This document shows, one piece after another, positions 1 to 54,939 of a DNA stretch of 54,939 nt. The notes under the pieces are model-generated. The model had not been told where the DNA came from. It saw nothing but the letters and a program-made list of their open reading frames with translations, and searched no databases. A program made the position numbers and the translations under genes. Source of the stretch: Bacteroidota bacterium (GTDB taxonomy: Bacteria > Bacteroidota > Bacteroidia > Bacteroidales > VadinHA17); contig JADFUQ010000311.1 in NCBI GenBank assembly GCA_015222065.1, positions 1 through 54,939 of the forward strand, given 5' to 3'. Position 1 is the first letter of the stretch; each line of letters starts with the position of its first letter.

Positions 1-744
1 ATTCGCTGGTACGGCCTCCTGTTTGCTTCCTCCTTTTTCTTTGGTTACCTTATTATGGCCAGGTTTTTCAAAAAAGAAAAAATACCTGAAGAAGTTCTTG
101 ACAGGCTAACTTTATATATGGCGCTTGGTACTATAATCGGAGCCCGTTTTGGACATTGTCTGTTTTATGAACCGGGTTATTATCTCGCTCATCCTTTTGA
201 AATACTCATGGTATGGCATGGCGGACTTGCAAGTCACGGTGCCGGAATAGGTATTCTTATCGCGTTATATCTGTTTGCAAAAAAGTCGAAAAAATCTTAC
301 TTGTGGACTCTTGACAGGATAGTTATTGTAGTAGCTCTTTCGGGTTTCTTTATCAGAACCGGAAACCTGATGAATTCTGAAATATACGGTGTTGAAACTA
401 ATCTCCCCTGGGGTTTTGTTTTCCTAAGGAACGGAGAAACAGTACCAAAACACCCAACACAGATATATGAAGCACTTGCGTATCTGCTTGTCTTTATTCT
501 CCTTTACTTCATATATAAAAGAAATCAAGGTGTATTTAAATCCGGATTATTATTCAGTTTGTTCATGATATTGGTTTTTACTTTCAGGTTTTTTGTTGAA
601 TTTATTAAAAACAACCAGGTAGCTTTTGAGTCGGGGATGACATTAAATATGGGTCAGTGGCTAAGCATTCCTTTTGTTCTGTTTGGTATTATTCTGCTCA
701 TTTTTGTACTTAAAAAACCAATGCCTGAAAAACGAAACATTTAG
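1..744 (+). CDS. lgt: prolipoprotein diacylglyceryl transferase (5' end outside window)
   Basis: Frame 1 is open from nt 1 (IRWYGLLFASSFFFGYLIMARFF...), so the ORF-track Met at 55 is internal. Polytopic membrane protein with Lgt-like motifs HGGLASHG, GNLMNSEIYG, HPTQIYE. Confidence 0.9.
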   Translation: MRWYGLLFASSFFFGYLIMARFFKKEKIPEEVLDRLTLYMALGTIIGARFGHCLFYEPGYYLAHPFEILMVWHGGLASHGAGIGILIALYLFAKKSKKSYLWTLDRIVIVVALSGFFIRTGNLMNSEIYGVETNLPWGFVFLRNGETVPKHPTQIYEALAYLLVFILLYFIYKRNQGVFKSGLLFSLFMILVFTFRFFVEFIKNNQVAFESGMTLNMGQWLSIPFVLFGIILLIFVLKKPMPEKRNI

Positions 745-769
745 CTTAAGCCGATAATTTAACCTATAC

Positions 770-790
770 AAAAAACCAGGAATTGTCCTG
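770..790 (-). terminator. weak intrinsic terminator, minus-strand orientation
   Basis: On the minus strand: CAGGA-CAAT-TCCTG followed by G-TTTTTT-G. On the plus strand the run is A6 upstream of the stem, so it does not serve lgt. Confidence 0.35.
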
Positions 791-940
791 TGTAATACAT
801 TTATTGTAACTAATCAGTCTACAGACGTCAGTAGGCAGTCCTAAAAAACCTTCAAATTACAGAGGATTTATTAACTTAGAACTTTCTAACCGGTTTTAAA
901 TGAGCAGTTCCGAAAAATCAATCTGATATACCGTATTGTC
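770..940 (-). ncRNA. candidate small transcript (promoter-like box to terminator-like hairpin), no ORF
   Basis: Minus-strand TACTTTTG (-7-type box, 945-952) lies about 165 nt upstream of the minus-strand hairpin+T6 at 770-790. No ATG-initiated ORF longer than about 13 codons lies between them. Purely structural inference. Confidence 0.2.
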
Positions 941-1018
941 AAGGCAAAAGTATAATATGATGATAATATATACAATATACAATATCACCTGTATGTTTAT
1001 CGTTGACATGACACTCGC
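939..1018. repeat. conserved non-coding element, copy 1 (second copy at 41241-41336)
   Basis: tcaaggcaaaa..gtataatatgatgataatat..caatat.caata..gtttatcgttgacatgacact aligns with 41241-41336. Blocks of 20 nt with 1 mismatch and 21 nt with 2 mismatches. Confidence 0.7.
945..952 (-). promoter_or_regulatory. Bacteroidota-type -7 box (TAnnTTTG) on minus strand
   Basis: Plus strand caaaagta = minus strand TACTTTTG. Confidence 0.3.
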
Positions 1019-1037
1019 TTTAAAAGGAACAGGTTGG

Positions 1038-1084
1038 TTTTTCAGCTTCCTCCCTTCATGGCAGGGATAAATGAAGCTGAAAAA
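1038..1084. repeat. long perfect-stem hairpin / inverted repeat
   Basis: tttttcagcttc (1038-1049) and gaagctgaaaaa (1073-1084) form a perfect 12-bp inverted repeat, with an inner CCCT/AGGG pair. Confidence 0.7.
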
Positions 1085-1120
1085 TTTCAATCCGTCAAAG
1101 TAGAATTAAGTTTAAATAAA

Positions 1121-1128
1121 TATATTTG
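1121..1128 (+). promoter_or_regulatory. Bacteroidota-type -7 box (TAnnTTTG)
   Basis: TATATTTG lies 29 nt upstream of the ATG at 1157. Confidence 0.4.
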
Positions 1129-1156
1129 CATTAAACTGATTTAATATCAAGTAATA

Positions 1157-2071
1157 ATGGAAAAAGATAATAAACAAACTGTTGTTAAAAAGGAACCTGT
1201 AAAACCCGGAATTACTGTACTCATTATTTCTGTTGCAGTTCTTTTCCTGGCACTTAGCGGGCTTATTTACCTGTATTTTAGTCAAAAGGCTGATATGGTT
1301 GAGATGGAAATCGTACTGACTGCCGAAAAAGATTCGCTTACAAACGAATTACAAGAGATGATTATTGGTTATGATACTCTTAAAACATCGAATGATACTC
1401 TTAACATAAAACTTATAGAAGAACAAGATAAAATAAAAAGACTTATCCAAATACAGGCTTCCAATGCCCGGAAAATACAGCTGTACAAAAAAGAACTGGG
1501 TACTCTTCGCAGTGTTATGAAAAGTTATATTGTTCAAATCGATTCTCTTAATACAAAAAACAAACAGTTAATAGCCAGTAATGCAGAATTTCAAATAAAA
1601 CTTGAATCTGCTGAACGAACAAATAAACAATTGTCTGAGATTAAAGATGAGCTTTCATCTAAGGTTGAAAAAGCCTCCGTTATTATGGCTAGTAATATTC
1701 ACGCTGCACCATTGAACAACAGAGGAAAGGAAAAAGACAAAATTGACAAAATCGAAAAAATCCGTGTCTGTTTTACACTAAGGGAAAATCCTATCGTTGA
1801 ACCGGGAAAAAAGGATATTTATATGCGAATAATGCGCCCCGATTCCCTTGTTTTAGCTCTTGCTCCTGAAAATATTTTCACATTTCAGGATAAACAATTG
1901 ATTTATTCTGCAATGAGAACTATTGAATACATTAATAAAGATATTGATGTATGTATTTATTTCAACGATAATGAACATTTTATTATTGGAAAATATTCTA
2001 TTGATCTCTTTCTGAAAAATACCAAAATAGGCACAACCACTCTTACCCTCAGGGAATCGGGATGGTTCTAA
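1157..2071 (+). CDS. hypothetical membrane-anchored coiled-coil protein
   Basis: 304-aa ORF with an N-terminal TM helix (ITVLIISVAVLFLALSGLIYLYF), about 140 aa of heptad-like coiled coil, and a beta-rich C-terminal domain. No family recognised. Confidence 0.7.
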   Translation: MEKDNKQTVVKKEPVKPGITVLIISVAVLFLALSGLIYLYFSQKADMVEMEIVLTAEKDSLTNELQEMIIGYDTLKTSNDTLNIKLIEEQDKIKRLIQIQASNARKIQLYKKELGTLRSVMKSYIVQIDSLNTKNKQLIASNAEFQIKLESAERTNKQLSEIKDELSSKVEKASVIMASNIHAAPLNNRGKEKDKIDKIEKIRVCFTLRENPIVEPGKKDIYMRIMRPDSLVLALAPENIFTFQDKQLIYSAMRTIEYINKDIDVCIYFNDNEHFIIGKYSIDLFLKNTKIGTTTLTLRESGWF

Positions 2072-2110
2072 TTAGTTTCTATTCAAAAATTCAAACAAAT
2101 TTTGAATTAA

Positions 2111-2289
2111 AGAACCAAACGATAAATAACAAAAAACAAATCTCAACTAAACGAAGTGGTCTCATAAACACCTTTGAAAATTAATTATTTTGTTAATAAA
2201 TAAGCTTCAATTAATAAAAATTCAAAACATAATTTACCAATATCTTTTTTTGAATTTTGAAACTTGATATTTATTTGTATTTTGGTGCT
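2111..2289. repeat. MITE-like structured intergenic element, copy A (copy B at 20933-21142)
   Basis: Terminal inverted repeat agaaccaaa (2111-2119) / tttggtgct (2281-2289). The 43-nt core 2161-2203 matches 20968-21010 with 2 mismatches. Internal 11-bp perfect IR aaaattcaaaa / ttttgaatttt (2217-2227 / 2248-2258). Confidence 0.65.
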
Positions 2290-2395
2290 TGTTTTTTGTG
2301 GTTTTTAATATTTATATATCCTTTCGGGCTTTATAGACGGACTCTAATTAGTTTTACTTTAGGCAAACATATTGTTTAATCAATAACAAATTTAT

Positions 2396-3685
2396 ATGAA
2401 AATAGGATTTATTATTGGTCGAATTGGCGGGGTTGACGGTGTAGCACTTGAAGCAGAAAAATGGATCCAGGTATTTAAAAAAATGGGGCATGAAATTTTT
2501 ATTATTTCCGGTCAGTTTCAGGATTGGAAAATTGATCGCACACATGATACCCTGGTTCCAGAAATGTCATTCTTTTCGCCTGAAAGTTACTGGGGGCAAA
2601 AAAAGGCGTTTTTTCATCCGGATACTAACACTACAGATTTAATGGAGCATGTTGCTCTATACTCCAGAATTATCTCTGACAAGATTATAAAATGGGCAAT
2701 CAGTAATAAAATTGATCTTCTTATCTCCGAAAACGCTTCTGCTCTTCCATCCCATCTTGAAATGGGCATGGGAATTAAACTGGCTGTTGAAACCCTGGGT
2801 CTTCCTACAATTACACATGATCATGATTTTGCCTGGGAAAGAGGTGACAGATATATTTCTCCACACAAAGAAATTAATAAGTTCGTTGAAAAAGCATTTC
2901 CCCTGAGGCTTCCTAACACATATCATGCTGTTATTAATTTAAACGCGCAAAAAACTCTTAAAGAAAAATATAACAGAAATTCTGTGGTTGTTCCTAATGT
3001 AATGGATTTTAATGTTCCGTTCGGGGAAAAAACCTCAAAAAACAAAAATTTGCGGGCCGATCTGGGTCTTGAAGAAGATGATCTTTTGCTTTTTCAAATA
3101 ACACGTATTGTTAAGAGAAAAGGAATTGAAGTTGCAATTAAGCTTATTGACAAACTTGATAATAAAAAAATTAAACTTGTTATTACCGGAAATTATAAAG
3201 ATGATGAGGGTAGTATATACTATAATATGCTTGTCAATCTGATCCACGAATTGAAAGTAAGCAGACAGATTATTTTTGCTTCTCATATTATACACAATAA
3301 GGGTCTTTCAGGAGACGGAAGTGATACACGCTATTCACTATCCGATGCTTATGCAAATACAACTGCCTGTACATATTTCAGTACTTACGAGGGTTTTGGT
3401 AATGCTTTTATTGAAGCAGTTCTGGCAAAACGTCCCATTTTTGTTAATAATTACAAGCCCGTTTACTGGCCTGATATCGGTAGTAAGGGATTTAAAGCAG
3501 TAATGCTTGAAGATAATGTACTTACCGATGATGCTGTTGAGCAAATGAGAGAGGTAATAATTAATAAAACACTAAACCACGAAATTGCTGAATTTAATTA
3601 TGCTCTTGGAAAAAAGCACTTTTCTTACGAGACACTTGAACAAAAATTGGAGGAGTTGCTTGATATAGCTACCGGCAAGAAGTAA
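2396..3685 (+). CDS. GT4-family (GT-B fold) glycosyltransferase
   Basis: 429 aa. E-x7-E motif (YEGFGNAFIEA), HDHDFAWERGDRY motif, and N-terminal KIGFIIGRIGGVDGVALEAEKW. Paralogous to the N-terminal part of the 1398-aa protein at 4918-9114. Confidence 0.8.
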   Translation: MKIGFIIGRIGGVDGVALEAEKWIQVFKKMGHEIFIISGQFQDWKIDRTHDTLVPEMSFFSPESYWGQKKAFFHPDTNTTDLMEHVALYSRIISDKIIKWAISNKIDLLISENASALPSHLEMGMGIKLAVETLGLPTITHDHDFAWERGDRYISPHKEINKFVEKAFPLRLPNTYHAVINLNAQKTLKEKYNRNSVVVPNVMDFNVPFGEKTSKNKNLRADLGLEEDDLLLFQITRIVKRKGIEVAIKLIDKLDNKKIKLVITGNYKDDEGSIYYNMLVNLIHELKVSRQIIFASHIIHNKGLSGDGSDTRYSLSDAYANTTACTYFSTYEGFGNAFIEAVLAKRPIFVNNYKPVYWPDIGSKGFKAVMLEDNVLTDDAVEQMREVIINKTLNHEIAEFNYALGKKHFSYETLEQKLEELLDIATGKK

Positions 3686-3735
3686 GAAGCAGGTAGTAGG
3701 AAGTAAGTAGTAAAGTAGGAAAGTAAGAAGTTTTG
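3677..3735. repeat. C-poor word array (GTAAGAAG/GTAGTAGG words)
   Basis: 59 nt with a single C (3690). Overlaps the stop codon of the GT4 gene. Confidence 0.8.
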
Positions 3736-3751
3736 CCTTTATTCTTCTCCC

Positions 3752-4876
3752 TTACATCATTAATTCAGAGATGATGTTATCCGCTATCAATTTACCCTGG
3801 TCTGTGAGTATTAGGTTATCCTTGTTTTTCTTAATCATTCCATAATCAATAAATCTTTTCGAAAGCCCTATGCAATAATCCATTGCTTCTTTACTGTAGT
3901 TTTCTTCAAGGAATTTAAGATCAATACCCCACATTGTCCTCAATGATGTTAATATATATTCATTATATTTTTTCCTGTTATTCAGGTATTCTTTTTCAAA
4001 TGGAATTTTGTTTTTGCTAATAGAATACATATACATTTTATTGTCTGCAACATTCCACCGGCGTATTTTTCCGTTATATGAGTGAGCAGATGGTCCTAAT
4101 CCAAGATATTTTACCTGTTTCCAGTAATTTGTGTTATGTTTTGAAAAAAAACCATCCAGGCAAAAATTTGAAATTTCATAATGAAGAAATTTGTTTTCTC
4201 CGGCTTTTTTTATCAAAACTCTGAATTGATCAATACTGGTATCTTCTTCCTGTATTTTCATACGTCCTTCTTTTATATACCGTGAAAAAACCGTGTCAGG
4301 TTCTATTGTAAGATGGTAAGCCGAAATATGGTTGATTTCCATTTGAAAAGCAACATCAAGATTGTTCTCCCATGTTTCCATGCTCATTCCCGGAATTCCG
4401 TATATCAGATCTACGCTAATGTTTTCAAAGCCTGCATCTTTACTATCGTACACAGCTTTTATTCCTGTTTTACTTTGGTGCCTTCTGTTCAATAATCTAA
4501 GTTCCCGGTCAGAGAATGATTGCAATCCTATACTTAACCTGTTTATACCTGTTTTTACTAATTTCTTCAAATACTGTTTTGTCAGGTCATCAGGATTTGC
4601 TTCGAAAGTAATTTCTGCATCTTTTGATATTTTGAAATACTTGTAAAGACCTTCAAATATTATCATTATTTCCTCATAATCAAGAACAGACGGGGTTCCT
4701 CCACCAAAATAGATTGTTTCAACCTGTTCGGATTCAAGAAATCCTTTTTCCAGCTCCATCTCTTTCACCAGAGCTTTTATCATTCTACCTTTATCTTCCA
4801 GTCTTAATGATTTGTAAAAATCACAATAATGGCAGAGTTTCTTACAAAAGGGAATATGTATGTAAATACCGGCCAT
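3752..4876 (-). CDS. hemW: radical SAM heme chaperone / coproporphyrinogen III oxidase-like protein
   Basis: 374 aa. N-terminal CxxxCxxC (IPFCKKLCHYCDF) and HemN/HemW-type length and C-terminal domain. Starts 41 nt downstream of the preceding gene, so probably co-transcribed. Confidence 0.85.
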   Translation of the reverse strand: MAGIYIHIPFCKKLCHYCDFYKSLRLEDKGRMIKALVKEMELEKGFLESEQVETIYFGGGTPSVLDYEEIMIIFEGLYKYFKISKDAEITFEANPDDLTKQYLKKLVKTGINRLSIGLQSFSDRELRLLNRRHQSKTGIKAVYDSKDAGFENISVDLIYGIPGMSMETWENNLDVAFQMEINHISAYHLTIEPDTVFSRYIKEGRMKIQEEDTSIDQFRVLIKKAGENKFLHYEISNFCLDGFFSKHNTNYWKQVKYLGLGPSAHSYNGKIRRWNVADNKMYMYSISKNKIPFEKEYLNNRKKYNEYILTSLRTMWGIDLKFLEENYSKEAMDYCIGLSKRFIDYGMIKKNKDNLILTDQGKLIADNIISELMM

Positions 4877-4898
4877 TGTGTTAATGCTATTTATGTTT

Positions 4899-4949
4899 CA
4901 TCCATTCCACCATTCCATTATTCCACCATTCTATTCTTCTTATCTTCCA
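4899..4949. repeat. G-poor ATTCC/CCATT word array
   Basis: catccattccaccattccattattccaccattctattcttcttatcttcc. Spans the 4918-4920 stop and encodes the last residues (LEDKKNRMVE) of the 1398-aa ORF. Confidence 0.8.
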
Positions 4950-7900
4950 GTACAGCCAATACTGCATTTGATACAGCCCTTGGTTCCGGTGGCATTGAAT
5001 AAACATTTTTTTCATATTCACTATTATATGGAGAAATATTCAACGGTATTCCATCAACAACAATTGTACTACTTCCCCCGGGGTCGAATCCCATTGCATT
5101 TTCTATTCCCTGTTTTATTAAGATTTCAGCCATATCATGGTGTGTGGCTCCAACCGATTCCCTGATTCTTCCGTTAACCGCAAGAATATACATATTTCCA
5201 TTCTTATCCAATCCGGCTGCAATTTTTGGTCCTCTCATATCTGTATAGTCTATTCTTGCTGCCTGTGTTCTTATTGAGTTTTTCGTTTTCCATCCTTCTT
5301 TTTGCATATCTAAGCATGGGTTATTTCTTTCTACCAACATAGGTCCGGCTTCGATACCATGTATATATTTTTCCAGTCCTTTTATTTTTATGCTCAATTC
5401 TCTCCCCGTTTTTTTCATTGATTCAGGAATTAATCCTGCCGGAAAAGAAAGAGTCAGTCCTACCGGAATTATTTTTGTTTTTTCTTCTTTTTTTGTATGA
5501 ACAACATCCTTAATAGTATTTCCCGCAAGACGTATAATAATCCGTCCGTCTCCGGGAATATATTCTCTGTCAAAATTCAGGTCATAATAGCACACTTTAT
5601 TTCCCGGGGTTTTTATATTATATTGTTTTTCTGTAAAATCAATTATTTTGTTTTCACATTTTATTTCCAAACCCTTTGAGCAATTCACTCTTAGTATATC
5701 AAGTTTTCCGTCCTTCTTCACCAGAAAAGCCGGTTTATTATATAGCGGTGGACATATTATTCTTCCATTTTTAATCAGAAGGCCCAGGGGTGAACCTATG
5801 TATGCTTCCGGTAGCCCAAGTTTTCCTACAAGTTCGGGATTTAAAATATATCCTCCATTCCATCCAATCTGTACTTTTTTCTTTTCTCTCTTTTCAAATT
5901 CCTTAATAAAATCTGTCACTTTTTTCGGACGGCTTTTAGTGAAAACCGTAGTAAACGACCATTTTTTTCCCTGTAAATTTGTTTCTATTTTTGCCAGCAC
6001 GCCGTTCCATGGATGTCCATCATTATAAACACCGGTTAGATATGAATATTTTACCGGCTGTAATATCTTTTGCTTTTTACTTTTCAAATTATTTAAAACA
6101 AACTTCACCGGTGATCCGTTTTGTTCTGCATCTTTTTTCAGTTCCTCAAGCACTTTTTCCTTTCCTATTTTCTTACATAAGCTCTTAAACAGGTCTCCAT
6201 TAAGTTCTTCGCTAAAATCTTTTGCGGTTTGAATTGGGGTTGGGTAAGCCAGGGTAGGACGCATTCCCGCAGGTACAAATTGTATATACCCTGTTCCTCT
6301 TGGTATACCCATAATGTTTGCGGTTATATCATCTTTTACTCTTCCTATATGAAAGCGGTCAATATCAAGAATATCTGTCATTACTACCGCGTTTCTACGA
6401 TTAGAAATTATAAACCCTTTGCTATTTTTAATTTGCCAAAGAATTTTTAATGCCTTTTCTCCCAACTGTAAGAAATGAATGCCCACACATAATTGTTTTG
6501 TTCTTACAATCCGCAAAATTCTCTTTTCGTAAAGCAGTTTCAGTTCTCTGTCACCACTATTCTTAATATATTTTATTATCTCGTCAGCGTCGGCCCATTG
6601 TCTTATTGATTTTTCCTGTGCAAAAAGGAAAACCGGTTCAATTTCTGCTTCATGCCCACTCAGTTTCTCTTTTGTAAGTTCTTCTTCAATTTTTAAGTTA
6701 AGTCTTGACCTTACTGATTGTAGTGCAAAGAATTCCAGTTCATGCATGATATGTCTTCCGGAAAAAATTCCAATAGGCACATTTTCATGCATTCTTTTCA
6801 GAAGTTCTTCCCTATCGTCTATCGCAAGATATTTGCTTGAGGTAAGCTGTGAAAGAGCCAGGTTCCAGTCGGTAAAAAAATGAGAACCTGTATCAACATA
6901 GTAGGCTGTTGTTGGCCGGATAATTTCATGGTAAAGAAGATTTATCAGTCCTGTTATTTCCTGAATTGTAAATTCTCTGTATGCATAATGGTATTTATTC
7001 CTGTGCCTGTATGACATTGAGTGGTCATGTCTTATTTTTATTTCACCTTCGCGATAGCGAAAAATATTATCAACTGAGTTATAAAATTTTGCTATTTTTT
7101 CTTCTTCAATAAACACGTGATCCGGATTATTATTAATCAAGTCTTTTGCAAACATAAAGGCCATACCTCTTACTTCCTGTTCCTCTACTCTGAAATAGCT
7201 GGGGTCAATCAGTGATTTTAGTTTAAGCATAAATAACAATCTTCCATATCCCGGTAAATAATGTCTTTTTTCTGTTTTAATAATTTCTTTCAATCCTTCA
7301 TTATTATTATTTATTAAATCCCGGTATTTATTGAAGCCATCCTTTACTTTTTCCATGCACTGGGCATTTGTTTTCAACTGATTATATAACCTGAAGTTAA
7401 TGTCTTTAATATTTTGGTAAAGAGTTTCCAGACTGTATCTTTTATTAACCGCATTTATGTTCTGTTCGTATTCATCACTAAAATTGTGTGGAAAAAATAC
7501 TCTTTCAAAAATATCTTTAACATGTTCCTTATTAATATTCTTACCGTCAAACTCAATAACTCTTAGTCTGTCTTCCTCGGGCAGATTCTCTCCTATTACA
7601 TCTGAATAAACATTTTCCGGATAATACCTGCTGCAAAATATTGGAATACCATATGCTGCTGCTTCAATAATAGGCAGTCCCCTCCCTTCGGTTTCGCTTG
7701 GTAGAAGGATAAGTGATGCAATATTATACAATTCCGGTATCCCTACAGGGTTTTTAAATCGTTTAAGAAATTTTTCTTTATCAAGTTCACTAAATAAAAA
7801 TGCCAGGTAAATTTTCTCCTGCAAATCTTTATTAATTGATCGTAGTAAGTCTGAAAATCTCTTTAATATTTTGTTAAAATAGTTAAATTGACCATTTGCT

Positions 7901-9114
7901 ATAGGTCCGGTTACCAGTAAAGTAAGTTTAAGGTGTCCTGTTTCTCTGAATTTTTCAATTATTTCTTGATTCTTAAACATTTTGTTGATCAGCCGAAAGC
8001 TTGTTTCAATCCTTTTTCTGGCTATTATTCTTGTAGGCTGCATAAACATAATATTCTCAGCCAGGAAATTTGCTTTCGCCTTTGTTTTACTTCCAATTAG
8101 TATTGGTCTTGGATTATTTTTAATAACCAGTCTGTTTTCAATAACATCTTTTACCGAATAACTTATCAGTGTATTTTTATACCTGCTCAATATTTTCTCA
8201 AATTGGTAATAAGTATTGATCTTTATTCTTTTGCTTGGGTTTTTATACTCTTCCGCATCAACTGCTGTTCCTATCAAGCCTATATTTGCCGGATTATGTC
8301 CGTTTTTTTCAATAAGGTGATCGCTTTGGCTTTGGTTAATATTGACGGAAATCCATGATCTTGATTCCCATGGGAATAATATTTCAATAATGCTAAAAAA
8401 CTCACCAATATGCGAGTTAATGAAGAAAAAATCTCTTGGTCCTTTTTCCAGATCTTTCTCTCTGATATCTATTTCTCTATTCCCTCCCTCCCAATAAAAA
8501 TCATGATTATTACAAATTACGGGGATTCCCATAATTTCCGATACCAGTACGGTTGCCAATGCAAATGATACATTTCCCGGGTTTGAACATATATTAACAA
8601 TGAACAGTAATTTAATGTTGTTTTTTTCTATGTATTTTCCCAGTTTTTCGGAAATCACAAGTACTTCCTTCCAAAATTTCAGGATAAGTTTGTTATATTC
8701 CTTGCTTCCTCTTTCCAATTTAGTATAGAAAAAATCATTGTACAATGGCCAGCTATCAAAGCTTTTCGCTTCCTTTATTACAAATATTCTGGTTTCCGGA
8801 TCCACAATTTTTTCTGCTTCCGGCTTAAATTCCCCGCTAATATAATGTATTGGTATACTACCCAAATTTTTCCTGTATAGTTTTGCATATTTTTCTATTT
8901 CAATGGTCACACCATCAATCGAATAACTAAATGTTACAAAACCAATTCCTCCTTTTTTTAATTCACTCCTGAAATCATTAAAACTATTGTTGTATTCAAC
9001 TGCCGGAACTGAATTATTTTCTTTTAATTCATCTAAAAACAAACCCAGGTCAAACCATGTTTTTATTTTTTTCTGGTTTAACAACTTTATCATTTCTGTA
9101 ACTGTTTTTTTCAT
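4918..9114 (-). CDS. 1398-aa multidomain protein: GT4-like glycosyltransferase + unassigned middle region + phosphodiester glycosidase (NAGPA/DUF2233-like) C-terminal domain
   Basis: No signal peptide or TM helix. Residues about 55-590 align by eye with the 429-aa GT4 (GIGFVTFSYSIDGVTIEIEKY, NNHDFYWEGGNRE, E-x7-E in SETEGRGLPIIEAAAYGIPIF). The last ~318 aa (VQIGWNGGY...GPKIAAGLDKNGNMYILAVNGR...GFDPGGSSTIVVDG) resemble the phosphodiester glycosidase family. Confidence 0.7.
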   Translation of the reverse strand: MKKTVTEMIKLLNQKKIKTWFDLGLFLDELKENNSVPAVEYNNSFNDFRSELKKGGIGFVTFSYSIDGVTIEIEKYAKLYRKNLGSIPIHYISGEFKPEAEKIVDPETRIFVIKEAKSFDSWPLYNDFFYTKLERGSKEYNKLILKFWKEVLVISEKLGKYIEKNNIKLLFIVNICSNPGNVSFALATVLVSEIMGIPVICNNHDFYWEGGNREIDIREKDLEKGPRDFFFINSHIGEFFSIIEILFPWESRSWISVNINQSQSDHLIEKNGHNPANIGLIGTAVDAEEYKNPSKRIKINTYYQFEKILSRYKNTLISYSVKDVIENRLVIKNNPRPILIGSKTKAKANFLAENIMFMQPTRIIARKRIETSFRLINKMFKNQEIIEKFRETGHLKLTLLVTGPIANGQFNYFNKILKRFSDLLRSINKDLQEKIYLAFLFSELDKEKFLKRFKNPVGIPELYNIASLILLPSETEGRGLPIIEAAAYGIPIFCSRYYPENVYSDVIGENLPEEDRLRVIEFDGKNINKEHVKDIFERVFFPHNFSDEYEQNINAVNKRYSLETLYQNIKDINFRLYNQLKTNAQCMEKVKDGFNKYRDLINNNNEGLKEIIKTEKRHYLPGYGRLLFMLKLKSLIDPSYFRVEEQEVRGMAFMFAKDLINNNPDHVFIEEEKIAKFYNSVDNIFRYREGEIKIRHDHSMSYRHRNKYHYAYREFTIQEITGLINLLYHEIIRPTTAYYVDTGSHFFTDWNLALSQLTSSKYLAIDDREELLKRMHENVPIGIFSGRHIMHELEFFALQSVRSRLNLKIEEELTKEKLSGHEAEIEPVFLFAQEKSIRQWADADEIIKYIKNSGDRELKLLYEKRILRIVRTKQLCVGIHFLQLGEKALKILWQIKNSKGFIISNRRNAVVMTDILDIDRFHIGRVKDDITANIMGIPRGTGYIQFVPAGMRPTLAYPTPIQTAKDFSEELNGDLFKSLCKKIGKEKVLEELKKDAEQNGSPVKFVLNNLKSKKQKILQPVKYSYLTGVYNDGHPWNGVLAKIETNLQGKKWSFTTVFTKSRPKKVTDFIKEFEKREKKKVQIGWNGGYILNPELVGKLGLPEAYIGSPLGLLIKNGRIICPPLYNKPAFLVKKDGKLDILRVNCSKGLEIKCENKIIDFTEKQYNIKTPGNKVCYYDLNFDREYIPGDGRIIIRLAGNTIKDVVHTKKEEKTKIIPVGLTLSFPAGLIPESMKKTGRELSIKIKGLEKYIHGIEAGPMLVERNNPCLDMQKEGWKTKNSIRTQAARIDYTDMRGPKIAAGLDKNGNMYILAVNGRIRESVGATHHDMAEILIKQGIENAMGFDPGGSSTIVVDGIPLNISPYNSEYEKNVYSMPPEPRAVSNAVLAVLEDKKNRMVE

Positions 9115-9180
9115 AAAGCTATATCTTCATTTTATAACAGTGAAATATGGCATGCATTTTACATTCTTCTAAAGAGTTAC

Positions 9181-9205
9181 TGGTTAATGGTTAATGGTTA
9201 ATGGG
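9181..9205. repeat. GGTTAAT heptamer x3 tandem array
   Basis: tggttaatggttaatggttaatggg. TAA recurs every 7 nt, so it falls in all three frames. Confidence 0.85.
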
Positions 9206-9240
9206 TTGACAGGTACTGGTACCGGTCTTTTAACCTTGAA

Positions 9241-9290
9241 TTCTTAATTCTTCCTTACTCAACTACTCACTTTACTCACCCTACTTAACT
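9241..9290. repeat. G-poor word array (CTTACTC/CTACTCAC words)
   Basis: ttcttaattcttccttactcaactactcactttactcaccctacttaac, upstream of the VanZ-like gene. Confidence 0.8.
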
Positions 9291-9396
9291 ATAAATACTG
9301 ATTAGTTACTAAATATAGGAATTTATCAGCTAATATTTTGTTTTGTTTGTTTTTTTAGCTTTGTGTTGTTTATTTATTCTGTTAATTTTTTATTCA

Positions 9397-9771
9397 ATGT
9401 TTATAAAATCCTTTTGGCCGGCTGTTATCTGGGGAATTTTTATTTTCATTATGAGTTCCTTTCCGGGTGATGACATTCCCAAATCATTTATAATTAACAT
9501 TCCTTACACAGATAAAATTATTCACTTTTTTATGTATTTTCTGCTAACGATATTAATTATGATTGGTACTTTAAAAAAAGTTAAAAACATTTTAACCATC
9601 CGGTATTTCATGTTTGCTTTTTTTATTTCTTTTTTTTACGGTTTTTTTCTGGAGGTTTTGCAGGATTATGTATTTATAATGCGTAATGCAAATTTTATGG
9701 ATGTTATTGCTAATTCTGCAGGCTCTTTTATTGGTTTATTTACCTTTTACTACATTATTCTAAAAAAATAA
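9397..9771 (+). CDS. VanZ-like family membrane protein
   Basis: Motifs DKIIHFFMYFLL and LEVLQ...R..NFMDVIANSAGSFIG are typical of VanZ-like proteins. ATG at 9397 is preferred over the TTG at 9343 given in the ORF track. Confidence 0.7.
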   Translation: MFIKSFWPAVIWGIFIFIMSSFPGDDIPKSFIINIPYTDKIIHFFMYFLLTILIMIGTLKKVKNILTIRYFMFAFFISFFYGFFLEVLQDYVFIMRNANFMDVIANSAGSFIGLFTFYYIILKK

Positions 9772-9814
9772 ACACTTCATTCATATATGCCAATGATTTC
9801 TGTTATAAAACCAA

Positions 9815-10258
9815 TTATGTCAATCTGGGTATTTTTTTTATCCTTCGTTCGTGTCTTCCTCCATCAAACGGAGTATTCAGAAATACTTTAATTATGGCAA
9901 TTGCTTGTGCCTGATTAATAAATCTTCCCGGAAGAGAACAAATATTTGCATTATTGTGTGATCGTGCAAGTTCAGCTATTTCAATATTCCAGCACAAAGC
10001 AGATCTTATTCCCGGATATTTATTAGCAACCATATTTATTCCGTTTCCACTACCACAAATACTTATTCCATAATCATATTCTTTATTTTCCACAGCTCTT
10101 ACCATAGGGTGACCATAATCAGGATAATCTACACTTTTTTCCGAATCAGTTCCATAATCTCTTATTTTATATCCCTCTTTTATCAGGTATTTAACAAGTA
10201 TTTCTTTTATATAAAATCCTGCGTGATCACAAACAATAGCAATATTTATTTTATCCAT
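9815..10258 (-). CDS. rpiB: ribose 5-phosphate isomerase B
   Basis: 147 aa. IAIVCDHAGF, ICGSGNGI and FDGGRHERR are RpiB/LacAB-type motifs. Confidence 0.9.
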   Translation of the reverse strand: MDKINIAIVCDHAGFYIKEILVKYLIKEGYKIRDYGTDSEKSVDYPDYGHPMVRAVENKEYDYGISICGSGNGINMVANKYPGIRSALCWNIEIAELARSHNNANICSLPGRFINQAQAIAIIKVFLNTPFDGGRHERRIKKIPRLT

Positions 10259-10392
10259 TTTTAAAAAAAATTATAATTATTGATTATTAGTAATTGCATT
10301 CTTGTTATTTATTAGTTTTCAGAATAAATGTTTCATATTTCGGTTACAATTTATGCATACTTTTAAAGCATAATAAGTATACGAATTTTGCG

Positions 10393-10496
10393 AACTTTTT
10401 ACTTCATACTTCTTACTTCTTCACTCATCTCTTCTTTTTCCTCCTTACTCATCTACTCAACTTACTTAACTTTAGTTCACTTTAGGCACTTTTAAC
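10393..10496. repeat. G-poor word array (CTTCTTAC/CTCATC/CACTTTAG words)
   Basis: 10393-10474 (82 nt) contains no G. Confidence 0.8.
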
Positions 10497-10882
10497 TTTT
10501 TATTAATATTCTGTTCATTATTTGTTGAATAGATAAATAAAAATTTAATAAATACTTAATAATTTTTTTTTTTTATCATTTAGTAATAAAAAAAATGTTA
10601 TATCAAAAAATAGTTATTTACTAAATAACGCCATGAAATGAACAAAAATTTCTGATTTTTCATTAAATATTTTTAAAATTATAACTCATTTATTCCTTTT
10701 AACAGTTGTTAATTTTTATAATAATACATTGAATCACAACCTGTTTTTTTTGTAATATTGTTGAAATATTGTTTTTAACTTTTTAAAAACAAAATATACA
10801 ACAATTATGTTGATTATTTTTTAACACAATTAACAATATATTATTAATATAATAATTATTAAAATATATATAATATAATAAT

Positions 10883-11881
10883 ATGAATGTTGATAAATAC
10901 AATATAAAAGAAAAGGGTTTTGTTGATATTAAAATTGATAATGCATTGAATATCAATAATGAAATTAATAAATTAAGAAAAAGTAAAAATGCTGTTATAC
11001 TGGCTCATTTTTATCAAAATAGTGAAATACAAGATATTGCAGATTTTGTAGGAGATAGTCTTGGTTTATCACAACAGGCAGCGAAAACAAATTCTGATAT
11101 AATTATTTTTGCCGGTGTACATTTTATGGCTGAAACTGCAAAAATATTGTCACCTAAGAAAAAAGTATTATTGCCGGATTTAAATGCTGGTTGTTCACTA
11201 GCAGAATCTTGTCCGGAGAATGAATTTGCTGAGTTTTTAAAAAAATATCCTGATCACACTGTTATATCATATGTTAATACAACTACAGAAATAAAGGCTT
11301 TAACAGATATTACATGTACTTCATCAAATGTTTTGAAAATAGTAGAATCATTGCCATATGATGAAAAAATAGTATTTGCACCAGATAAAAATCTTGGAAA
11401 TTATGTAAAAAGTTTAACAGGGAGAGAAATGGTTATATGGGACGGAGCCTGTCATGTACATGAAAAATTTTCATTAGAGAAAATACTTAAAATAAAAAAG
11501 GAACACCCTAAAGCAAAGATAATTGCACATCCTGAATGTGAAAAACAAGTGTTGTTAGTGGCTGATCATATAGGATCAACATCATCTTTATTAAAATATA
11601 CAATTGAAGATAATTCAAAAGAATATATTGTTGCAACAGAATCGGGAATTATTCATCAAATGAAAAAGAATAATCCGGAGAAGATATTTTTTGTTGCTCC
11701 TCCAAAAGATTCAACCTGTGGCTGTAATGATTGTAATTTTATGAAACTTATAACAATAGATAAAATTTATAATACTCTGAAATATGAAACACCTGAAATA
11801 ATAATTGATGAGAAATTAAGAAAAAAAGCTGAAACAAGTATTATAAAAATGTTAAAAATAAGTGAAAAATTGGGATTATAA
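10883..11881 (+). CDS. nadA: quinolinate synthase
   Basis: 332 aa. ILAHFYQNSEIQDIADFVGDSL, GVHFMAETAKIL and conserved Cys residues are NadA-type. Confidence 0.9.
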   Translation: MNVDKYNIKEKGFVDIKIDNALNINNEINKLRKSKNAVILAHFYQNSEIQDIADFVGDSLGLSQQAAKTNSDIIIFAGVHFMAETAKILSPKKKVLLPDLNAGCSLAESCPENEFAEFLKKYPDHTVISYVNTTTEIKALTDITCTSSNVLKIVESLPYDEKIVFAPDKNLGNYVKSLTGREMVIWDGACHVHEKFSLEKILKIKKEHPKAKIIAHPECEKQVLLVADHIGSTSSLLKYTIEDNSKEYIVATESGIIHQMKKNNPEKIFFVAPPKDSTCGCNDCNFMKLITIDKIYNTLKYETPEIIIDEKLRKKAETSIIKMLKISEKLGL

Positions 11882-11959
11882 GGGATTTTATTTAAAATTA
11901 GAAATACACCTTCTTTGATGGTGGTTATGTTCTTTTTTTGTTTTACTAAGATGGGAGAA

Positions 11960-13534
11960 ATGAGAAAAAATATTGTTTTTTTTATATTATTTATTTTTCT
12001 GATAACAGGACATTTATCTTTAAAAGGACAGGAAAACACATTAAATCAAAACGGATTTAACAGGTTTTTTTATCCAAATGGTCAGGTATCAAGTGAAGGA
12101 AATATGAAAGATGGAAAACCGGATGGATATTGGTGGACATATTATGTTACAGGAGTATTAAAATCAGAAGGTAATAGAAAAAATTATTTGTTGGATAGTA
12201 TTTGGGTATTTTATAGCCTGTCTGCAGATACTCTTAAAAAGATAAACTATTTATACGGGAAGAAAAATGGTTTTTATTTAACATATAACTATGAAAATAT
12301 TAATAAAACAGAGGGTTATCTATATTCTAAGGAACTGTATGTGAATGATAAAAAAGAAGGGAAAGCTTATTATTACTATGATAATAATAAAGTGAAAATG
12401 GAGGTAAATTATTTAAACGGAAAAAAGAACGGAAGAGCATTTGAATATAATAAAGAGGGTAAAATAATTACAATATTTGAATATAATAAAGACAGGCTAA
12501 TTAACAGGGAGCGGATAAACAGAATAGATGAAAAAGGAGATAAACAAGGTATTTGGAGAAAATTTTATGAAGATGGGAAAGTAAACATTGAAAAAGGCTA
12601 TAAGAATAATCAACTGGAGGGATACTATAAAAAATATGACAGAAAAGGAAACCTGATACTTACTTTGCGTTACGAAAATGATGTAATTGTTGAAGATAAT
12701 GCCGTAGATGATCAGGAAGAGATTGAAATAAGAAAAGAATATGATAATGATGGGAATCTTAAATTTAGCGGACCATACAAAAGAAATACTCCTATTGGCA
12801 TTCACAGGGAATATTCAAAGGATGGAGAGATTATAAATTCAAAAATATATGATAATAATGGTAATGTAGTTTCAGTTGGGATTGTTAATGAAAAAGGAGA
12901 AAAACAAGGGAACTGGAAAAATTATTATACAAAAGACAAATTGCTTTCAGAAGGACAATACGTGGATAATAAAAAAACCGGGATATGGAAATACTGTTTC
13001 AAAAATGGAAGAATTGAGCAAACAGGGAAATACAGAAACGGAAAACCTAATGAATTATGGAAATGGTATTATAATAGCGGAAAATTAATAAAAGAAGAAG
13101 AGTATTTTAATGGTAAAAGGGATGGTGTTTATACTGAATATTCTGAAAATGGAGATGTTATTTCTGAAGGTTATTTCCTTGATGGTGAAATGGATGGGTC
13201 TTGGAGAACAAAAATAGGAGACCACAGTGAAGTAGGCAAATATATCGTGGGATTGAAAAGCGATATCTGGAAACATTTTTATGAAGACGGATCGTTGAAA
13301 TACAAAGGAAAATTTATAAATGGTAACCCTGAAGGAAGACACCAGATATTCTGGCAGAATGGAAATATGAAAGAGGAGAGATATTATAATAACGGGCGCA
13401 GAGAAAAAACGTGGAAAAAATATAACGAAGACGGAAACCTTATAATGACAATAACATACAAAGATGATAAGGAATACAGAGTAAATGGTGTGAAACTTAA
13501 CCTACCCGAAAACGATGTAAAACTTATAAAATAA
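11960..13534 (+). CDS. secreted MORN-variant / YwqK-type repeat protein
   Basis: Signal peptide [24 protein letters not shown], then many G-x-W-x-x-Y-Y-x-x-G-x-L repeats. The ORF is open from 11915; ATGs at 11918, 11951 and 11960 are alternative starts. Confidence 0.75.
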
Positions 13535-13536
13535 AA

Positions 13537-14571
13537 ATGTTCGGGATGGATGAAAAAATAAATATAAGAAAAGAAAAACTTTCACAGGGAGAAAATGAAT
13601 ATGAACAAAAACTTCGCCCCCTGGAATTTAGAGATTTCAAAGGGCAGAATAAGATAATTAACAATCTTAAAGTATTTGTAGAAGCTACCAGGCAAAGATC
13701 AGAAGCACTGGATCATGTTTTACTGCACGGTCCACCGGGACTTGGTAAAACAACTCTTGCATACATAATTGCAAACGAGATGGATGTAAATATGAAAATC
13801 ACTTCAGGTCCGGTTCTTGATAAACCCGGTGATCTTGCGGGTTTACTTACTAATCTTGAAAAATCAGATGTGCTTTTTATTGATGAAATACATCGTTTAA
13901 GTCCTGTTGTAGAAGAATACTTGTATTCTGCAATGGAGGATTACTTTATTGATATAATGATAGATAAAGGTCCGGGAGCCAGATCGGTTCAATTAGAACT
14001 CAATCCATTTACCCTTGTGGGTGCCACAACAAGATCCGGACTGCTTACAAGTCCGCTAAGAGCCAGATTTGGAATTAGCTTTCACCTGGAATATTATGAT
14101 AAAAATGTTCTGACAACAATTATAAAAAGATCAGCTAAAATACTTAAAATTAATATTAGTGAGGATGCTGCAGTAGAAATTGCTTCAAGAAGCAGGGGAA
14201 CACCCAGGATAGCAAATATGTTGCTTAGAAGAGTAAGAGATTTTGCACAGGTAAAAGGAAGTGGCGAAATAGATATTGAAATTTCTAAATTTTCTCTTAA
14301 AGCACTGAATATTGATCAGCAAGGACTGGATGAGATGGATAATAAAATCTTATTTACCATTATTGAAAAATTTAGTGGGGGTCCTGTAGGAATATCTACT
14401 ATTGCAACAGCTGTTGGTGAGGATGGCGGTACCATTGAAGAGGTATATGAACCATTTCTAATAAAGGAAGGATATATTAAAAGAACACAAAGAGGACGTG
14501 AGGTAACAGAGAAGGCATATTTACATATTGGTAAAAAAAATATTGGAAGAACAGGATTGTTATTCAAATGA
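13537..14571 (+). CDS. ruvB: Holliday junction branch migration DNA helicase RuvB
   Basis: 344 aa. Walker [35 protein letters not shown]. Confidence 0.95.
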
Positions 14572-14596
14572 TCTTGTTTTGACTGGCAAATTTGTA

Positions 14597-14604
14597 TATA
14601 TTTG
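14597..14604 (+). promoter_or_regulatory. Bacteroidota-type -7 box (TAnnTTTG)
   Basis: TATATTTG. A TTTG at 14578-14581 lies 15 nt upstream, which is a shorter spacer than usual. Confidence 0.3.
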
Positions 14605-14693
14605 ACGCATTAAATATTGATATGGCAATAACCATATTAGATTGATTATTATCGCTATAGAACACAAAAAGTAATAAATTAAAAAAACATCAG

Positions 14694-14864
14694 ATGAAAG
14701 AGTATTTTAAACGTTCTGGTCTTATTTTTATTATTGCAGGGGTAGTTACACTTGCAATAACCGAATTTAATAAGGTTGAAAGTAATAAAATGTTGATAAT
14801 TAGTGGAGGACTAATAGTGTTTGGTTTAATTGTTTATGTAATACTAAATAACATGCTTGATTAA
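14694..14864 (+). CDS. small hypothetical two-TM membrane protein (56 aa)
   Basis: ATG..TAA ORF below the ORF-track cutoff: MKEYFKRSGLIFIIAGVVTLAITEFNKVESNKMLIISGGLIVFGLIVYVILNNMLD. Two clear hydrophobic helices. Fills an otherwise empty 356-nt gap. Confidence 0.45.
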   Translation: MKEYFKRSGLIFIIAGVVTLAITEFNKVESNKMLIISGGLIVFGLIVYVILNNMLD

Positions 14865-14927
14865 GCGGAGGTAAGAGAGTAAAAGAATAGATAACTAATA
14901 CAAGGATAAAACAAAATTTACGTTTAA

Positions 14928-15632
14928 CTAAAACAAGTTAACAATTCTTATAAGTCTCTGTTCATCAAGGATTTTAATTTGCCTTCCGTTTAATTCAATT
15001 AACGAATCGGTTTTAAATTCAGACAATAATCGGATAACAGATTCTGTAGCTGTCCCTACAATATTAGCAAGTTCTTGGCGGGTAAGGGAGATTTTCAAAA
15101 CACCATCATCATTAACACCGAATTCATTTTTAAGATGGATAAGAATTTCGGCAAGTCGTGCCCTAACGGTTTTTTGTGCAATATCAGTGATATAAGAATT
15201 TGCTTCACCCAGTTCAAGGCATATTAGTTTAATCAATTCTAACGAAAAATCACCATTATTCTTTATAAGGGAAACAAGGGTCTCACCAGAGATAAAACAA
15301 AATACAGCATCTTCAATTACCTTGGCAGAAGTACATGCAACCTCGTTGCTTAATACAGAACGATAAGCAATTATTTCACCCCTTTTAGCAAAACGGATAA
15401 TTTGTCCCTTGCCATCTACACCTGTTTTGTAAATTTTAATAATACCTTTATTAATACAATAAAAACCATTGATACGGCTTCCCTCATTATATATTATTTT
15501 TCCTCTTTTGTAAGAATAACATTCTTTTTCATAGTTAACACGGTCAAGCTCCTCTTTTTTTAGATGTTTAAATACAGAATGATACAACAAAGAACAATCA
15601 TTACAATCAGGTATATATGAACTATTATTCAT
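14928..15632 (-). CDS. Crp/Fnr family transcriptional regulator
   Basis: 234 aa. cNMP-binding beta-barrel region plus C-terminal HTH (LTRQELANIVGTATESVIRLLSEF). N-terminal C-x2-C (CNDCS). Confidence 0.85.
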   Translation of the reverse strand: MNNSSYIPDCNDCSLLYHSVFKHLKKEELDRVNYEKECYSYKRGKIIYNEGSRINGFYCINKGIIKIYKTGVDGKGQIIRFAKRGEIIAYRSVLSNEVACTSAKVIEDAVFCFISGETLVSLIKNNGDFSLELIKLICLELGEANSYITDIAQKTVRARLAEILIHLKNEFGVNDDGVLKISLTRQELANIVGTATESVIRLLSEFKTDSLIELNGRQIKILDEQRLIRIVNLF

Positions 15633-15900
15633 TTATAGATAGTTAGGATAATTACAAAGATGGAAATAAATATGAAATAATTAAATAAAAATTAAAATAT
15701 GTAAATATTCAGTGTCTTAAGTTTAGAATGTAAAGAATGCTAAAATGATAGAATACTAAAATATCTAAAGGTTTAAATTACTAAACCACTCACCAACTCG
15801 CATCAATTATTTATTCATTATACATTTTTCTAAAGTGTTAAGAGTTACGGGTTGCGAATTACGAGTTCACGCCTCTTCGGCCTTTGCTCTTCTATCTTAA

Positions 15901-15998
15901 CTTTTGCCCACAGTGAAATATGCTCCACCCTGGTGAAATATTTTCGTGCCTCAAATTTCACAGAGCAAGTGTAGCATTTCACGTGGCAAGCTTTTGCC
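15901..15998. repeat. REP-like GTGAAAT/ATTTCAC hairpin element (long form)
   Basis: cttttgcccacagtgaaatatgctcc...gcatttcacgtggcaagcttttgcc. Both ends match the reverse complement of 35646-35702. Carries an extra internal GTGAAAT..ATTTCAC hairpin. Confidence 0.75.
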
Positions 15999-16062
15999 TT
16001 ACTCAACTTACTCAACTACTCGACTTTTATTCAATTTAAGTACTAATTAGTTACTAAAATAT

Positions 16063-16070
16063 TAATTTTG
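16063..16070 (+). promoter_or_regulatory. Bacteroidota-type -7 box (TAnnTTTG)
   Basis: TAATTTTG lies 30 nt upstream of the ATG at 16100. Confidence 0.4.
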
Positions 16071-16099
16071 GCGATATATATATAGAAATAATAAAATTA

Positions 16100-16534
16100 A
16101 TGAAAGAAACTGTAAATGTGTCACTTAAGGAAGAAATGACTTTTGAAGTTGAAGTAAACGGGCATAAAATTATTATAGATGCAGACGATAAGATTGGAGG
16201 TGGGAATAAAGGACCCAGGCCAAAACCATTAATGCTTGCTGCCCTTGGCGGATGTACAGCTATGGATGTAGTTTCTATTTTAAGAAAAATGAGAATTAAA
16301 TTCAAAGCAGTTAATGTAATTGTTGATGGTGAATTGACGGAGGAACATCCCAGGCATTTCTTCAAAGTGCATATAACATACGAATTTACAGGGAAGGATC
16401 TGCCTTTGGAGAAGCTGGAAAAAGCTGTAAGTCTTTCACAAGACAGATATTGTGGAGTAAGTTATAGCTACAGGAAAGCAATGGAAATGACACACGAAAT
16501 AAAAATAATAGTGCCTAAAATGCCTAAAGTTTAA
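16100..16534 (+). CDS. OsmC family peroxiredoxin-like protein
   Basis: 144 aa. OsmC-type GGCTAMDV motif and a second Cys (RYCGV). Confidence 0.8.
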   Translation: MKETVNVSLKEEMTFEVEVNGHKIIIDADDKIGGGNKGPRPKPLMLAALGGCTAMDVVSILRKMRIKFKAVNVIVDGELTEEHPRHFFKVHITYEFTGKDLPLEKLEKAVSLSQDRYCGVSYSYRKAMEMTHEIKIIVPKMPKV

Positions 16535-16570
16535 AGTGGGCTAATATTCTAAATTAATAGTAACTAGTAA

Positions 16571-16686
16571 GTAGGCAGTCCACAGTCGGCAGTCGGCAAT
16601 CTGGAGACCACGCTCTTCTTATTTACTCATCACATCTTTGACTTTTTGACCCTTCGGCTTTTGACCTTTTTTATTCTTCCTTCTGT
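16571..16686. repeat. GGCAGTC word array followed by G-poor array (TTTGAC/CTTCTT words)
   Basis: gtaggcagtccacagtcggcagtcggcaat, then ctcttcttatttactcatcacatctttgactttttgacccttcggcttttgacc. Related words occur at 831-841, 20852-20877 and 32563-32590 (rc). Confidence 0.75.
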
Positions 16687-16701
16687 TTATCACCTGCCTT
16701 T

Positions 16702-17742
16702 TTATATAGAGGAGTGAAACTGACTGAGAAAACGGACATCATTTTCAAAGTATAAACGAAGATCGTTCACTTTATACTTAAGTTGGGCAATTCTTTCAAC
16801 CCCCATACCAAAAGCAAAACCGGTATATTTCTTACTGTCTATGTTGCAATTCTCTAAAACATTGGGGTCAACCATTCCACAACCAAGAATCTCAACCCAA
16901 CCGGTATGTTTACAGACAGCACAACCCTTGCCACCACATATTAGGCATGAAACATCCATTTCTCCAGAGGGCTCCGTGAAGGGGAAGTAAGATGGTCTTA
17001 AACGGATTTTAATGTCTTGACCGAACATTTCCTTTGCGAAATAAAATAGTGTCTGTTTAAGATCAGCAAAAGAGACATTGGTGTCAATATATAAACCCTC
17101 AACCTGGTGAAAAATACAATGTGCCCTTGCACTTATTGCTTCATTGCGAAAAACCCTGCCGGGAGAAATTGTCCTGATTGGTGGTTTTGAATTTTCCATA
17201 TCCCTGACCTGAACAGATGAAGTGTGAGTTCGAAGTAATATATCAAGATTTTTACTGTTTTCAAATTCTTCTTTTTCTATAAAAAAAGTGTCCTGCATAT
17301 CACGGGCCGGATGTTCGGGGGGAAAATTTAATTTTGAAAAAACATGGTTATCATCTTCAATTTCAGGACCTTCGGAAATTATAAAACCAATACGGGTAAA
17401 AATATATACTATATTATTTCTTACAATAGATATGGGATGACGGGAACCAAAAGAAAAAGAATCTCCGGGAAGAGTTAAATCGGTATTTGATACTGAATAG
17501 GATTTTTGCTCAAGGATAGTCTTGAAGTAACTGACCTTTTCAATAGTTAAATTTTTAAGATCGTTTATAAGTTTTCCGTATTCACGTTTTTGATCAGCAG
17601 AAACAGATGAAAAATCAGAAAAGAGAAGAGAAAGAAAACCTTTTTTCCCGAGAAACCGAACCCTGAAATTTTCAAGATCATTAATATTATCAGTAGTAAA
17701 ACTATTAACCTCTGATTTTAATTTGTTTATTCTTTCCAGCAT
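16702..17742 (-). CDS. pheS: phenylalanine--tRNA ligase alpha subunit
   Basis: 346 aa. HPARDMQDTF, FRNEA and GFAFGMGVERIA are class II aaRS PheS motifs. Confidence 0.95.
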   Translation of the reverse strand: MLERINKLKSEVNSFTTDNINDLENFRVRFLGKKGFLSLLFSDFSSVSADQKREYGKLINDLKNLTIEKVSYFKTILEQKSYSVSNTDLTLPGDSFSFGSRHPISIVRNNIVYIFTRIGFIISEGPEIEDDNHVFSKLNFPPEHPARDMQDTFFIEKEEFENSKNLDILLRTHTSSVQVRDMENSKPPIRTISPGRVFRNEAISARAHCIFHQVEGLYIDTNVSFADLKQTLFYFAKEMFGQDIKIRLRPSYFPFTEPSGEMDVSCLICGGKGCAVCKHTGWVEILGCGMVDPNVLENCNIDSKKYTGFAFGMGVERIAQLKYKVNDLRLYFENDVRFLSQFHSSI

Positions 17743-17779
17743 GATTTATGGATATAAATAGAAAAAGTGTTAAAGAAAA

Positions 17780-18610
17780 TTAAAACCAGGAACGAGACAA
17801 CTTCATCTTATTAATAAAAACATCTGTCAATGGTTTGTCACTGTCAGAAGTTTTTACACCGGTAATTTTGTCTATAATTTCATTACCTTCCACAACCTCA
17901 CCGAAAACAGTATAAGAACCATCAAGATGTGGTGTACCGCCAAGAGATTTATAAACATTCCTGTGTTCGGGAGGGATAGAGAAAACGGGTAAATTTTTAA
18001 TGTCTTTTTGAAGATGAAGAGTCGCTTCCTGTTGAATTTTCGCGTAATCAATTGCCTCCTCATTAGCAAAAGCCTTTTCTTTTTCTTCATTGATGTATTT
18101 AAAGAATAAAGCTTGTTTATTTTGATCGTTAATGCGCTGCTCAATTTGATAAAGCTTAGCATCGGTAAAAATTTCACCTTGAACAATATAAAATTGTGAG
18201 CCGGAAGATTTTTTTTCAGGATTAATATCATCACCTTCACGGGCTGCAGCAATAACCCCTTTTTTATGAAATAGTGAAGGATTAAATTCAGCAGGAATTG
18301 TATATCCGGGACCATGGTTCTTCTTTTCTTCCGGGGTAGAATTAGTCCTGGTAGCAGGATCGCCTGCCTGTATCATGAAATGGTTAATAACCCTGTGGAA
18401 CAATTGACCGTTATAATAACCTTCTTTAACAAGTTTAATAAAATTATCACGATGTAAAGGAGTTTCATTATAAAGCTTTACCTTGATAGTGCCCAAAGTT
18501 GTTTCAATAATAATAATTTTTTCTTTTGATTTATTGAGGGAAAAAGAACAGGAAATGGAAAAAAAGAGAAGGGCAGAAAATATTAAAAAACCTAATATAA
18601 ATCTTTTCAT
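17780..18610 (-). CDS. cyclophilin-type peptidyl-prolyl cis-trans isomerase (lipoprotein)
   Basis: 276 aa. Signal/lipobox FFSISC, FHRVINHFMIQAGDP, and a cyclophilin fold carrying an inserted segment. Confidence 0.85.
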   Translation of the reverse strand: MKRFILGFLIFSALLFFSISCSFSLNKSKEKIIIIETTLGTIKVKLYNETPLHRDNFIKLVKEGYYNGQLFHRVINHFMIQAGDPATRTNSTPEEKKNHGPGYTIPAEFNPSLFHKKGVIAAAREGDDINPEKKSSGSQFYIVQGEIFTDAKLYQIEQRINDQNKQALFFKYINEEKEKAFANEEAIDYAKIQQEATLHLQKDIKNLPVFSIPPEHRNVYKSLGGTPHLDGSYTVFGEVVEGNEIIDKITGVKTSDSDKPLTDVFINKMKLSRSWF

Positions 18611-18636
18611 TATTTTTAAAGTTTCTATTAACAGAG

Positions 18637-18644
18637 CAAAATTA
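18637..18644 (-). promoter_or_regulatory. Bacteroidota-type -7 box (TAnnTTTG) on minus strand
   Basis: Minus strand TAATTTTG lies 27 nt upstream of the PPIase start codon. Confidence 0.4.
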
Positions 18645-18674
18645 AGATATATTATTAATAATTAAGTTTTTATT

Positions 18675-20150
18675 TTGGAGCAAATACGCAAACTGGCCGG
18701 ACAAACTGCTATTTATGGTTTAGGGACAATTGTTCCCAGGTTTCTGAACTATGCTCTTCTAACGCCTTTTTATACAAGGATATTTGACACGGGAGAATAT
18801 GGCATAGTAACAGAGCTATATGCATATATGGTGGTTTTGCTGGTTATTCTGACCTATGGAATGGAGACAGGATATTTCAGATTTGCTTCAAAGGAAAATC
18901 AACCGGAAAAAGTTTATAGTACAGCCCTGGGATCTATACTGATGACATCTTCATTATTCATTTTGGCAATAATCCTGTTTAACCAGCAGATTGCTGATGT
19001 AATGAAATATTCTGATAATAAAGAATATATTTTGTTATTTTCATTGATAATATCAATAGATGCATGTACTGCAATCCCCTTTGCAAAACTAAGAAGAGAA
19101 GAAAGGGGTTTTAAATTTGCTTTGATAAAAATTATTAATGTTGTTGTAATTATTGGATTGGCATTATTTTTCTATGTGTTGGCTCCAAAAATATATTCGA
19201 AAGACCCAAATGGTATAATAAATTTGATCTATTCACCGGAGGTGGGCGTTGGTTATGTATTTATAGCAAATCTGGCGGGTAGTATAGTAACAATTATACT
19301 ACTGTTACCTGAAATTACAGGTATTAGAATAAGAATAGATAAGGTACTATGGAAAAAAATGATAAAATACAGCTATCCATTGCTAATTGCAGGATTGGCT
19401 GGAACAATAAATGATGTTGTGGATAAAATGGTTTTGAAACACCTGTTAACAGACCAAAATACAGCAATGAGTCAACTTGGTATATACGGTGCAAATTATA
19501 AAATTGGAGTAATAATGGCATTGTTTATACAAATGTTCCGGTATGCTTTTGAACCATTTGCTTTTGCAAATTCTAATGATAAAAATGCAAGAGAGATATA
19601 TGCTGTAGTAATGAAGTATTTCATATTGTTTGGATTGTTTATTTTCCTTGGGGTTATGTTTTATCTGGATGTTATTGTAAAATTATTACTGGGAAAGAAT
19701 TTTATAGTGAGCGAGGCACTGAAAGTGGTACCAATAATTTTAATAGGGTATTTACTTTATGGAGTTTTCGTAAATCTTTCAGTATGGTATAAGGTAAATG
19801 AACTAACAAAATATGGTGCAATTATTACTGGAGTTGGTGCATTAATTACGGTGGTTATAAATGTAAGCCTGGTGCCTGTTTTTGGATACCATGCTTCTGC
19901 ATGGGCACATATTGTATGTTATCTGACAATGGTTATAATGTCTTATTATATTGGTAGAAGATTTTATAAAATACCTTATGAAACAGTTAGAATTATAATA
20001 TATTTTGTGTTTGGATTGGCACTGTATTGGATTTCTAAAATAGTAAAGACAGATATTGAAATTATTAATCTAATTATTAATACGGGGTTTTTAATATTGT
20101 TTGTTGTTGTTGTTTCATGGAAAGAAAAAATAAAATGGAAAGTAAGTTAA
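18675..20150 (+). CDS. oligosaccharide/polysaccharide flippase family (MOP/Wzx-like) membrane protein
   Basis: 491 aa and about 12-14 TM helices. The N-terminus LAGQTAIYGLGTIVPRFLNYALLTP is typical of this family. TTG start. Confidence 0.75.
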   Translation: MEQIRKLAGQTAIYGLGTIVPRFLNYALLTPFYTRIFDTGEYGIVTELYAYMVVLLVILTYGMETGYFRFASKENQPEKVYSTALGSILMTSSLFILAIILFNQQIADVMKYSDNKEYILLFSLIISIDACTAIPFAKLRREERGFKFALIKIINVVVIIGLALFFYVLAPKIYSKDPNGIINLIYSPEVGVGYVFIANLAGSIVTIILLLPEITGIRIRIDKVLWKKMIKYSYPLLIAGLAGTINDVVDKMVLKHLLTDQNTAMSQLGIYGANYKIGVIMALFIQMFRYAFEPFAFANSNDKNAREIYAVVMKYFILFGLFIFLGVMFYLDVIVKLLLGKNFIVSEALKVVPIILIGYLLYGVFVNLSVWYKVNELTKYGAIITGVGALITVVINVSLVPVFGYHASAWAHIVCYLTMVIMSYYIGRRFYKIPYETVRIIIYFVFGLALYWISKIVKTDIEIINLIINTGFLILFVVVVSWKEKIKWKVS

Positions 20151-20276
20151 GAAAGGAGGAGAAGAAGAGGTGAGAGGTGAGTGAAGAAGTAAGAAGTAGG
20201 GAGTAAAGAGGAGAAGAAGTCGAAGAGTCAAAGGATTAGAGGGTAGAAGAGGGAAGAGGAATGAAAAGAGGGGGTG
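20151..20276. repeat. C-poor word array (GAAGAAG/GGTGAG/GTAAGAAG words)
   Basis: 126 nt with only 2 C (20221, 20229). Confidence 0.85.
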
Positions 20277-20280
20277 CGAA

Positions 20281-20310
20281 CTCGTAACCCGTAACCCGAT
20301 ACTCGCAACA
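20281..20310. repeat. CGTAACC heptamer array
   Basis: ctcgtaacccgtaacccgatactcgcaaca. Related arrays at 23082-23114 and 35731-35748, and inverted at 15843-15870. Confidence 0.8.
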
Positions 20311-20382
20311 CATTAAACATATTAACGTTTAAGTATTCCAAACCCGAGGCACTGAATAGTAATTAATAATAAAACGAAACGA

Positions 20383-20817
20383 ATGATAATAAAAATAGTA
20401 AACATATCAAATAATAAATTACCGGCGTATAGTACGAAACTGTCAGCGGGAGTAGATCTAAGGGCAAATGTTTTAAAGAAGATTATTATTAAACCGCTTG
20501 AAAGGACTATGGTACCAACGGGTTTATTTATTGAGCTGCCGGATGGATATGAGGCACAAATTAGACCAAGAAGCGGATTAGCAATAAAGAAAGGAATTAC
20601 TGTATTGAATACACCAGGAACAATAGACGCTGATTACAGAGGGGAAATAATGATAATTCTTATTAACCTGTCAAATGAAAATGTGGAAATAAATAATGGA
20701 GAAAGAATATGCCAAATGGTTATTAACAGGCATGAGAAAGTAAGCTTTGAGGAAGTAAAAGTATTAAATATAACAAAGAGAGGAAAAGGCGGATTCGGAC
20801 ATACAGGAAGTAAGTAA
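20383..20817 (+). CDS. dut: dUTP diphosphatase
   Basis: 144 aa. [32 protein letters not shown]. Confidence 0.95.
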
Positions 20818-20932
20818 AGATTAAATTATAAAGGAAAAATAGGTAACAAGACAATCGGCAATAAGCAGTCCACAGTCTAAAAGAAATTAAATAGCAATCA
20901 AAAAATTATAAATAGTAAAAATTACAAATGAC

Positions 20933-21142
20933 AAGCACCAAATAACAACTGATCCGCTGGCGGAGACCTCATGAACACCTTTGAAAATTAATTATTTTGT
21001 GAATAAATAAATTTCAAATGTCAAAGTTCAAAAAAAGAAAATAGAAAGAAGAAAAACAATATATTGGTAAATTCTATTTTGATTTTTTTTTTTTTGTTAA
21101 TTAGAATTTATTTGTTATTTGTTTATTGTTTTTTGGTGCTTT
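20933..21142. repeat. MITE-like structured intergenic element, copy B
   Basis: TIR aagcaccaaataacaa (20933-) / ttgttttttggtgctt (-21142). Core 20968-21010 matches 2161-2203. Contains a T13 run at 21083-21095. Confidence 0.65.
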
Positions 21143-21151
21143 AGTTCAAAA

Positions 21152-21159
21152 TATGTTTG
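21152..21159 (+). promoter_or_regulatory. Bacteroidota-type -7 box (TAnnTTTG)
   Basis: TATGTTTG lies 34 nt upstream of the ATG at 21193, just beyond the right TIR of the MITE-like element. Confidence 0.4.
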
Positions 21160-21192
21160 ATTTTATAGACAGATATTAAATAGTTAAGGAAA

Positions 21193-22950
21193 ATGAAAAG
21201 AGAAATGAAAATTGCGTTTGGATTATTGATTTTAACTGTTTTAATTACAGGATGCTTAAGAAAAGAGTATCCTAGAAAGACAAAGATAGATGAAAAAACA
21301 GTAAAGATTGAGGAAACAGATACAGAATATAAATATTTTTTCGCTGAAGGGATAAAGCAAAAAATGCTTGGAAATATAGGACAAGCAGCAAGATATTTTG
21401 AAAAGGCGATGAAGCTTAATAAAAAAAGCTCAGCTGCTTGTTATGAGTTATCAAGTATTTATACAATAACAGGAAACTATAACGAAGCAATTAAATATGC
21501 CAGAAGAGCAGAAAAACTGGACGAGAAGAATATTTGGTATAAATTACATCTTGCTAATTTATATCATATTACAAAAGAAGTTGATAGTACAATAGTGATA
21601 TATGAAAAAATACAAAATAAATTTCCTGATAGAAATGATTTGGCTTTTAATCTGAGTGAATTATATAAGGAAAAAGGAGAAAAGGAAAAAGCATTAAGAA
21701 TATATGAAAAATTGGAAGAAAGGATTGGGATAAGCAAACATTTGGGACTGGCGAAGGAGGATATTTATGAAAAAGAAGGAAAATTCGAATTGGCGAAAAA
21801 TGAATTGGATAAATTGTTGAGAGTATATGAAAATGATGTGAATATTATGGGTGTACTGGCCGAACTATATCATAATAACGGATATGATGATAAAGCAAAA
21901 GAGACATATGAAAAAATATTTAAGATTGAACCAGACAATTATAATGCAAAAGTTTCATTGTTAGGATATTATAGAAAAAAGAAAGAGTACACAAAAGTTT
22001 TTGAAATTGTAAGAGAAATTATAGAAAATAGTGAGATAAAAGTTAATGAGAAAGTACAAATGATGTTGTCTTTCATATCAAACCCCGTGGAAATAAGAAA
22101 CTATACAGCAAATATTGAAATATTTGTTAGAAAACTTGAAGATCAATACCCGGATGACCATAAAGTAAAAGCGATAGCAGCAGATTTGTGTATAAGGACA
22201 GGTAAATTGGAGGAAGCGAGAAATAAGCTAAAGTATATAATAGAAAAGGGTAAAGGGAATTTTGTTTTATGGGAGCAGTTTCTATTAATTGAAAATAGCA
22301 TGAGAAATTATTCAGAGCTTTATAAGGGAAGTGAGAGAGCAATTAAAATTTACCCGGAAAGTCCAATATTTTATTTATTAAAAGGAATTTCGGCTAGTGA
22401 GTTAAAGAAATATGAAGTATCAATTAAAGCACTGGAAGAAGGATTGAAATTCGTGAAAAACGACAATCAATTGAAAATACAGTTTTATTCAATAATAGGT
22501 GATAGTTACAAAAGTATGGGTTTGCAAAAGAAATCAGATGAAGCAATGGAAATGGCTCTGGAAATTGATTCTGAAAACACAATTGTATTGAATAATTATG
22601 CGTACTATTTATCAGAGAGGGGATGCCGGTTGAGAAAAGCCCTTAAAATGAGTGGTAAGTGTATAATAATTGAACCAAAAAATGCCACATATTTAGATAC
22701 ATATGGATGGATACTTTATAAAATGGGTAAAATAAATGAGGCAAAAGCATATTTGGAAAAAGCAATGAATAATGCAGGTGTAAATGATCCGGAAATAACA
22801 GAACATTATGGAGATATACTATATGAGATGAAAGAATATGTTAGAGCTGTTGAAACCTGGGAAGATGCAATTCTTTTGGGTGGAGAAAAGAAAAAAATTG
22901 AAAAGAAAATTAATGAAGCGAAACAGGAAAACAGCGAAAAGAAAAAGTAA
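21193..22950 (+). CDS. tetratricopeptide-repeat lipoprotein
   Basis: 585 aa. Lipoprotein signal (LLILTVLITGC) followed by multiple TPR-like repeats. Confidence 0.8.
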   Translation: MKREMKIAFGLLILTVLITGCLRKEYPRKTKIDEKTVKIEETDTEYKYFFAEGIKQKMLGNIGQAARYFEKAMKLNKKSSAACYELSSIYTITGNYNEAIKYARRAEKLDEKNIWYKLHLANLYHITKEVDSTIVIYEKIQNKFPDRNDLAFNLSELYKEKGEKEKALRIYEKLEERIGISKHLGLAKEDIYEKEGKFELAKNELDKLLRVYENDVNIMGVLAELYHNNGYDDKAKETYEKIFKIEPDNYNAKVSLLGYYRKKKEYTKVFEIVREIIENSEIKVNEKVQMMLSFISNPVEIRNYTANIEIFVRKLEDQYPDDHKVKAIAADLCIRTGKLEEARNKLKYIIEKGKGNFVLWEQFLLIENSMRNYSELYKGSERAIKIYPESPIFYLLKGISASELKKYEVSIKALEEGLKFVKNDNQLKIQFYSIIGDSYKSMGLQKKSDEAMEMALEIDSENTIVLNNYAYYLSERGCRLRKALKMSGKCIIIEPKNATYLDTYGWILYKMGKINEAKAYLEKAMNNAGVNDPEITEHYGDILYEMKEYVRAVETWEDAILLGGEKKKIEKKINEAKQENSEKKK

Positions 22951-22962
22951 CTAATCAGTACT

Positions 22963-23070
22963 TAAAGTGAAATAAAGGTGCGTAGGTGAGTAATGAGGAG
23001 GAGAAGAAGAGATGAGAGGTGAGTAAAGAAGTAAGAAGAAGAGGGAAGAATGAAGAGTTCAGAGCTCAAA
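22963..23070. repeat. C-poor word array
   Basis: taaagtgaaataaaggtgcgtaggtgagtaatgaggaggagaagaagagatgagaggtgagtaaagaagtaagaagaagagggaagaatgaagag... Confidence 0.8.
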
Positions 23071-23081
23071 GATATTAATTA

Positions 23082-23114
23082 GTAACCCGTAACCCGTAAC
23101 ACGAAACCCGTAAC
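23082..23114. repeat. CGTAACC heptamer array
   Basis: gtaacccgtaacccgtaacacgaaacccgtaac. Confidence 0.85.
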
Positions 23115-23191
23115 TTTTTGAAAGAATGTAAAATGTAGAATATAAAACAAGAGCAATTACCTCAACGGGGTACAGGTAAGCATAGTTAGAG

Positions 23192-23239
23192 CGCCGGAAC
23201 TAGCGTTTTTTACTAGTACCAGTAACGTTGAATCCGGCG
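23192..23239. other. GC-rich hairpin island in an AT-rich spacer
   Basis: CGCCGGA (23192-23198) pairs with TCCGGCG (23233-23239). Inner CGTT/AACG pair, and a loop carrying the ACTAGT palindrome. Confidence 0.5.
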
Positions 23240-23307
23240 TAAGAAACAGAGACTGAAAAAGTATGAAGCAAAAGCGGTGAGAGGCGAGTAGGTAAGTACG
23301 GTAAATA

Positions 23308-23387
23308 GTTTAGAATTTTAGCATTTTAGCAGTCTTGGCATTTTAAGCATTTTAGGCAATTTAAACTTTAAGCACTTTAGGCATTTC
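23308..23387. repeat. GCATTTTAG / GCACTTTAG word array
   Basis: tttagaattttagcattttagcagtcttggcattttaagcattttaggcaatttaaactttaagcactttaggcatttc. The same words occur at 10471-10496, 45700-45790 and (rc) 16511-16545. Confidence 0.8.
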
Positions 23388-23424
23388 TTTTATTAGGCAA
23401 TAAATAGTTAAAAGAATTAAAATT

Positions 23425-24243
23425 ATGAGGAAAGGGAAGAAAATATTCTTAATTATTTGTATGTGTTTAATATATACCGGGTTGCCAGGATGTAAAACTA
23501 CAAGAAAAAGTATTCGTTTATTTAATAAAAGAAATGCAGAAAGTGTAGAAAGAGTTAAAGAAAGTCTTATTAAAAAAAAGATTGATGTTAAATACATTTG
23601 GGTAAAAAGATATAATTGTGAGATAAGAGAAAATTGGAAAAGAAAAGATTTTTATGGAGATATAAAAATTGTAAAAGATGAAAGAATAGTGATAACTGTT
23701 AAAAGCGGAATAGGAATAGAAACGGCTAGAATATTGCTAACACAGGATTCTGTAAAAATTGTTGATAGAATGAATAAGGAGGTTTTTTGTGGAGGGTATG
23801 AACAAATGAAAAGATATTTTGGCTTGATTGATTGTTATAAAAGAGCTGAAGATTTATTGATAAGCAATAATTCGATGGTTATAGAGGAAATAGAGAATAA
23901 AAACGGAAAGAAATACGATATAAGAAACGGAGAGAATAATAATGAAATAATTATTTATGAAATCGGGGTCAAAAAGAGAAGAAATAAAAAGTTTACTATA
24001 GGAGTTAATAATTACAATATTATTGAGTACTTGGAAAAAGATGGAGAAATAGAAATGCTGAAAGTGACTTATTTAAAGTGGAGTGATATTGGTAAAATAA
24101 AATTTCCGAATGAGTTAAAAATAGAAGTGCATAAAAATAGTGAGAAAAGTATAGCAATAATAAAATATGAAAGAATTGAAATTAATGGAAAGATTAATAT
24201 CAAATTCAGAATACCCGATGGATATAAAGTGATAGACTTATGA
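23425..24243 (+). CDS. DUF4292-like (LolB-fold) lipoprotein
   Basis: 272 aa. Lipobox LPGC. Its position between the TPR protein and the M23 peptidase matches the conserved Bacteroidota cluster. Confidence 0.65.
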   Translation: MRKGKKIFLIICMCLIYTGLPGCKTTRKSIRLFNKRNAESVERVKESLIKKKIDVKYIWVKRYNCEIRENWKRKDFYGDIKIVKDERIVITVKSGIGIETARILLTQDSVKIVDRMNKEVFCGGYEQMKRYFGLIDCYKRAEDLLISNNSMVIEEIENKNGKKYDIRNGENNNEIIIYEIGVKKRRNKKFTIGVNNYNIIEYLEKDGEIEMLKVTYLKWSDIGKIKFPNELKIEVHKNSEKSIAIIKYERIEINGKINIKFRIPDGYKVIDL

Positions 24244-25448
24244 TTTGTAAAAAAGATAAAAAATATTGGGGTATAATATTGATAATGTGGATTTTAATGT
24301 TAGGGGGGGAATGTTTTGGCCAAACAAGAAAAGAGCTTGAAGAGGAAAGATCGAAGACAATGAGGGAGATAGAATTAACAAACATTATACTGGAAAAAAC
24401 CGAAAAATCAAGAAAGCAATCATTAAATCAGTTAATAATACTAAGACGAAGAATTGAAAAAAGGAACAAATATGTTAATACACTGGAAGAGGAAATAATT
24501 TTGGTTGATGGAAAGATTAAAGAAAATAACTGGGTAATGAATTCCCTGGAAAATGATTTAGAGAAAATAAAGAAAGAATATGAAAGAATAATAATTGGCA
24601 GCTATAAGAAATCTAAGAATCAGGATAATATTATATATATTTTAGCATCAAAAAATTATGGAGAGGCATACAGAAGAATAAAGTATTATAAGCAATTAGT
24701 AGCATATAGAAAAAAGCAAGCAAAGAAAATTATAGCAATAAACATAATTCTCGATCTAAAAGAAGTTGAATTGGAAGAAGAAAGAGATAAAAAGCAAGAT
24801 CTCTTAAGCATTAGGAAAACAGAAAAGGAAAAGCTGAATGTAGAAAAAGATAGAAAGAACAAGATGGTTATAAGCCTCGGGAAAAAGGAAAAAAAGCTTA
24901 GAAATGAGATAAAGACAAGGGAAAGAATTTCAAGAGAGCTGGAGAAAGAAATAACAAGAATAATTCAAGAAGAAAGAGAAAGAGAAAAAGGAAGAGGGAT
25001 TATGAAATTAACGCCGGAGGAAGAAAATATTGCAATAAATTTTTCAAGCAATAAAGGGAAACTTCCATGGCCGACGGAAAGAGGTATAATAATTGAAAAA
25101 TTTGGAGAGCATAAACACGCGGTTTTAAAAAACGTAAAAATAAACAATAACGGTATTGATATTGCGACGACTGAAAAGGCGGAAATTAGGGCAATATTTG
25201 AGGGAGAGGTAAGAAAAATAGTAGCAATAAAAGGAGCAAATAATACTGTATTGATAAAGCATGGTAATTTCTTTTCGGTATATCAGAATTTGGTTGAAGT
25301 AAATGTAAAAAAGGGGGAAAAAGTAAAAACAAAACAAAAAATTGGAATAGTTTATTCAAATAATGAATCAGAGAGAGACAATATAATTCATTTAGAAATA
25401 TGGGAAAACAATGTAAAGATGAATCCTGAGACTTGGATTGCAAAATAA
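24240..25448 (+). CDS. M23/LytM-domain peptidase with coiled-coil N-terminal region (EnvC-like murein hydrolase activator)
   Basis: 402 aa. Long coiled coil, then a LytM-type C-terminal domain (NNGIDIAT...IKHGNFFSVYQNL...HLEIW). 4-nt ATGA overlap with the upstream gene. Confidence 0.8.
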   Translation: MICKKDKKYWGIILIMWILMLGGECFGQTRKELEEERSKTMREIELTNIILEKTEKSRKQSLNQLIILRRRIEKRNKYVNTLEEEIILVDGKIKENNWVMNSLENDLEKIKKEYERIIIGSYKKSKNQDNIIYILASKNYGEAYRRIKYYKQLVAYRKKQAKKIIAINIILDLKEVELEEERDKKQDLLSIRKTEKEKLNVEKDRKNKMVISLGKKEKKLRNEIKTRERISRELEKEITRIIQEEREREKGRGIMKLTPEEENIAINFSSNKGKLPWPTERGIIIEKFGEHKHAVLKNVKINNNGIDIATTEKAEIRAIFEGEVRKIVAIKGANNTVLIKHGNFFSVYQNLVEVNVKKGEKVKTKQKIGIVYSNNESERDNIIHLEIWENNVKMNPETWIAK

Positions 25449-25514
25449 AATTGTAAATTGTAACCTGAAAAGGAAAAAGAAAGTATAAAGAAAAGAGGGA
25501 AAATAAAATATAAA

Positions 25515-25910
25515 ATGAGAAACGTAGTTAAAATAGCATCAAAACCGGAAAACCTGAGAGAAATTGAGAAATTTATTGATAAATTTAACGAAATAGAGGA
25601 ATTAGATAACGGTCTGTATGGGAAGGTAATGCTTGCGACAATAGAAGCGGCAAATAATGCAATAGTACATGGGAACAAGTTGGATCCGCAGAAAATTGTT
25701 AAGGTTGAAATAGCAAAAGGAGAAGGCAGAATTGAAATTTATGTTGAAGACCAGGGAAATGGATTTGATTATATGAGAATTCCGGATCCGACTGCACCGG
25801 AAAACATTGAAAATATTCATGGAAGAGGTGTTTTTTTAATGAAGCAATTGTCAGATGAAGTAAATTTTTATAAAAATGGAACTAAAGTGCAGATATTGTT
25901 TAAAATATAG
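25515..25910 (+). CDS. HATPase_c-type anti-sigma regulatory factor / Ser-Thr kinase (RsbW/SpoIIAB-like)
   Basis: 131 aa. N-box EAANNAIVHGN, G1 box DQGNGF, GRGVFLM. Confidence 0.7.
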   Translation: MRNVVKIASKPENLREIEKFIDKFNEIEELDNGLYGKVMLATIEAANNAIVHGNKLDPQKIVKVEIAKGEGRIEIYVEDQGNGFDYMRIPDPTAPENIENIHGRGVFLMKQLSDEVNFYKNGTKVQILFKI

Positions 25911-25974
25911 TAAGGTGAGTGGGTGAGTAAGGAAGAAGAAGAAAAATCAAATTTCACGATTTACGACTCACGAT
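25909..25974. repeat. C-poor word array followed by TTTCACGATTTACGA words
   Basis: agtaaggtgagtgggtgagtaaggaagaagaagaaaaa, then atttcacgatttacgactcacgatt. Confidence 0.7.
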
Positions 25975-26046
25975 TATTTAATTTTAGTCATTTAATCATT
26001 ATTACATTGTGATAATTAAGTACTGAATAGCTGAAATCTGTTTATT

Positions 26047-26460
26047 ATGGAAATATATTTTCATAAAGAAGATGTAAAAATTGAAGTCAAAGAAAAAGAG
26101 AGAATTAGGCAATGGATAGAGAAGACAATAAAAAATGAAGGGAAAAAAGGAGAAACAATAAATATAATTCTAACAGGAAATAATAATATAAAGTCTTTAA
26201 ATAAAAAGTATTTGAACAGAAATTATCTGACAGATATTATTGCTTTCAATTATAACAGGGAGAATATTATATCAGGAGACCTGTTTCTGAACCCGGGTAC
26301 AATTAAGAAAAACGCGGAAAAATATAAATCAAAATTTTCAGAGGAAATTAAAAGGGTTATAATTCATGGTGTTCTACACCTGATTGGTTATGATGATAAG
26401 AAAGAGGAGGAGAAAAAAGTGATGAGAGAAAAAGAAAATTTTTACCTGGATAGATTTTAG
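26047..26460 (+). CDS. ybeY: rRNA maturation RNase YbeY
   Basis: 137 aa. Metal-binding motif HGVLHLIGYDD. Confidence 0.9.
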   Translation: MEIYFHKEDVKIEVKEKERIRQWIEKTIKNEGKKGETINIILTGNNNIKSLNKKYLNRNYLTDIIAFNYNRENIISGDLFLNPGTIKKNAEKYKSKFSEEIKRVIIHGVLHLIGYDDKKEEEKKVMREKENFYLDRF

Positions 26461-26493
26461 ACCGTTATAGAGCTTACCAATAGAAGAAAAGAA

Positions 26494-26501
26494 TAAATTT
26501 G
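26494..26501 (+). promoter_or_regulatory. Bacteroidota-type -7 box (TAnnTTTG)
   Basis: TAAATTTG lies 80 nt upstream of the mnmG ATG. Confidence 0.3.
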
Positions 26502-26580
26502 TAGGTATTATAATAAAGCACTGTTTTTATCAGATGCAATTATTTGATTTTAAGTTGTTAATGTATAAGCAGTAAGGATA

Positions 26581-28452
26581 ATGAAAGAATATGATGTAAT
26601 TGTTATTGGAGCAGGACATGCAGGTTGCGAAGCAGCGGCAGCAGCAGCAAATTTGGGTTCTGAAGTGTTGCTGATAACAATGGATATGACAAAAATTGCG
26701 GAAATGTCATGCAATCCTGCTATGGGAGGAATTGCAAAGGGACAGATAATAAGAGAGATAGATGCTTTGGGAGGGTATAGTGGAATAGTAACTGATGAAA
26801 GCATGATACAGTTCCGAATGCTTAACAGGTCGAAAGGACCGGCAATGTGGAGCCCAAGGGCACAAAATGACAGAATGAAATTTTCGAGAGTTTGGAGGGA
26901 GAAACTGGAAAGAATTGAAAATATAGATTTTTGGCAGGATACGGTAGAAAGAATAATGATAAAGAATAAAAAAGCAGTTGGAGTAAAAACAAATATGGAA
27001 GCGTTAATAAAAGGGAAAAGTGTCATTATTACAAGCGGAACGTTTATGAATGGAATTATGTATGTTGGAAAAGTGCGGAATAAAGGAGGAAGAGCATCAG
27101 AACCTGCATCATACGGATTGTCAAAGCAATTAATGGAAATTGGTTTTGAGGTTGGAAGAATGAAAACCGGAACACCAGCAAGAATTGATGGAAGAACTGT
27201 TAATTTTAAAAAATTAAAGGAGCAAAAAGGGGATAAGGAAGGAAAATGTTTTTCATTTATAAATGATAAAGTTATTATAGAAAATGAAAAAAGCTGCTTT
27301 ATTACATATACAAACAAAGAAGTTCATAATATTCTTAAAGGAGGTCTTATGGATTCTCCTTTATATGATGGTACAATCAAAAGTATCGGACCAAGGTATT
27401 GTCCAAGCATAGAAGGAAAAATTGTAACATTTGAGGGAAAAGATATGCATCAGTTATTCCTTGAGCCGGAAGGGGAAAATACAGTAGAATATTATATTAA
27501 CGGATTTTCATCTAGTTTATCAATGGAAATACAGTTAGAAGCAATGAGGAAAATCGAAGGACTGGAAGAAGTAAAAATATTCAGACCGGGATATGCAATA
27601 GAATATGATTATTTTCCACCAACACAAATTAAGCATACACTAGAGACAAAAAAAATTGAGAACCTGTATTTTGCAGGACAGGTAAATGGAACCACAGGGT
27701 ATGAAGAAGCTGGTGCACAGGGATTAATGGCTGGAATTAATGCTCATTTAAAGTTGAAAAACAAAAAGGAAATAATTCTTAAACGTAACGAAGCTTATAT
27801 CGGAGTGCTTATTGACGACCTTATTACAAAGGGAGTTGATGAACCATACAGAATGTTTACGTCAAGAGCAGAGTACAGAATTTTGTTAAGACAGGATAAT
27901 GCCGATAAAAGACTTACGGAAATAGGATATAAAATCGGACTGGCATCTGAAGAAAGAATGGAAAAAGTAAGAAAAAAGTATGAAGAAAGAGATAAAACAA
28001 TTAAATGGATTAAGAAGGAATCAATAAAACCAGAAGAAATAAACGACTTGTTAGAAAAACTTGGAGCAAGAAAAATAAATCAAAGCAGAAAACTGGATAA
28101 AATACTGTTAAGGCCGGAAATTAAAATTAGAGACCTGGAAGAAGGATTGGGAAAAGTAAAAACGAAATTTGATGAAATAAGTGTAATGAAAGAAGAAATA
28201 TTGGAATCAGCAGAAATTGAGATTAAGTACGAAGGTTACATTGAAAGAGAAGAAAAAATTGCAAAAAAGATACTAAGACTGGAAGATATAAATATTAAGG
28301 AGGAAATTGATTATAAGGAAATGTTATCAATATCAACAGAAGGTAGGCAAAAGCTATCGAAAATAAGACCGAAAACAATTGGACAGGCATCCAGAATAAG
28401 TGGAGTTTCTCCTTCGGATATAAATGTATTGCTGGTATATATGGGAAGGTGA
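26581..28452 (+). CDS. mnmG: tRNA uridine 5-carboxymethylaminomethyl modification enzyme MnmG (GidA)
   Basis: 623 aa. FAD motif VIVIGAGHAGCEAA, GPRYCPSIE, FAGQVNGTTGYEEA. Confidence 0.95.
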   Translation: MKEYDVIVIGAGHAGCEAAAAAANLGSEVLLITMDMTKIAEMSCNPAMGGIAKGQIIREIDALGGYSGIVTDESMIQFRMLNRSKGPAMWSPRAQNDRMKFSRVWREKLERIENIDFWQDTVERIMIKNKKAVGVKTNMEALIKGKSVIITSGTFMNGIMYVGKVRNKGGRASEPASYGLSKQLMEIGFEVGRMKTGTPARIDGRTVNFKKLKEQKGDKEGKCFSFINDKVIIENEKSCFITYTNKEVHNILKGGLMDSPLYDGTIKSIGPRYCPSIEGKIVTFEGKDMHQLFLEPEGENTVEYYINGFSSSLSMEIQLEAMRKIEGLEEVKIFRPGYAIEYDYFPPTQIKHTLETKKIENLYFAGQVNGTTGYEEAGAQGLMAGINAHLKLKNKKEIILKRNEAYIGVLIDDLITKGVDEPYRMFTSRAEYRILLRQDNADKRLTEIGYKIGLASEERMEKVRKKYEERDKTIKWIKKESIKPEEINDLLEKLGARKINQSRKLDKILLRPEIKIRDLEEGLGKVKTKFDEISVMKEEILESAEIEIKYEGYIEREEKIAKKILRLEDINIKEEIDYKEMLSISTEGRQKLSKIRPKTIGQASRISGVSPSDINVLLVYMGR

Positions 28453-28493
28453 AGAAGTAAGAAGTATGTAGAAAGTAGTATGTAGTAAGAAGA
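28449..28493. repeat. C-poor word array
   Basis: gtgaagaagtaagaagtatgtagaaagtagtatgtagtaagaaga. Overlaps the mnmG stop codon. Confidence 0.8.
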
Positions 28494-28507
28494 GTTCCAC
28501 GTGGAAC
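28494..28507. promoter_or_regulatory. perfect 14-bp palindrome GTTCCACGTGGAAC (candidate operator, site 1)
   Basis: Exact palindrome. Its twin lies at 28575-28590. Confidence 0.45.
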
Positions 28508-28574
28508 AATGGGAAGAAAAAAGCTGAAAGTTATAAAGTTGAAAGTAAAAATACTTTATTACTAAAATCAATAT

Positions 28575-28590
28575 TGTTCCACGTGGAACA
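28575..28590. promoter_or_regulatory. perfect 16-bp palindrome TGTTCCACGTGGAACA (candidate operator, site 2)
   Basis: Exact palindrome ending 14 nt before the ade ATG. Centres of the two sites are 82 bp apart. Confidence 0.45.
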
Positions 28591-28603
28591 TTATTTATAA
28601 AGA

Positions 28604-30241
28604 ATGAAAGAAAAAAAATATTTATTATTTGGGAAATTAGTTGACCCGGTAAACAGAACGATAATGAATGCAGGTGTTTCTGTTGAAGATGGGAAGATCG
28701 CGAAAATAACGCCTGCTGAAAAGAAAAGCGGAAAATTTATTCTACCTGGTTTTGTTGATTCTCATGTGCATATTGAAAGCTCAATGCTTACTCCGGGAGA
28801 GTTTGCCCGACTGGCAGTCAGACATGGAACAGTAGCAACTGTGTCGGATCCACACGAAATTGCAAATGTATGCGGGAAAGAGGGGTTGCGATTTATGATT
28901 GAGGATGGGAAAAAAGTTCCGTTGAAATTTCATTTTGGGGTGCCGTCATGTGTACCGGCTACTGGTTTTGAAACAGCAGGTGCAACTCTGAATGCTAAAA
29001 TTGTTGAAGAGCTGTTAAAAAGCGATGATTACCTTTTCCTGTCAGAAATGATGAACTACCCGGGGGTAATATATAATGATACAGAGGTTTGGGAAAAGAT
29101 AAGATCTGCAATTAAATTAAATAAACCCATTGATGGACATGCGCCGGGAGTTACAGGTGAAAATCTGAAGAAATATGCCGGTGCAAAAATCTCTACTGAT
29201 CATGAATCTGCAACTATTGATGAGGCTATTGAAAAAATAAATAATGGTATTAAAACACAAATAAGGGAAGGAAGTGCAGCAAAAAACTTTAATGCTCTTT
29301 ATCCTTTGATTATAAAGTATCCTGAAAAGGTTATGTTGTGTACTGATGATTACCATCCTGACGATCTGGTAAACGGACATATTAACCTGCTTATTAAACG
29401 AGGTCTTGAGAAAGGGATTGACCTGTTTAACCTGTTAACAGTTGCTTGTGTAAACCCGGTTAAACATTACAATCTGCATGTAGGATTACTGCAGACCGGC
29501 GATCCTGCTGACTTTATTATTATTGATGATCTGGAGAATTTTAATGTCCTGGAGACTTATATTAACGGGGAGAAAGTATATGATAACGGGAAAACTTTAT
29601 TTGAATACAAAGCAGGCAAGCCGGTTAATAATTTCAAAAGGGAAAGAATATCGGAAAACGACCTGCTGGTAAAAGATAAAGGAAAAAATATAAGGGTTAT
29701 AAAATGTTTTGACGGACAGTTATTTACAAGCTCAATAGTTGTAAAAACGAATACCAGGAATGAACATGTAATTCCTGATGTTAAGAATGATATTTTGAAA
29801 CTGGTTGTTATAAACCGGTACAATAATTCTGAGCCTGCAATTGGATTTATTCATGGCATTGGATTTAAAGATGGTGCAGTGGCTCAAAGTATTGCTCATG
29901 ATAGTCATAATATTATTGCTGCAGGAACAAATGATGAAGATTTGCTAAAAGCTATTAATACAGTTATTTCTTTAAAAGGAGGTATTGCCATTAGTGAAAA
30001 AGGGAATATTCATCAATTACGCCTGGAAATAGCGGGCTTAATGTCCTCGGGAAGCGGAGAAAAAACAGCCTCCGCGTATGCTGAACTTAACGAATTAGCA
30101 AAATCTCTGGGGTCTTCATTTAAATCGCCCTTAATGACACTCTCGTTTATGGCTCTTCTGGTAATTCCTGAACTAAAACTGGGTGATAAAGGACTTTTTG
30201 ATATCAACGCTTTTTCTCAGGTATCATTGTTTGTGGATTAG
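28604..30241 (+). CDS. ade: adenine deaminase
   Basis: 545 aa. Amidohydrolase metal motif PGFVDSHVHIESSML, and Ade-type length and C-terminal domain. Confidence 0.9.
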   Translation: MKEKKYLLFGKLVDPVNRTIMNAGVSVEDGKIAKITPAEKKSGKFILPGFVDSHVHIESSMLTPGEFARLAVRHGTVATVSDPHEIANVCGKEGLRFMIEDGKKVPLKFHFGVPSCVPATGFETAGATLNAKIVEELLKSDDYLFLSEMMNYPGVIYNDTEVWEKIRSAIKLNKPIDGHAPGVTGENLKKYAGAKISTDHESATIDEAIEKINNGIKTQIREGSAAKNFNALYPLIIKYPEKVMLCTDDYHPDDLVNGHINLLIKRGLEKGIDLFNLLTVACVNPVKHYNLHVGLLQTGDPADFIIIDDLENFNVLETYINGEKVYDNGKTLFEYKAGKPVNNFKRERISENDLLVKDKGKNIRVIKCFDGQLFTSSIVVKTNTRNEHVIPDVKNDILKLVVINRYNNSEPAIGFIHGIGFKDGAVAQSIAHDSHNIIAAGTNDEDLLKAINTVISLKGGIAISEKGNIHQLRLEIAGLMSSGSGEKTASAYAELNELAKSLGSSFKSPLMTLSFMALLVIPELKLGDKGLFDINAFSQVSLFVD

Positions 30242-30360
30242 AAGAGCAAAAGAGCAGGGAGCAAAGAGCAAATAAGTTGGAAAAATAAAGAAAGAATGGG
30301 TTGTTAAGAAAAAAGTTCAAAGTTCAAGGTTAAGTCCGACAATAGACAAAATAGTAAAAT

Positions 30361-30455
30361 GCCACTAAGACACAAAAACACAAAGACTCACAAAGAAAGA
30401 ACAATCAATATTTTATACTTAGTGAGTTCTTTGAGTATTCGAGCCTTTGTGGCTA
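30361..30455. repeat. imperfect ~95-bp palindrome
   Basis: gccactaag..cacaaagactcacaaag ... cttagtgagttctttgag..cctttgtggc. Flanked by GTTCAAA words (30314-30334, 30473-30500). Confidence 0.55.
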
Positions 30456-30523
30456 GAAAGACTTCTCAGACTGAGTTCAAAGTTCAACCTTGAACCTTAA
30501 ATTATAAACTCTTTAACTCTTTA

Positions 30524-30550
30524 CACTGCATCACTGCATCACTGCATCAC
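30524..30550. repeat. CACTGCAT octamer x3 tandem array
   Basis: cactgcatcactgcatcactgcatcac. Related cactgcaacactgcatcac at 35751-35771. Confidence 0.85.
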
Positions 30551-30590
30551 TTCTTCTCTCTTATAACATAAAAATTACTACATTTCGGAA

Positions 30591-32426
30591 ATGGACAAAC
30601 CTGCACATATACCCGATCATATTAAATCTCTGCTGTCAGTGATGCCTGGCAAGCCTGGTGTATATCAGTATTTTGATAATAATGGTAATTTGATTTATGT
30701 AGGGAAGGCTAAAAATCTAAAAAAGCGAGTCTCTTCATATTTTACGGGGAAAAACTATGGTAAAACGAAAATTCTGGTCAGTAAAATTGCTGAGATAAAA
30801 CATATTGTTGTTGATTGTGAATCTGATGCACTATTGCTTGAAAACAACCTGATAAAAAAACACCGGCCCAGGTATAATATAATGCTCAAAGACGATAAAA
30901 CTTTCCCATGGATATGTATTAAAAATGAGCCTTTTCCAAGGGTTTTTTCTACAAGGAATATTATTTATGACGGATCGAATTATTTCGGTCCATATACCAC
31001 GGGAGGAATGGTGAAAACATTGCTTGAACTATTAAAAAAATTATATCCGCTCAGAACATGTTCATATAAACTCAATACGGAAAACATTAATAAAGGAAAA
31101 ATAAAAGTTTGTCTTGAATATCACCTTGGAAATTGCAAAGGTCCCTGCGAAGGTCTGCAGAGTGAAGAAGATTATGAAAAATTGATTAAACAAGTGAAAA
31201 ATATTCTGAAGGGAAATATTCAGGAAGTTATTGGATACTTGAAGAAGCTAATGGACGAATATGCAGCCGGATTAAAATATGAGGAAGCGGCTGTTATCAA
31301 AGAAAAAATAAAAACACTTGAAAAATACAGAAGCCGTTCAACCATTGTTAGTTTACGCATCAAAGATGTGGATGTTTTTTCAATAATTGATGACAAAAAG
31401 CGTGCATATGTTAATTATTTAAAGGTGATAAAAGGAGCAGTAGTTCAGTCACATACGGTAGAAATAAGAAAAAAACTTGATGAGACAAAAGAAGAAATAT
31501 TACCGATTGTTTTTATTGAAATAAGAAAGCGGTTTTCGAGTAAAGCAAAAGAAATAATTCTGCCATTTATGCCGGAGATTGAACTTAAAGAGGCAAATGT
31601 TACTGTTCCTCAAAGAGGTGATAAGAAGAAATTGCTGGATCTTTCAAAAAGAAATGCATGGTATTATCGCGGTGAGATTAAAAAACTTTTGGAAGGAAGT
31701 AAAAAATCAGTACGCCTGGAAAAGAAACTGGAGCAAATACAAAAAGACTTGAGAATAAAAAAATTGCCAACACGTATAGAGTGTTTTGATAATTCAAATA
31801 TTCAGGGAACAAATCCTGTTGCAGCTTGTGTAGTATTTAAAAACGGGAGACCTTTAAAACGGGAATACAGGCATTATAATATTAAGACAGTGCAGGGGGC
31901 AAATGATTATGCTTCAATGGGCGAGGTGGTATATCGAAGGTACAATAGATTATTAAACGAAAAGAAATCCCTGCCTCAGCTTGTGATAATTGATGGAGGG
32001 AAAGGTCAGTTAAACGCGGCAGTTGAAAGTCTTGACAAACTCAATATTCGTAATAAGCTAACAATAATTGGAATTGCAAAACGACTGGAGGAGATTTATT
32101 TTCCATTTGATCCGGTTCCTCTCTATCTTGACAAAAATTCTTATTCGTTGAAAATTATTCAGAATCTGAGAAATGAAGCACACAGGTTCGGAATCTCATT
32201 TCACCGGCAAAAACGATCAAGTAAATTTTTAGGATCAGAAATTGATCAGATAAAAGGAATTGGTCAGGAGACTATAAAAAAACTTTTCAAAAAATTTAAA
32301 AGTGTTGACGGAATAAAAAAAGCTGATAGTGAAGAACTGAAAAAACTTATTGGTAAGGCAAAAACTAAGATTTTACTGGAATATTTCAAAAATAGTCCTG
32401 GAACAGAAAAAAATGAAACAAAATAG
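30591..32426 (+). CDS. uvrC: excinuclease ABC subunit C
   Basis: 611 aa. GIY-YIG N-terminus (GVYQYFDNNGNLIYVGKAKNLKKRV), UVR domain, and C-terminal endonuclease/HhH region. Confidence 0.95.
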   Translation: MDKPAHIPDHIKSLLSVMPGKPGVYQYFDNNGNLIYVGKAKNLKKRVSSYFTGKNYGKTKILVSKIAEIKHIVVDCESDALLLENNLIKKHRPRYNIMLKDDKTFPWICIKNEPFPRVFSTRNIIYDGSNYFGPYTTGGMVKTLLELLKKLYPLRTCSYKLNTENINKGKIKVCLEYHLGNCKGPCEGLQSEEDYEKLIKQVKNILKGNIQEVIGYLKKLMDEYAAGLKYEEAAVIKEKIKTLEKYRSRSTIVSLRIKDVDVFSIIDDKKRAYVNYLKVIKGAVVQSHTVEIRKKLDETKEEILPIVFIEIRKRFSSKAKEIILPFMPEIELKEANVTVPQRGDKKKLLDLSKRNAWYYRGEIKKLLEGSKKSVRLEKKLEQIQKDLRIKKLPTRIECFDNSNIQGTNPVAACVVFKNGRPLKREYRHYNIKTVQGANDYASMGEVVYRRYNRLLNEKKSLPQLVIIDGGKGQLNAAVESLDKLNIRNKLTIIGIAKRLEEIYFPFDPVPLYLDKNSYSLKIIQNLRNEAHRFGISFHRQKRSSKFLGSEIDQIKGIGQETIKKLFKKFKSVDGIKKADSEELKKLIGKAKTKILLEYFKNSPGTEKNETK

Positions 32427-32451
32427 TTTATTCCATAATACATTAATATTC

Positions 32452-32473
32452 AACACATAATGCTGTGTTTTTT
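32452..32473 (+). terminator. weak intrinsic terminator
   Basis: AACACA-taatgc-TGTGTT followed by TTTT, 26 nt after the uvrC stop. Confidence 0.35.
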
Positions 32474-32535
32474 GTGTTTTTAAACTCATTTCCTTGTAAT
32501 ATTTTTTTATTCTTTTATAATACCCTGTGTAAATG

Positions 32536-32676
32536 TTAAGGAGGAAAGGAAGTGAAGAAGTCTAAGGGTCAAAAGTCGAAAAGGTCAAAGAGGGGGAAAT
32601 GAAGAAATGAGTAAATGGGGAAATGAGGTGAGAAGAAGTGGGAAGAAGTAAGAAGGAAGAAGAAGAGAATAATGAA
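32536..32676. repeat. C-poor word array
   Basis: 32586-32676 (91 nt) has no C. Includes ggtcaaaagtcgaaaaggtcaaag, the reverse complement of words at 16636-16668. Confidence 0.85.
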
Positions 32677-32711
32677 CTTTGAATTTCGAATATTGAATGA
32701 TTTAGATATAG

Positions 32712-32981
32712 TTGTTGAAAGGCATAATACTTACCTCCCTTTTTGCAGATATTAAACGCCATAAATACAAGATTTCTAAACAGGAGAAGGATATTGTCCG
32801 GCTTGTCCTCATGGGAAAAAGCAATAATGAAATTAAGGATATACTATTTATTTCTTATCATACAGTGAAAAATCATCTCTATTCAGTATATGGGAAATTA
32901 AATGTAAATTCCCGTTATGAACTTATCCTTTTAATCAACCGTTACTTCCAGAATACTACAGATAAGCAGAATTTGATTTAA
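32712..32981 (+). CDS. LuxR-type HTH domain protein (stand-alone or truncated)
   Basis: ISKQEKDIVRLVLMGKSNNEIKDILFISYHTVKNHLYSVYGKLNV is a LuxR/GerE HTH. The only in-frame start upstream of the HTH is a TTG at 32712. No receiver or ligand domain. Confidence 0.5.
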   Translation: MLKGIILTSLFADIKRHKYKISKQEKDIVRLVLMGKSNNEIKDILFISYHTVKNHLYSVYGKLNVNSRYELILLINRYFQNTTDKQNLI

Positions 32982-33220
32982 TTTAACTGAATCAGAAACA
33001 AATGTTACTTATTATTCATTCCCATTGACTTCTGATAATAACTTATATATTTATTGCTTGGTGATAACGAGAAGATAACCATATTGAGTAAATTTGCCCT
33101 ATATGTGCAATTACAACCTCTAATCCCCCATAACTCATACTTAAGGGCTGTAGCAATGGCGGGTAACCAGCAACATTATAATAACAACCAGAAGGAAAAG
33201 GCTTACCAAATCAGCTAAAA

Positions 33221-34195
33221 TTACTTAACTCTGCTGGCAGTGTACAAGGCAAGTTTTTGCAAAGAGGACCTTGCCTCGCTTTCAGGAAATTCGTTTAGAA
33301 TATCAAGCGCTTTGTTTTTATATTCATTCATTTTTTCTTTTGAATACTCCATTCCTTTATTATCCCTGACGAAACGAATTACTTCATTAACCTTGGAAGT
33401 TTTCTTGTTATGATGCCTTACAAGTCTGAGTATCTTTCTCCTTTGGGCCGGATTGGTATTTTTCAGAGCATGGATTAGTGGAAGTGTAAGCTTTTTCTCT
33501 TTGATATCATTCCCGGTTGGCTTACCCAAAAGTCCATTTTTCTCATAATCAAACAGATCGTCCCTGATCTGAAACGTAATTCCTATATATTCTCCAAATT
33601 GCTTCATTTTACTGATGGTCTCAGGATCATCTGTTACCGATTTGGTCCCGGAAGCACAACAAGCTGCAATAAGAGCAGCTGTTTTTTTCCGGATTATTTC
33701 AAAATACTCATCTTCGGAAATATTCAACTTTCGGGATTTTTGTATCTGTAATAATTCACCTTCACTCATCTCCTTTACCGCGAAAGAAACGATCTCAAGA
33801 ATTTCATATTCTTTGTTTTTTACTGATAATAGTAATCCTTTTGATAACAAGTAATCTCCAAGTAAAACAGCTACTTTTGATTTCCATAAGGCATTTATTG
33901 AAAAGAAACCCCTACGCTCAAATGATTCATCTACAACATCATCATGCACAAGGGTTGCTGTATGAAGAAGCTCAATTAAAGCGGCTGCAGTGAAACTAGA
34001 TTCGTTTATCTTGCCTGACAGTTTCGCAGCGAGGAAAACAAACATCGGCCTCAGTTGTTTCCCCTTCCTTCTTAGAATATAGTTTGTGATAATACTAAGA
34101 AGTGGCACCTTGCTTTTCATAATTGTGTTGAAATAACCGGAAAACCGCTTCATTTCTGTTTCTATGGGTGCTCTTATTTCCTTAACTGCAGACAT
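33221..34195 (-). CDS. ispB: polyprenyl diphosphate synthase (octaprenyl-type)
   Basis: 324 aa. Two Asp-rich motifs, LVHDDVVDE and QIRDDLFD. Confidence 0.9.
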   Translation of the reverse strand: MSAVKEIRAPIETEMKRFSGYFNTIMKSKVPLLSIITNYILRRKGKQLRPMFVFLAAKLSGKINESSFTAAALIELLHTATLVHDDVVDESFERRGFFSINALWKSKVAVLLGDYLLSKGLLLSVKNKEYEILEIVSFAVKEMSEGELLQIQKSRKLNISEDEYFEIIRKKTAALIAACCASGTKSVTDDPETISKMKQFGEYIGITFQIRDDLFDYEKNGLLGKPTGNDIKEKKLTLPLIHALKNTNPAQRRKILRLVRHHNKKTSKVNEVIRFVRDNKGMEYSKEKMNEYKNKALDILNEFPESEARSSLQKLALYTASRVK

Positions 34196-34379
34196 ACAAA
34201 TGTTTATAATATCAAACCTTTCGGCATAAACCTATTTATAAATAAAAAAAAGGCAAAAATAACAGGTATTAAAAGATGAATTAATTTTATTTGTCCAAAG
34301 ATAGAAAAATATATAATAGTCGTTTTTTGGGCAGTAACTTAATGTAAAGGAAGTTTAAAAATGTATAAAAAGTATACTG

Positions 34380-34497
34380 ATTTTGCGAACGAAGTGAAGC
34401 AATCTTTCATGACTTTTCGTAAAGTCCATGTTGATTTGTTATTTAGCATTCCGGTTGTTCTTGGGAGATTGCTTCGTCGCTACGCTCCTCGCAAAAT
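34380..34497. repeat. 118-bp hairpin / MITE-like element
   Basis: Left arm attttgcgaacgaagtgaagcaatct (34380-34405). Right arm agattgcttcgtcgctacgctcctcgcaaaat (34466-34497). Shares AGATTGCTTC and TCGCAAAAT pairs. The 12-mer aattttgcgaac also occurs at 10384-10395. Confidence 0.65.
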
Positions 34498-34527
34498 CTT
34501 TTTCCAACCAATAAAATCCGGTTAAAG

Positions 34528-34665
34528 CTTCTCCTCTTCGCCCCTGTTTCCTTTTCGACTCTTTGACTTTCTTTCTTCACCTCATTTTCTCATCTCTTCA
34601 TCTCCTCATTACTTCATCACCTCATTACCTCATCACCTCATTCACTCATTCACTCATCCTTCAAC
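34528..34665. repeat. G-poor word array (CTCATC/CACCTCATT/CACTCATT words)
   Basis: 34566-34665 (100 nt) contains no G. Confidence 0.85.
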
Positions 34666-34746
34666 GTTTATCCTTCCAATAAACCTGGGATTCTCATAAG
34701 AATAATTAATTTGATAACGGTCGTTGTTTTAGAATTATCATATGTA

Positions 34747-34754
34747 TATATTTG
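34747..34754 (+). promoter_or_regulatory. Bacteroidota-type -7 box (TAnnTTTG)
   Basis: TATATTTG lies 32 nt upstream of the ATG at 34786. Confidence 0.4.
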
Positions 34755-34785
34755 TTAAACCTAGATATGTAAATATATAGAAATT

Positions 34786-35082
34786 ATGAAAATAAAAGAT
34801 TTATCCTCTGAACAGCTTGAAAGAGCAGCTAATATGTTGAAAGCAATTGCACATCCAATGAGAATAGCAATTCTTAATTATCTGGATAACGGCAAGAGGC
34901 TTAATGTTACAGAGATTCACGAACTGCTTAATATTGAACAATCTACAACCTCTCATCATCTTGGTATTCTGAAAGATAAAGGAGTTTTATCATCCCAGCG
35001 TAAAGGCAAACACACATATTATTTCATGAAGCATGATAATATTGCAAGTATTATTGAATGCGTAAATAAATGTTCCGGGTAA
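34786..35082 (+). CDS. ArsR/SmtB family transcriptional regulator
   Basis: 98 aa. LKAIAHPMRIAILNYL...LNVTEIHELLNIEQSTTSHHLGILKDKGVL is a winged HTH. Confidence 0.85.
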   Translation: MKIKDLSSEQLERAANMLKAIAHPMRIAILNYLDNGKRLNVTEIHELLNIEQSTTSHHLGILKDKGVLSSQRKGKHTYYFMKHDNIASIIECVNKCSG

Positions 35083-35092
35083 AGAAAAAATT

Positions 35093-35563
35093 ATGACTAT
35101 AGTACGTGTTACAAAAGAATTCCATTTTGAAATGGCCCATGCTTTATGGAATTATGACGGACCATGCAGAAATATCCACGGGCATTCATACAAATTACTG
35201 GTAACCGTAAAGGGCGAACCGTTAAATGATCCGGGCAAACCCAAACATGGAATGATAATTGACTTTGGCGACCTGAAACAAATAGTAAAAACCACAATTA
35301 TAAACAGGTTTGATCATACAGTTGTTGTTAATAAACAAGCACCATATGAAATGCTAAAGAAAATGGGGCAAATGTTTGAAAAATATGAGGTAATGGATTT
35401 CCAGCCAACCTGTGAGAAACTTGTTATATATTTCGCCGAAATTATTAAAGAAAAATTACCCGAAAACACACAGCTTCAGCGACTTAGATTGTATGAAACG
35501 ACAACATCATTTGCAGAATGGTATGAGGAGGATAATGCAAGTAAAGATAAAAGTCAAAAGTAA
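35093..35563 (+). CDS. queD: 6-carboxytetrahydropterin synthase (6-pyruvoyl-tetrahydropterin synthase family)
   Basis: 156 aa. FEMAHAL, CRNIHGHSY. The last ~8 codons (SKDKSQK) are encoded by the AAAGATAAAAG word array. Confidence 0.85.
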   Translation: MTIVRVTKEFHFEMAHALWNYDGPCRNIHGHSYKLLVTVKGEPLNDPGKPKHGMIIDFGDLKQIVKTTIINRFDHTVVVNKQAPYEMLKKMGQMFEKYEVMDFQPTCEKLVIYFAEIIKEKLPENTQLQRLRLYETTTSFAEWYEEDNASKDKSQK

Positions 35564-35645
35564 AAAGATAAAAGTAAAAAGATAAAAGGGAAGAAGTAAG
35601 AAGAGGTGGGTGGGTAGTAAGAAGTAGGTAGTAAGTAGAAGAAAA
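35539..35645. repeat. C-poor word array (AAAGATAAAAG then GTAAGAAG words)
   Basis: aagtaaagataaaagtcaaaagtaaaaagataaaagtaaaaagataaaagggaagaagtaagaagaggtgggtgggtagtaagaagtaggtagtaagtagaag. The same AAAGATAAAAG words occur at 54881-54939. Confidence 0.85.
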
Positions 35646-35702
35646 GGCAAAAGCTTGCCACGTGAAATGCGACTTAGGAGCATATTTCACTGTGGGCAAA
35701 AG
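35646..35702. repeat. REP-like GTGAAAT/ATTTCAC hairpin element (short form, inverted relative to 15901-15998)
   Basis: ggcaaaagcttgccacgtgaaatgcgacttaggagcatatttcactgtgggcaaaag. Confidence 0.75.
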
Positions 35703-35775
35703 TGAAGAATGAAGAGTTCAAAGACCTTAACTCGTAACCCGTAACACTTATTCACTGCAACACTGCATCACAATT
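35703..35775. repeat. composite word module GAAGAATGAAGAGTTCAAAG - CTCGTAACCCGTAAC - CACTGCA(T/A)CAC
   Basis: The same word order occurs at 20221-20312 and 23031-23114, and partly at 30465-30550. Confidence 0.75.
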
Positions 35776-35794
35776 CTTATTAAGACAAAAGACA

Positions 35795-38593
35795 ATGGCT
35801 GGCAATAAAAAAACGGGAAACAATAAAAAACTATTCTTACTTGATGCTTATGCATTGATATTCAGAGCATATTATGCATTTATTCATAATCCTGTAAAAA
35901 CCTCCAAAGGATTAAATACTTCTGCAATTTATGGATTTATTAACACTTTAAATGATATAATTAAAAACCAGACTCCATCACATATTGCCGTGGTTTTTGA
36001 TCCTCCTTCTCCTACCTTCAGACACAAAATGTATAAAGAATACAAAGCCAACAGGGAAGCGACACCTGAAGATATTAAGAAATCGGTTCCGTATATAAAA
36101 AAAGTAATTTCAGCTTACAATATACCTATTCTGGAAGTGGAAGGATATGAAGCAGATGATACTATCGGAACTATTGCAAAAAAGGCAGAAAGTAAGGGTT
36201 TTAAGGTTTATATGATGACTTCGGATAAGGATTTTGCACAGCTTGTTTCTGATAATATATTTATTTATAAACCGGGAAGTGGTGGAGCACAAGCAGTTAT
36301 TTGGGATAAGGAAAAAGTCAGAGAGAAATTTATGGTAGAACGCCCGGAACAGGTAATTGAAGTGCTTGCTCTGTGGGGTGATGCCTCAGATAACATACCC
36401 GGAGCCCCTGGGATAGGTGAAAAAACATCAAAAAAGCTGATATCAAAATATGGCGGAATAGATGAAATATTCAAGAATATTGAACAATTTAAAGGAAAGC
36501 AAAAAGAAAACCTGATTGAATATCGTGAACAGATTGAATTATCGAAGAAACTGGTTGAAATTCCGTTGGATGTTCCTGTTGATTTCGATGAAGAAGCAAT
36601 GAAATCTAAAGATCCGGACAAGGAAAAACTCCAGGAAATATTTCAGGAACTGGAATTCAAAAGTTTCCTTTTCCGGTTGAATAAGGGGATTGAAATACCG
36701 ACAAAAAAAACAGAAATAGCGGCACAGGGATCATTGTTTTCCAGCCATAATATAGGCAAAATGGAAACAGATAATTCAGGGAAAAACATTAAGTCAACCC
36801 CGCATAATTATGTTTTGGTTGATACACCCGAAAAACAAGAAGCGCTTATAAGCAAACTAAATAAGCAAAACCGGTTTTGTTTTGATACCGAAACAACAGG
36901 ATTGGATACTATCAAAGATGAACTGATTGGTATTTCTTTTTGTTGTGAAAGTCATGAAGCATATTGGCTCCCCGTTGAAAGCGATAAAAAGATATCTGAA
37001 AAAGTACTTGAGAAATTCAAACCGGTATTTGAAAATGAAAAGATTGAAAAAATAGGTCAAAATCTGAAATTTGATATAAAGGTTTTACGGAAAAGGGGAA
37101 TAGTTGTAAAAGGTGCTTTATTTGATACAATGGTTGCCCATTATCTTATTAAACCTGAAGGTAAACACGGTCTGAACGACTTGGCAGAGGACTATCTGAA
37201 TTATACTCCTGTTAAAATTGAAGAATTGATAGGAGTAAAAGGGAAAAGTCAGGCAAATATGCGATCAGTACCACAAGAAAAGATTAAAGAATATGCTGCA
37301 GAAGATGCAGATCTGACGTGGCAGATAAAAAAGATTCTTGAAAAGGAACTTAAAGAGAAACACCTTGAAACACTTGCGGAAAAAATTGAAATGCCACTTG
37401 TATATGTATTATGTGACATGGAAATGAGAGGATTTAAGGTAAATGTTAATGTGTTAAAAAAATACTCGGAAATATTAAAAGTTGAATTGCTGGATATTCA
37501 GACCGGGATCTATAAACTTGCTGATACGGAATTTAATATTTCCTCACCGAAACAACTGGGCGAAATATTGTTTACAAAACTGAAAATTGATTCTAAAGCA
37601 AAAAAGACAAAAACCGGACAATATTCTACAAGTGAGGATGTGCTGCAAAGGCTTGTAAACAAACATGAAATTGTATCTAAAGTATTAGAATTCAGATCTG
37701 TTAGCAAATTGCTTTCCACTTATGTTGAAAAACTTCCGGAGTTAAAAAATAGCGAAACCGGAAAAATTCATTCTTCTTTTAATCAAACAATTACAGCTAC
37801 AGGTCGTCTGAGCTCCAATAACCCGAATTTACAGAATATCCCGATAAGGGAAGACAGAGGCAGGGAGATAAGGAAGGCCTTTGTTCCTTCAGATATACAA
37901 CACATTCTGATTTCGGCTGATTATTCACAGATAGAGTTAAGGATAATGGCCCATATGAGTGGCGACAAAAATTTGATTGATGCTTTTAATACAGGTGAGG
38001 ATATTCATGTTTCTACAGCTGCAAAAATACATAGAATTTCACCAGGGGATGTTACAAAAGAAATGCGTGAGAGAGCAAAAACTGCTAATTTTGGTATCAT
38101 ATATGGTATTTCTGCTTTTGGGTTAAGCCGGAGGATGAATTTGCCCCTGTCTGATGCTAAAGAATTTATTGAGGAGTATTTTAGAACTTACCCGGGGGTT
38201 AAGAAATATATGGATAAGAGCATAGAAAGAGCAAGGGAAAAGGGATATGTGCAAACCATTATGGGTAGAAAAAGATATCTGCCTGATATTCTTTCACGTA
38301 ATTCTGTTGTAAGGGGATTTGCAGAGAGAAATGCAATAAATGCCCCAATTCAGGGATATGCAGCTGATATTATTAAAATAGCAATGATTAATATTCACAA
38401 CAAGATAAAGGAAAAAAAATTGAAATCAGGAATGATATTGCAGGTTCATGACGAACTGGTTTTTGATGTACCGGAAAAAGAAGTTGATGTACTTAGTGAT
38501 ATTGTGGTTAGTGAAATGCAGAATGCTGTTAAGCTGGATGTGCCTCTTACGGTTGATTGTGGTACAGGAAGAAACTGGCTTGAAGCACACTAA
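35795..38593 (+). CDS. polA: DNA polymerase I
   Basis: 932 aa. 5' nuclease domain, 3'-5' exonuclease-like domain (FDTETTGL), and pol motifs DYSQIELRI, RRxAKxxNFGxxYG, QVHDEL. Confidence 0.97.
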   Translation: MAGNKKTGNNKKLFLLDAYALIFRAYYAFIHNPVKTSKGLNTSAIYGFINTLNDIIKNQTPSHIAVVFDPPSPTFRHKMYKEYKANREATPEDIKKSVPYIKKVISAYNIPILEVEGYEADDTIGTIAKKAESKGFKVYMMTSDKDFAQLVSDNIFIYKPGSGGAQAVIWDKEKVREKFMVERPEQVIEVLALWGDASDNIPGAPGIGEKTSKKLISKYGGIDEIFKNIEQFKGKQKENLIEYREQIELSKKLVEIPLDVPVDFDEEAMKSKDPDKEKLQEIFQELEFKSFLFRLNKGIEIPTKKTEIAAQGSLFSSHNIGKMETDNSGKNIKSTPHNYVLVDTPEKQEALISKLNKQNRFCFDTETTGLDTIKDELIGISFCCESHEAYWLPVESDKKISEKVLEKFKPVFENEKIEKIGQNLKFDIKVLRKRGIVVKGALFDTMVAHYLIKPEGKHGLNDLAEDYLNYTPVKIEELIGVKGKSQANMRSVPQEKIKEYAAEDADLTWQIKKILEKELKEKHLETLAEKIEMPLVYVLCDMEMRGFKVNVNVLKKYSEILKVELLDIQTGIYKLADTEFNISSPKQLGEILFTKLKIDSKAKKTKTGQYSTSEDVLQRLVNKHEIVSKVLEFRSVSKLLSTYVEKLPELKNSETGKIHSSFNQTITATGRLSSNNPNLQNIPIREDRGREIRKAFVPSDIQHILISADYSQIELRIMAHMSGDKNLIDAFNTGEDIHVSTAAKIHRISPGDVTKEMRERAKTANFGIIYGISAFGLSRRMNLPLSDAKEFIEEYFRTYPGVKKYMDKSIERAREKGYVQTIMGRKRYLPDILSRNSVVRGFAERNAINAPIQGYAADIIKIAMINIHNKIKEKKLKSGMILQVHDELVFDVPEKEVDVLSDIVVSEMQNAVKLDVPLTVDCGTGRNWLEAH

Positions 38594-38622
38594 GGAAGAG
38601 GTGAAAAGAAAGCAAAAGGCTC

Positions 38623-38656
38623 GAAAAAATATGAAATCAAAGATTTCTGTTTTTTT
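38623..38656. terminator. bidirectional intrinsic terminator
   Basis: AAAAAATAT-GAAATC-aaa-GATTTC-TGTTTTTTT, between convergent polA and the S41 peptidase gene. Confidence 0.55.
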
Positions 38657-38667
38657 GGGACTTAATT

Positions 38668-40344
38668 CTATTGATCAGATGAATTGAGAATGGCAGTATA
38701 TGTGTGTTTGTCTTCAAATAGATCACATGCTTTTTCTATTTGTTTATCATAAGGTAGTGAAGACTGGATCATACCGGAACGATAATAATAACGGTCAACA
38801 ATAGATTCTTCAAGAAGGATTTTAATCTCCTTACTAAAGGCATTCATGTCTTGTTCAAGATCACGGGAAAGTTTTTTTGAAAGTGCTGTGAATTCGTTTT
38901 CAGAAAACTGGTAATATTTTTCCTTTTTTGCAGTTTCTTTCAATGTACGAAATGCCTGATCTGTTTTAGTTTCATAATTAAAGTTTTGTTCTTTAACAAA
39001 TGCGATAAAATCAAGATAAATACCATCAGTAATCTCAAAATCACCAGGGGGAAGTAACGAGTCATGTGCCAGATAATATCGGGTTGAAAAGTCGAAAAAC
39101 ATAAAATCGGTAAAAAGTTCAATAGTAAGCTGGCTGGGATTATCCTCTATAATTTCAATATCAGGAGAAATACCACCGCCGTCATAAACCAATCGGCCAT
39201 TTTTGGTTTTATATTCTGAAATTAAAGAATCAGGTATATGACCAACGCTTCCATCCTCATTACGGTTGGAATAATCCAATGCCTGGATACAGCGCCCGCT
39301 GGGAATATAATACTTTGCTGTTGTTACCTTAAGTCGTGAATTATAGCTTAAAGGACGGGTAGTTTGAACAAGACCCTTTCCAAATGTACGGGTGCCGATA
39401 ATTACAGCCCTGTCAATATCCTGAAGAGCACCTGCAACGATTTCTGATGCTGATGCGGACCCACGGTTTACAAGAACAACAAGAGGTGTTTGAGTATCAA
39501 CGGGAAGATTCTTTGCCCTGTATGTTTCATCGAATTGTTTTACCTTGCCCCTGGTACTGACTATTTCCTGCCCTTTGTTAACAAAAAGATTTGACACGTT
39601 AACTGCCTCTATAAGTAAACCGCCCGGATTTCCTCGTAAATCTAGAATTAATGATTTTAGGGAATATGTTTTTTTAAGATCAGTAAGAGCGTTTTTAACA
39701 TCTTTAGAGCAGTCCTGTGTGAAGTTTGAAAGACGGATATAGCCAATATTTTCATTCAGCATACCATAATAAGGAACACCGGTGATATGGATTTTTTTGC
39801 GGATAAGAGTAACTGTAAAGGGTTTATCGATTCCATATCGTTTAATGGTTACTCCAACTTCGGTGTCAGGCAGACCTTTTAACAGGTCACTTACTTTGTG
39901 AAGAGCCAATCCATCAATAGATTTATTATCTATCTCGCGGATAATATCTCCGGCTTTCAGTCCTGCTAAATCTGCCGGGAAATCTTTATATACCTCAGAA
40001 ATAACAGCAAAATCACCACTTTTTCTGATTAACGAACCAATACCTCCGTATTTACCTGTTGTGGCAAAATTAAAATCATCAATACCTGATTCGGGAATAT
40101 AAACAGTGTAAGGATCAAGTGATTGAAGCATTTCATTAATACTTATTTCAATCAGTTTTTCCGGTTCAATGTCATCGACATAAAAGACATTAAGCTCCCG
40201 GAAGAGGGAATAATAAATATCAAGATTTTTTAAAAGTTTAAAATCCCTGTCTTCATTAAATGAAACAAGACCTACAGTAAACGTAATGATAATAAGTATA
40301 ATAATACCTGCTTTTTTAAATATTCCAATCCCTGTTAGTTTCAT
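38668..40344 (-). CDS. ctp: S41 family carboxy-terminal processing peptidase
   Basis: PDZ region, GSASASEI and TFGKG motifs. ATG at 40344 (MKLTGIGIFKKAGIIILIIITF signal anchor) is preferred. The ORF is open to an ATG at 40419. Confidence 0.85.
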   Translation of the reverse strand: MKLTGIGIFKKAGIIILIIITFTVGLVSFNEDRDFKLLKNLDIYYSLFRELNVFYVDDIEPEKLIEISINEMLQSLDPYTVYIPESGIDDFNFATTGKYGGIGSLIRKSGDFAVISEVYKDFPADLAGLKAGDIIREIDNKSIDGLALHKVSDLLKGLPDTEVGVTIKRYGIDKPFTVTLIRKKIHITGVPYYGMLNENIGYIRLSNFTQDCSKDVKNALTDLKKTYSLKSLILDLRGNPGGLLIEAVNVSNLFVNKGQEIVSTRGKVKQFDETYRAKNLPVDTQTPLVVLVNRGSASASEIVAGALQDIDRAVIIGTRTFGKGLVQTTRPLSYNSRLKVTTAKYYIPSGRCIQALDYSNRNEDGSVGHIPDSLISEYKTKNGRLVYDGGGISPDIEIIEDNPSQLTIELFTDFMFFDFSTRYYLAHDSLLPPGDFEITDGIYLDFIAFVKEQNFNYETKTDQAFRTLKETAKKEKYYQFSENEFTALSKKLSRDLEQDMNAFSKEIKILLEESIVDRYYYRSGMIQSSLPYDKQIEKACDLFEDKHTYTAILNSSDQ

Positions 40345-40423
40345 ATGTTTATTATTTAGCAATATTTTTATTTTCAATAGTAAGTATTTTTGGAATACTG
40401 GAATGCTCGATAAAGTCATCTAT

Positions 40424-40467
40424 TTCTTCCCATTTTTCCACTATTCCATTATTCCATTATTCCAATT
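40424..40467. repeat. G-poor ATTCC/CCATT word array
   Basis: ttcttcccatttttccactattccattattccattattccaatt. Confidence 0.8.
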
Positions 40468-40572
40468 AATACTTAATCATTCTCCTGTGGATCAAAATTT
40501 TTATCATGGATGTTTCATCTGTTTGAAATTTGTTTTATATCTGTTTATTTCAAAACGGAGCAAAGATAGAAA

Positions 40573-40818
40573 TCATTTCTTTCTGAAAGAGAATTTATCA
40601 GGAACAGGGTCATAACCATGTCCACCCCATGGATTACAACTAATTACCCTTCTAATTGCAAGCCAGCTTCCTTTAAGCGGGCCATGTTTTTTAAGTACTT
40701 CGATGCTGTATGCTGAACATGAAGGTGTATAGCGGCAAGAGGAAGGAAACAACGGTGAAATTAAACGCTGGTAGATTTTTACTGATCCAATGAGTATATT
40801 AATTATTATTGTTCTCAT
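40573..40818 (-). CDS. yidD: membrane protein insertion efficiency factor YidD
   Basis: 81 aa. [31 protein letters not shown]. Confidence 0.9.
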
Positions 40819-41192
40819 AGGTTTTTAATGAAATATTGAAATGCGGATATAATACCTTTTTCAATTGAATTATAATCAATGATTTGTTTTTCGCGGTATA
40901 TGATAATAAGAACAAGTCCAAAATTTTTACTCTCCAAAAATTTATAAAGTTCATGTTTGTTCAGGCGGTATGCTTCAAGGGTTCTTCTTTTGATAGTATT
41001 CCTGTCAACAGCACGTTTAAATAGTTTTTTCGACACACTGACAGCTACTTGTGCGGGATATTTTTCTTCCGGGGTTGTTTTTTTCCAGATAATAAGAAAG
41101 GGATGAGAATAGAAAGACCTGCCAAGTTTAATTAATTCGTTGAAAGCTTTTTTACTAGTGAGTTTCTCTATTTTTTTAAAAGTAGTTTTCAT
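40815..41192 (-). CDS. rnpA: ribonuclease P protein component
   Basis: 125 aa, basic. [24 protein letters not shown]. 4-nt overlap with yidD. Confidence 0.85.
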
Positions 41193-41240
41193 AAACCAAA
41201 AGTTGATTCAGTGGTTTTATTTAAACAGAAATCGCTAGTA

Positions 41241-41336
41241 TCAAGGCAAAAGGCAAAAATAAAAAGTATAATATGCTGATAATATGCCCAATATGCAATA
41301 ACTAACAAATCTGTTTATCGTTAACACGACACTAGC
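41241..41336. repeat. conserved non-coding element, copy 2 (copy 1 at 939-1018)
   Basis: Same element with a 14-nt insertion (ggcaaaaataaaaa). Lies upstream of rnpA on the minus strand. Confidence 0.7.
41254..41261 (-). promoter_or_regulatory. Bacteroidota-type -7 box (TAnnTTTG) on minus strand
   Basis: Minus strand TATTTTTG lies 62 nt upstream of the rnpA start. Confidence 0.35.
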
Positions 41337-41362
41337 AGGTAATAAAAAAAAGTAAAGTACAG

Positions 41363-41385
41363 AAAAAGAGGGGAAAAGCCCCCCG
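41363..41385 (-). terminator. intrinsic terminator after hemD-like gene
   Basis: Minus strand: GGGGGG-cttTT-CCCCTC (includes one G-U pair) followed by TTTTT, about 30 nt after the stop at 41414. Confidence 0.45.
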
Positions 41386-41413
41386 AATTTGTAAGTTCTC
41401 TTTCTGATTAAAA

Positions 41414-42166
41414 CTAATTACAATTTTTATTATAATTTACAATATATTGTTCAAGGGCCATAGTCATAGATGGGGCTTTGGGACTGGGGGCTTCAATATC
41501 CAGCTTTAATCCGGCATCCTTAGCCGCTTTTGCAGTAGTTGGTCCAAAAGAAGCAATTTTCGTATTATTTTGTTTAAAATCAGGGAAGTTTTCGAATAAA
41601 GATTTAATTCCGGAAGGACTGTAAAAAACAAGCACATCGTAATTTACATTACTAAGATCTGACAAATTACTGCAAACAGTTCGATAGAGTATAGCTTTGG
41701 TATATTTGATCTTGTTATTATCAAGAACTTTTGAAATATCTTTTTTGTGATGGTCAGATACAGGAATGAAAAAATTTCCATCCTTGTGTTTATTGATCAC
41801 ATCCATTAATTCAGTAAGACGGTGTTTACCGAAAAAAACCTTTCTTTTTCTGTAAACAATATATTTTTGAAGGTAATAAGCCGTTGATTCTGAAGTACAA
41901 AAATATTTCATTGAATCAGATATAACAACTCTCATTTCATCACAAATTCTGAAAAAATGATCAATAGCTATCCTGCTGGTAAAAATTACAGCTGTAAAAT
42001 CGGATATATCAATACGAGTTTTTCGAAACTCTTTTGCATGAACTGATTCTACATGAATGAAGGAACGAAAATCAATTTTAAGGTTGTTTTTCTTTGCCAG
42101 GTCATAATAAGGTGATTTCCCATTCTCAGGCTCGGGCTGCGACACTAAAATCCTTTTTATTTTCAA
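41414..42166 (-). CDS. hemD: uroporphyrinogen-III synthase
   Basis: 250 aa. HemD-like two-lobed pattern (ILVSQP...AVIFTSRIAIDHFF...VFYSPSGIKSLF...IASFGPTTAKAAKDAG). Confidence 0.75.
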   Translation of the reverse strand: MKIKRILVSQPEPENGKSPYYDLAKKNNLKIDFRSFIHVESVHAKEFRKTRIDISDFTAVIFTSRIAIDHFFRICDEMRVVISDSMKYFCTSESTAYYLQKYIVYRKRKVFFGKHRLTELMDVINKHKDGNFFIPVSDHHKKDISKVLDNNKIKYTKAILYRTVCSNLSDLSNVNYDVLVFYSPSGIKSLFENFPDFKQNNTKIASFGPTTAKAAKDAGLKLDIEAPSPKAPSMTMALEQYIVNYNKNCN

Positions 42167-42212
42167 AACGCCAAGTTTTTATATTCTCGTTATTATATTA
42201 TAATCAAGCTTT

Positions 42213-43370
42213 TTAAAAAATTCTAAGGTATTTAAAGAAAACCAGAATCGGTATGAATTCGAGCACGCAAAGGTACAAAAACAAATATAATAGAGAAACT
42301 TTTCTTAAAGTAAATATTTTAATTCCCCTGATAATTCTAAAAATATAAGCTAAAATTATTATACCGGCACCCACGAAAATGGCAACAGGTGTTATTCGGT
42401 AGTCAGCATAAGGAATAGCTATTATAAATGGCAATAACACAAGTCCGGTTACTCTTGTATGAATAAAAATATTCTGCAAATATTCTGCAAATACTTTTTG
42501 GGTGAGAGATACGTATCCGACTATTTTATTGGCAATATATCGTACCAGATAAATAGCAAATACGAAACCGGTAAATAACAGGAATGCTATAATCCCCTCA
42601 GGATGGATAAGTGTTAAGTTAAAATGTTTGGCTGACAGGTAAATAAAAAGACCGGCATTTAAAAAAAAACCAAAATCCATGATCAGGAAAGCCTTTTGTG
42701 TAAAGCTGCTTTTATCGAGAAAGAGATTATGAGAAATCTGGTAGTTGAAAATGGAATTAACAGTGGCGGATAACACCTTATTGTAAAGTAATTTGATCCA
42801 TACAAGGAGTATAAAAGAGATGATTATTATCCCCAGAACCCAATCATTCCAAAGGGTAGAAATTTTTTCCCTGGAATGGTAATTATCCTGGTTTTTATCG
42901 GGAATCTCAGTTCCGACCCGGGTTGATTTATTATAAGTTGGTTTTTCTGATGTAATAAACAAATGATCTTTCCGGGAAACCATTTTATTACTGTGTTCCC
43001 ACATGTTTTTAAAGAACAGGGGTTTGATACCTTGGTTTTCACCTATTGTAATAATAATATCTGATGAATCGGGCTGAAATACAGATATGATTTTTTCCGG
43101 AATGATACTTTTTGGCTCAGATTTTATTAAGGAGGTTTTATGTAAAGAATCGAATTTTTCCTGATGTTGTTGTTCTCTCTCAAAAATTTGCAGAGCATCC
43201 TGAATGGAGTATTCTTTAATATCAGATCCGGAGATAGTATCTTCAGAAATTACAGTGTCCTGAATGAGAACTGCTGTTGTATCCTGATTTATGATTGTTG
43301 GGATAGTATCAACAAGTGGCTGAATTCGTGTAGTATCCTGTTGCTGTTTGTTGTCTGTGTTGTTTCCCAT
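42213..43370 (-). CDS. DUF4271-like polytopic membrane protein
   Basis: Soluble N-terminal half and 5-6 TM C-terminal half. Adjacency to hemD is typical of Bacteroidota. ATG at 43370 is preferred over the TTG at 43400. Confidence 0.6.
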   Translation of the reverse strand: MGNNTDNKQQQDTTRIQPLVDTIPTIINQDTTAVLIQDTVISEDTISGSDIKEYSIQDALQIFEREQQHQEKFDSLHKTSLIKSEPKSIIPEKIISVFQPDSSDIIITIGENQGIKPLFFKNMWEHSNKMVSRKDHLFITSEKPTYNKSTRVGTEIPDKNQDNYHSREKISTLWNDWVLGIIIISFILLVWIKLLYNKVLSATVNSIFNYQISHNLFLDKSSFTQKAFLIMDFGFFLNAGLFIYLSAKHFNLTLIHPEGIIAFLLFTGFVFAIYLVRYIANKIVGYVSLTQKVFAEYLQNIFIHTRVTGLVLLPFIIAIPYADYRITPVAIFVGAGIIILAYIFRIIRGIKIFTLRKVSLLYLFLYLCVLEFIPILVFFKYLRIF

Positions 43371-43440
43371 ATACCCCCTTATTATAAAAACACGAAACAA
43401 AGATAAAGAAATTAGGGATCATTTTTTTAAGCTTTTAAAA

Positions 43441-44247
43441 TCAAAAATAGGGAACTACCTCTTTTTCCGGATTTTCCAATTGTGATATTTCCTTAAGCAG
43501 GTTATTTACCAACTTACTTGCCCCAATACGAAAAAGATCCGGTGTGATCCAATTTTCACCCAGAACCTTTTTTATAATTTCAAGATATTTAACAGCTTGT
43601 TCTCCTGTGGAGATTCCACCGGCAGGTTTGATACCTGTCTTCCTTCCGGTTTTTATTGTAAAGTCGCGGATTGATTCTGCCATGATCCTGAATGCTTCTG
43701 TGGTTGCAGCCGGTTGCAGTTTGCCTGTAGAAGTTTTAATGAAGTCGGCTCCCGATTCCATGGCAAGGATAGACGCTTTACTTATTTGATGGGGGTTAAG
43801 GGCGCCTGTTTCAAGTATAACTTTCAGGGGATGATTACCCATTATTTTTTTGATCTGATAAATTTCAGAAGAGACTTCTTTTTCTTTACCAGACAAAAAC
43901 TTACCAAGGGAGATAACGATATCTATCTCATCAGCTCCGGCTTCCAGTGCCATCATTGTTTCTGTTTTCTTAATTTCGGTAAAAGTTTGTGATGATGGAA
44001 AACCTGCTGAAACTGATGCAATTTTTACCCCGGGAGCTTTAAGGTTTTTTCGAACAATATTAACCAATGAAGGATAAATACAAATTGCCGCAACATTGGG
44101 AATGTCGGGATACTGTTTATTGAATCCATTCACTTTCAGGCACATAATCATTATTTTTTCTTCTGTATCTGTTGAATTAAGACTTGTAAGATCAATAAGT
44201 CCGAACAAGGTTTTCAAATTACCAATGGAGTATAATTCATTTTTCAT
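43441..44247 (-). CDS. deoC: deoxyribose-phosphate aldolase
   Basis: 268 aa. GADEIDIVI and DFIKTSTGK (Schiff-base Lys). Confidence 0.85.
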   Translation of the reverse strand: MKNELYSIGNLKTLFGLIDLTSLNSTDTEEKIMIMCLKVNGFNKQYPDIPNVAAICIYPSLVNIVRKNLKAPGVKIASVSAGFPSSQTFTEIKKTETMMALEAGADEIDIVISLGKFLSGKEKEVSSEIYQIKKIMGNHPLKVILETGALNPHQISKASILAMESGADFIKTSTGKLQPAATTEAFRIMAESIRDFTIKTGRKTGIKPAGGISTGEQAVKYLEIIKKVLGENWITPDLFRIGASKLVNNLLKEISQLENPEKEVVPYF

Positions 44248-44276
44248 AGGGAAATTAATTTATTATAGATTCATAA

Positions 44277-45686
44277 TCAAATGTTTACCATCTTTCCACG
44301 TGCCAGGGAAGCAAAAATTCCACCTGTGCAAAGAAAGGTGAATATTAGAAATGAAATTTTCATTGCCTGCATAAAATCATCAAAATGATCCGGATTGATT
44401 TCAACTCTCCCCAGGAACAATGAAAACAGCATCATGGCTATACCCATGCTGAACATCTGTCCTACCATTCGCATAGTGCCAACTGATCCGGATGCAATAC
44501 CATAATATTTTCGTTCTACAGAGCTCATAATAGCGTTGGTGTTCGGAGAGGAAAAAAGGGCATAACCCATACCCAGTAAAACAAGGATTAACAAAAGAAC
44601 TGTAACAGATGTATTTTTATTAATAAACGTAAGCATAAACAAACCAAAAGCAGAGGCAGTCATTCCGGCAGATGCAAGAATTCTGGGTTGTATTTTGTCA
44701 GAGAGTTTACCGGTAAGAGGCGAGAAAACAGCCATAATCAATGGCTGGGCAACTAGTATAAAACCTGCTTCACGTGGCTGCAATCCTTTGATATACTGTA
44801 AATAGAGACTCAGCATAAAACCGACACCAAATGTAGCACTATAATGAATCAGAGCTGAAAGATTGGAGTAAGCAAAAACCCGGCTTCTGCTTAATAGTCT
44901 CATTTCAAATAATGGGTCTTCAGTACGAAATTCGTACCAGCCAAATAACAAAACAATTAATAATCCTGCTGAAATAAAAACATATCCGGTCCATCCGGGA
45001 AACTTTGAAAAGCCGTACATAATTGAGCATAAACCAAGTCCGTATAAAATCATTCCACGGACATCAAACTTTTCTCCTTTGGCATCCGACCATTCACCTT
45101 TTAACCGGTTTATTGTTATCCACAGGGTAATAAGTCCAAGAGGTACCATGATAAGAAAGATACTGCGCCATGAAAAATACTGGGTAAGAAGACCACCTAT
45201 TGTGGGACCGGCAGAAAGACCTGTATATACTGAAGCAACATTTATCCCCAGTGCCTTTCCCCGCTCTCCGGGAGGATATACAGATGTCAGAATGGCTACA
45301 GCAGTGCCAAATATCATTGCACTGCCCATTCCTTGTAATACCCTGAATGTAATTAATAAACCGGTATTGACAGAAATACCGCAAGCCAATGAGGAAATGG
45401 TAAAGCAAATGATGCCGTATGTAAAAATTTTTTTTCGACCGATGATATCACCAATACGCCCGAAAGGAAGGAGAAAAATTGCTGTAGTAAGGATATATGC
45501 ACTTGCAATCCAGTTAATTGAAATAGCGTCAGCATTAAAATCTTTTCCAATTGACGGTAGAGCAACATTTAATGCCGATCCCATAAAAGGAGTGAGAAAC
45601 GCGGCAAAAGTTGCAACAAATAATGCAGTTCTTCTCGCAATATTTTCCGGCTGCTTATGTACCTGTTTTTTCGGTAGATTCACCAT
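44277..45686 (-). CDS. MFS transporter, 14-TMS DHA2 (EmrB/QacA)-like
   Basis: 469 aa. GRIGDIIGRKKIF motif and about 14 hydrophobic segments. Confidence 0.85.
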   Translation of the reverse strand: MVNLPKKQVHKQPENIARRTALFVATFAAFLTPFMGSALNVALPSIGKDFNADAISINWIASAYILTTAIFLLPFGRIGDIIGRKKIFTYGIICFTISSLACGISVNTGLLITFRVLQGMGSAMIFGTAVAILTSVYPPGERGKALGINVASVYTGLSAGPTIGGLLTQYFSWRSIFLIMVPLGLITLWITINRLKGEWSDAKGEKFDVRGMILYGLGLCSIMYGFSKFPGWTGYVFISAGLLIVLLFGWYEFRTEDPLFEMRLLSRSRVFAYSNLSALIHYSATFGVGFMLSLYLQYIKGLQPREAGFILVAQPLIMAVFSPLTGKLSDKIQPRILASAGMTASAFGLFMLTFINKNTSVTVLLLILVLLGMGYALFSSPNTNAIMSSVERKYYGIASGSVGTMRMVGQMFSMGIAMMLFSLFLGRVEINPDHFDDFMQAMKISFLIFTFLCTGGIFASLARGKMVNI

Positions 45687-45795
45687 TTATTCATCTTTAA
45701 TAACTTTAGCCCCTTAACTTTAATTCACTTTAGTCACTCTTAATTTTAAACACATTAAACTTCTTCTCTTCCCAACTTTAGTCACTTATAACTTC
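45687..45795. repeat. G-poor array (CTTTAG/CTTAA words)
   Basis: 109 nt with 3 G, each inside a CTTTAG word. Confidence 0.75.
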
Positions 45796-46251
45796 TTAAA
45801 TATCTTTATTTTTTGAGTCGATAATAATAGTTACAGGACCATTATTGACCAGTGAGACCTGCATCAACGCCCCGAATTCACCTGTTTTTATTTTCTTCTC
45901 CAGGTAAAAGCCAAGTTTTTCTACAAATTTCTCATATAAAGGAATAGCAACATCCGGTCTGGCTGCTTTAATATAAGATGGCCTGTTTCCCTTTTTTGTT
46001 TTTGCATGAAGCGTAAACTGACTGATGACAAGTATCTCGTCATTAACATCAGCAACAGATAAATTCATTACACCATCTTTATCATCGAATATCCTTAACT
46101 GGATAATTTTTTTGCAAAGCCAGTTAATATCCTCTTCACCATCATCATTTTCAATACCAAGAAAAACAAGCAATCCTTGTCCGACAGAAGAATGGATTTT
46201 GTTCCGGATTTCAACGGTAGCACATTTAACTCTTTGTATTACAACACGCAT
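45796..46251 (-). CDS. dtd: D-aminoacyl-tRNA deacylase
   Basis: 151 aa. MRVVIQRV, SQFTL, NNGPVT. Confidence 0.92.
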   Translation of the reverse strand: MRVVIQRVKCATVEIRNKIHSSVGQGLLVFLGIENDDGEEDINWLCKKIIQLRIFDDKDGVMNLSVADVNDEILVISQFTLHAKTKKGNRPSYIKAARPDVAIPLYEKFVEKLGFYLEKKIKTGEFGALMQVSLVNNGPVTIIIDSKNKDI

Positions 46252-46503
46252 AGAAAAAATATTAGATTCTAGAAAGATATATTACATGCCCAAAACAGGA
46301 GAGAAAAGTTTCATAAGTTCCTTGATTTTGGCGAGTTTCAAAAATAATGAAAAAGAGCAAATGAAAAAAAAGAACATCAGAACTATGAGTAGATTACTAT
46401 TTTTTATTATCTTGATAACAATTTAGACAGGAACAAATTCTGCTTAATTCTTAATTTAGCTCTATAATACCATTTATTAATCAAAACAAAAAAATTTTTA
46501 ACT

Positions 46504-47559
46504 ATGAGCAACGAAAAATTTAGTTTACAGAAATTTATTGAGGATTCAAAAAGCGCTATTTTGAATCCCAAAGAGCATTTTACTACACTAAGTACTACTG
46601 GTGGCTTTGGCGAACCGGTAATTAAAGCAGTTATTTATGGGTTTATCGCCGGTGTTTTTGCTTTATTATGGAGTTTACTTAATATATCTGGCGGATTAGG
46701 GTTTGGGGGTTTATTTGGCGGAGCTGTTGGCATAATGGCTTTTATAGGTTCAATTATAGGTGCCCTTATTGGTCTGTTTTTAGGAGGAGTTATTGTTTTA
46801 ATTATTTCTGCTATTTGTAATGGATCAAATGATTATGAAGCAAATGTAAGAGTAGTAGCTGCGATGATGGTTCTTGCACCTATTAATGCTTTTTTGAATG
46901 TCTTTAATGGTATAAGTCCGGCACTTGGGGGTATAATTGGACTGATAGTAAACCTTTATGGGTTATGGATGCTATACCATGCACTTAACCAAACACTGAA
47001 GGCAAAAGAGGAAACGTCAAAAATAATTGCATTAGTTTTAGGGGCTTTAGTTTTGTTATTTGCAATTATTGGCTTTGGTACCCGAAAGAAATTGAATAAT
47101 TTGGGAAAAAGGTTTGGAGATTATGAAAATATCTCAAAAGAATATGAAAAAGCAGCAAAAAAAATGGCAGAAAACTATGAGGAAATAGCAAAAGAAATAG
47201 TAGAAAAAACTGAAGAAATGACAGATGAAATAACAGAAGCGTATGGAGATACTGAAGTGGATTATAAATTTGAAATGGCAAACGGGGAAACGGTGAAAAA
47301 AATTAATTCTATTTCAGTAACCATGGCATTGAAAAGCCTTGATGAAGACAATAACTTTGCAATACTCAGTAAAGGAGATTCATTTGTGCAAACTGCTATA
47401 GGAGAAGAGGGCTACATTGTTGAATACAGAGATGATTCGGGTTATTTCAGGAGTGTAGAAACGAATATAACTTATGAAAAGGCTGTAATTATGTTCATTG
47501 GATTTCTCAATGAAGATGATTCATGGAAAGAAATAACAGAATGGGAAACGGCGGAATGA
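46504..47559 (+). CDS. Yip1-domain membrane protein with extra acidic linker and C-terminal soluble domain
   Basis: 351 aa. The N-terminal ~195 aa form a 5-TM Yip1/DUF1282-like region. They are followed by an acidic helical linker and a ~100-aa globular tail (FVQTAIGEEGYIVEYRDDSGYF...). Confidence 0.65.
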   Translation: MSNEKFSLQKFIEDSKSAILNPKEHFTTLSTTGGFGEPVIKAVIYGFIAGVFALLWSLLNISGGLGFGGLFGGAVGIMAFIGSIIGALIGLFLGGVIVLIISAICNGSNDYEANVRVVAAMMVLAPINAFLNVFNGISPALGGIIGLIVNLYGLWMLYHALNQTLKAKEETSKIIALVLGALVLLFAIIGFGTRKKLNNLGKRFGDYENISKEYEKAAKKMAENYEEIAKEIVEKTEEMTDEITEAYGDTEVDYKFEMANGETVKKINSISVTMALKSLDEDNNFAILSKGDSFVQTAIGEEGYIVEYRDDSGYFRSVETNITYEKAVIMFIGFLNEDDSWKEITEWETAE

Positions 47560-47626
47560 TGGAATAGTGGAATGATGGAAGAATGGAAGAATGGGAAGAG
47601 TGAAGAATGTGATGCAGAATGGAGAA
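47539..47626. repeat. C-poor GGAAT word array
   Basis: gaatgggaaacggcggaatgatggaatagtggaatgatggaagaatggaagaatgggaagagtgaagaatgtgatgcagaatggag. Overlaps the last codons and the stop of the Yip1 gene. Confidence 0.85.
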
Positions 47627-47710
47627 CAAAGGATTCCATGAAACCATAGTTAACTTATGACTTTTAACATATAACGTATAACTCTTTGGAACAATGGGTA
47701 ATGGGATGCT

Positions 47711-47745
47711 GGATTCTCCAGTATTCCATAATTCCAGTATTCCAA
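47711..47745. repeat. G-poor ATTCC word array (complementary arm)
   Basis: ggattctccagtattccataattccagtattccaa. Confidence 0.75.
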
Positions 47746-47790
47746 AATAACTAAGTATTATCCTAAAAAACCATACTAATTATAGTCCGG

Positions 47791-48996
47791 TTACGTATCA
47801 GACGTCATTATAAAGAACGGCTTCATTTCAAAGCTATGATAATATGGACGAAGCCTTTTTATATTGTAAAAGGTATTAACATTCACAATTTTTTGTGTGC
47901 TTGTAACAAAATCAATAGGAACATTGTCATATCTTCCGTTTTTAAGAACTACAAGACGACCGTGAATGTTTTTCAGGATCAGATCGAACGCCAGATTGCC
48001 GTAAGCCATTGGGACAATAGAATCAAAAGCATCAGGATCACCACCACGTACCATATAACCGAGTTTCTGGGTAATAGTGCTAATGGCCTTACCTTTGTTG
48101 TATTTTGCAGAAAGATTTTTAAGCTCTACTGAAACAAGATCGCCGATACCACCAAGTTTGGCATGTCCGAAAGCATCTTTTTCACCATTTTCGAAAATCA
48201 TTTCCCCTCCTTCAAACATTGCTCCTTCTGAAACCAGAACAACAGCATATTTACTTGGATTATGATTGCGGTCTTCAACAAGAAGTTTTGTGAGGTTATT
48301 GATATCAAATTTATATTCCGGAATTACACAACGGTTGGCAGCGCCTGCCATAGTTGGTAACATAGCGGTAAAACCTGCATATCTGCCAAACACTTCCAAT
48401 ACTAAAAACCGTTCATGAGACCCGGCAGTGGTCCGCAGGCTGTTAGTCATTTGAATAGTTCTGGTCACACAAGTACTGAACCCTATACAATAATCGGTTC
48501 CGGGGACGTCATTATCCATAGTTTTCGGCATGGCGACAATCTTAATGCCTTCCTGGTATAGCCGCACTGCATAACTTAAAGTATCATCTCCGCCAATGGG
48601 TATCAGGTAATCAATCCCAAGCCACTCAAGATTTTTTATTACTTCAGGAGTAAGATCATTTATTTCCTTATTATATGTATCTGTTAAATGATCAGGTACC
48701 TCATCCTTTTTTAAATGACTTGGGCGGGTACGGGATGTATGAAGAAACGTGCCACCGGTTCTGCCTGCTTTATTAACAATGTCATCGGTAAGAATCATGT
48801 AAGAATTCTTATTATTTGCTTTTTTGTCGCGTACCAGCTCAATTATTCCCCTCCATCCTCTTCGTAAACCAATCACTTTATATCCTTCGCGGTTAGCACG
48901 GATTGTAATTGCACGAATTGCAGGGTTTAATCCGGGAACATCACCCCCCCCGGTAAGAATACCAATTACCCCATTTGTTTTTTTTATATTAACCAT
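47791..48996 (-). CDS. pfp: 6-phosphofructokinase, pyrophosphate-dependent type by signature residues
   Basis: 401 aa. GGGDVPGLN, PIGGDDT and MPKTMDND. Asp and Lys sit at the positions equivalent to E. coli PfkA Gly104 and Gly124. Confidence 0.8.
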   Translation of the reverse strand: MVNIKKTNGVIGILTGGGDVPGLNPAIRAITIRANREGYKVIGLRRGWRGIIELVRDKKANNKNSYMILTDDIVNKAGRTGGTFLHTSRTRPSHLKKDEVPDHLTDTYNKEINDLTPEVIKNLEWLGIDYLIPIGGDDTLSYAVRLYQEGIKIVAMPKTMDNDVPGTDYCIGFSTCVTRTIQMTNSLRTTAGSHERFLVLEVFGRYAGFTAMLPTMAGAANRCVIPEYKFDINNLTKLLVEDRNHNPSKYAVVLVSEGAMFEGGEMIFENGEKDAFGHAKLGGIGDLVSVELKNLSAKYNKGKAISTITQKLGYMVRGGDPDAFDSIVPMAYGNLAFDLILKNIHGRLVVLKNGRYDNVPIDFVTSTQKIVNVNTFYNIKRLRPYYHSFEMKPFFIMTSDT

Positions 48997-49101
48997 ATCT
49001 CAAAAAAAATTAATTTTTTTCTATAAAAATATAAACAACCAGTAAATGTATAAAAAGAAGTTGTATACGAAGGGCTAATTATCAAAATAGTTTATTGAAA
49101 T

Positions 49102-49731
49102 TCAAATTTTAATAAATTCCTCTTTATAATTGTTATTAGAATTCTTTATTTGCTTCAATCCTTTGTAAAATAAAACAATACCATTTATAATGCAAAATAA
49201 AAAAAACAGGAGATATAAAATAAGCAATATTATTTGCGAAAGTATAAACGTGCTTTGATATTTGGTTTCTGATTGTATAAGCTTAAGGTCCAGGTTACTT
49301 TTATTAAAAGTTTTCATCTTACCGATAAGCAAATTTGAACTCTCACGAAATAACGAATTAAGAGAATCAACCATTTTCTCATGAACAATTATTTCATTAT
49401 CATACATCATCCTGACAGAATCCAATAATTGTGTTTGACCCTGGGCTTTTACAAGCAGATTGCTCATTGCCTCATTGGTTTCATTCGATTTTACAATAGA
49501 ATTGTTCAATTGCCGGTTAAGCTCATCAACGTCATAACTAAGATCTTCCACCTCCCTGTTAATAAGGTCGTGGTTAATGGAATGGAATTTTTCTTTTGCT
49601 GTGATTTTACTTTTTATAGTCATTTGATCGAAACATGACGCTGATATCTTTTCGAGTTTATTTGGTAAATAGGTCATGCTGAAAATTATTAGCAAAAGTC
49701 CTGATACAGCAGCATAATTGAATTTTCTCAT
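49102..49731 (-). CDS. hypothetical bitopic membrane protein with coiled-coil region
   Basis: 209 aa. N-terminal signal/TM helix, helical middle, and a C-terminal TM helix (FILSQIILLILYLLFFLFCIINGIVLFY). Confidence 0.55.
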   Translation of the reverse strand: MRKFNYAAVSGLLLIIFSMTYLPNKLEKISASCFDQMTIKSKITAKEKFHSINHDLINREVEDLSYDVDELNRQLNNSIVKSNETNEAMSNLLVKAQGQTQLLDSVRMMYDNEIIVHEKMVDSLNSLFRESSNLLIGKMKTFNKSNLDLKLIQSETKYQSTFILSQIILLILYLLFFLFCIINGIVLFYKGLKQIKNSNNNYKEEFIKI

Positions 49732-49882
49732 TTTATTATTTTTAAAAAGCCAGTTTCCTGATTGTTCAAACTCTTTGGTTAGCGCGATATATCATTATGT
49801 TTGTTAGGATGCAAAAATAAGAAAAAGAAAACTATATCAATGAAATTTAAATACTAAGAGGTTAAAACAAGTAATTACAGTA

Positions 49883-52318
49883 TTAACTGCTAACTTCATA
49901 TTTCCTTTGATTATAATAAGCAAGAACAGCAAGAATAAAAATAAAAGCCAGGATATAATAAACAAGAGGGGGAATTGGAACAGGATCACCCCCTGCGTAG
50001 GAATGAAGTCCGCTGAGGTAATAATTTACGCCGAAATATGTCATAAGAATTGAGCTAAATCCAAGCAATGAAGCAAGATTAAATGCAAAAGTTTTTTTTA
50101 ATCCGGGGACAAATCTCATATGAAGGATGAATGTGTAAACAATAATAGAAATCAAGGTCCAGGTTTCTTTAGGGTCCCAACCCCAGTATCGTCCCCATGA
50201 TTCATTTGCCCATATAGCACCAAGCACTGTCCCTATTGTGAGCAAATAAACACCAACAATCATGGTTTGTTCAGTAATCGAGGTAAGTTCAGTAATCTTG
50301 TTTTCTATTGCATTGTGTTTTTTTTCTGTTTGAAGCAGGTATAATAAAAGGTTCAGAAAACCAAGTATTGCAGCAAGAGCCAGAAAGCCATAACTGGCAG
50401 TGATCAAAGAGACATGAAATGTTAGCCAGTACGATTTCAAAACAGGAACAAGATTTGTGATTTCAGGATTCATCCAGCTAAGATGCGCAACAAATAGAGC
50501 AAGTGCTGCAAGAACTGAAGTACCGGAAAAAATGATAGGTATTTTTCTGGCGAAAATAAAGCCTGCCAGCATGGTAACCCATGCTATATAGATCATGGAT
50601 TCAAATCCGTTGCTCCATGGGGCATGACCTGAAATATACCAGCGGAGTGCCAATCCTGAAGTATGCCCGATAAAACACAATATCAGCAAACCAATTATGA
50701 CTTTTGTTATTAAACCGGTTTTAAGGCTTGTATAGAGAATTTTTAAAACCATGATAATAAGTAGTAAAAGCCCCAAGAACAGATAAAACGGAAAAAGACG
50801 TTTAAACAAGTCGAGTTTATAATACAAGATCTCCAGTGAAATTTTAGTTTTTCCCGGATAAAGATGTCCGGCACTTTGCTTCTGATAATTTTTAATTGTT
50901 GTCAGTATATCATTTTTGTATCCAGCATTATCATTAGGGATGGTATTACGCAAGGACTGAATATAAAAACTGAAAATATTTTTCACAAAAACAGAATCCC
51001 GTCGGGGAATATAAGCAGGTACTTCCAATGGAGTAAACCATTTAAAATTTTCATCTTCGGTACCGGGAAAAATTTTAAGAAAACGGTTAGTATAAATCAT
51101 ATATGAGATATTCACCCTTTCATCAACAGAGATAATATCTTTATCAAACCTGGTTTTATCTGCCGGTCGTTTCTTAGAAGCTACATCTACATATGGAGTA
51201 AGCTTGTAGATACCACCTTTGTTTTTATCAATAAAATCGCGGTATGCAGCAATATTTCCCGATATTCCCAGAATTTTTGATATTTCAGGATTAGAAACTT
51301 TTATTAACGGGACTCCCTGCCAGAAAAATGGATTTGATAACATCCCCAAATAAACCTGATTAGGATCCAGTCCGTAAATCTTTTCCTTACCTGTGAGTTT
51401 TCTCAGGATATCAGATGTAAATGTATTAATTGGCTTGATTCTTCCTCCTTTATCCTGAATAAGAAGGGATCCGAATTGATTTGCATGGTTTTTTGATATT
51501 GTTTGATTTTCCCCGATATTAACATCCTGTCCACGGGCAAAATTACTGGCAGAGAAAAATAATAGCATTATTACAGGGATGGAATTTTTCAAAACGCCGG
51601 ATATTGTTTTTTTTACCTTTTTATTTGACATAAGATAAAAACGACTTTTTTTATTGAAGAGAGATAAAAACATACCAAGGGAAAGCAGAAAATAACCGGT
51701 ATAAGTAATAAAAATGCCAGGGCCGTCGTGATTCACAGATAAAATAGTTCCTTTTTCGTCATTATCGTAAGATGACTGATAAAACCGGTATCCATTGTAT
51801 TTTAGAATATGGTTCATATATATCCTGAATGGGATAGTTATATTTTCCTTGTGATCGAAAAGAATTACTTCGCTGGCATAGGATGAAGGACTCATTGATC
51901 CGGGGTATCTGTCAAGTACAAAATCTGATAATTTTAACTCAAAAGGAAGTATTATTGGTGTACCCTCTGAGATTATTATATTGTTTGTTTCACCTTCCCG
52001 GATATGCATTATTCCTTCAAAACCCAGATATCGGGTTATTGCAGCACCCAGCAGTATTATCAGGAATGCAATATGAAAAACAAAAACAGTAAGTTTGCCT
52101 TTTTTCCAGGATTTGTAACGAAATATTATCCCGGTAAGATTAAGAGCAAAAATCAACAAAAGCAGTTCGAACCAACGTGCTGCATATACTTTTTCCCTGG
52201 CTACATGTGATCCGAAATCATTTTCAATAAAAGTTGCCATTCCTGCTGAAACGGCAATCAGGACAAGTATAATTGCCATCAGTTTGTAAGAAAAGATATA
52301 ATCGACTATTTTTTTCAT
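49883..52318 (-). CDS. ccsBA: cytochrome c biogenesis system II fusion protein CcsBA (ResB-like + CcsA)
   Basis: 811 aa. ResB-like N-terminal part with a large periplasmic loop. CcsA part carries the WWD motif WGRYWGWDPKETW and conserved His residues. Confidence 0.85.
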   Translation of the reverse strand: MKKIVDYIFSYKLMAIILVLIAVSAGMATFIENDFGSHVAREKVYAARWFELLLLIFALNLTGIIFRYKSWKKGKLTVFVFHIAFLIILLGAAITRYLGFEGIMHIREGETNNIIISEGTPIILPFELKLSDFVLDRYPGSMSPSSYASEVILFDHKENITIPFRIYMNHILKYNGYRFYQSSYDNDEKGTILSVNHDGPGIFITYTGYFLLSLGMFLSLFNKKSRFYLMSNKKVKKTISGVLKNSIPVIMLLFFSASNFARGQDVNIGENQTISKNHANQFGSLLIQDKGGRIKPINTFTSDILRKLTGKEKIYGLDPNQVYLGMLSNPFFWQGVPLIKVSNPEISKILGISGNIAAYRDFIDKNKGGIYKLTPYVDVASKKRPADKTRFDKDIISVDERVNISYMIYTNRFLKIFPGTEDENFKWFTPLEVPAYIPRRDSVFVKNIFSFYIQSLRNTIPNDNAGYKNDILTTIKNYQKQSAGHLYPGKTKISLEILYYKLDLFKRLFPFYLFLGLLLLIIMVLKILYTSLKTGLITKVIIGLLILCFIGHTSGLALRWYISGHAPWSNGFESMIYIAWVTMLAGFIFARKIPIIFSGTSVLAALALFVAHLSWMNPEITNLVPVLKSYWLTFHVSLITASYGFLALAAILGFLNLLLYLLQTEKKHNAIENKITELTSITEQTMIVGVYLLTIGTVLGAIWANESWGRYWGWDPKETWTLISIIVYTFILHMRFVPGLKKTFAFNLASLLGFSSILMTYFGVNYYLSGLHSYAGGDPVPIPPLVYYILAFIFILAVLAYYNQRKYEVSS

Positions 52319-52353
52319 TATAGGTACATTTCGCGATTTAATTGAAACTTTTA

Positions 52354-53037
52354 TTAATGTTTAATCCTGTTTATCCACTTTAGTGCCTCTCTTTTGCTTA
52401 AAGGGGAGAGAGTAGTTGAATCAACAAATTCCGATACCCAGACAGGATTTGTTTTTGAATATTCCCGTAACACCCATCCTATTGCCTTACGGATAAAAAA
52501 TTCTTTTGAATCATGGCATTTAAGTATGTTTTGTTCAAGCAATTTTGTATCAAGATCATTTTTATACATAAGTTGAAACAACAGGGCGGTCCTGTTAAGC
52601 CATATATTTTCAGACGAGATCCATTTTTTGTTCATTTGTTCGATCAATCCGGGAAAGTTAAACAAGTGTTTGCCAACAAGATTAGCAGCAATAAAATCAA
52701 CAGTATCCCACCAGGATTTGTTAATGACAAGATATTCAAAAAGATGAATATCATTCTGAGCCATTTTTTTCAGCTCTTTTCCAATTAGTTCCATTGCAAA
52801 ATACTGAAATTCTCGTTCATCCATATCCCACAATTTCCTAACAATATTTTCAATGTTATTTACATCCGGCCGGTTATAGTTTTTAAAAAAAGAACTTGTT
52901 ATAGCCCTACGTTCAGGCGACTTTATACCCAGGAAGCTGAATTTATCCTTCATATACTTTTTCATGAAAAAAGCATTTTCGGGATTTGCATTTTCACGGT
53001 ATATATTTTCCAGAGCCGGTAAATTAAAACTTTCCAT
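52354..53037 (-). CDS. DNA alkylation repair protein (AlkD/AlkC-type HEAT-like repeat family)
   Basis: 227 aa. WWDTVD and FFIRKAIGWVLREYSK are typical of this family. Confidence 0.8.
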   Translation of the reverse strand: MESFNLPALENIYRENANPENAFFMKKYMKDKFSFLGIKSPERRAITSSFFKNYNRPDVNNIENIVRKLWDMDEREFQYFAMELIGKELKKMAQNDIHLFEYLVINKSWWDTVDFIAANLVGKHLFNFPGLIEQMNKKWISSENIWLNRTALLFQLMYKNDLDTKLLEQNILKCHDSKEFFIRKAIGWVLREYSKTNPVWVSEFVDSTTLSPLSKREALKWINRIKH

Positions 53038-53080
53038 AGTATGTTATTTATAGTTCTTCAGGATAATGCGTAGTTATTCT

Positions 53081-53122
53081 GGAACATTGGAAAACTGGAA
53101 TGTTGGAATAATGGAATAATGT
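53081..53122. repeat. C-poor GGAAT word array
   Basis: ggaacattggaaaactggaatgttggaataatggaataatgt. Confidence 0.8.
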
Positions 53123-53222
53123 AACATAAGTTTAAACGTAGGAATTCACCATTAATCCTTTTTAAGTTGTTAGAATGTATCATCCCAATTACTCTCATTC
53201 ATTTTCTTTTTGTGCTATTTTG

Positions 53223-53359
53223 TTCCTCTATTCCACTCTTCCATATTTCCATTATTCCACTCTTCGAATTCTAAACTTTTAAACTCTTCGACTTCTTCAC
53301 TCTTCCATCCTTCCAATATTCCACCATTCCATCATTCCACTCTTCTATATCTTTCATCT
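53223..53359. repeat. G-poor ATTCC/CTCTTC word array (complementary arm)
   Basis: 137 nt with 2 G. ccattattcc (53249-53258) is the exact complement of ggaataatgg (53105-53114). Confidence 0.85.
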
Positions 53360-53419
53360 GACACCTATTCATTTTCCGGATGAACCTTTTTTATTAATTA
53401 ACTCAAGTTCCATTTAAAA

Positions 53420-54841
53420 TTAAATAGAAGTTTCCTGAGCTGTCTTTTTTATCCTTTCCCAGGCATTTTTAACATGTTTTTCGGTTACATATGTTTGCGA
53501 AACAACCATTCTGATGACAAAATTACCTTTAATTTTTGTATGGGTAAGGTACAATTTCCCCGATTTGTTAAGTTTGTTGAGAAGCGTTTCATTTAAATTA
53601 TTCAGATCTTGTGATTTAATGGTATTATTGGGATTAAATCTAAAACAGACCGTATTTAATGTAACCGGTGCCATCAATTCAAAAAATCTTTCTTCTTCAA
53701 TACTCTTTTTCAGCCATTGAGCCAAAGAAACATGAAACCGGATTTTTTCCTGTAATCCTTTTACGCCGAAACTCCGGATAACGAACCATAATTTCAGCCC
53801 CCTGAATCTTCGTCCGAGAGGGACCCCCCAGTCGCGGTAATCATTTACTTTACCCCTGGTTTTTGTTTTCAAATATTCAGGAAGTATTTCAAATGTTTTC
53901 AGTAGTGTTTCTTTCTCTTTAACGAAATAGGCTGAACAGTCGAAATTGGTAAACATCCATTTATGCGGGTTAAAAACAAAACTGTCTGCCTGTTCAATAC
54001 CGTCAATCATCCACCGGAATTCAGGAAGTAACAAAGCTGTTCCTGCAAGTGCAGCATCAACATGAAGCCAGAGATTATGTGCTTTACATATCCGACTTAC
54101 CTCTTTCATGGGGTCAATAGCAGTTGTGCCTGTTGTTCCAATGGTGGCCACAACACACATCGGGTGATACCCTTTTTTAAGATCATTCATAACAGACAGT
54201 TCCAATTTTTCCTGATCAATTCTTAATTTATCATCAGTCTCTACTTTAACAAGGTTTTCTTTTCCAAGTCCGGCAATTTTTACTGCCTTCTCAATTGACG
54301 AATGGGCTTCGGTGGAGCAATATACCCTCAATCTGTTTTCTTTTCTTAAACCGGCTTTATTTACCCTGTAGCGGGTTGTTTTTTCCCGGGCAGTAAGCAG
54401 GGCTGCCAGTGTTGAGGCAGAGGCAGTATCCTGAATAACACCTTCAAAAAATGCTGGCAGCCCGATCATTTCTTTGAGCCAGTTCATTACTCTTTCCTCA
54501 AGCTCTGCCGCAGCAGGTGATGTTTCCCAAATCATACATTGAGCACCGATTGTTGCAGTTAACATTTCTGCCAACACTGACGGATAGCTTGAATTTGCAG
54601 GGAAATAGGCAAAAAAATTGGGACTTTGCCAATGAGTAATTCCGGGCATAACAATTTGCTCAAAATCCTTCATTATTTCGTACATAGATTCACCTGCCTG
54701 TGGTGGTTTACCAGGAAGATTATTGTAAATATCTCCCGGTAGAACATTGGATTTTACAGGATAAGCGTCAACTTTTTCCAGGTAATCAGCCATCCAGTCG
54801 GCAAATTCATGAGCATGTTTTCTGAATTCTTTTACATCCAT
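53420..54841 (-). CDS. PLP-dependent aromatic-L-amino-acid / tyrosine decarboxylase family (group II)
   Basis: PLP-lysine motif SFVFNPHKWMF and N-terminal FRKHAHEFADWMADYLE. ATG at 54841 (MDVKEF) is preferred over the TTG at 54880. Confidence 0.85.
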   Translation of the reverse strand: MDVKEFRKHAHEFADWMADYLEKVDAYPVKSNVLPGDIYNNLPGKPPQAGESMYEIMKDFEQIVMPGITHWQSPNFFAYFPANSSYPSVLAEMLTATIGAQCMIWETSPAAAELEERVMNWLKEMIGLPAFFEGVIQDTASASTLAALLTAREKTTRYRVNKAGLRKENRLRVYCSTEAHSSIEKAVKIAGLGKENLVKVETDDKLRIDQEKLELSVMNDLKKGYHPMCVVATIGTTGTTAIDPMKEVSRICKAHNLWLHVDAALAGTALLLPEFRWMIDGIEQADSFVFNPHKWMFTNFDCSAYFVKEKETLLKTFEILPEYLKTKTRGKVNDYRDWGVPLGRRFRGLKLWFVIRSFGVKGLQEKIRFHVSLAQWLKKSIEEERFFELMAPVTLNTVCFRFNPNNTIKSQDLNNLNETLLNKLNKSGKLYLTHTKIKGNFVIRMVVSQTYVTEKHVKNAWERIKKTAQETSI

Positions 54842-54880
54842 AATAAGTAATTTTTTATTGTATTTATGGAATGGATACAA

Positions 54881-54939
54881 GATAAAAAGATAAAAGTAAA
54901 AAGATAAAAGTAAAAAGATAAGTAAAGAGATAAAAGTAA
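54881..54939. repeat. C-poor AAAGATAAAAG word array (runs off window)
   Basis: gataaaaagataaaagtaaaaagataaaagtaaaaagataagtaaagagataaaagtaa. Same words as 35545-35590. Confidence 0.8.

Follow-up and report, generated by a model that had tools for sequence, protein, structure and literature searches.

The intergenic spacers of the window, a 54,939-nt chromosomal piece from an uncultured Bacteroidota lineage (GC 33%), contain base-depleted arrays that follow one rule: an array adjoining a stop codon nearly always has its purine-rich, C-poor strand on the coding strand of the gene. Sequence comparison with relatives indicates that the arrays are fast-evolving. We consider it rather probable that these spacers consist of long simple-sequence repeats that arose through slippage and were then filtered by orientation.

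Base-depleted tracts are degenerate tandem repeats

A stretch counted as a tract when one base was depleted in it, the complementary base made up 25% or more and its score reached at least 28. Twenty such tracts cover 1587 of the 8532 intergenic nt, compared with 215±100 nt (maximum 595) in pooled dinucleotide shuffles and 645±153 nt (maximum 1127) in per-spacer shuffles. The depletion claimed in a preliminary description of this DNA thus exceeds the maxima of both controls. The base counts given there were reproduced for every tract and arm, with one exception by a single base: 32586-32676, reported as C-free, has one C because base 32586 is itself a C, and 32587-32676 has none. There are 2 C in the 126 nt of 20151-20276, 1 C in 3677-3735, no G in 34566-34665 and 10393-10474, 2 G in the 137 nt of 53223-53359 and 3 G in the 109 nt of 45687-45795. 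Not all spacers are built in this way: a tract is present in about 20 of the 39 spacers of at least 30 nt, but many have none (for example 2072-2395, 18611-18827, 20818-21192, and 46252-46503).

The spacer "words" noticed earlier are indeed non-random, base-depleted arrays, but are more exactly degenerate tandem repeats of period 7 or 8. TRF assigns these periods to 27 of 55 non-redundant intergenic arrays, and periods of 14-16 or 21 to ten more. Per kb of intergenic DNA, the window and homologous loci L001-L003 have 4.2-5.2 arrays and L004 has 1.0; the values at 29 other Bacteroidota loci are 0-1.95. Some words are shared between spacers: GAAGAAGTAAGAAG has 7 matches with at most one mismatch (0.02 expected), and CTCGTAACCCGTAAC, common to the arm at 20279-20345, 23079-23114, 35731, and 15844, has 6 with at most two mismatches (0 expected). 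Moreover, 61 nt are 84% identical between the 20136-20276 arm (from 20154) and 22996-23056, and the array at 10393-10484 is 89% complementary to 20173-20210. MITE-like and hairpin modules often adjoin arrays.

An assembly artefact is ruled out: like arrays occur in homologous spacers of four independently assembled MAGs, and identical heptamer arrays are present in isolate genomes.

Arrays along the window

Arrays provide or overlap the stop codons at 3683, 4918, 28450, 35561, and 47557. The array at 3677-3735 (plus strand; units AAGAAGT and AAGTAGGA; TRF period 7 and 8; predicted RNA MFE 0) includes the GT1 gene stop (3683-3685). The next, purine-rich on the minus strand (3736-3766; 0 G on the plus strand), overlaps the stop (3752) of the convergent radical-SAM gene. 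A GGAAT-family array (4896-4949, minus; CCATTCCA x3.8 on the plus strand; 0 G in 54 nt; TRF period 8 and 16) includes the stop of the 1398-aa GT/NAGPA gene (4918-4920), and AAGAAGT x5.9 (28438-28496, plus; 0 C) that of mnmG (28450-28452). A AAAGATAAAAGTA-type and then GAAGTAAG-type purine arm (35540-35647, plus; 1 C in 107 nt) begins within the PTPS gene and provides its stop (35561-35563) and last residues; the protein ends in EEDNASKDKSQK in the window and in EEDNK in L001 and L002, the array adding 7 residues. The array of GGAATGAT x5-6 (47553-47626, plus; 1 C in 74 nt; TRF period 8 and 16) includes the Yip1-domain gene stop (47557-47559).

The longest purine arm (20136-20276, plus; units AGAGGTG, AAGAAGT, and AGAGGGAAGA) starts at the polysaccharide flippase gene stop (20148-20150), and a GGTGAGT-type purine arm (25896-25947, plus; 0 C) stands at the HATPase_c_2 gene stop (25908-25910). 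G-poor arrays (16613-16708, minus; TTTGACCT x4.4 on the plus strand; TRF) lie at the pheS stop (16702). A purine arm followed by GTAACCC x4.7 at 23082-23114 (together 22962-23114, plus; 1 C in 98 nt; TRF) begins 11 nt past the TPR gene stop, and AAGAGCA x4.3 then AAAGTTC x2.9 (30227-30331, plus; TRF) lie past the adenine deaminase gene stop. The purine arm 99 nt past the uvrC stop (32526-32676, plus; GGAAATGA x4.2, GTGAGAAGAA x2.8; TRF) contains the 90-nt C-free run 32587-32676; a weak hairpin with a T-run is found upstream of it, at about 32450-32481.

Three minus-strand arrays are likewise purine-rich on the coding strand: the GGAAT-family array 86 nt past the yidD stop, which abuts the S41 protease start (40416-40486; CCATTATT x4.4 on the plus strand; 0 G in 71 nt), the G-poor array past the dtd stop, which fills the whole dtd/MFS spacer (45678-45814), and TTCCACTC x15 on the plus strand, 42 nt past the PLP decarboxylase gene stop at 53420 (53178-53377). 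In addition, TCCAGTATTCCAAAAT x2 (47700-47748, minus; 4 G in the 35 nt of 47711-47745) lies 43 nt past the pfk stop (47791), its words complementary to 47553-47626.

Second arms on the minus strand lie upstream of dut (20279-20345; AACCCGT x2.9 then AACACATTA; weakly G-poor, 4 G in the 30 nt of 20281-20310), 4 nt before the uvrC start (30483-30586; AACTCTTT x2, CACTGCAT x3.5; 4 G in 104 nt) and 11 nt upstream of the polA start (35727-35783; CGTAACC x2, CACTGCAA x2.4; 4 G in the 45 nt of 35731-35775; TRF). Second arms are G-poor, as described earlier, but their depletion is much weaker than that of first arms, and their words are different and mixed-base (e.g. CGTAACC, CACTGCAT).

GTTAATG x4 (9170-9209, plus; TRF period 7, 95% matches; 0 C in 9181-9205) is found 55 nt upstream of the minus-strand GT/NAGPA gene start, and a G-poor array of CTACTCACC-type words on the plus strand (9226-9299, minus; 1 G in 74 nt) in the divergent spacer, 97 nt upstream of the VanZ-like gene. 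The divergent rpiB/nadA spacer carries an inverted GAAGTAAG-family array that adjoins no stop (10393-10484, minus; ACTTCTT x4 and CTTACTCAA x3.3 on the plus strand). Also between divergent genes is TCACCTCA x10, G-free on the plus strand (34528-34686, minus); a MITE-like inverted-repeat element adjoins it. Finally, TGGAATAA x5.2 (53079-53124, plus; TRF) lies about 42 nt upstream of the minus-strand DNA-alkylation-repair gene start, and GATAAAAGTAAAAA x4.8 (54874-54939, plus; TRF), with its C-free run 54879-54939, lies upstream of the minus-strand PLP decarboxylase start and continues beyond the window end.

Polarity at stop codons explains the arm order

A fixed layout, C-poor then G-poor on the plus strand, had been proposed. 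It holds in seven of seven two-arm spacers of the window (3686, 9115, 20151, 30242, 35564, 47560, and 53038), but at 120 loci in other genomes it is a tendency (46 RY versus 14 YR). The self-complementary R-then-Y layout follows from the rule at stop codons, and the orientation bias there accounts for the depletion of one base as well as for the R-then-Y order seen on either strand. The second arm of a convergent spacer is the purine arm of the other gene read from the plus strand, and in a tandem spacer any array of the opposite type necessarily lies further downstream.

Polarity at stops (coding to non-coding) is 12:3 in the window, 7:0 at unlinked loci of the lineage and 111:14 at the 120 loci, which span many phyla (Cyanobacteria 20:1, Bacteroidota 26:4, other phyla 65:9); gene calls beyond the window are ORF-based. 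At these 120 loci, counts are 28:5 and 26:0 for seed arrays and 28:5 and 33:4 for other arrays. The polarity persists in arrays strictly past the stop (28:5), and of 63 arrays that overlap a stop codon, 59 have their purine-rich strand as the coding strand. By spacer type it is 75:6 in tandem and 18:1 in convergent spacers. Arrays adjoining start codons show no polarity (12:11; 3:2 in a second count).

Purines make up at least 70% of the 40 nt past the stop in 29 of 71 genes of the window, L001, L002, and L004 (at most 30% in one), in 13 of 60 genes at the lineage's unlinked loci (at most 30% in none), and in 4 of 184 genes of other Bacteroidota (at most 30% in three). The sample of the lineage comprised about 230 kb.

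Turnover among relatives

In genomes whose genes are 83-92% identical, homologous spacers retain a tract, but its words, length or presence are altered. Array-bearing spacers have identities of 0.27-0.64 to L001 and L002, with widely different lengths, compared with 0.88-0.96 for array-free spacers and 86-92% for the genes. The ade/uvrC spacer measures 349-391 nt in the lineage (349 in the window); L004 has 116 nt there, and L005 has 12 nt. The 159-nt array at 34528-34686 is missing from the homologous L001, L002, and L004 spacers (340, 335, and 158 nt, versus 590 nt in the window), and the spacer of the 20136-20276 arm is 232 nt in the window versus 138 nt in L001. At the pheS stop, L001 carries (CCTCATCA)x5 in place of the TTTGACCT array. 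The array at 25896-25947 is missing in L001, and L002 has a longer, different one; alignment places other words and lengths at the mnmG stop in L002, L003, and L004.

Origin and orientation of the arrays

Degenerate head-to-tail arrays of 7-8-nt units have probably multiplied between the genes of this lineage, with slippage during replication, local duplication or conversion, and deletions as the putative sources of origin and turnover. They would fill free DNA at transcription-unit boundaries and carry no sequence-level information. The orientation bias probably reflects selection on a transcribed, hypermutable 3' flank, in which a C-free array would be unable to fold and would bring translation to a stop in all frames within some 21-24 nt, whatever its expansion, contraction or invasion of the gene end. 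Predicted array structure amounts to -3 kcal per 100 nt versus -11 to -13 in controls. That the purine arm halts translation in all frames, as first suggested, is true but largely automatic, since stop codons contain no C. Stopping of translation is one candidate cause of the polarity. Stops are more frequent on the coding strand in 118 arrays and less frequent in 26, and arrays with equal stops are 12 R versus 3 Y; stop-richness and purine-richness are confounded as causes.

Transcription-linked expansion bias is an alternative to selection as the cause of the orientation. Purely local slippage is insufficient for the recurrence of the same words in many spacers, which implies that arrays were dispersed, through recombination or mobile modules, or that selection favoured particular words convergently. 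The MITE-like and hairpin modules that often lie beside arrays are a further point against the main reading. A putative Rho-loading role of the G-free, C-rich strand fits its composition (25-44% C, 0-3% G) and near-zero predicted structure energy, but Rho cannot be the general cause of the polarity, since Cyanobacteria, which are known to lack Rho, show it at 20:1. Structure-free 3' UTRs unable to load Rho, and G-free, C-rich antisense RNAs that could load it, are likely side effects. Classical hairpin-plus-T terminators are scarce, as noted before. Pairing of the arms as long imperfect hairpins was not supported: cognate arms show no advantage over non-cognate ones (-4.94 versus -4.60 kcal per 10 nt), and only two of the seven spacers, both of the GGAAT family, surpass arm-shuffled controls in folding (z = -4.7 for the spacer of the 47700-47748 array and z = -6.3 for that of the 53178-53377 array).

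Comparison with known simple-sequence repeats

Heptamers are the commonest long SSRs in bacteria, with slippage as their proposed source (Mrázek 2007, as summarised in PMC4679880), and close relatives lack the heptamer-repeat assemblages that occur in Bacteroidetes spacers (PMC4679880). The G-rich heptamers of Xanthomonas and Nostoc have the same geometry and hypervariability, and no function was found for them (PMC4692102). The window arrays conform to earlier descriptions of long simple-sequence repeats and of heptamer arrays (Mrázek 2007; MacGregor 2015), and Rehm 2015 had already reported their geometry. Together with cyanobacterial STRRs and other heptamer arrays of bacteria, they belong to a class of bacterial simple-sequence DNA that is known but poorly understood.

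Short tandem arrays in the spacers of the window

Tracts depleted in one base and rich in its complement make up about a fifth (about 19%) of the intergenic DNA of the window. They cover 1587 of the 8532 intergenic nt, compared with 215±100 nt in pooled dinucleotide shuffles and 645±153 nt in per-spacer shuffles, which bears out the base depletion reported in the preliminary description. The base counts quoted there are all correct on recount, except that 32586-32676 contains one C (its first base) rather than none. The longest C-free run in the window is 104 nt and the longest G-free run 100 nt. In the tract measure that was also applied to other loci, the share is 14.6% for the intergenic DNA of the window and 4.2% for its coding DNA. 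Automatic calling of tracts under relaxed settings admitted plain AT-rich DNA (19/34 polarity) and was replaced by stricter criteria.

The spacers had been portrayed as arrays of short words. Their word content is indeed non-random, but about half of the spacers of at least 30 nt lack any tract. Specific words are shared between spacers, for example GAAGAAGTAAGAAG (7 hits, 0.02 expected) and CTCGTAACCCGTAAC (6 hits, 0 expected). Where a spacer has two arms, the first on the + strand (the purine arm) is C-poor as described, but the second (the pyrimidine arm) is weakly G-poor and made of mixed-base words. Tandem Repeats Finder identified 55 non-redundant arrays in the intergenic DNA of the window, 17 with period 7, ten with period 8 and ten with period 14-16 or 21. 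Their units include AAGAAGT, AGAGGTG, GGAAATGA, GGAATAAT, GTTAATG, AAAAGTA, TCACCTCA, CACTGCAT and GTAACCC. The arrays are degenerate (66-100% matches) and contain 13-28% T, and many unit families occur together. They have the form of long simple sequence repeats, that is, head-to-tail units of 5-11 nt extending further than expected by chance, and both the tracts of the window and the cross-phylum (GAAGTAA)n arrays are predominantly intergenic.

The window has a G+C content of 33% and encodes chromosomal housekeeping functions (lgt, nadA, ruvB, pheS, dut, ybeY, mnmG, uvrC, polA, rnpA, yidD, dtd, pfk and ccsBA) as well as DUF4292 and DUF4271, domains typical of Bacteroidota. The nearest genomes are MAGs of uncultured "Bacteroidota bacterium". 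The MnmG protein is 90-91% identical in CSMAG_2868, CSMAG_1436 and CSMAG_2487, 79% identical in B79T3L11 and at most 69% identical in all others, and gene order is common to the window and the CSMAG and B79T3L11 relatives. At the nucleotide level, the genes are 86-92% identical to those of L001 and L002 and 83% identical to those of L003 (L001 to L003 being the homologous loci of the ~90% relatives, and L004 that of the 79% relative). A search of the whole window against Rfam 15 at the gathering score gave no matches, and a tRNA/tmRNA scan found no genes. Hits to a sigma-70 promoter model, which is not applicable to Bacteroidota, were at chance level.

Per kb of intergenic DNA, the window and the three 90% relatives have 4.2-5.2 arrays, the 79% relative has 1.0, and a set of 29 other Bacteroidota loci has 0-1.95. 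Similarly, tracts account for 15-28% of intergenic DNA in the window, L001 and L002, 8% in L004 and nearly zero in most other loci; the tract hits in five further comparison loci (L006, L009, L012, L013 and L017) were rejected, as they are not arrays of words. Arrays occur at the homologous spacers of four independently assembled MAGs, and the same heptamer arrays are found in the isolates Calothrix parasitica NIES-267, Chitinophaga japonensis DSM 13484, Niastella vici and Shewanella atlantica. The arrays are therefore not an assembly artefact.

The G-free strands of arrays give rise to stop-free ORFs of 57-66 codons at 10294-10485 (+), 32562-32762 (-) and 53210-53383 (+). These are spurious, and gene callers could report them as hypothetical proteins.

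Arrays turn over between close relatives

When the window is compared with L001 or L002, identity is 88-96% for array-free spacers and 27-64% for array-bearing ones, whose lengths are also very different. The tract 3' of mnmG is present in five genomes with different words and lengths (alignment A1): words are of the GAAGTAAG type in the window and L001, GGCAGAA in L003, and of the AAAGTTG and GAAGAA types in the 100-nt array of L002. The spacer between ade and uvrC, 349-391 nt long in the window and in both L001 and L002, measures 116 nt in L004 and only 12 nt in a further comparison locus, L005. The 159-nt TCACCTCA array at 34528-34686 has no counterpart in L001, L002 or L004. The arrays thus change rapidly in copy number and sequence between close relatives. 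To judge from these sequence comparisons, such turnover is typical of DNA that is hypermutable and free of constraint and that expanded within a single lineage.

In one case an array has invaded a gene. At 35540-35563, a tandem array has entered the 3' end of the 6-pyruvoyl-tetrahydropterin synthase (PTPS) gene and encodes its last residues, so that the protein ends in ..EEDNASKDKSQK in the window and in ..EEDNK in L001 and L002. Arrays can therefore alter protein C-termini; they are also likely to break assemblies.

Arrays at stop codons mostly have their purine-rich strand as coding strand

Each array was oriented by its purine-rich strand and then matched to the gene end that it touches. 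Where a window array lies no further than 60 nt from a stop codon, its purine-rich strand coincides with the coding strand in 12 cases and with the non-coding strand in three (12:3, counts hereafter being given in this order). Two of the exceptions lie in a 66-nt convergent spacer, where both stop codons are near, and the third is the A-run of the hemD terminator. The stop codons at 3683, 4918, 28450, 35561 and 47557 lie inside arrays. An unlinked sample of the lineage (118 kb from five MAGs, at loci found through a MITE-like repeat) shows the same: 12% of its intergenic DNA is tract, and its stop-adjacent arrays are oriented 7:0. Of 60 genes in these loci, 13 have a purine content of 70% or more in the 40 nt past the stop, and none has 30% or less. 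The 3' flanks in other Bacteroidota are unbiased (40 purine-rich and 37 pyrimidine-rich), and purine loading is thus not a general property of such flanks.

An exact search for (GAAGTAA)2.5 returned at least 120 loci, and the matches listed span Cyanobacteria, Bacteroidota, Gemmatimonadota, Planctomycetota, Verrucomicrobiota, Chloroflexota, CPR, Bacillota and Proteobacteria. Among these listed matches, 102 of 121 (GAAGTAA)n arrays lie outside long ORFs and 58 of 76 are nearer their 5' neighbor; the polarity is 28:5 for arrays 0-30 nt past a stop codon and 26:0 for those overlapping one. A further 178 period-7/8 arrays among the matches listed, unselected for composition, give 28:5 past the stop and 33:4 overlapping it. 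Within the same matches, the polarity is equally strong in tandem (75:6) and convergent (18:1) spacers, and by phylum it is 20:1 in Cyanobacteria, 26:4 in Bacteroidota and 65:9 in all the rest. Arrays adjacent to start codons have no polarity, either among the matches listed (12:11) or in the unlinked loci of the lineage (3:2). Stop codons are more numerous on the coding than on the non-coding strand in 118 arrays and less numerous in 26; arrays with equal numbers on both strands are still oriented 12:3.

The preliminary description had claimed a fixed layout, with a C-poor arm followed by a G-poor arm. This order is found on the + strand in all seven two-arm spacers of the window, but it is not fixed elsewhere: among the matches listed, spacers with both types have the purine arm first in 46 cases and the pyrimidine arm first in 14, and divergent spacers, which are free of stop codons, split 4:2. 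The layout is in fact a one-sided rule, by which an array at a stop codon has its purine-rich strand as coding strand. The arm order follows from this rule, because in convergent spacers each gene supplies its own purine arm and in tandem spacers the purine array holds the place on the stop side. The polarity is about 90% consistent and is seen with many unit families in Bacteroidota, Cyanobacteria, CPR, Planctomycetota, Bacillota and Proteobacteria.

Other elements of the window

Several dispersed elements lie beside the arrays or elsewhere in the window. A MITE-like element at 34375-34505 has the terminal inverted repeats GATTTTGCGA...GAAGCAATCT / AGATTGCTTC...TCGCAAAATC and also occurs in L001 (~4100-4166 and 6590-6730) and in the comparison loci L154-L173. 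Its 33-nt core has 20 exact matches, which are confined to five MAGs of the lineage and, in two copies, the Ignavibacteria MAG MFD10470; the latter suggest horizontal spread or mis-binning. A hairpin module (GGCAAAAGCTTGCC; TTGCCACGTGAAATGC...GCATATTTCACTGTGGGCAA) is present at 35644-35716 and 15887-16000 in opposite orientations (93-97% complementary) and in the PTPS-polA spacer of L004, and it creates a spurious ORF at 15845-16015. An AT-rich, internally palindromic element of about 190 nt is found at 2161-2316 and 20907-21096, with 81% direct identity and 81-83% identity in inverted-repeat matches. The spacer between dut and the TPR gene, which holds this element, measures 375 nt in the window, 118 nt in L001 and 75 nt in L004.

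In the mnmG-ade spacer, the perfect palindrome GTTCCACGTGGAAC occurs at 28494-28507 and 28576-28589 and is invariant in five genomes. The ~68 nt between the two copies are inverted in the window relative to L001, L002, L003 and L004, and the reverse complement aligns at 82% mean column identity (window 28494-28589, L001 11949-12047, L002 4866-4955, L003 2937-2990). The segment may be an invertible DNA switch lying immediately 5' of the adenine deaminase gene; alternatively, the inversion is fixed and flanked by two operator-like sites.

Between uvrC and the polyprenyl synthase gene (32427-33220), the window has a small LuxR/GerE-type HTH ORF at 32712-32981. This region is ~0.8 kb in the window and ~2.2 kb in L001 (16158-18324), and its gene content therefore differs between the two.

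The coding strand is strongly depleted in C at 10883-13534 and 18828-28452, where the 1-kb GC skew rises as high as 0.5 and genes have 5-11% C and 20-23% G. The C content of other genes on this strand is 13-17%, and the - strand genes at 38.6-54.8 kb have nearly no skew. The depletion is compatible with purine loading on top of replication skew. The cumulative GC skew has its minimum, with a change of sign, in a 624-nt divergent spacer of 17% G+C at 10259-10882. A replication origin was considered for this spacer and rejected: it has no DnaA-box cluster, DnaA hits over the window are at chance level, and there is thus no evidence for an origin there.

Possible causes of the arrays and of their polarity

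The arrays are probably long simple-sequence repeats of 7-8-nt units, remade by slippage, duplication and deletion, that accumulate at the transcription-unit boundaries of this lineage. These processes would generate and remodel arrays in the free DNA between transcription units, and we infer that the orientation bias would come from selection acting on gene tails that are transcribed and hypermutable. A C-free array would stop translation within ~21-24 nt in any frame and after any indel. The opposite, G-free orientation leaves open frames of 57-66 codons, as at the three spurious ORFs. That the purine arm has stops in all frames, as had been proposed, is true, though automatic for C-free DNA because no stop codon contains C.

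A bidirectional Rho terminator or insulator appears unlikely as the cause. Here the G-free, C/U-rich strand would load Rho on read-through or antisense RNA, the purine arm having first uncoupled the ribosomes. The complement of each purine arm is 25-44% C and 0-3% G, and the G-free strand, predicted to be unstructured, has a textbook rut composition; C-rich, G-poor, unstructured sequence of about 70 nt or more is found on that strand only. The predicted minimum free energy (MFE) of arrays is about -3 kcal per 100 nt, compared with -11 to -13 in coding and array-free intergenic controls. Hairpin-plus-T-run terminators, described earlier as scarce, are indeed at chance level (11, 15 and 16 terminator-like hits compared with 10.6, 9.4 and 9.7 in shuffles). 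The sole convincing one in the window follows hemD at 41384-41368 (-), and the arrays, with an MFE near 0, have no G+C-rich hairpin with a T-run. However, the stop-side arm on the sense transcript has no C and would thus offer Rho no place to load; a second arm is missing from most array-bearing gene ends, and the second arms are short and weakly G-poor. The 159-nt array at 34528-34686 is missing from close relatives, which argues against an essential role. The polarity is as strong in convergent as in tandem spacers among the matches listed, which also excludes a filter against Rho polarity on downstream co-transcribed genes. To our knowledge, Cyanobacteria lack Rho, and since the polarity among their listed matches is 20:1, Rho cannot be the general cause. 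A literature search on Rho-dependent termination and Term-seq in Bacteroides found nothing of relevance to the window arrays. Going by composition and distribution, Rho loading may perhaps be a consequence of the polarity in Bacteroidota, not its general cause.

It is also unlikely that the purine-strand polarity marks a widespread, selected 3'-end module (structure-free, C-free and with stops in every frame) rather than filtered junk. If true, such a module would make gene ends robust to slippage and read-through, and, in lineages that have Rho but few intrinsic terminators, its G-free complement would also block transcription coming from the antisense or convergent direction.

The polarity could instead be mutational, if hybrids of purine RNA and pyrimidine template (R-loops) expanded repeats only in transcribed regions whose non-template strand is the purine strand. 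Because stop-richness is confounded with purine-richness, such transcription-linked expansion is still a live alternative, if quite an unlikely one. The polarity tracks the direction of transcription on both strands of the window, holds among the matches listed in phyla with different termination machinery, and persists (12:3) in arrays with equal stop content on both strands. Many units are GAA-like, and GAA·TTC repeats elsewhere offer an analogy, their instability being linked to transcription and R-loops. R-loops at the arrays are hypothetical, however. Start-adjacent arrays, some of which necessarily lie in 5' UTRs, have no polarity, and with 13-28% T the arrays are not pure purine tracts.

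An origin of the arrays as pieces of mobile mosaic elements (BIME-, BOX- or MITE-like) that insert in a preferred orientation is in our view improbable. The arrays have no terminal inverted repeats, fixed ends or constant length; homologous arrays differ by their words and not by the presence of a defined unit; and, among the matches listed, unrelated units in unrelated phyla have the same polarity. The hallmarks of REP, BIME and MITE elements are found in the neighboring modules at 34375-34505 and 35644-35716, and not in the arrays. Nevertheless, the order of modules is constant (purine words, a hairpin or inverted-repeat module, GTTCAAAG repeats, CGTAACC repeats, CACTGCA(A/T)CAC and pyrimidine words), dispersed copies are 77-97% identical, and the MITE-like element has 20 exact-core copies in five MAGs of the lineage and one Ignavibacteria MAG. 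Half of this element is present or absent together with the array at 34528-34686. Given the same words in many spacers and the MITE-like and hairpin neighbors, recombination or mobile modules probably also contribute to the dispersal of the simple-sequence repeats.

Repeated sites for an RNA- or DNA-binding protein (ribosomal protein S1, a cold-shock or an RRM protein) regulating the flanking genes are very improbable. The same spacer has other words in genomes whose genes are 83-92% identical, the flanking genes have unrelated housekeeping functions, and Rehm et al. saw no regulatory role for their heptamers (PMC4692102). This stands against the sharing of specific words between spacers far above chance and MacGregor's suggestion of such binders for TAACTGA repeats close 5' of start codons (PMC4679880). 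Finally, pairing of the two arms as long imperfect hairpins, in RNA or as cruciform DNA, can almost certainly be dismissed: most array-bearing spacers have a single arm, cognate arms pair no more stably than non-cognate ones (-4.94 and -4.60 kcal per 10 nt), and five of seven spacers do no better than separately shuffled arms (z -1.1 to +1.5), the two that do (47553-47748 and 53079-53377; z = -4.7 and -6.3) belonging to the GGAAT family, where the pairing stems from a single word family duplicated in inverted orientation rather than from any general design.

Tandem arrays of heptamers and octamers are the most common long simple repeats of bacteria, and the question of their function goes back to 1990. 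The polarity counts leave three candidate causes, namely safety at the end of translation, features of the mRNA 3' end, and expansion linked to transcription, and the stop rule makes these candidates testable in cultured array-rich species.

Comparison with known repeat systems

Heptanucleotides outnumber the other long simple repeats of most prokaryotic genomes, and polymerase slippage was proposed as their origin, according to the summaries of Mrázek, Guo and Shah 2007 in PMC4679880 and PMC4692102. As summarized there, those repeats are like the window arrays in having units mostly of 7 nt, a mainly intergenic location, a sporadic phylogeny and variability between close relatives. The window arrays differ from those summarized repeats in their many unit families, their degeneracy and a period of 8 nearly as common as 7.

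Exactly this geometry was reported by Rehm et al. in 2015 (PMC4692102) for two G-rich heptamers, GGGAATC and GGGGA(C/T)T, in Xanthomonas and Nostoc. These are G-rich on the coding strand, lie 0-50 bp past the stop codon, overlaps included, and nearer the 5' neighbor, vary widely in length and sequence between close relatives, and had no function found. The window arrays share this geometry and variability. Unlike these single-motif G-quadruplex families (PMC4692102), however, they consist of A/G/T words without G-runs, in many families.

Spacers of Bacteroidetes hold several heptamer repeats that are absent from close relatives, and assemblages of TAACTGA and other heptamers occur in Beggiatoaceae, Cyanobacteria and Bacteroidetes (MacGregor 2015, PMC4679880). 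In these, in the cyanobacterial STRR heptamers and in the window, short tandem units fill intergenic regions. TAACTGA lies mainly just 5' of start codons in forward orientation (PMC4679880), whereas the dominant site in the window is just 3' of stop codons, and the unit sequences differ. STRR1-3 themselves (CCCCAGT, TTGGTCA and CAACAGT, of heterocystous cyanobacteria) were rejected as a match, the window units being AAGAAGT, GGAATAAT, TCACCTCA, GTTAATG and others in a member of the Bacteroidota.

The G-free array strand resembles rut sites in being C-rich, G-poor and unstructured over 50-160 nt, but it is antisense to the adjacent gene, and the polarity is also present in Rho-less Cyanobacteria. 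The spacers are built as mosaics from modules that recur, as are BIME/REP, pneumococcal BOX and MITE sequences, and true MITE-like and hairpin modules lie beside the arrays; unlike those sequences, the arrays have no palindromes, defined ends or constant length.

The window arrays belong to the known kind of long simple sequence or heptamer repeats, as an extreme, multi-family case, with about a fifth of the intergenic DNA of the lineage in 7-8-nt arrays. The geometry itself was already reported by Rehm et al. in 2015 (PMC4692102). What is new here is a polarity that is absent from the start-codon side and extends across many unrelated units and phyla.

Follow-up and report, generated by a model that had tools for sequence, protein, structure and literature searches.

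The window, the whole stretch of 54,939 nucleotides that was analysed, comes from an uncultured cold-seep Bacteroidales bacterium with 33% GC, and its spacers are flanked by ordinary housekeeping genes. The spacers are built of modules, each a tandem array of degenerate 7-8 nt units, among them AAGAAGT, GAGGTGA, GGAATGAT, GTAACCC and CACTGCAT. The spacer between queD and polA (spacer C) is laid out as follows, together with an inverted partial counterpart elsewhere in the window.

35564..35651, + strand: purine tract after the queD stop (TRF 35543-35638; A46 C1 G29 T12)
35652..35702, no strand: REP-like hairpin element ttgccacgtgaaatgcgac...gcatatttcactgtgggcaa between arrays (shared 27-mers; fold)
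35703..35728, + strand: linker GAAGAATGAAGAGTTCAAAGACCTTA, the GAGTTCAAAG module (exact 17-mer with 23045-23061; GAGTTCAAAG also at 30473)
35729..35747, - strand: GTAACCC (CGYAAC-type) heptamer array AACTCGTAACCCGTAACAC, C-rich on +, with the G-rich strand on -
35753..35771, - strand: octamer array CACTGCAA/CACTGCAT, 2.4 copies (TRF)
35772..35794, + strand: leader to the polA start codon, conserved in the window and in relatives L001, L002 and L003
15833..15999, + strand: inverted further copy of the spacer C composite (nhmmer 15875-15833 on the - strand, E=0.0014; alignment)

The purine tract holds GATAAAAGTAAAAA about three times, followed by AAGAAGT/GTAGTAA-type units with the G-rich strand on +, and the array overruns the queD stop, giving a 7-aa C-terminal extension that is missing in six relatives. 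The hairpin element of 51 nt folds at -16.9 kcal/mol (z=-1.9), shares 27-mers with positions 15900 and 15974 on the opposite strand and is carried by relatives L005, L001 and L153 too; its metagenome depth is 45-127x vs about 5x alongside. Palindromic stem-loop units of about 35 nt, as in REP/BIME, were not found, this separate element being the only palindromic part. The heptamer array has an exact 17-mer in common with 20279-20295 and a 15-mer with 23088, and the stretch 35729-35794 contains 18 C and 6 G. At the orthologous place the octamer array has 1.4 copies in L001 and L002, and L005 and L006 have a different start-proximal sequence in common before polA, ...aaataaattcttaca. The inverted copy consists of a long hairpin element (15900-15999), a purine linker and module gaactcgtaattcgcaacccgtaac (15833-15875).

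Three further spacers have words in common with spacer C: A (flippase-like gene to dut), B (after a TPR gene) and D (adenine deaminase gene to uvrC).

20151..20276, + strand: purine tract of spacer A, following the flippase-like gene, units AGAGGTG, AAGAAGT and AGAGGGAAGA (A55 C2 G56 T13; TRF)
20279..20312, - strand: CGYAAC array of spacer A, aactcgtaacccgtaacccgatactcgcaacac, upstream of dut (shared words)
22947..22959, + strand: GTAACTAATCAGT, at the gene-proximal edge of G-rich tracts, with the TPR gene stop (word search)
22975..23075, + strand: spacer B purine tract (22975-23060, A37 C2 G35 T12), then a GAGTTCA/GAGCTCA linker; five collinear words in common with spacer A
23082..23114, - strand: spacer B GTAACCC array, 4.7 copies (TRF score 52)
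23115..23140, no strand: spacer B block TTTTGAAAGAATGTAAAATGTAGAA after the array, also in a non-orthologous spacer of L108
23262..23386, no strand: second short purine tract of spacer B, gcggtgagaggcgagtaggtaagtacgg, then a TTTAGCAT array of about 9 copies (TRF 23309-23386); collinear with the L108 spacer
30242..30335, + strand: purine tract of spacer D, following the adenine deaminase gene, units AAGAGCA and AAAGTTC (A47 C6 G25 T16; TRF)
30470..30551, - strand: spacer D GAGTTCAAAGTTCAACCTTGAACCTTAA, AACTCTTT x2 and CACTGCAT x3.5 upstream of uvrC (30483-30590, C28 G6)

Arrays of this kind pervade the non-coding DNA of the window, a set of 41 spacers amounting to 7.9 kb, with 47 kb of coding DNA. 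A period of 7 or 8 occurs in 41 of the 79 non-coding TRF rows, and a further 10 have a period of 14 or 16; by single periods, 24 rows are 7 nt, 17 are 8 nt and 8 are 9 nt. In the 47 kb of coding DNA only 5 TRF rows have a period of 7-8. When the spacers were concatenated and run through TRF separately, 39 rows of period 7-8 appeared vs 1.4 (maximum 4) after shuffling. As in heptamer-type SSRs, the units are thus joined head to tail, 5-11 nt long and most often 7, in excess in non-coding DNA and above chance. Their share of the non-coding DNA is 13.8% in the window and 14-27% in L001-L003; it is 7% in L006 and falls to about 0-2% in most of 74 other Bacteroidota loci. AAGAAGTAAGAAG occurs seven times in the window and seven times in L001-L006, and 1.42 Mb of other Bacteroidota loci contain no copy. 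Read on the G-rich strand, the units consist of 41% A, 28% G, 27% T and 4% C. The vocabulary runs to dozens of different units, the flanking genes have no common function, and many unrelated contigs from metagenomes have CGYAAC arrays 7-40 nt ahead of a start codon. CRISPR-like repeats of 23-47 nt with unique spacers were not seen, the units being 7-8 nt, head to tail and spacerless, and a literature search for the GTAACCC motif returned nothing relevant. The other array-bearing spacers are listed here.

3686..3751, no strand: convergent spacer with two facing purine tracts, one per gene
9176..9299, no strand: divergent spacer, GTTAATG x4 (G-rich on +), then CTTACTCAACTACTC-type units (G-free on +) (TRF)
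28453..28492, + strand: AAGAAGT/AAGAAGTATGTAGA arrays directly after the mnmG stop (TRF)
32526..32676, + strand: purine arrays GGTCAAAAG, GGAAATGA and GTGAGAAGAA, from uvrC to a luxR-type small gene (TRF)
34566..34665, - strand: TCACCTCA/CTTCATCACCTCATTA arrays upstream of an arsR-like gene, no G on + over 100 nt, upstream of that gene's TATATTTG box at 34747 (TRF)
40416..40486, - strand: CCATTATT arrays upstream of an S41 peptidase gene, abutting the start codon (TRF)
47553..47748, no strand: convergent spacer, GGAATGAT arrays 47553-47614, then ATTCCA arrays 47717-47748 (TRF)
53079..53359, no strand: TGGAATAA arrays 53079-53124, then TTCCACTC/ATTCCA 53178-53359 (TRF)
54874..54939, + strand: GATAAAAGTAAAAA array at the end of the window, with a 25-mer common to 35564-35588 (TRF)

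Are the shared words a matter of descent or of vocabulary? A sequence-only reading had claimed that several spacers carry the same words in the same order, and the words are indeed there. GAAGAATGAAGAGTTCA is exact in spacers B and C (23045 and 35704), AACTCGTAACCCGTAAC in A and C (20279 and 35729) and GTAACCCGTAAC in all three (20284, 23082, 23089 and 35734), and the fourth spacer, D, shares GAGTTCAAAG (30473 and 35714) and CACTGCATCAC (30524, 30532 and 30540; also 35761). The 13-mer GTAACTAATCAGT lies, as claimed, at 806 and 22947 and as its reverse complement at 9297, and the copy at 22947 supplies the TAA stop of the TPR gene (21193..22950). With up to two mismatches it has 8 matches vs 1.46 expected, including 806-818, 9297-9309(-), 16042-16054(-, 1 mismatch) and 16560-16572 (2 mismatches); none was found in any relative examined. 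Two smaller claims survive in part. GCAGTCCACAGTC is present at 16575 and 20865, but 835 has just GCAGTCC; no exact reverse complement of the 24-mer at 32567 lies in 16636-16668, although the unit GGTCAAAAG is common to both.

Alignment carries the point beyond single words. Shared 14-mers number 105 in 25 spacer pairs vs 3.8-5.2 (maximum 13) after dinucleotide shuffling, global or 30-nt-local, and shared 16-mers number 64 in 11 pairs vs 0.35-0.49. The Smith-Waterman scores for A-B, A-C, B-C and C-D (77, 46, 48 and 42) each beat 300/300 local shuffles and 300/300 permutations of 8-nt blocks, so the expectation that inter-spacer similarity would exceed that of randomised sequence is borne out against every shuffle. 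Spacers A and B have in common a 46-nt non-periodic stretch with 3 mismatches (within 20151..20276, against 22996-23041) plus four further collinear words; the B-C alignment of 55 columns crosses three module junctions; and exact 17-mers span junctions between different modules. Homology is patchy, since spacer pairs differ in which 15-55 nt patches are common. The module order GAGTTCAAAG, CGYAAC array, CACTGCAWCAC also recurs in the L002 spacer upstream of uvrC, which is non-orthologous to the polA spacer (in this orthologue of spacer D the CGYAAC array stands between the other two modules), and the L108 gltB|gltD spacer, which lies between different genes, repeats four to five blocks of spacer B in collinear order. 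Judged by these alignments, the sharing between spacers, non-orthologous ones included, is real paralogy. Because the patches are homologous between non-orthologous spacers, sequence appears to have been copied from spacer to spacer. Of the claim that a common cassette rather than low-complexity drift underlies the spacers, the homology of the patches stands and the single cassette does not; both processes act. A profile model of the cassette (nhmmer) returned its six training copies and one partial copy, nothing more.

The relatives show how fast these spacers turn over. The queD-polA spacer measures 231, 143, 139, 78, 11, 190 and 179 nt in seven genomes, and the arsR-queD spacer is 10 nt in the window vs 244 nt in L001 and 147 nt in L002, where the insert is flanked by agaaRaaRtt ... 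aaaaaatt, the window having just agaaaaaatt. A variant metagenome contig has 21 nt in place of 22978-23373; at both places empty and filled versions of the site exist. Copy number shifts by single units between relatives, for example in CCATTATT and CACTGCAW; the tract at 40416-40486 is one 8-nt unit shorter in L002 and missing in L006. Where the window has the convergent spacer 47553..47748, the spacer of L002 is 67 nt long and contains a canonical hairpin terminator instead. Between species whose PolA is 88-92% identical, orthologous spacers differ in length, unit type and even the presence of arrays, so descent is quickly overwritten; arrays come and go among close relatives with the gene retained, the wide variation known from heptamer-type SSRs, as seen here when orthologous spacers were compared in seven genomes. 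Unit families found in one species reappear in others at sites that are not orthologous. On whether word order is kept in relatives, the answer divides: order recurs in non-orthologous spacers, but orthologous spacers turn over fast. As far as these genome alignments show, between related species arrays have been gained, lost and replaced, and the apparently true regulatory ends of the spacers have been conserved. In contigs of three runs no unit-number polymorphism was found inside arrays, and slippage is therefore deduced from differences between species only. An exact look-up of the window PolA in a contig index gave no match.

The arrays have a clear orientation: the C-poor, purine-rich strand runs 5' to 3' away from the neighbouring gene. 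Among arrays close to a stop codon, 27 of 31 are G-rich on the sense strand and 4 the other way (p=3e-5), and the 5' end of the G-rich strand is closer to an ORF in 42 arrays vs 15 (p=5e-4). Arrays close to a start codon are C-rich in 15 cases vs G-rich in 11 (p=0.56), so the upstream half of the polarity is weak alone. The rule given by Rehm et al. (2015; PMC4692102) for the GGGNATC heptamers of Xanthomonas and Nostoc, with the 5' side of the G-rich strand facing the nearest ORF, is the same and holds here overall, its before-start half alone not being significant. A G-rich tract precedes a C-rich one in 12 spacers and follows it in 3; controls stand at 53 vs 39. Co-directional spacers run from stop codon through purine tract, sometimes a hairpin element, and a C-rich, G-poor tract to the start, the C-rich parts having C18/G6 in 66 nt, C28/G6 in 108 nt and C57/G5 in 182 nt. 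In 53079..53359, between two minus-strand genes, 53079-53124 is G-rich on + and 53178-53359 has 57 C and 5 G, again G then C. The tract at 40416-40486, purine-rich on the sense strand of its flanking minus-strand genes, is an exception to the G-poor-before-start rule. Since the rule places G-rich words first and C-rich words second on either strand, many words share the same order with no homology required.

The arrays are not structured RNA, not coding and not individually essential. When 18 spacers were folded on both strands against dinucleotide shuffles, the focal spacers A, B and C folded no better than shuffles (z=+1.3, +1.3 and -1.5). Three spacers did fold better: 28453-28603, 53038-53419 and, on the - strand, 30242-30590; the z-scores of 53079..53359 are -3.6 on the + strand and -3.1 on the - strand. 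A long hairpin of the purine and C-rich tracts was rejected for A, B and C (z of at least -1.5), and complementarity of the two tracts was seen only in 53038-53419 and weakly in 47560-47790. No match of Rfam 15 at gathering score was found in the window; at E<=1 two weak matches were taken as chance, one inside a gene (39361-39480) and one of an archaeal snoRNA model to the purine tract 38595-38652, at half its gathering score. A tRNA/tmRNA search of the window found none, no intrinsic-terminator-like site stands behind any gene in the 20-40 kb region, and RNA runs searched for the window sequence gave no match. The TAnnTTTG box is not enriched in the window (77 vs 85.6 expected), and none lies in the focal spacers, including polA-upstream spacer C.

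A coding or recoded reading of the tracts was rejected: 68 of 98 arrays have a stop trinucleotide in the unit on the G-rich strand, and such a stop hits every frame because periods of 7-8 are not multiples of three; moreover, the indels of orthologues are not multiples of three, or the tract is missing. Two translation-centred ideas have small effects and fail for tracts upstream of promoter boxes: a stop-rich buffer downstream (7.4 sense vs 5.8 antisense stops per 100 nt) and a start-codon-free leader upstream (3.4 vs 4.3 starts per 100 nt). A regulon of polA and uvrC, which both have CACTGCAACACAATT, was discarded, the other cassette-bearing genes being unrelated.

Based on these observations, we propose that the spacers are slippage-made repeat mosaics, copied ectopically in patches between spacers and filtered for orientation by transcription, an explanation that we consider probable. 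Arrays would grow and shrink by slipped-strand or tandem duplication of single units, of 14-16 nt or of about 55 nt. Copying may have run from one low-complexity tract to another, by ectopic recombination, gene conversion or template switching, and some copied patches would ride with the REP-like hairpin element. The polarity is most likely imposed by transcription, wrongly oriented tracts being selected against. RNA polymerase leaving a gene would make C-free RNA with little structure, and polymerase nearing a gene from either side would make C-rich, G-poor RNA of low structure, a Rho-loading composition. The C-rich parts match the rut composition of Rho (C-rich, G-poor, about 60-80 nt or more, little structure), Bacteroidota have Rho (PMC11347177), and Rho suppresses antisense transcription generally (PMC12360218).

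A bolder version, which we advance as a doubtful speculation, has the arrays as orientation-coded punctuation of transcription units, a C-rich, G-poor strand pointing into every gene. Incoming polymerase, whether by read-through or antisense, would first make a low-structure, Rho-loading RNA, and outgoing polymerase a C-free RNA not loadable by Rho; since composition and orientation would be all that counts, slippage could alter the vocabulary freely. Two points weigh against the part given to Rho in either version. In the focal co-directional spacers no TAnnTTTG box follows the C-rich tract, and should the downstream genes share a transcript with the upstream ones, a tract that loads Rho would do harm at this position. 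Nostoc heptamers have the same polarity, and cyanobacteria, to our knowledge, are without Rho, so Rho is not the general cause.

How do other readings fare? A reading of the cassettes as discrete units of non-autonomous mobile DNA (MITE-, REP- or BIME-like composites) that enter spacers, the shared order being the internal order of the element, is possible but unlikely. The composite of hairpin, linker and AACTCGTAACCCGTAAC does stand at three independent places (35630-35765 with its L005 orthologue, 16012-15815 on the - strand, and L153), and the collinear blocks of spacer B and L108, the recurrence of GTAACTAATCAGT at the gene-proximal tract edge, the arsR|queD insert of L001 and L002 with its flanking repeat, and metagenome contigs that join words of different spacers all fit it. 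However, there is no full-length consensus, nhmmer recovers essentially its training copies, the patches differ by pair, the whole cassette is without terminal inverted repeats, and no transposase or RAYT gene was found among the 30 window genes scanned; the apparent flanking duplication itself consists of low-complexity purines and might have seeded slippage. Pure convergence, with independent low-complexity drift under compositional constraint and no homology, is very improbable. A three-letter, strongly biased vocabulary leads one to expect identical short units repeatedly, and polarity alone orders G-rich and C-rich words, but this is contradicted by alignment scores above every permutation that keeps the units, and it leaves unexplained the junction-spanning 17-mers, the non-periodic A-B stretch and the multi-block collinearity with L002 and L108. 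We give practically no credence to an artefact of binning or chimeric assembly: short-read unitigs do break in spacers, and some join words of different spacers, but six MAGs assembled independently of one another share this architecture, and Logan contigs of independent runs match 29727-30808 and 35679-35837 with 0 mismatches.

The arrays might instead serve as multivalent platforms for a regulator or for a protein of cold-shock, S1 or RRM type that binds single-stranded nucleic acid over about 7 nt, the shared words being its motifs, maintained by selection; we regard this role as improbable. A period sharply at 7-8 nt, unit families recurring across species at non-orthologous sites and the CGYAAC arrays before starts in unrelated contigs would suit such a role; MacGregor (2015; PMC4679880) proposed binding of Csp, S1 or CsrA for TAACTGA arrays, and deletion of a Nostoc heptamer alters recF and recO reporter expression (bioRxiv 10.1101/2022.06.06.494920). 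Set against it are dozens of different units, close relatives that lose the arrays and keep the gene, flanking genes without common function and the fact that no candidate binding protein emerged. A family of structured non-coding RNAs (riboswitch, sRNA or attenuator) or hairpin-type terminators is extremely improbable: the intergenic position, often just upstream of a start codon, the 51-nt hairpin inside spacer C and the three better-folding spacers speak for it, but the focal spacers fold like shuffles, C-free and G-free tracts hardly self-pair, Rfam has nothing at gathering score, and orthologues vary by indels of whole arrays, not by compensatory changes.

The slippage-and-copying model has points of contact with several known systems. 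BIME/REP of enterobacteria and BOX A-Bn-C of pneumococci are modular elements dispersed outside genes; their motifs keep a fixed order, one module varies in copy number, and they often lie at gene 3' ends or between operon genes. The window spacers are modular too, with the REP-like hairpin as one module; REP and BOX modules, however, are 35-60 nt long, palindromic or structured, with a consensus, whereas the window has 7-8 nt units, no stable fold and no full-length consensus. Like rut regions, the tracts present C-rich, G-poor strands of 40-180 nt with little predicted structure that face incoming transcription on both sides, but they are repeat arrays, dispensable between relatives, and a rut role here would be one by composition only. 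Heptamers named STRR were reportedly described in cyanobacteria by Mazel et al. in 1990.

Rehm et al. (2015; PMC4692102) described GGGNATC and GGGGA(C/T)T heptamers of Xanthomonas and Nostoc, which like those of the window are intergenic tandem heptamers placed genome-wide beside ordinary metabolic genes and vary widely in length and sequence among close relatives. In contrast to that type, the window has dozens of degenerate units instead of one, chains several different arrays in a spacer, shares patches between spacers and shows no preference for four copies, in a 33% GC Bacteroidales host. Arrays with four or more G3+ tracts, the G-quadruplex subclass, were not found, AAGAAGT, AGGTGATG and AATAATGG being without G-runs; G-quadruplexes are not expected because the units are A/G/T words without G-runs, and the spacers hold only isolated ggtgggtggg strings. 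The TAACTGA direct repeats that MacGregor (2015; PMC4679880) described from marine Beggiatoaceae, from cyanobacteria and from five Bacteroidetes are likewise intergenic heptamers of sporadic distribution, often near starts in fixed orientation, and Gramella forsetii, Aequorivita sublithincola and Microcystis have mixed heptamers in one spacer, their close relatives having shorter, repeat-free ones. The window differs in that the word TAACTGA is absent, the arrays are more degenerate (about 70-90% matches) and most stand just after stop codons; the polarity rule and homology between spacers are not described there. The LSSRs of Mrazek et al. (2007), as summarised in PMC4679880, have units of 5-11 nt, most commonly 7, stay out of coding DNA except where the unit length is divisible by three, and have DNA polymerase slippage as their proposed source; going by that summary, the survey concerns long, clean arrays, whereas those of the window are short, imperfect and concatenated and make up about 1/7 of the non-coding DNA.

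What does the window add? It is a very dense, mosaic example of the known bacterial heptamer-type repeats. Heptamer SSRs have been known for decades from cyanobacteria, xanthomonads, Beggiatoaceae and a few Bacteroidetes without an accepted function. The array-bearing clade, uncultured Bacteroidales of cold seeps and vents, combines arrays over about 1/7 of the non-coding DNA with a C-free vocabulary on one strand and a clear polarity relative to genes, a clean natural dataset for setting sequence-specific explanations by a binding protein against compositional ones (transcription and Rho, or purine loading). If the polarity reflects insulation of transcription units, the tracts would be a composition-coded, sequence-independent kind of terminator, and if the punctuation reading is true, the same or a Rho-independent logic would explain heptamer polarity in Xanthomonas, Nostoc and other Bacteroidota. 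In practical terms, the tracts can carry reading frames past their stops, as in queD. Short-read assemblies break at tracts in nearly every spacer, and array tracts mark the 3' ends of small unannotated genes.

The sharing of words between intergenic spacers of this window is real, and the sequence-only reading that traced it to a common cassette, one succession of modules descended into or homogenised across several spacers, is half right. The strings it quoted all stand where it placed them, except that a 24-mer at 32567, claimed as the reverse complement of 16636-16668, has no exact counterpart there and has the unit GGTCAAAAG alone in common with it. Four spacers are central (forward-strand coordinates):

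20151-20330: spacer A, before dut
22975-23135 (as aligned) and onward: spacer B, after the TPR gene
35564-35794: spacer C, between queD and polA
30242-30590: spacer D, before uvrC

The window has 33% G+C. Of its 44 called gene products, 30 were scanned against Pfam, and these have ordinary housekeeping roles of a chromosome (lgt, rpiB, nadA, ruvB, pheS, dut, mnmG, ybeY, uvrC, queD/PTPS, polA, yidD and others; rnpA was assigned from its translation as read and nothing else); a tRNA search and an Rfam search at gathering score returned no match. A PolA search yielded six syntenic relatives (L001-L006; 80-92% identity, next best match 62%), all uncultured Bacteroidota or Bacteroidales MAGs, whose isolate names suggest cold-seep and vent origins. 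The public runs holding the window sequence are cold-seep and marine-sediment metagenomes, with no RNA run among them, and independent contigs match 29727-30808 and 35679-35837 exactly.

What are the shared words? TRF periods of 7-8 are concentrated in the spacers, which identifies the words as units of degenerate tandem arrays or short linkers between arrays. TRF reported 114 rows on the window; among the 79 non-coding ones the period was 7 in 24, 8 in 17 and 14 or 16 in 10, and five rows of period 7-8 fell in the 47 kb of coding DNA. Concatenated spacers gave 39 rows of period 7-8 vs 1.4 after shuffling. Units include AAGAAGT, AGAGGTG, GGAATGAT, GATAAAAGTAAAAA, GTAACCC, CACTGCAT, TCACCTCA, CTTACTCAA and TTTAGCAT. 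Such arrays occupy 13.8% of non-coding DNA in the window, 14-27% in L001-L003, 7% in L006, 1.4% in L005 and roughly 0-2% in the majority of 74 further Bacteroidota loci. Their vocabulary is clade-specific: AAGAAGTAAGAAG occurs seven times in the window and seven times in the six relatives, and is absent from 1.42 Mb of sequence at other Bacteroidota loci. In unrelated Bacteroidia, a few loci (L070, L040, L054, L050, L055) carry cleaner arrays of different units, and the array habit therefore arose or persisted in several Bacteroidota lineages.

Some arrays outside the clade deserve separate mention. Near-perfect long arrays (TTGGTTGC x14, GATCTGT x9, TTCACTA x12, GAAAAGT x8) occur in L070 (1728-2371), L054 (21330-21413) and L055 (12834-12888), frequently as inverted pairs within one spacer. 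Heptamer arrays of an NNCGYAAC family (ACCCGTA, ACTCGTA, ACCCGCA, ACGCGTA) appeared on many unrelated contigs of 34-70% G+C in a scan of metagenome loci L081-L200 (e.g. L088, L089, L104, L109, L147, L159, L169), often with a G-rich array first, then a brief stretch rich in A/T and lastly a C-rich array that stops 7-40 nt short of a start codon. In L088, L159 and L169 they precede one and the same small membrane-protein gene (MSNREKIIV...); our literature search found no mention of the motif.

Word sharing clearly exceeds chance. Across 41 spacers (7.9 kb), 105 different 14-mers are common to 25 spacer pairs, against 3.8-5.2 (maximum 13) in dinucleotide shuffles, including shuffles within 30-nt blocks that preserve local composition, and 64 16-mers are shared vs about 0.4. 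Smith-Waterman scores (A-B 77, A-C 46, B-C 48, C-D 42) are each higher than in any of 300 local shuffles or of 300 permutations in 8-nt blocks, the latter preserving repeat units. A and B have in common a non-periodic stretch of 46 nt with three mismatches (AGGAGGAGAAGAAGAGRTGAGAGGTGAGTRAAGAAGTAAGAAG) and four further collinear words, the last being GTAACCCGTAACCCG. B and C align over 55 columns and three junctions, GAAGAATGAAGAG / TTCAAAGA / TTAA / GTAACCCGTAAC, and differ by one 7-nt unit. The order GAGTTCAAAG, CGYAAC (GTAACCC-type) array, CACTGCAWCAC is whole in the polA spacer of the window and the uvrC spacer of L002, while the uvrC spacer of the window holds the two outer modules without the array between them. 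A composite of REP-like hairpin, purine linker and AACTCGTAACCCGTAAC recurs at 35630-35765, inverted at 16012-15815, in the metagenome locus L153 and in the L005 orthologue. Spacer B shares 4-5 collinear blocks with another metagenome locus, L108, where they lie between gltB- and gltD-like genes (labels from translations as read) without a window gene nearby, and metagenome unitigs link words from different spacers in yet other combinations. A profile of the cassette recovered the six copies it was trained on, one further partial copy and nothing more; the family is a mosaic of genuinely homologous patches, not one element.

How far is the shared word order itself homology? Multi-block collinearity is evident, but the order is also partly a product of polarity, since polarity alone sets purine words ahead of C-rich words in each co-directional spacer. 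On their G-rich strand the units are 41% A, 28% G, 27% T and 4% C. The placement of arrays relative to genes is non-random and their orientation is constrained: the sense strand is the G-rich one in 27 of 31 stop-proximal arrays (p=3e-5), and the 5' end of the G-rich strand points towards the nearer ORF in 42 of 57 (p=5e-4). In 12 of the 15 spacers with both tract types, the G-rich tract precedes the C-rich one on the + strand (controls, 53 vs 39). A G-then-C arrangement is its own reverse complement and hence holds alike for co-directional, convergent and divergent gene pairs, as at 35564-35794, 3686-3751, 9176-9299 and, between two minus-strand genes, 53079-53359. Base counts illustrate the bias (spacer C, purine part A46 C1 G29 T12, C-part C18 G6; 53178-53359, C57 G5). 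Considered separately, start-proximal arrays follow the rule weakly (15 vs 11), 40416-40486 is an exception, and other Bacteroidota loci follow a similar trend (26 vs 14, p=0.08).

Arrays arise and change by tandem duplication; the turnover shows when species are compared, and not inside the population that was sampled. The relatives are fully syntenic with the window, and their spacers keep the promoter-proximal ends; the tracts between these ends are not conserved. The queD-polA spacer measures 231 nt in the window and 143, 139, 78, 11, 190 and 179 nt in L001-L006. GTAACCC gives way there to TCACCTCA/ATTACCTC-type units in L001-L003 and L006, L005 has CGYAAC and L004 no tract; the purine-then-pyrimidine order persists in all genomes with tracts. 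The arsR-queD spacer has 10 nt in the window and a purine tract of 244 nt in L001 and 147 nt in L002, and the spacer upstream of uvrC ranges over 349, 384, 391, 44, 116 and 101 nt across genomes. At CCATTATT the window has one unit more than L002, CACTGCAW reaches 3.5 and 2.4 copies in the window vs 1.4 in relatives, and an L002 insert is a duplicated segment of about 55 nt. QueD (PTPS family) ends in a 7-aa extension, ASKDKSQK (35537-35563), where all six relatives end ...EDNK or ...EDNE; it was created by a GATAAAAGTAAAAA array overrunning the ancestral stop. In two runs a variant contig carries 21 nt of purines in place of 22978-23373, and no unit-number polymorphism was seen in arrays among contigs of the sampled population.

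Could the tracts be a functional element of a familiar kind? Folding of the focal spacers does not surpass that of shuffles (z = +1.3, +1.3, -1.5). Depletion of one letter leaves the tracts hardly able to pair, and Rfam at E<=1 gave no spacer match beyond one at chance level. A coding role is rejected: in 68 of 98 arrays the unit, read along its G-rich strand, contains a stop trinucleotide, which repetition at period 7 or 8 spreads over all three frames. No intrinsic-terminator-like hairpins follow any of the genes in 20-40 kb. Three genes (9397, 16100, 34786) have a TAnnTTTG box between C-rich tract and start, which places the tracts upstream of promoters; spacers A-D have no such box. A translational reading, stop-rich after genes and start-free before them, draws weak support and fails for tracts upstream of promoters. 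The defining features of intergenic heptamer simple-sequence repeats are present, and those of the G-quadruplex heptamer subclass, REP/BIME, CRISPR and Rfam families are not. For MITEs and rut sites the signs are mixed: filled and empty sites occur, with low-complexity repeats at their flanks and no terminal inverted repeats around the cassette, and the C-rich tracts are putative rut sites by composition (C18 G6 in 66 nt, C28 G6 in 108 nt, C57 G5 in 182 nt).

Among known repeats, the heptamers of Xanthomonas and Nostoc come closest: like our arrays they are oriented relative to ORFs, favour intergenic DNA, vary among close relatives and have no functional association (Rehm et al. 2015, PMC4692102). 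TAACTGA and mixed heptamer arrays are reported from Beggiatoaceae, cyanobacteria and five Bacteroidetes (MacGregor 2015, PMC4679880); as cited there, Mrazek 2007 found heptamers to be the commonest long simple-sequence repeats and proposed polymerase slippage as their source. In Nostoc, heptamer deletion changes recF and recO reporter expression (bioRxiv 10.1101/2022.06.06.494920). The arrays thus belong to a known, as yet unexplained, repeat class. New are the lineage, the array density and a degenerate vocabulary of many units that lacks C on one strand. New, too, are recurrent block orders in which several arrays and a REP-like hairpin are strung together, and statistically supported patch copying between non-orthologous spacers.

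We propose ectopic recombination or template switching, acting between tracts of low complexity, as the route by which patches common to several spacers were copied; some were perhaps carried along with the hairpin element. The orientation filter would be transcriptional: a polymerase leaving a gene would make C-free RNA, and one approaching it from either side C-rich, G-poor RNA of little structure, a composition on which Rho loads. Rho is present in Bacteroidota (PMC11347177), and in general it serves to halt transcription that is antisense or reads through (PMC12360218). Against a transcriptional filter, the focal spacers may lie inside operons. Cyanobacteria, to our knowledge, lack Rho. 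Nostoc has the same polarity (PMC4692102), which counts against Rho as the filter. That the tracts would provide composition-coded, orientation-dependent insulation of transcription units seems to us improbable.

The REP-like nested hairpin (gccacgtgaaatgcgac ... ggagcatatttcactgtgggcaaaag) has a short form and a long form with inner GTGAAAT/ATTTCAC arms. It is multi-copy in metagenomes (depth 45-127x vs about 5x), sits in different spacers in different relatives, and is found in L001, L005, L153 and the window:

35644-35703: REP-like hairpin
15900-15999, other strand: long form, ~100 nt
9137-9149: partial copy

A perfect palindrome, GTTCCACGTGGAAC, stands twice upstream of an adenine deaminase gene (28494-28507, 28576-28589), both copies being kept in L001, L002 and L005; this spacer is the only strongly structured one (z=-6.6 and -9.1), and the two copies probably serve as paired operators. 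The AAGTTGAA/AAGTTAAA array lying between them has opposite orientations in the window and L001/L002, as if inverted between the palindromes. An inverted-repeat element at ~34380-34500 (ttttgcgaacgaagtgaagcaatc ... gattgcttcgtcgctacgctcctcgcaaaa; ...CEERSDEAIS... in one frame) is a dispersed repeat, very abundant in the community that was sampled, with a metagenome word depth of 500-1700x vs about 5x around it; its centre, 34405-34465, is replaced in variant contigs. The spacers before a glycosyltransferase gene (2396) and the TPR gene (21193) share an exact 27-mer, AACACCTTTGAAAATTAATTATTTTGT, with more 12-13-mers common to 2160-2300 and 20930-21135 in inverted orientation, and depth is raised to 36-93x across 20328-21655; these regions may represent another dispersed element of the spacers or a regulatory region common to both genes. 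Inside spacer B, a G+C-richer island at 23140-23262 (hairpin ggcgccggaactagcg...cgttgaatccggcg, fold z=-1.8), absent from the variant contig with the 21-nt replacement, may represent a small RNA or what is left of an inserted element.

The GAGTTCAAAG module of spacer D (30473-30500) includes a palindrome, GTTCAACCTTGAAC, just upstream of uvrC, and CACTGCAACACAATT is common to uvrC and polA leaders across species; one regulator for both repair genes is conceivable. At one convergent gene pair, GGAATGAT and ATTCCA arrays face each other over 231 nt of the window (47560-47790), without the textbook bidirectional hairpin terminator (aaaaaacctgaagtttaggcttcaggttttttt) of the 67-nt L002 counterpart (20326-20392). 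Finally, a 56-aa hydrophobic ORF at 14694-14864 (+), below minimum-length filters, has a typical purine tract (gcggaggtaagagagtaaaagaatag) directly 3' of it, and such tracts are usable as flags for the 3' ends of small genes.
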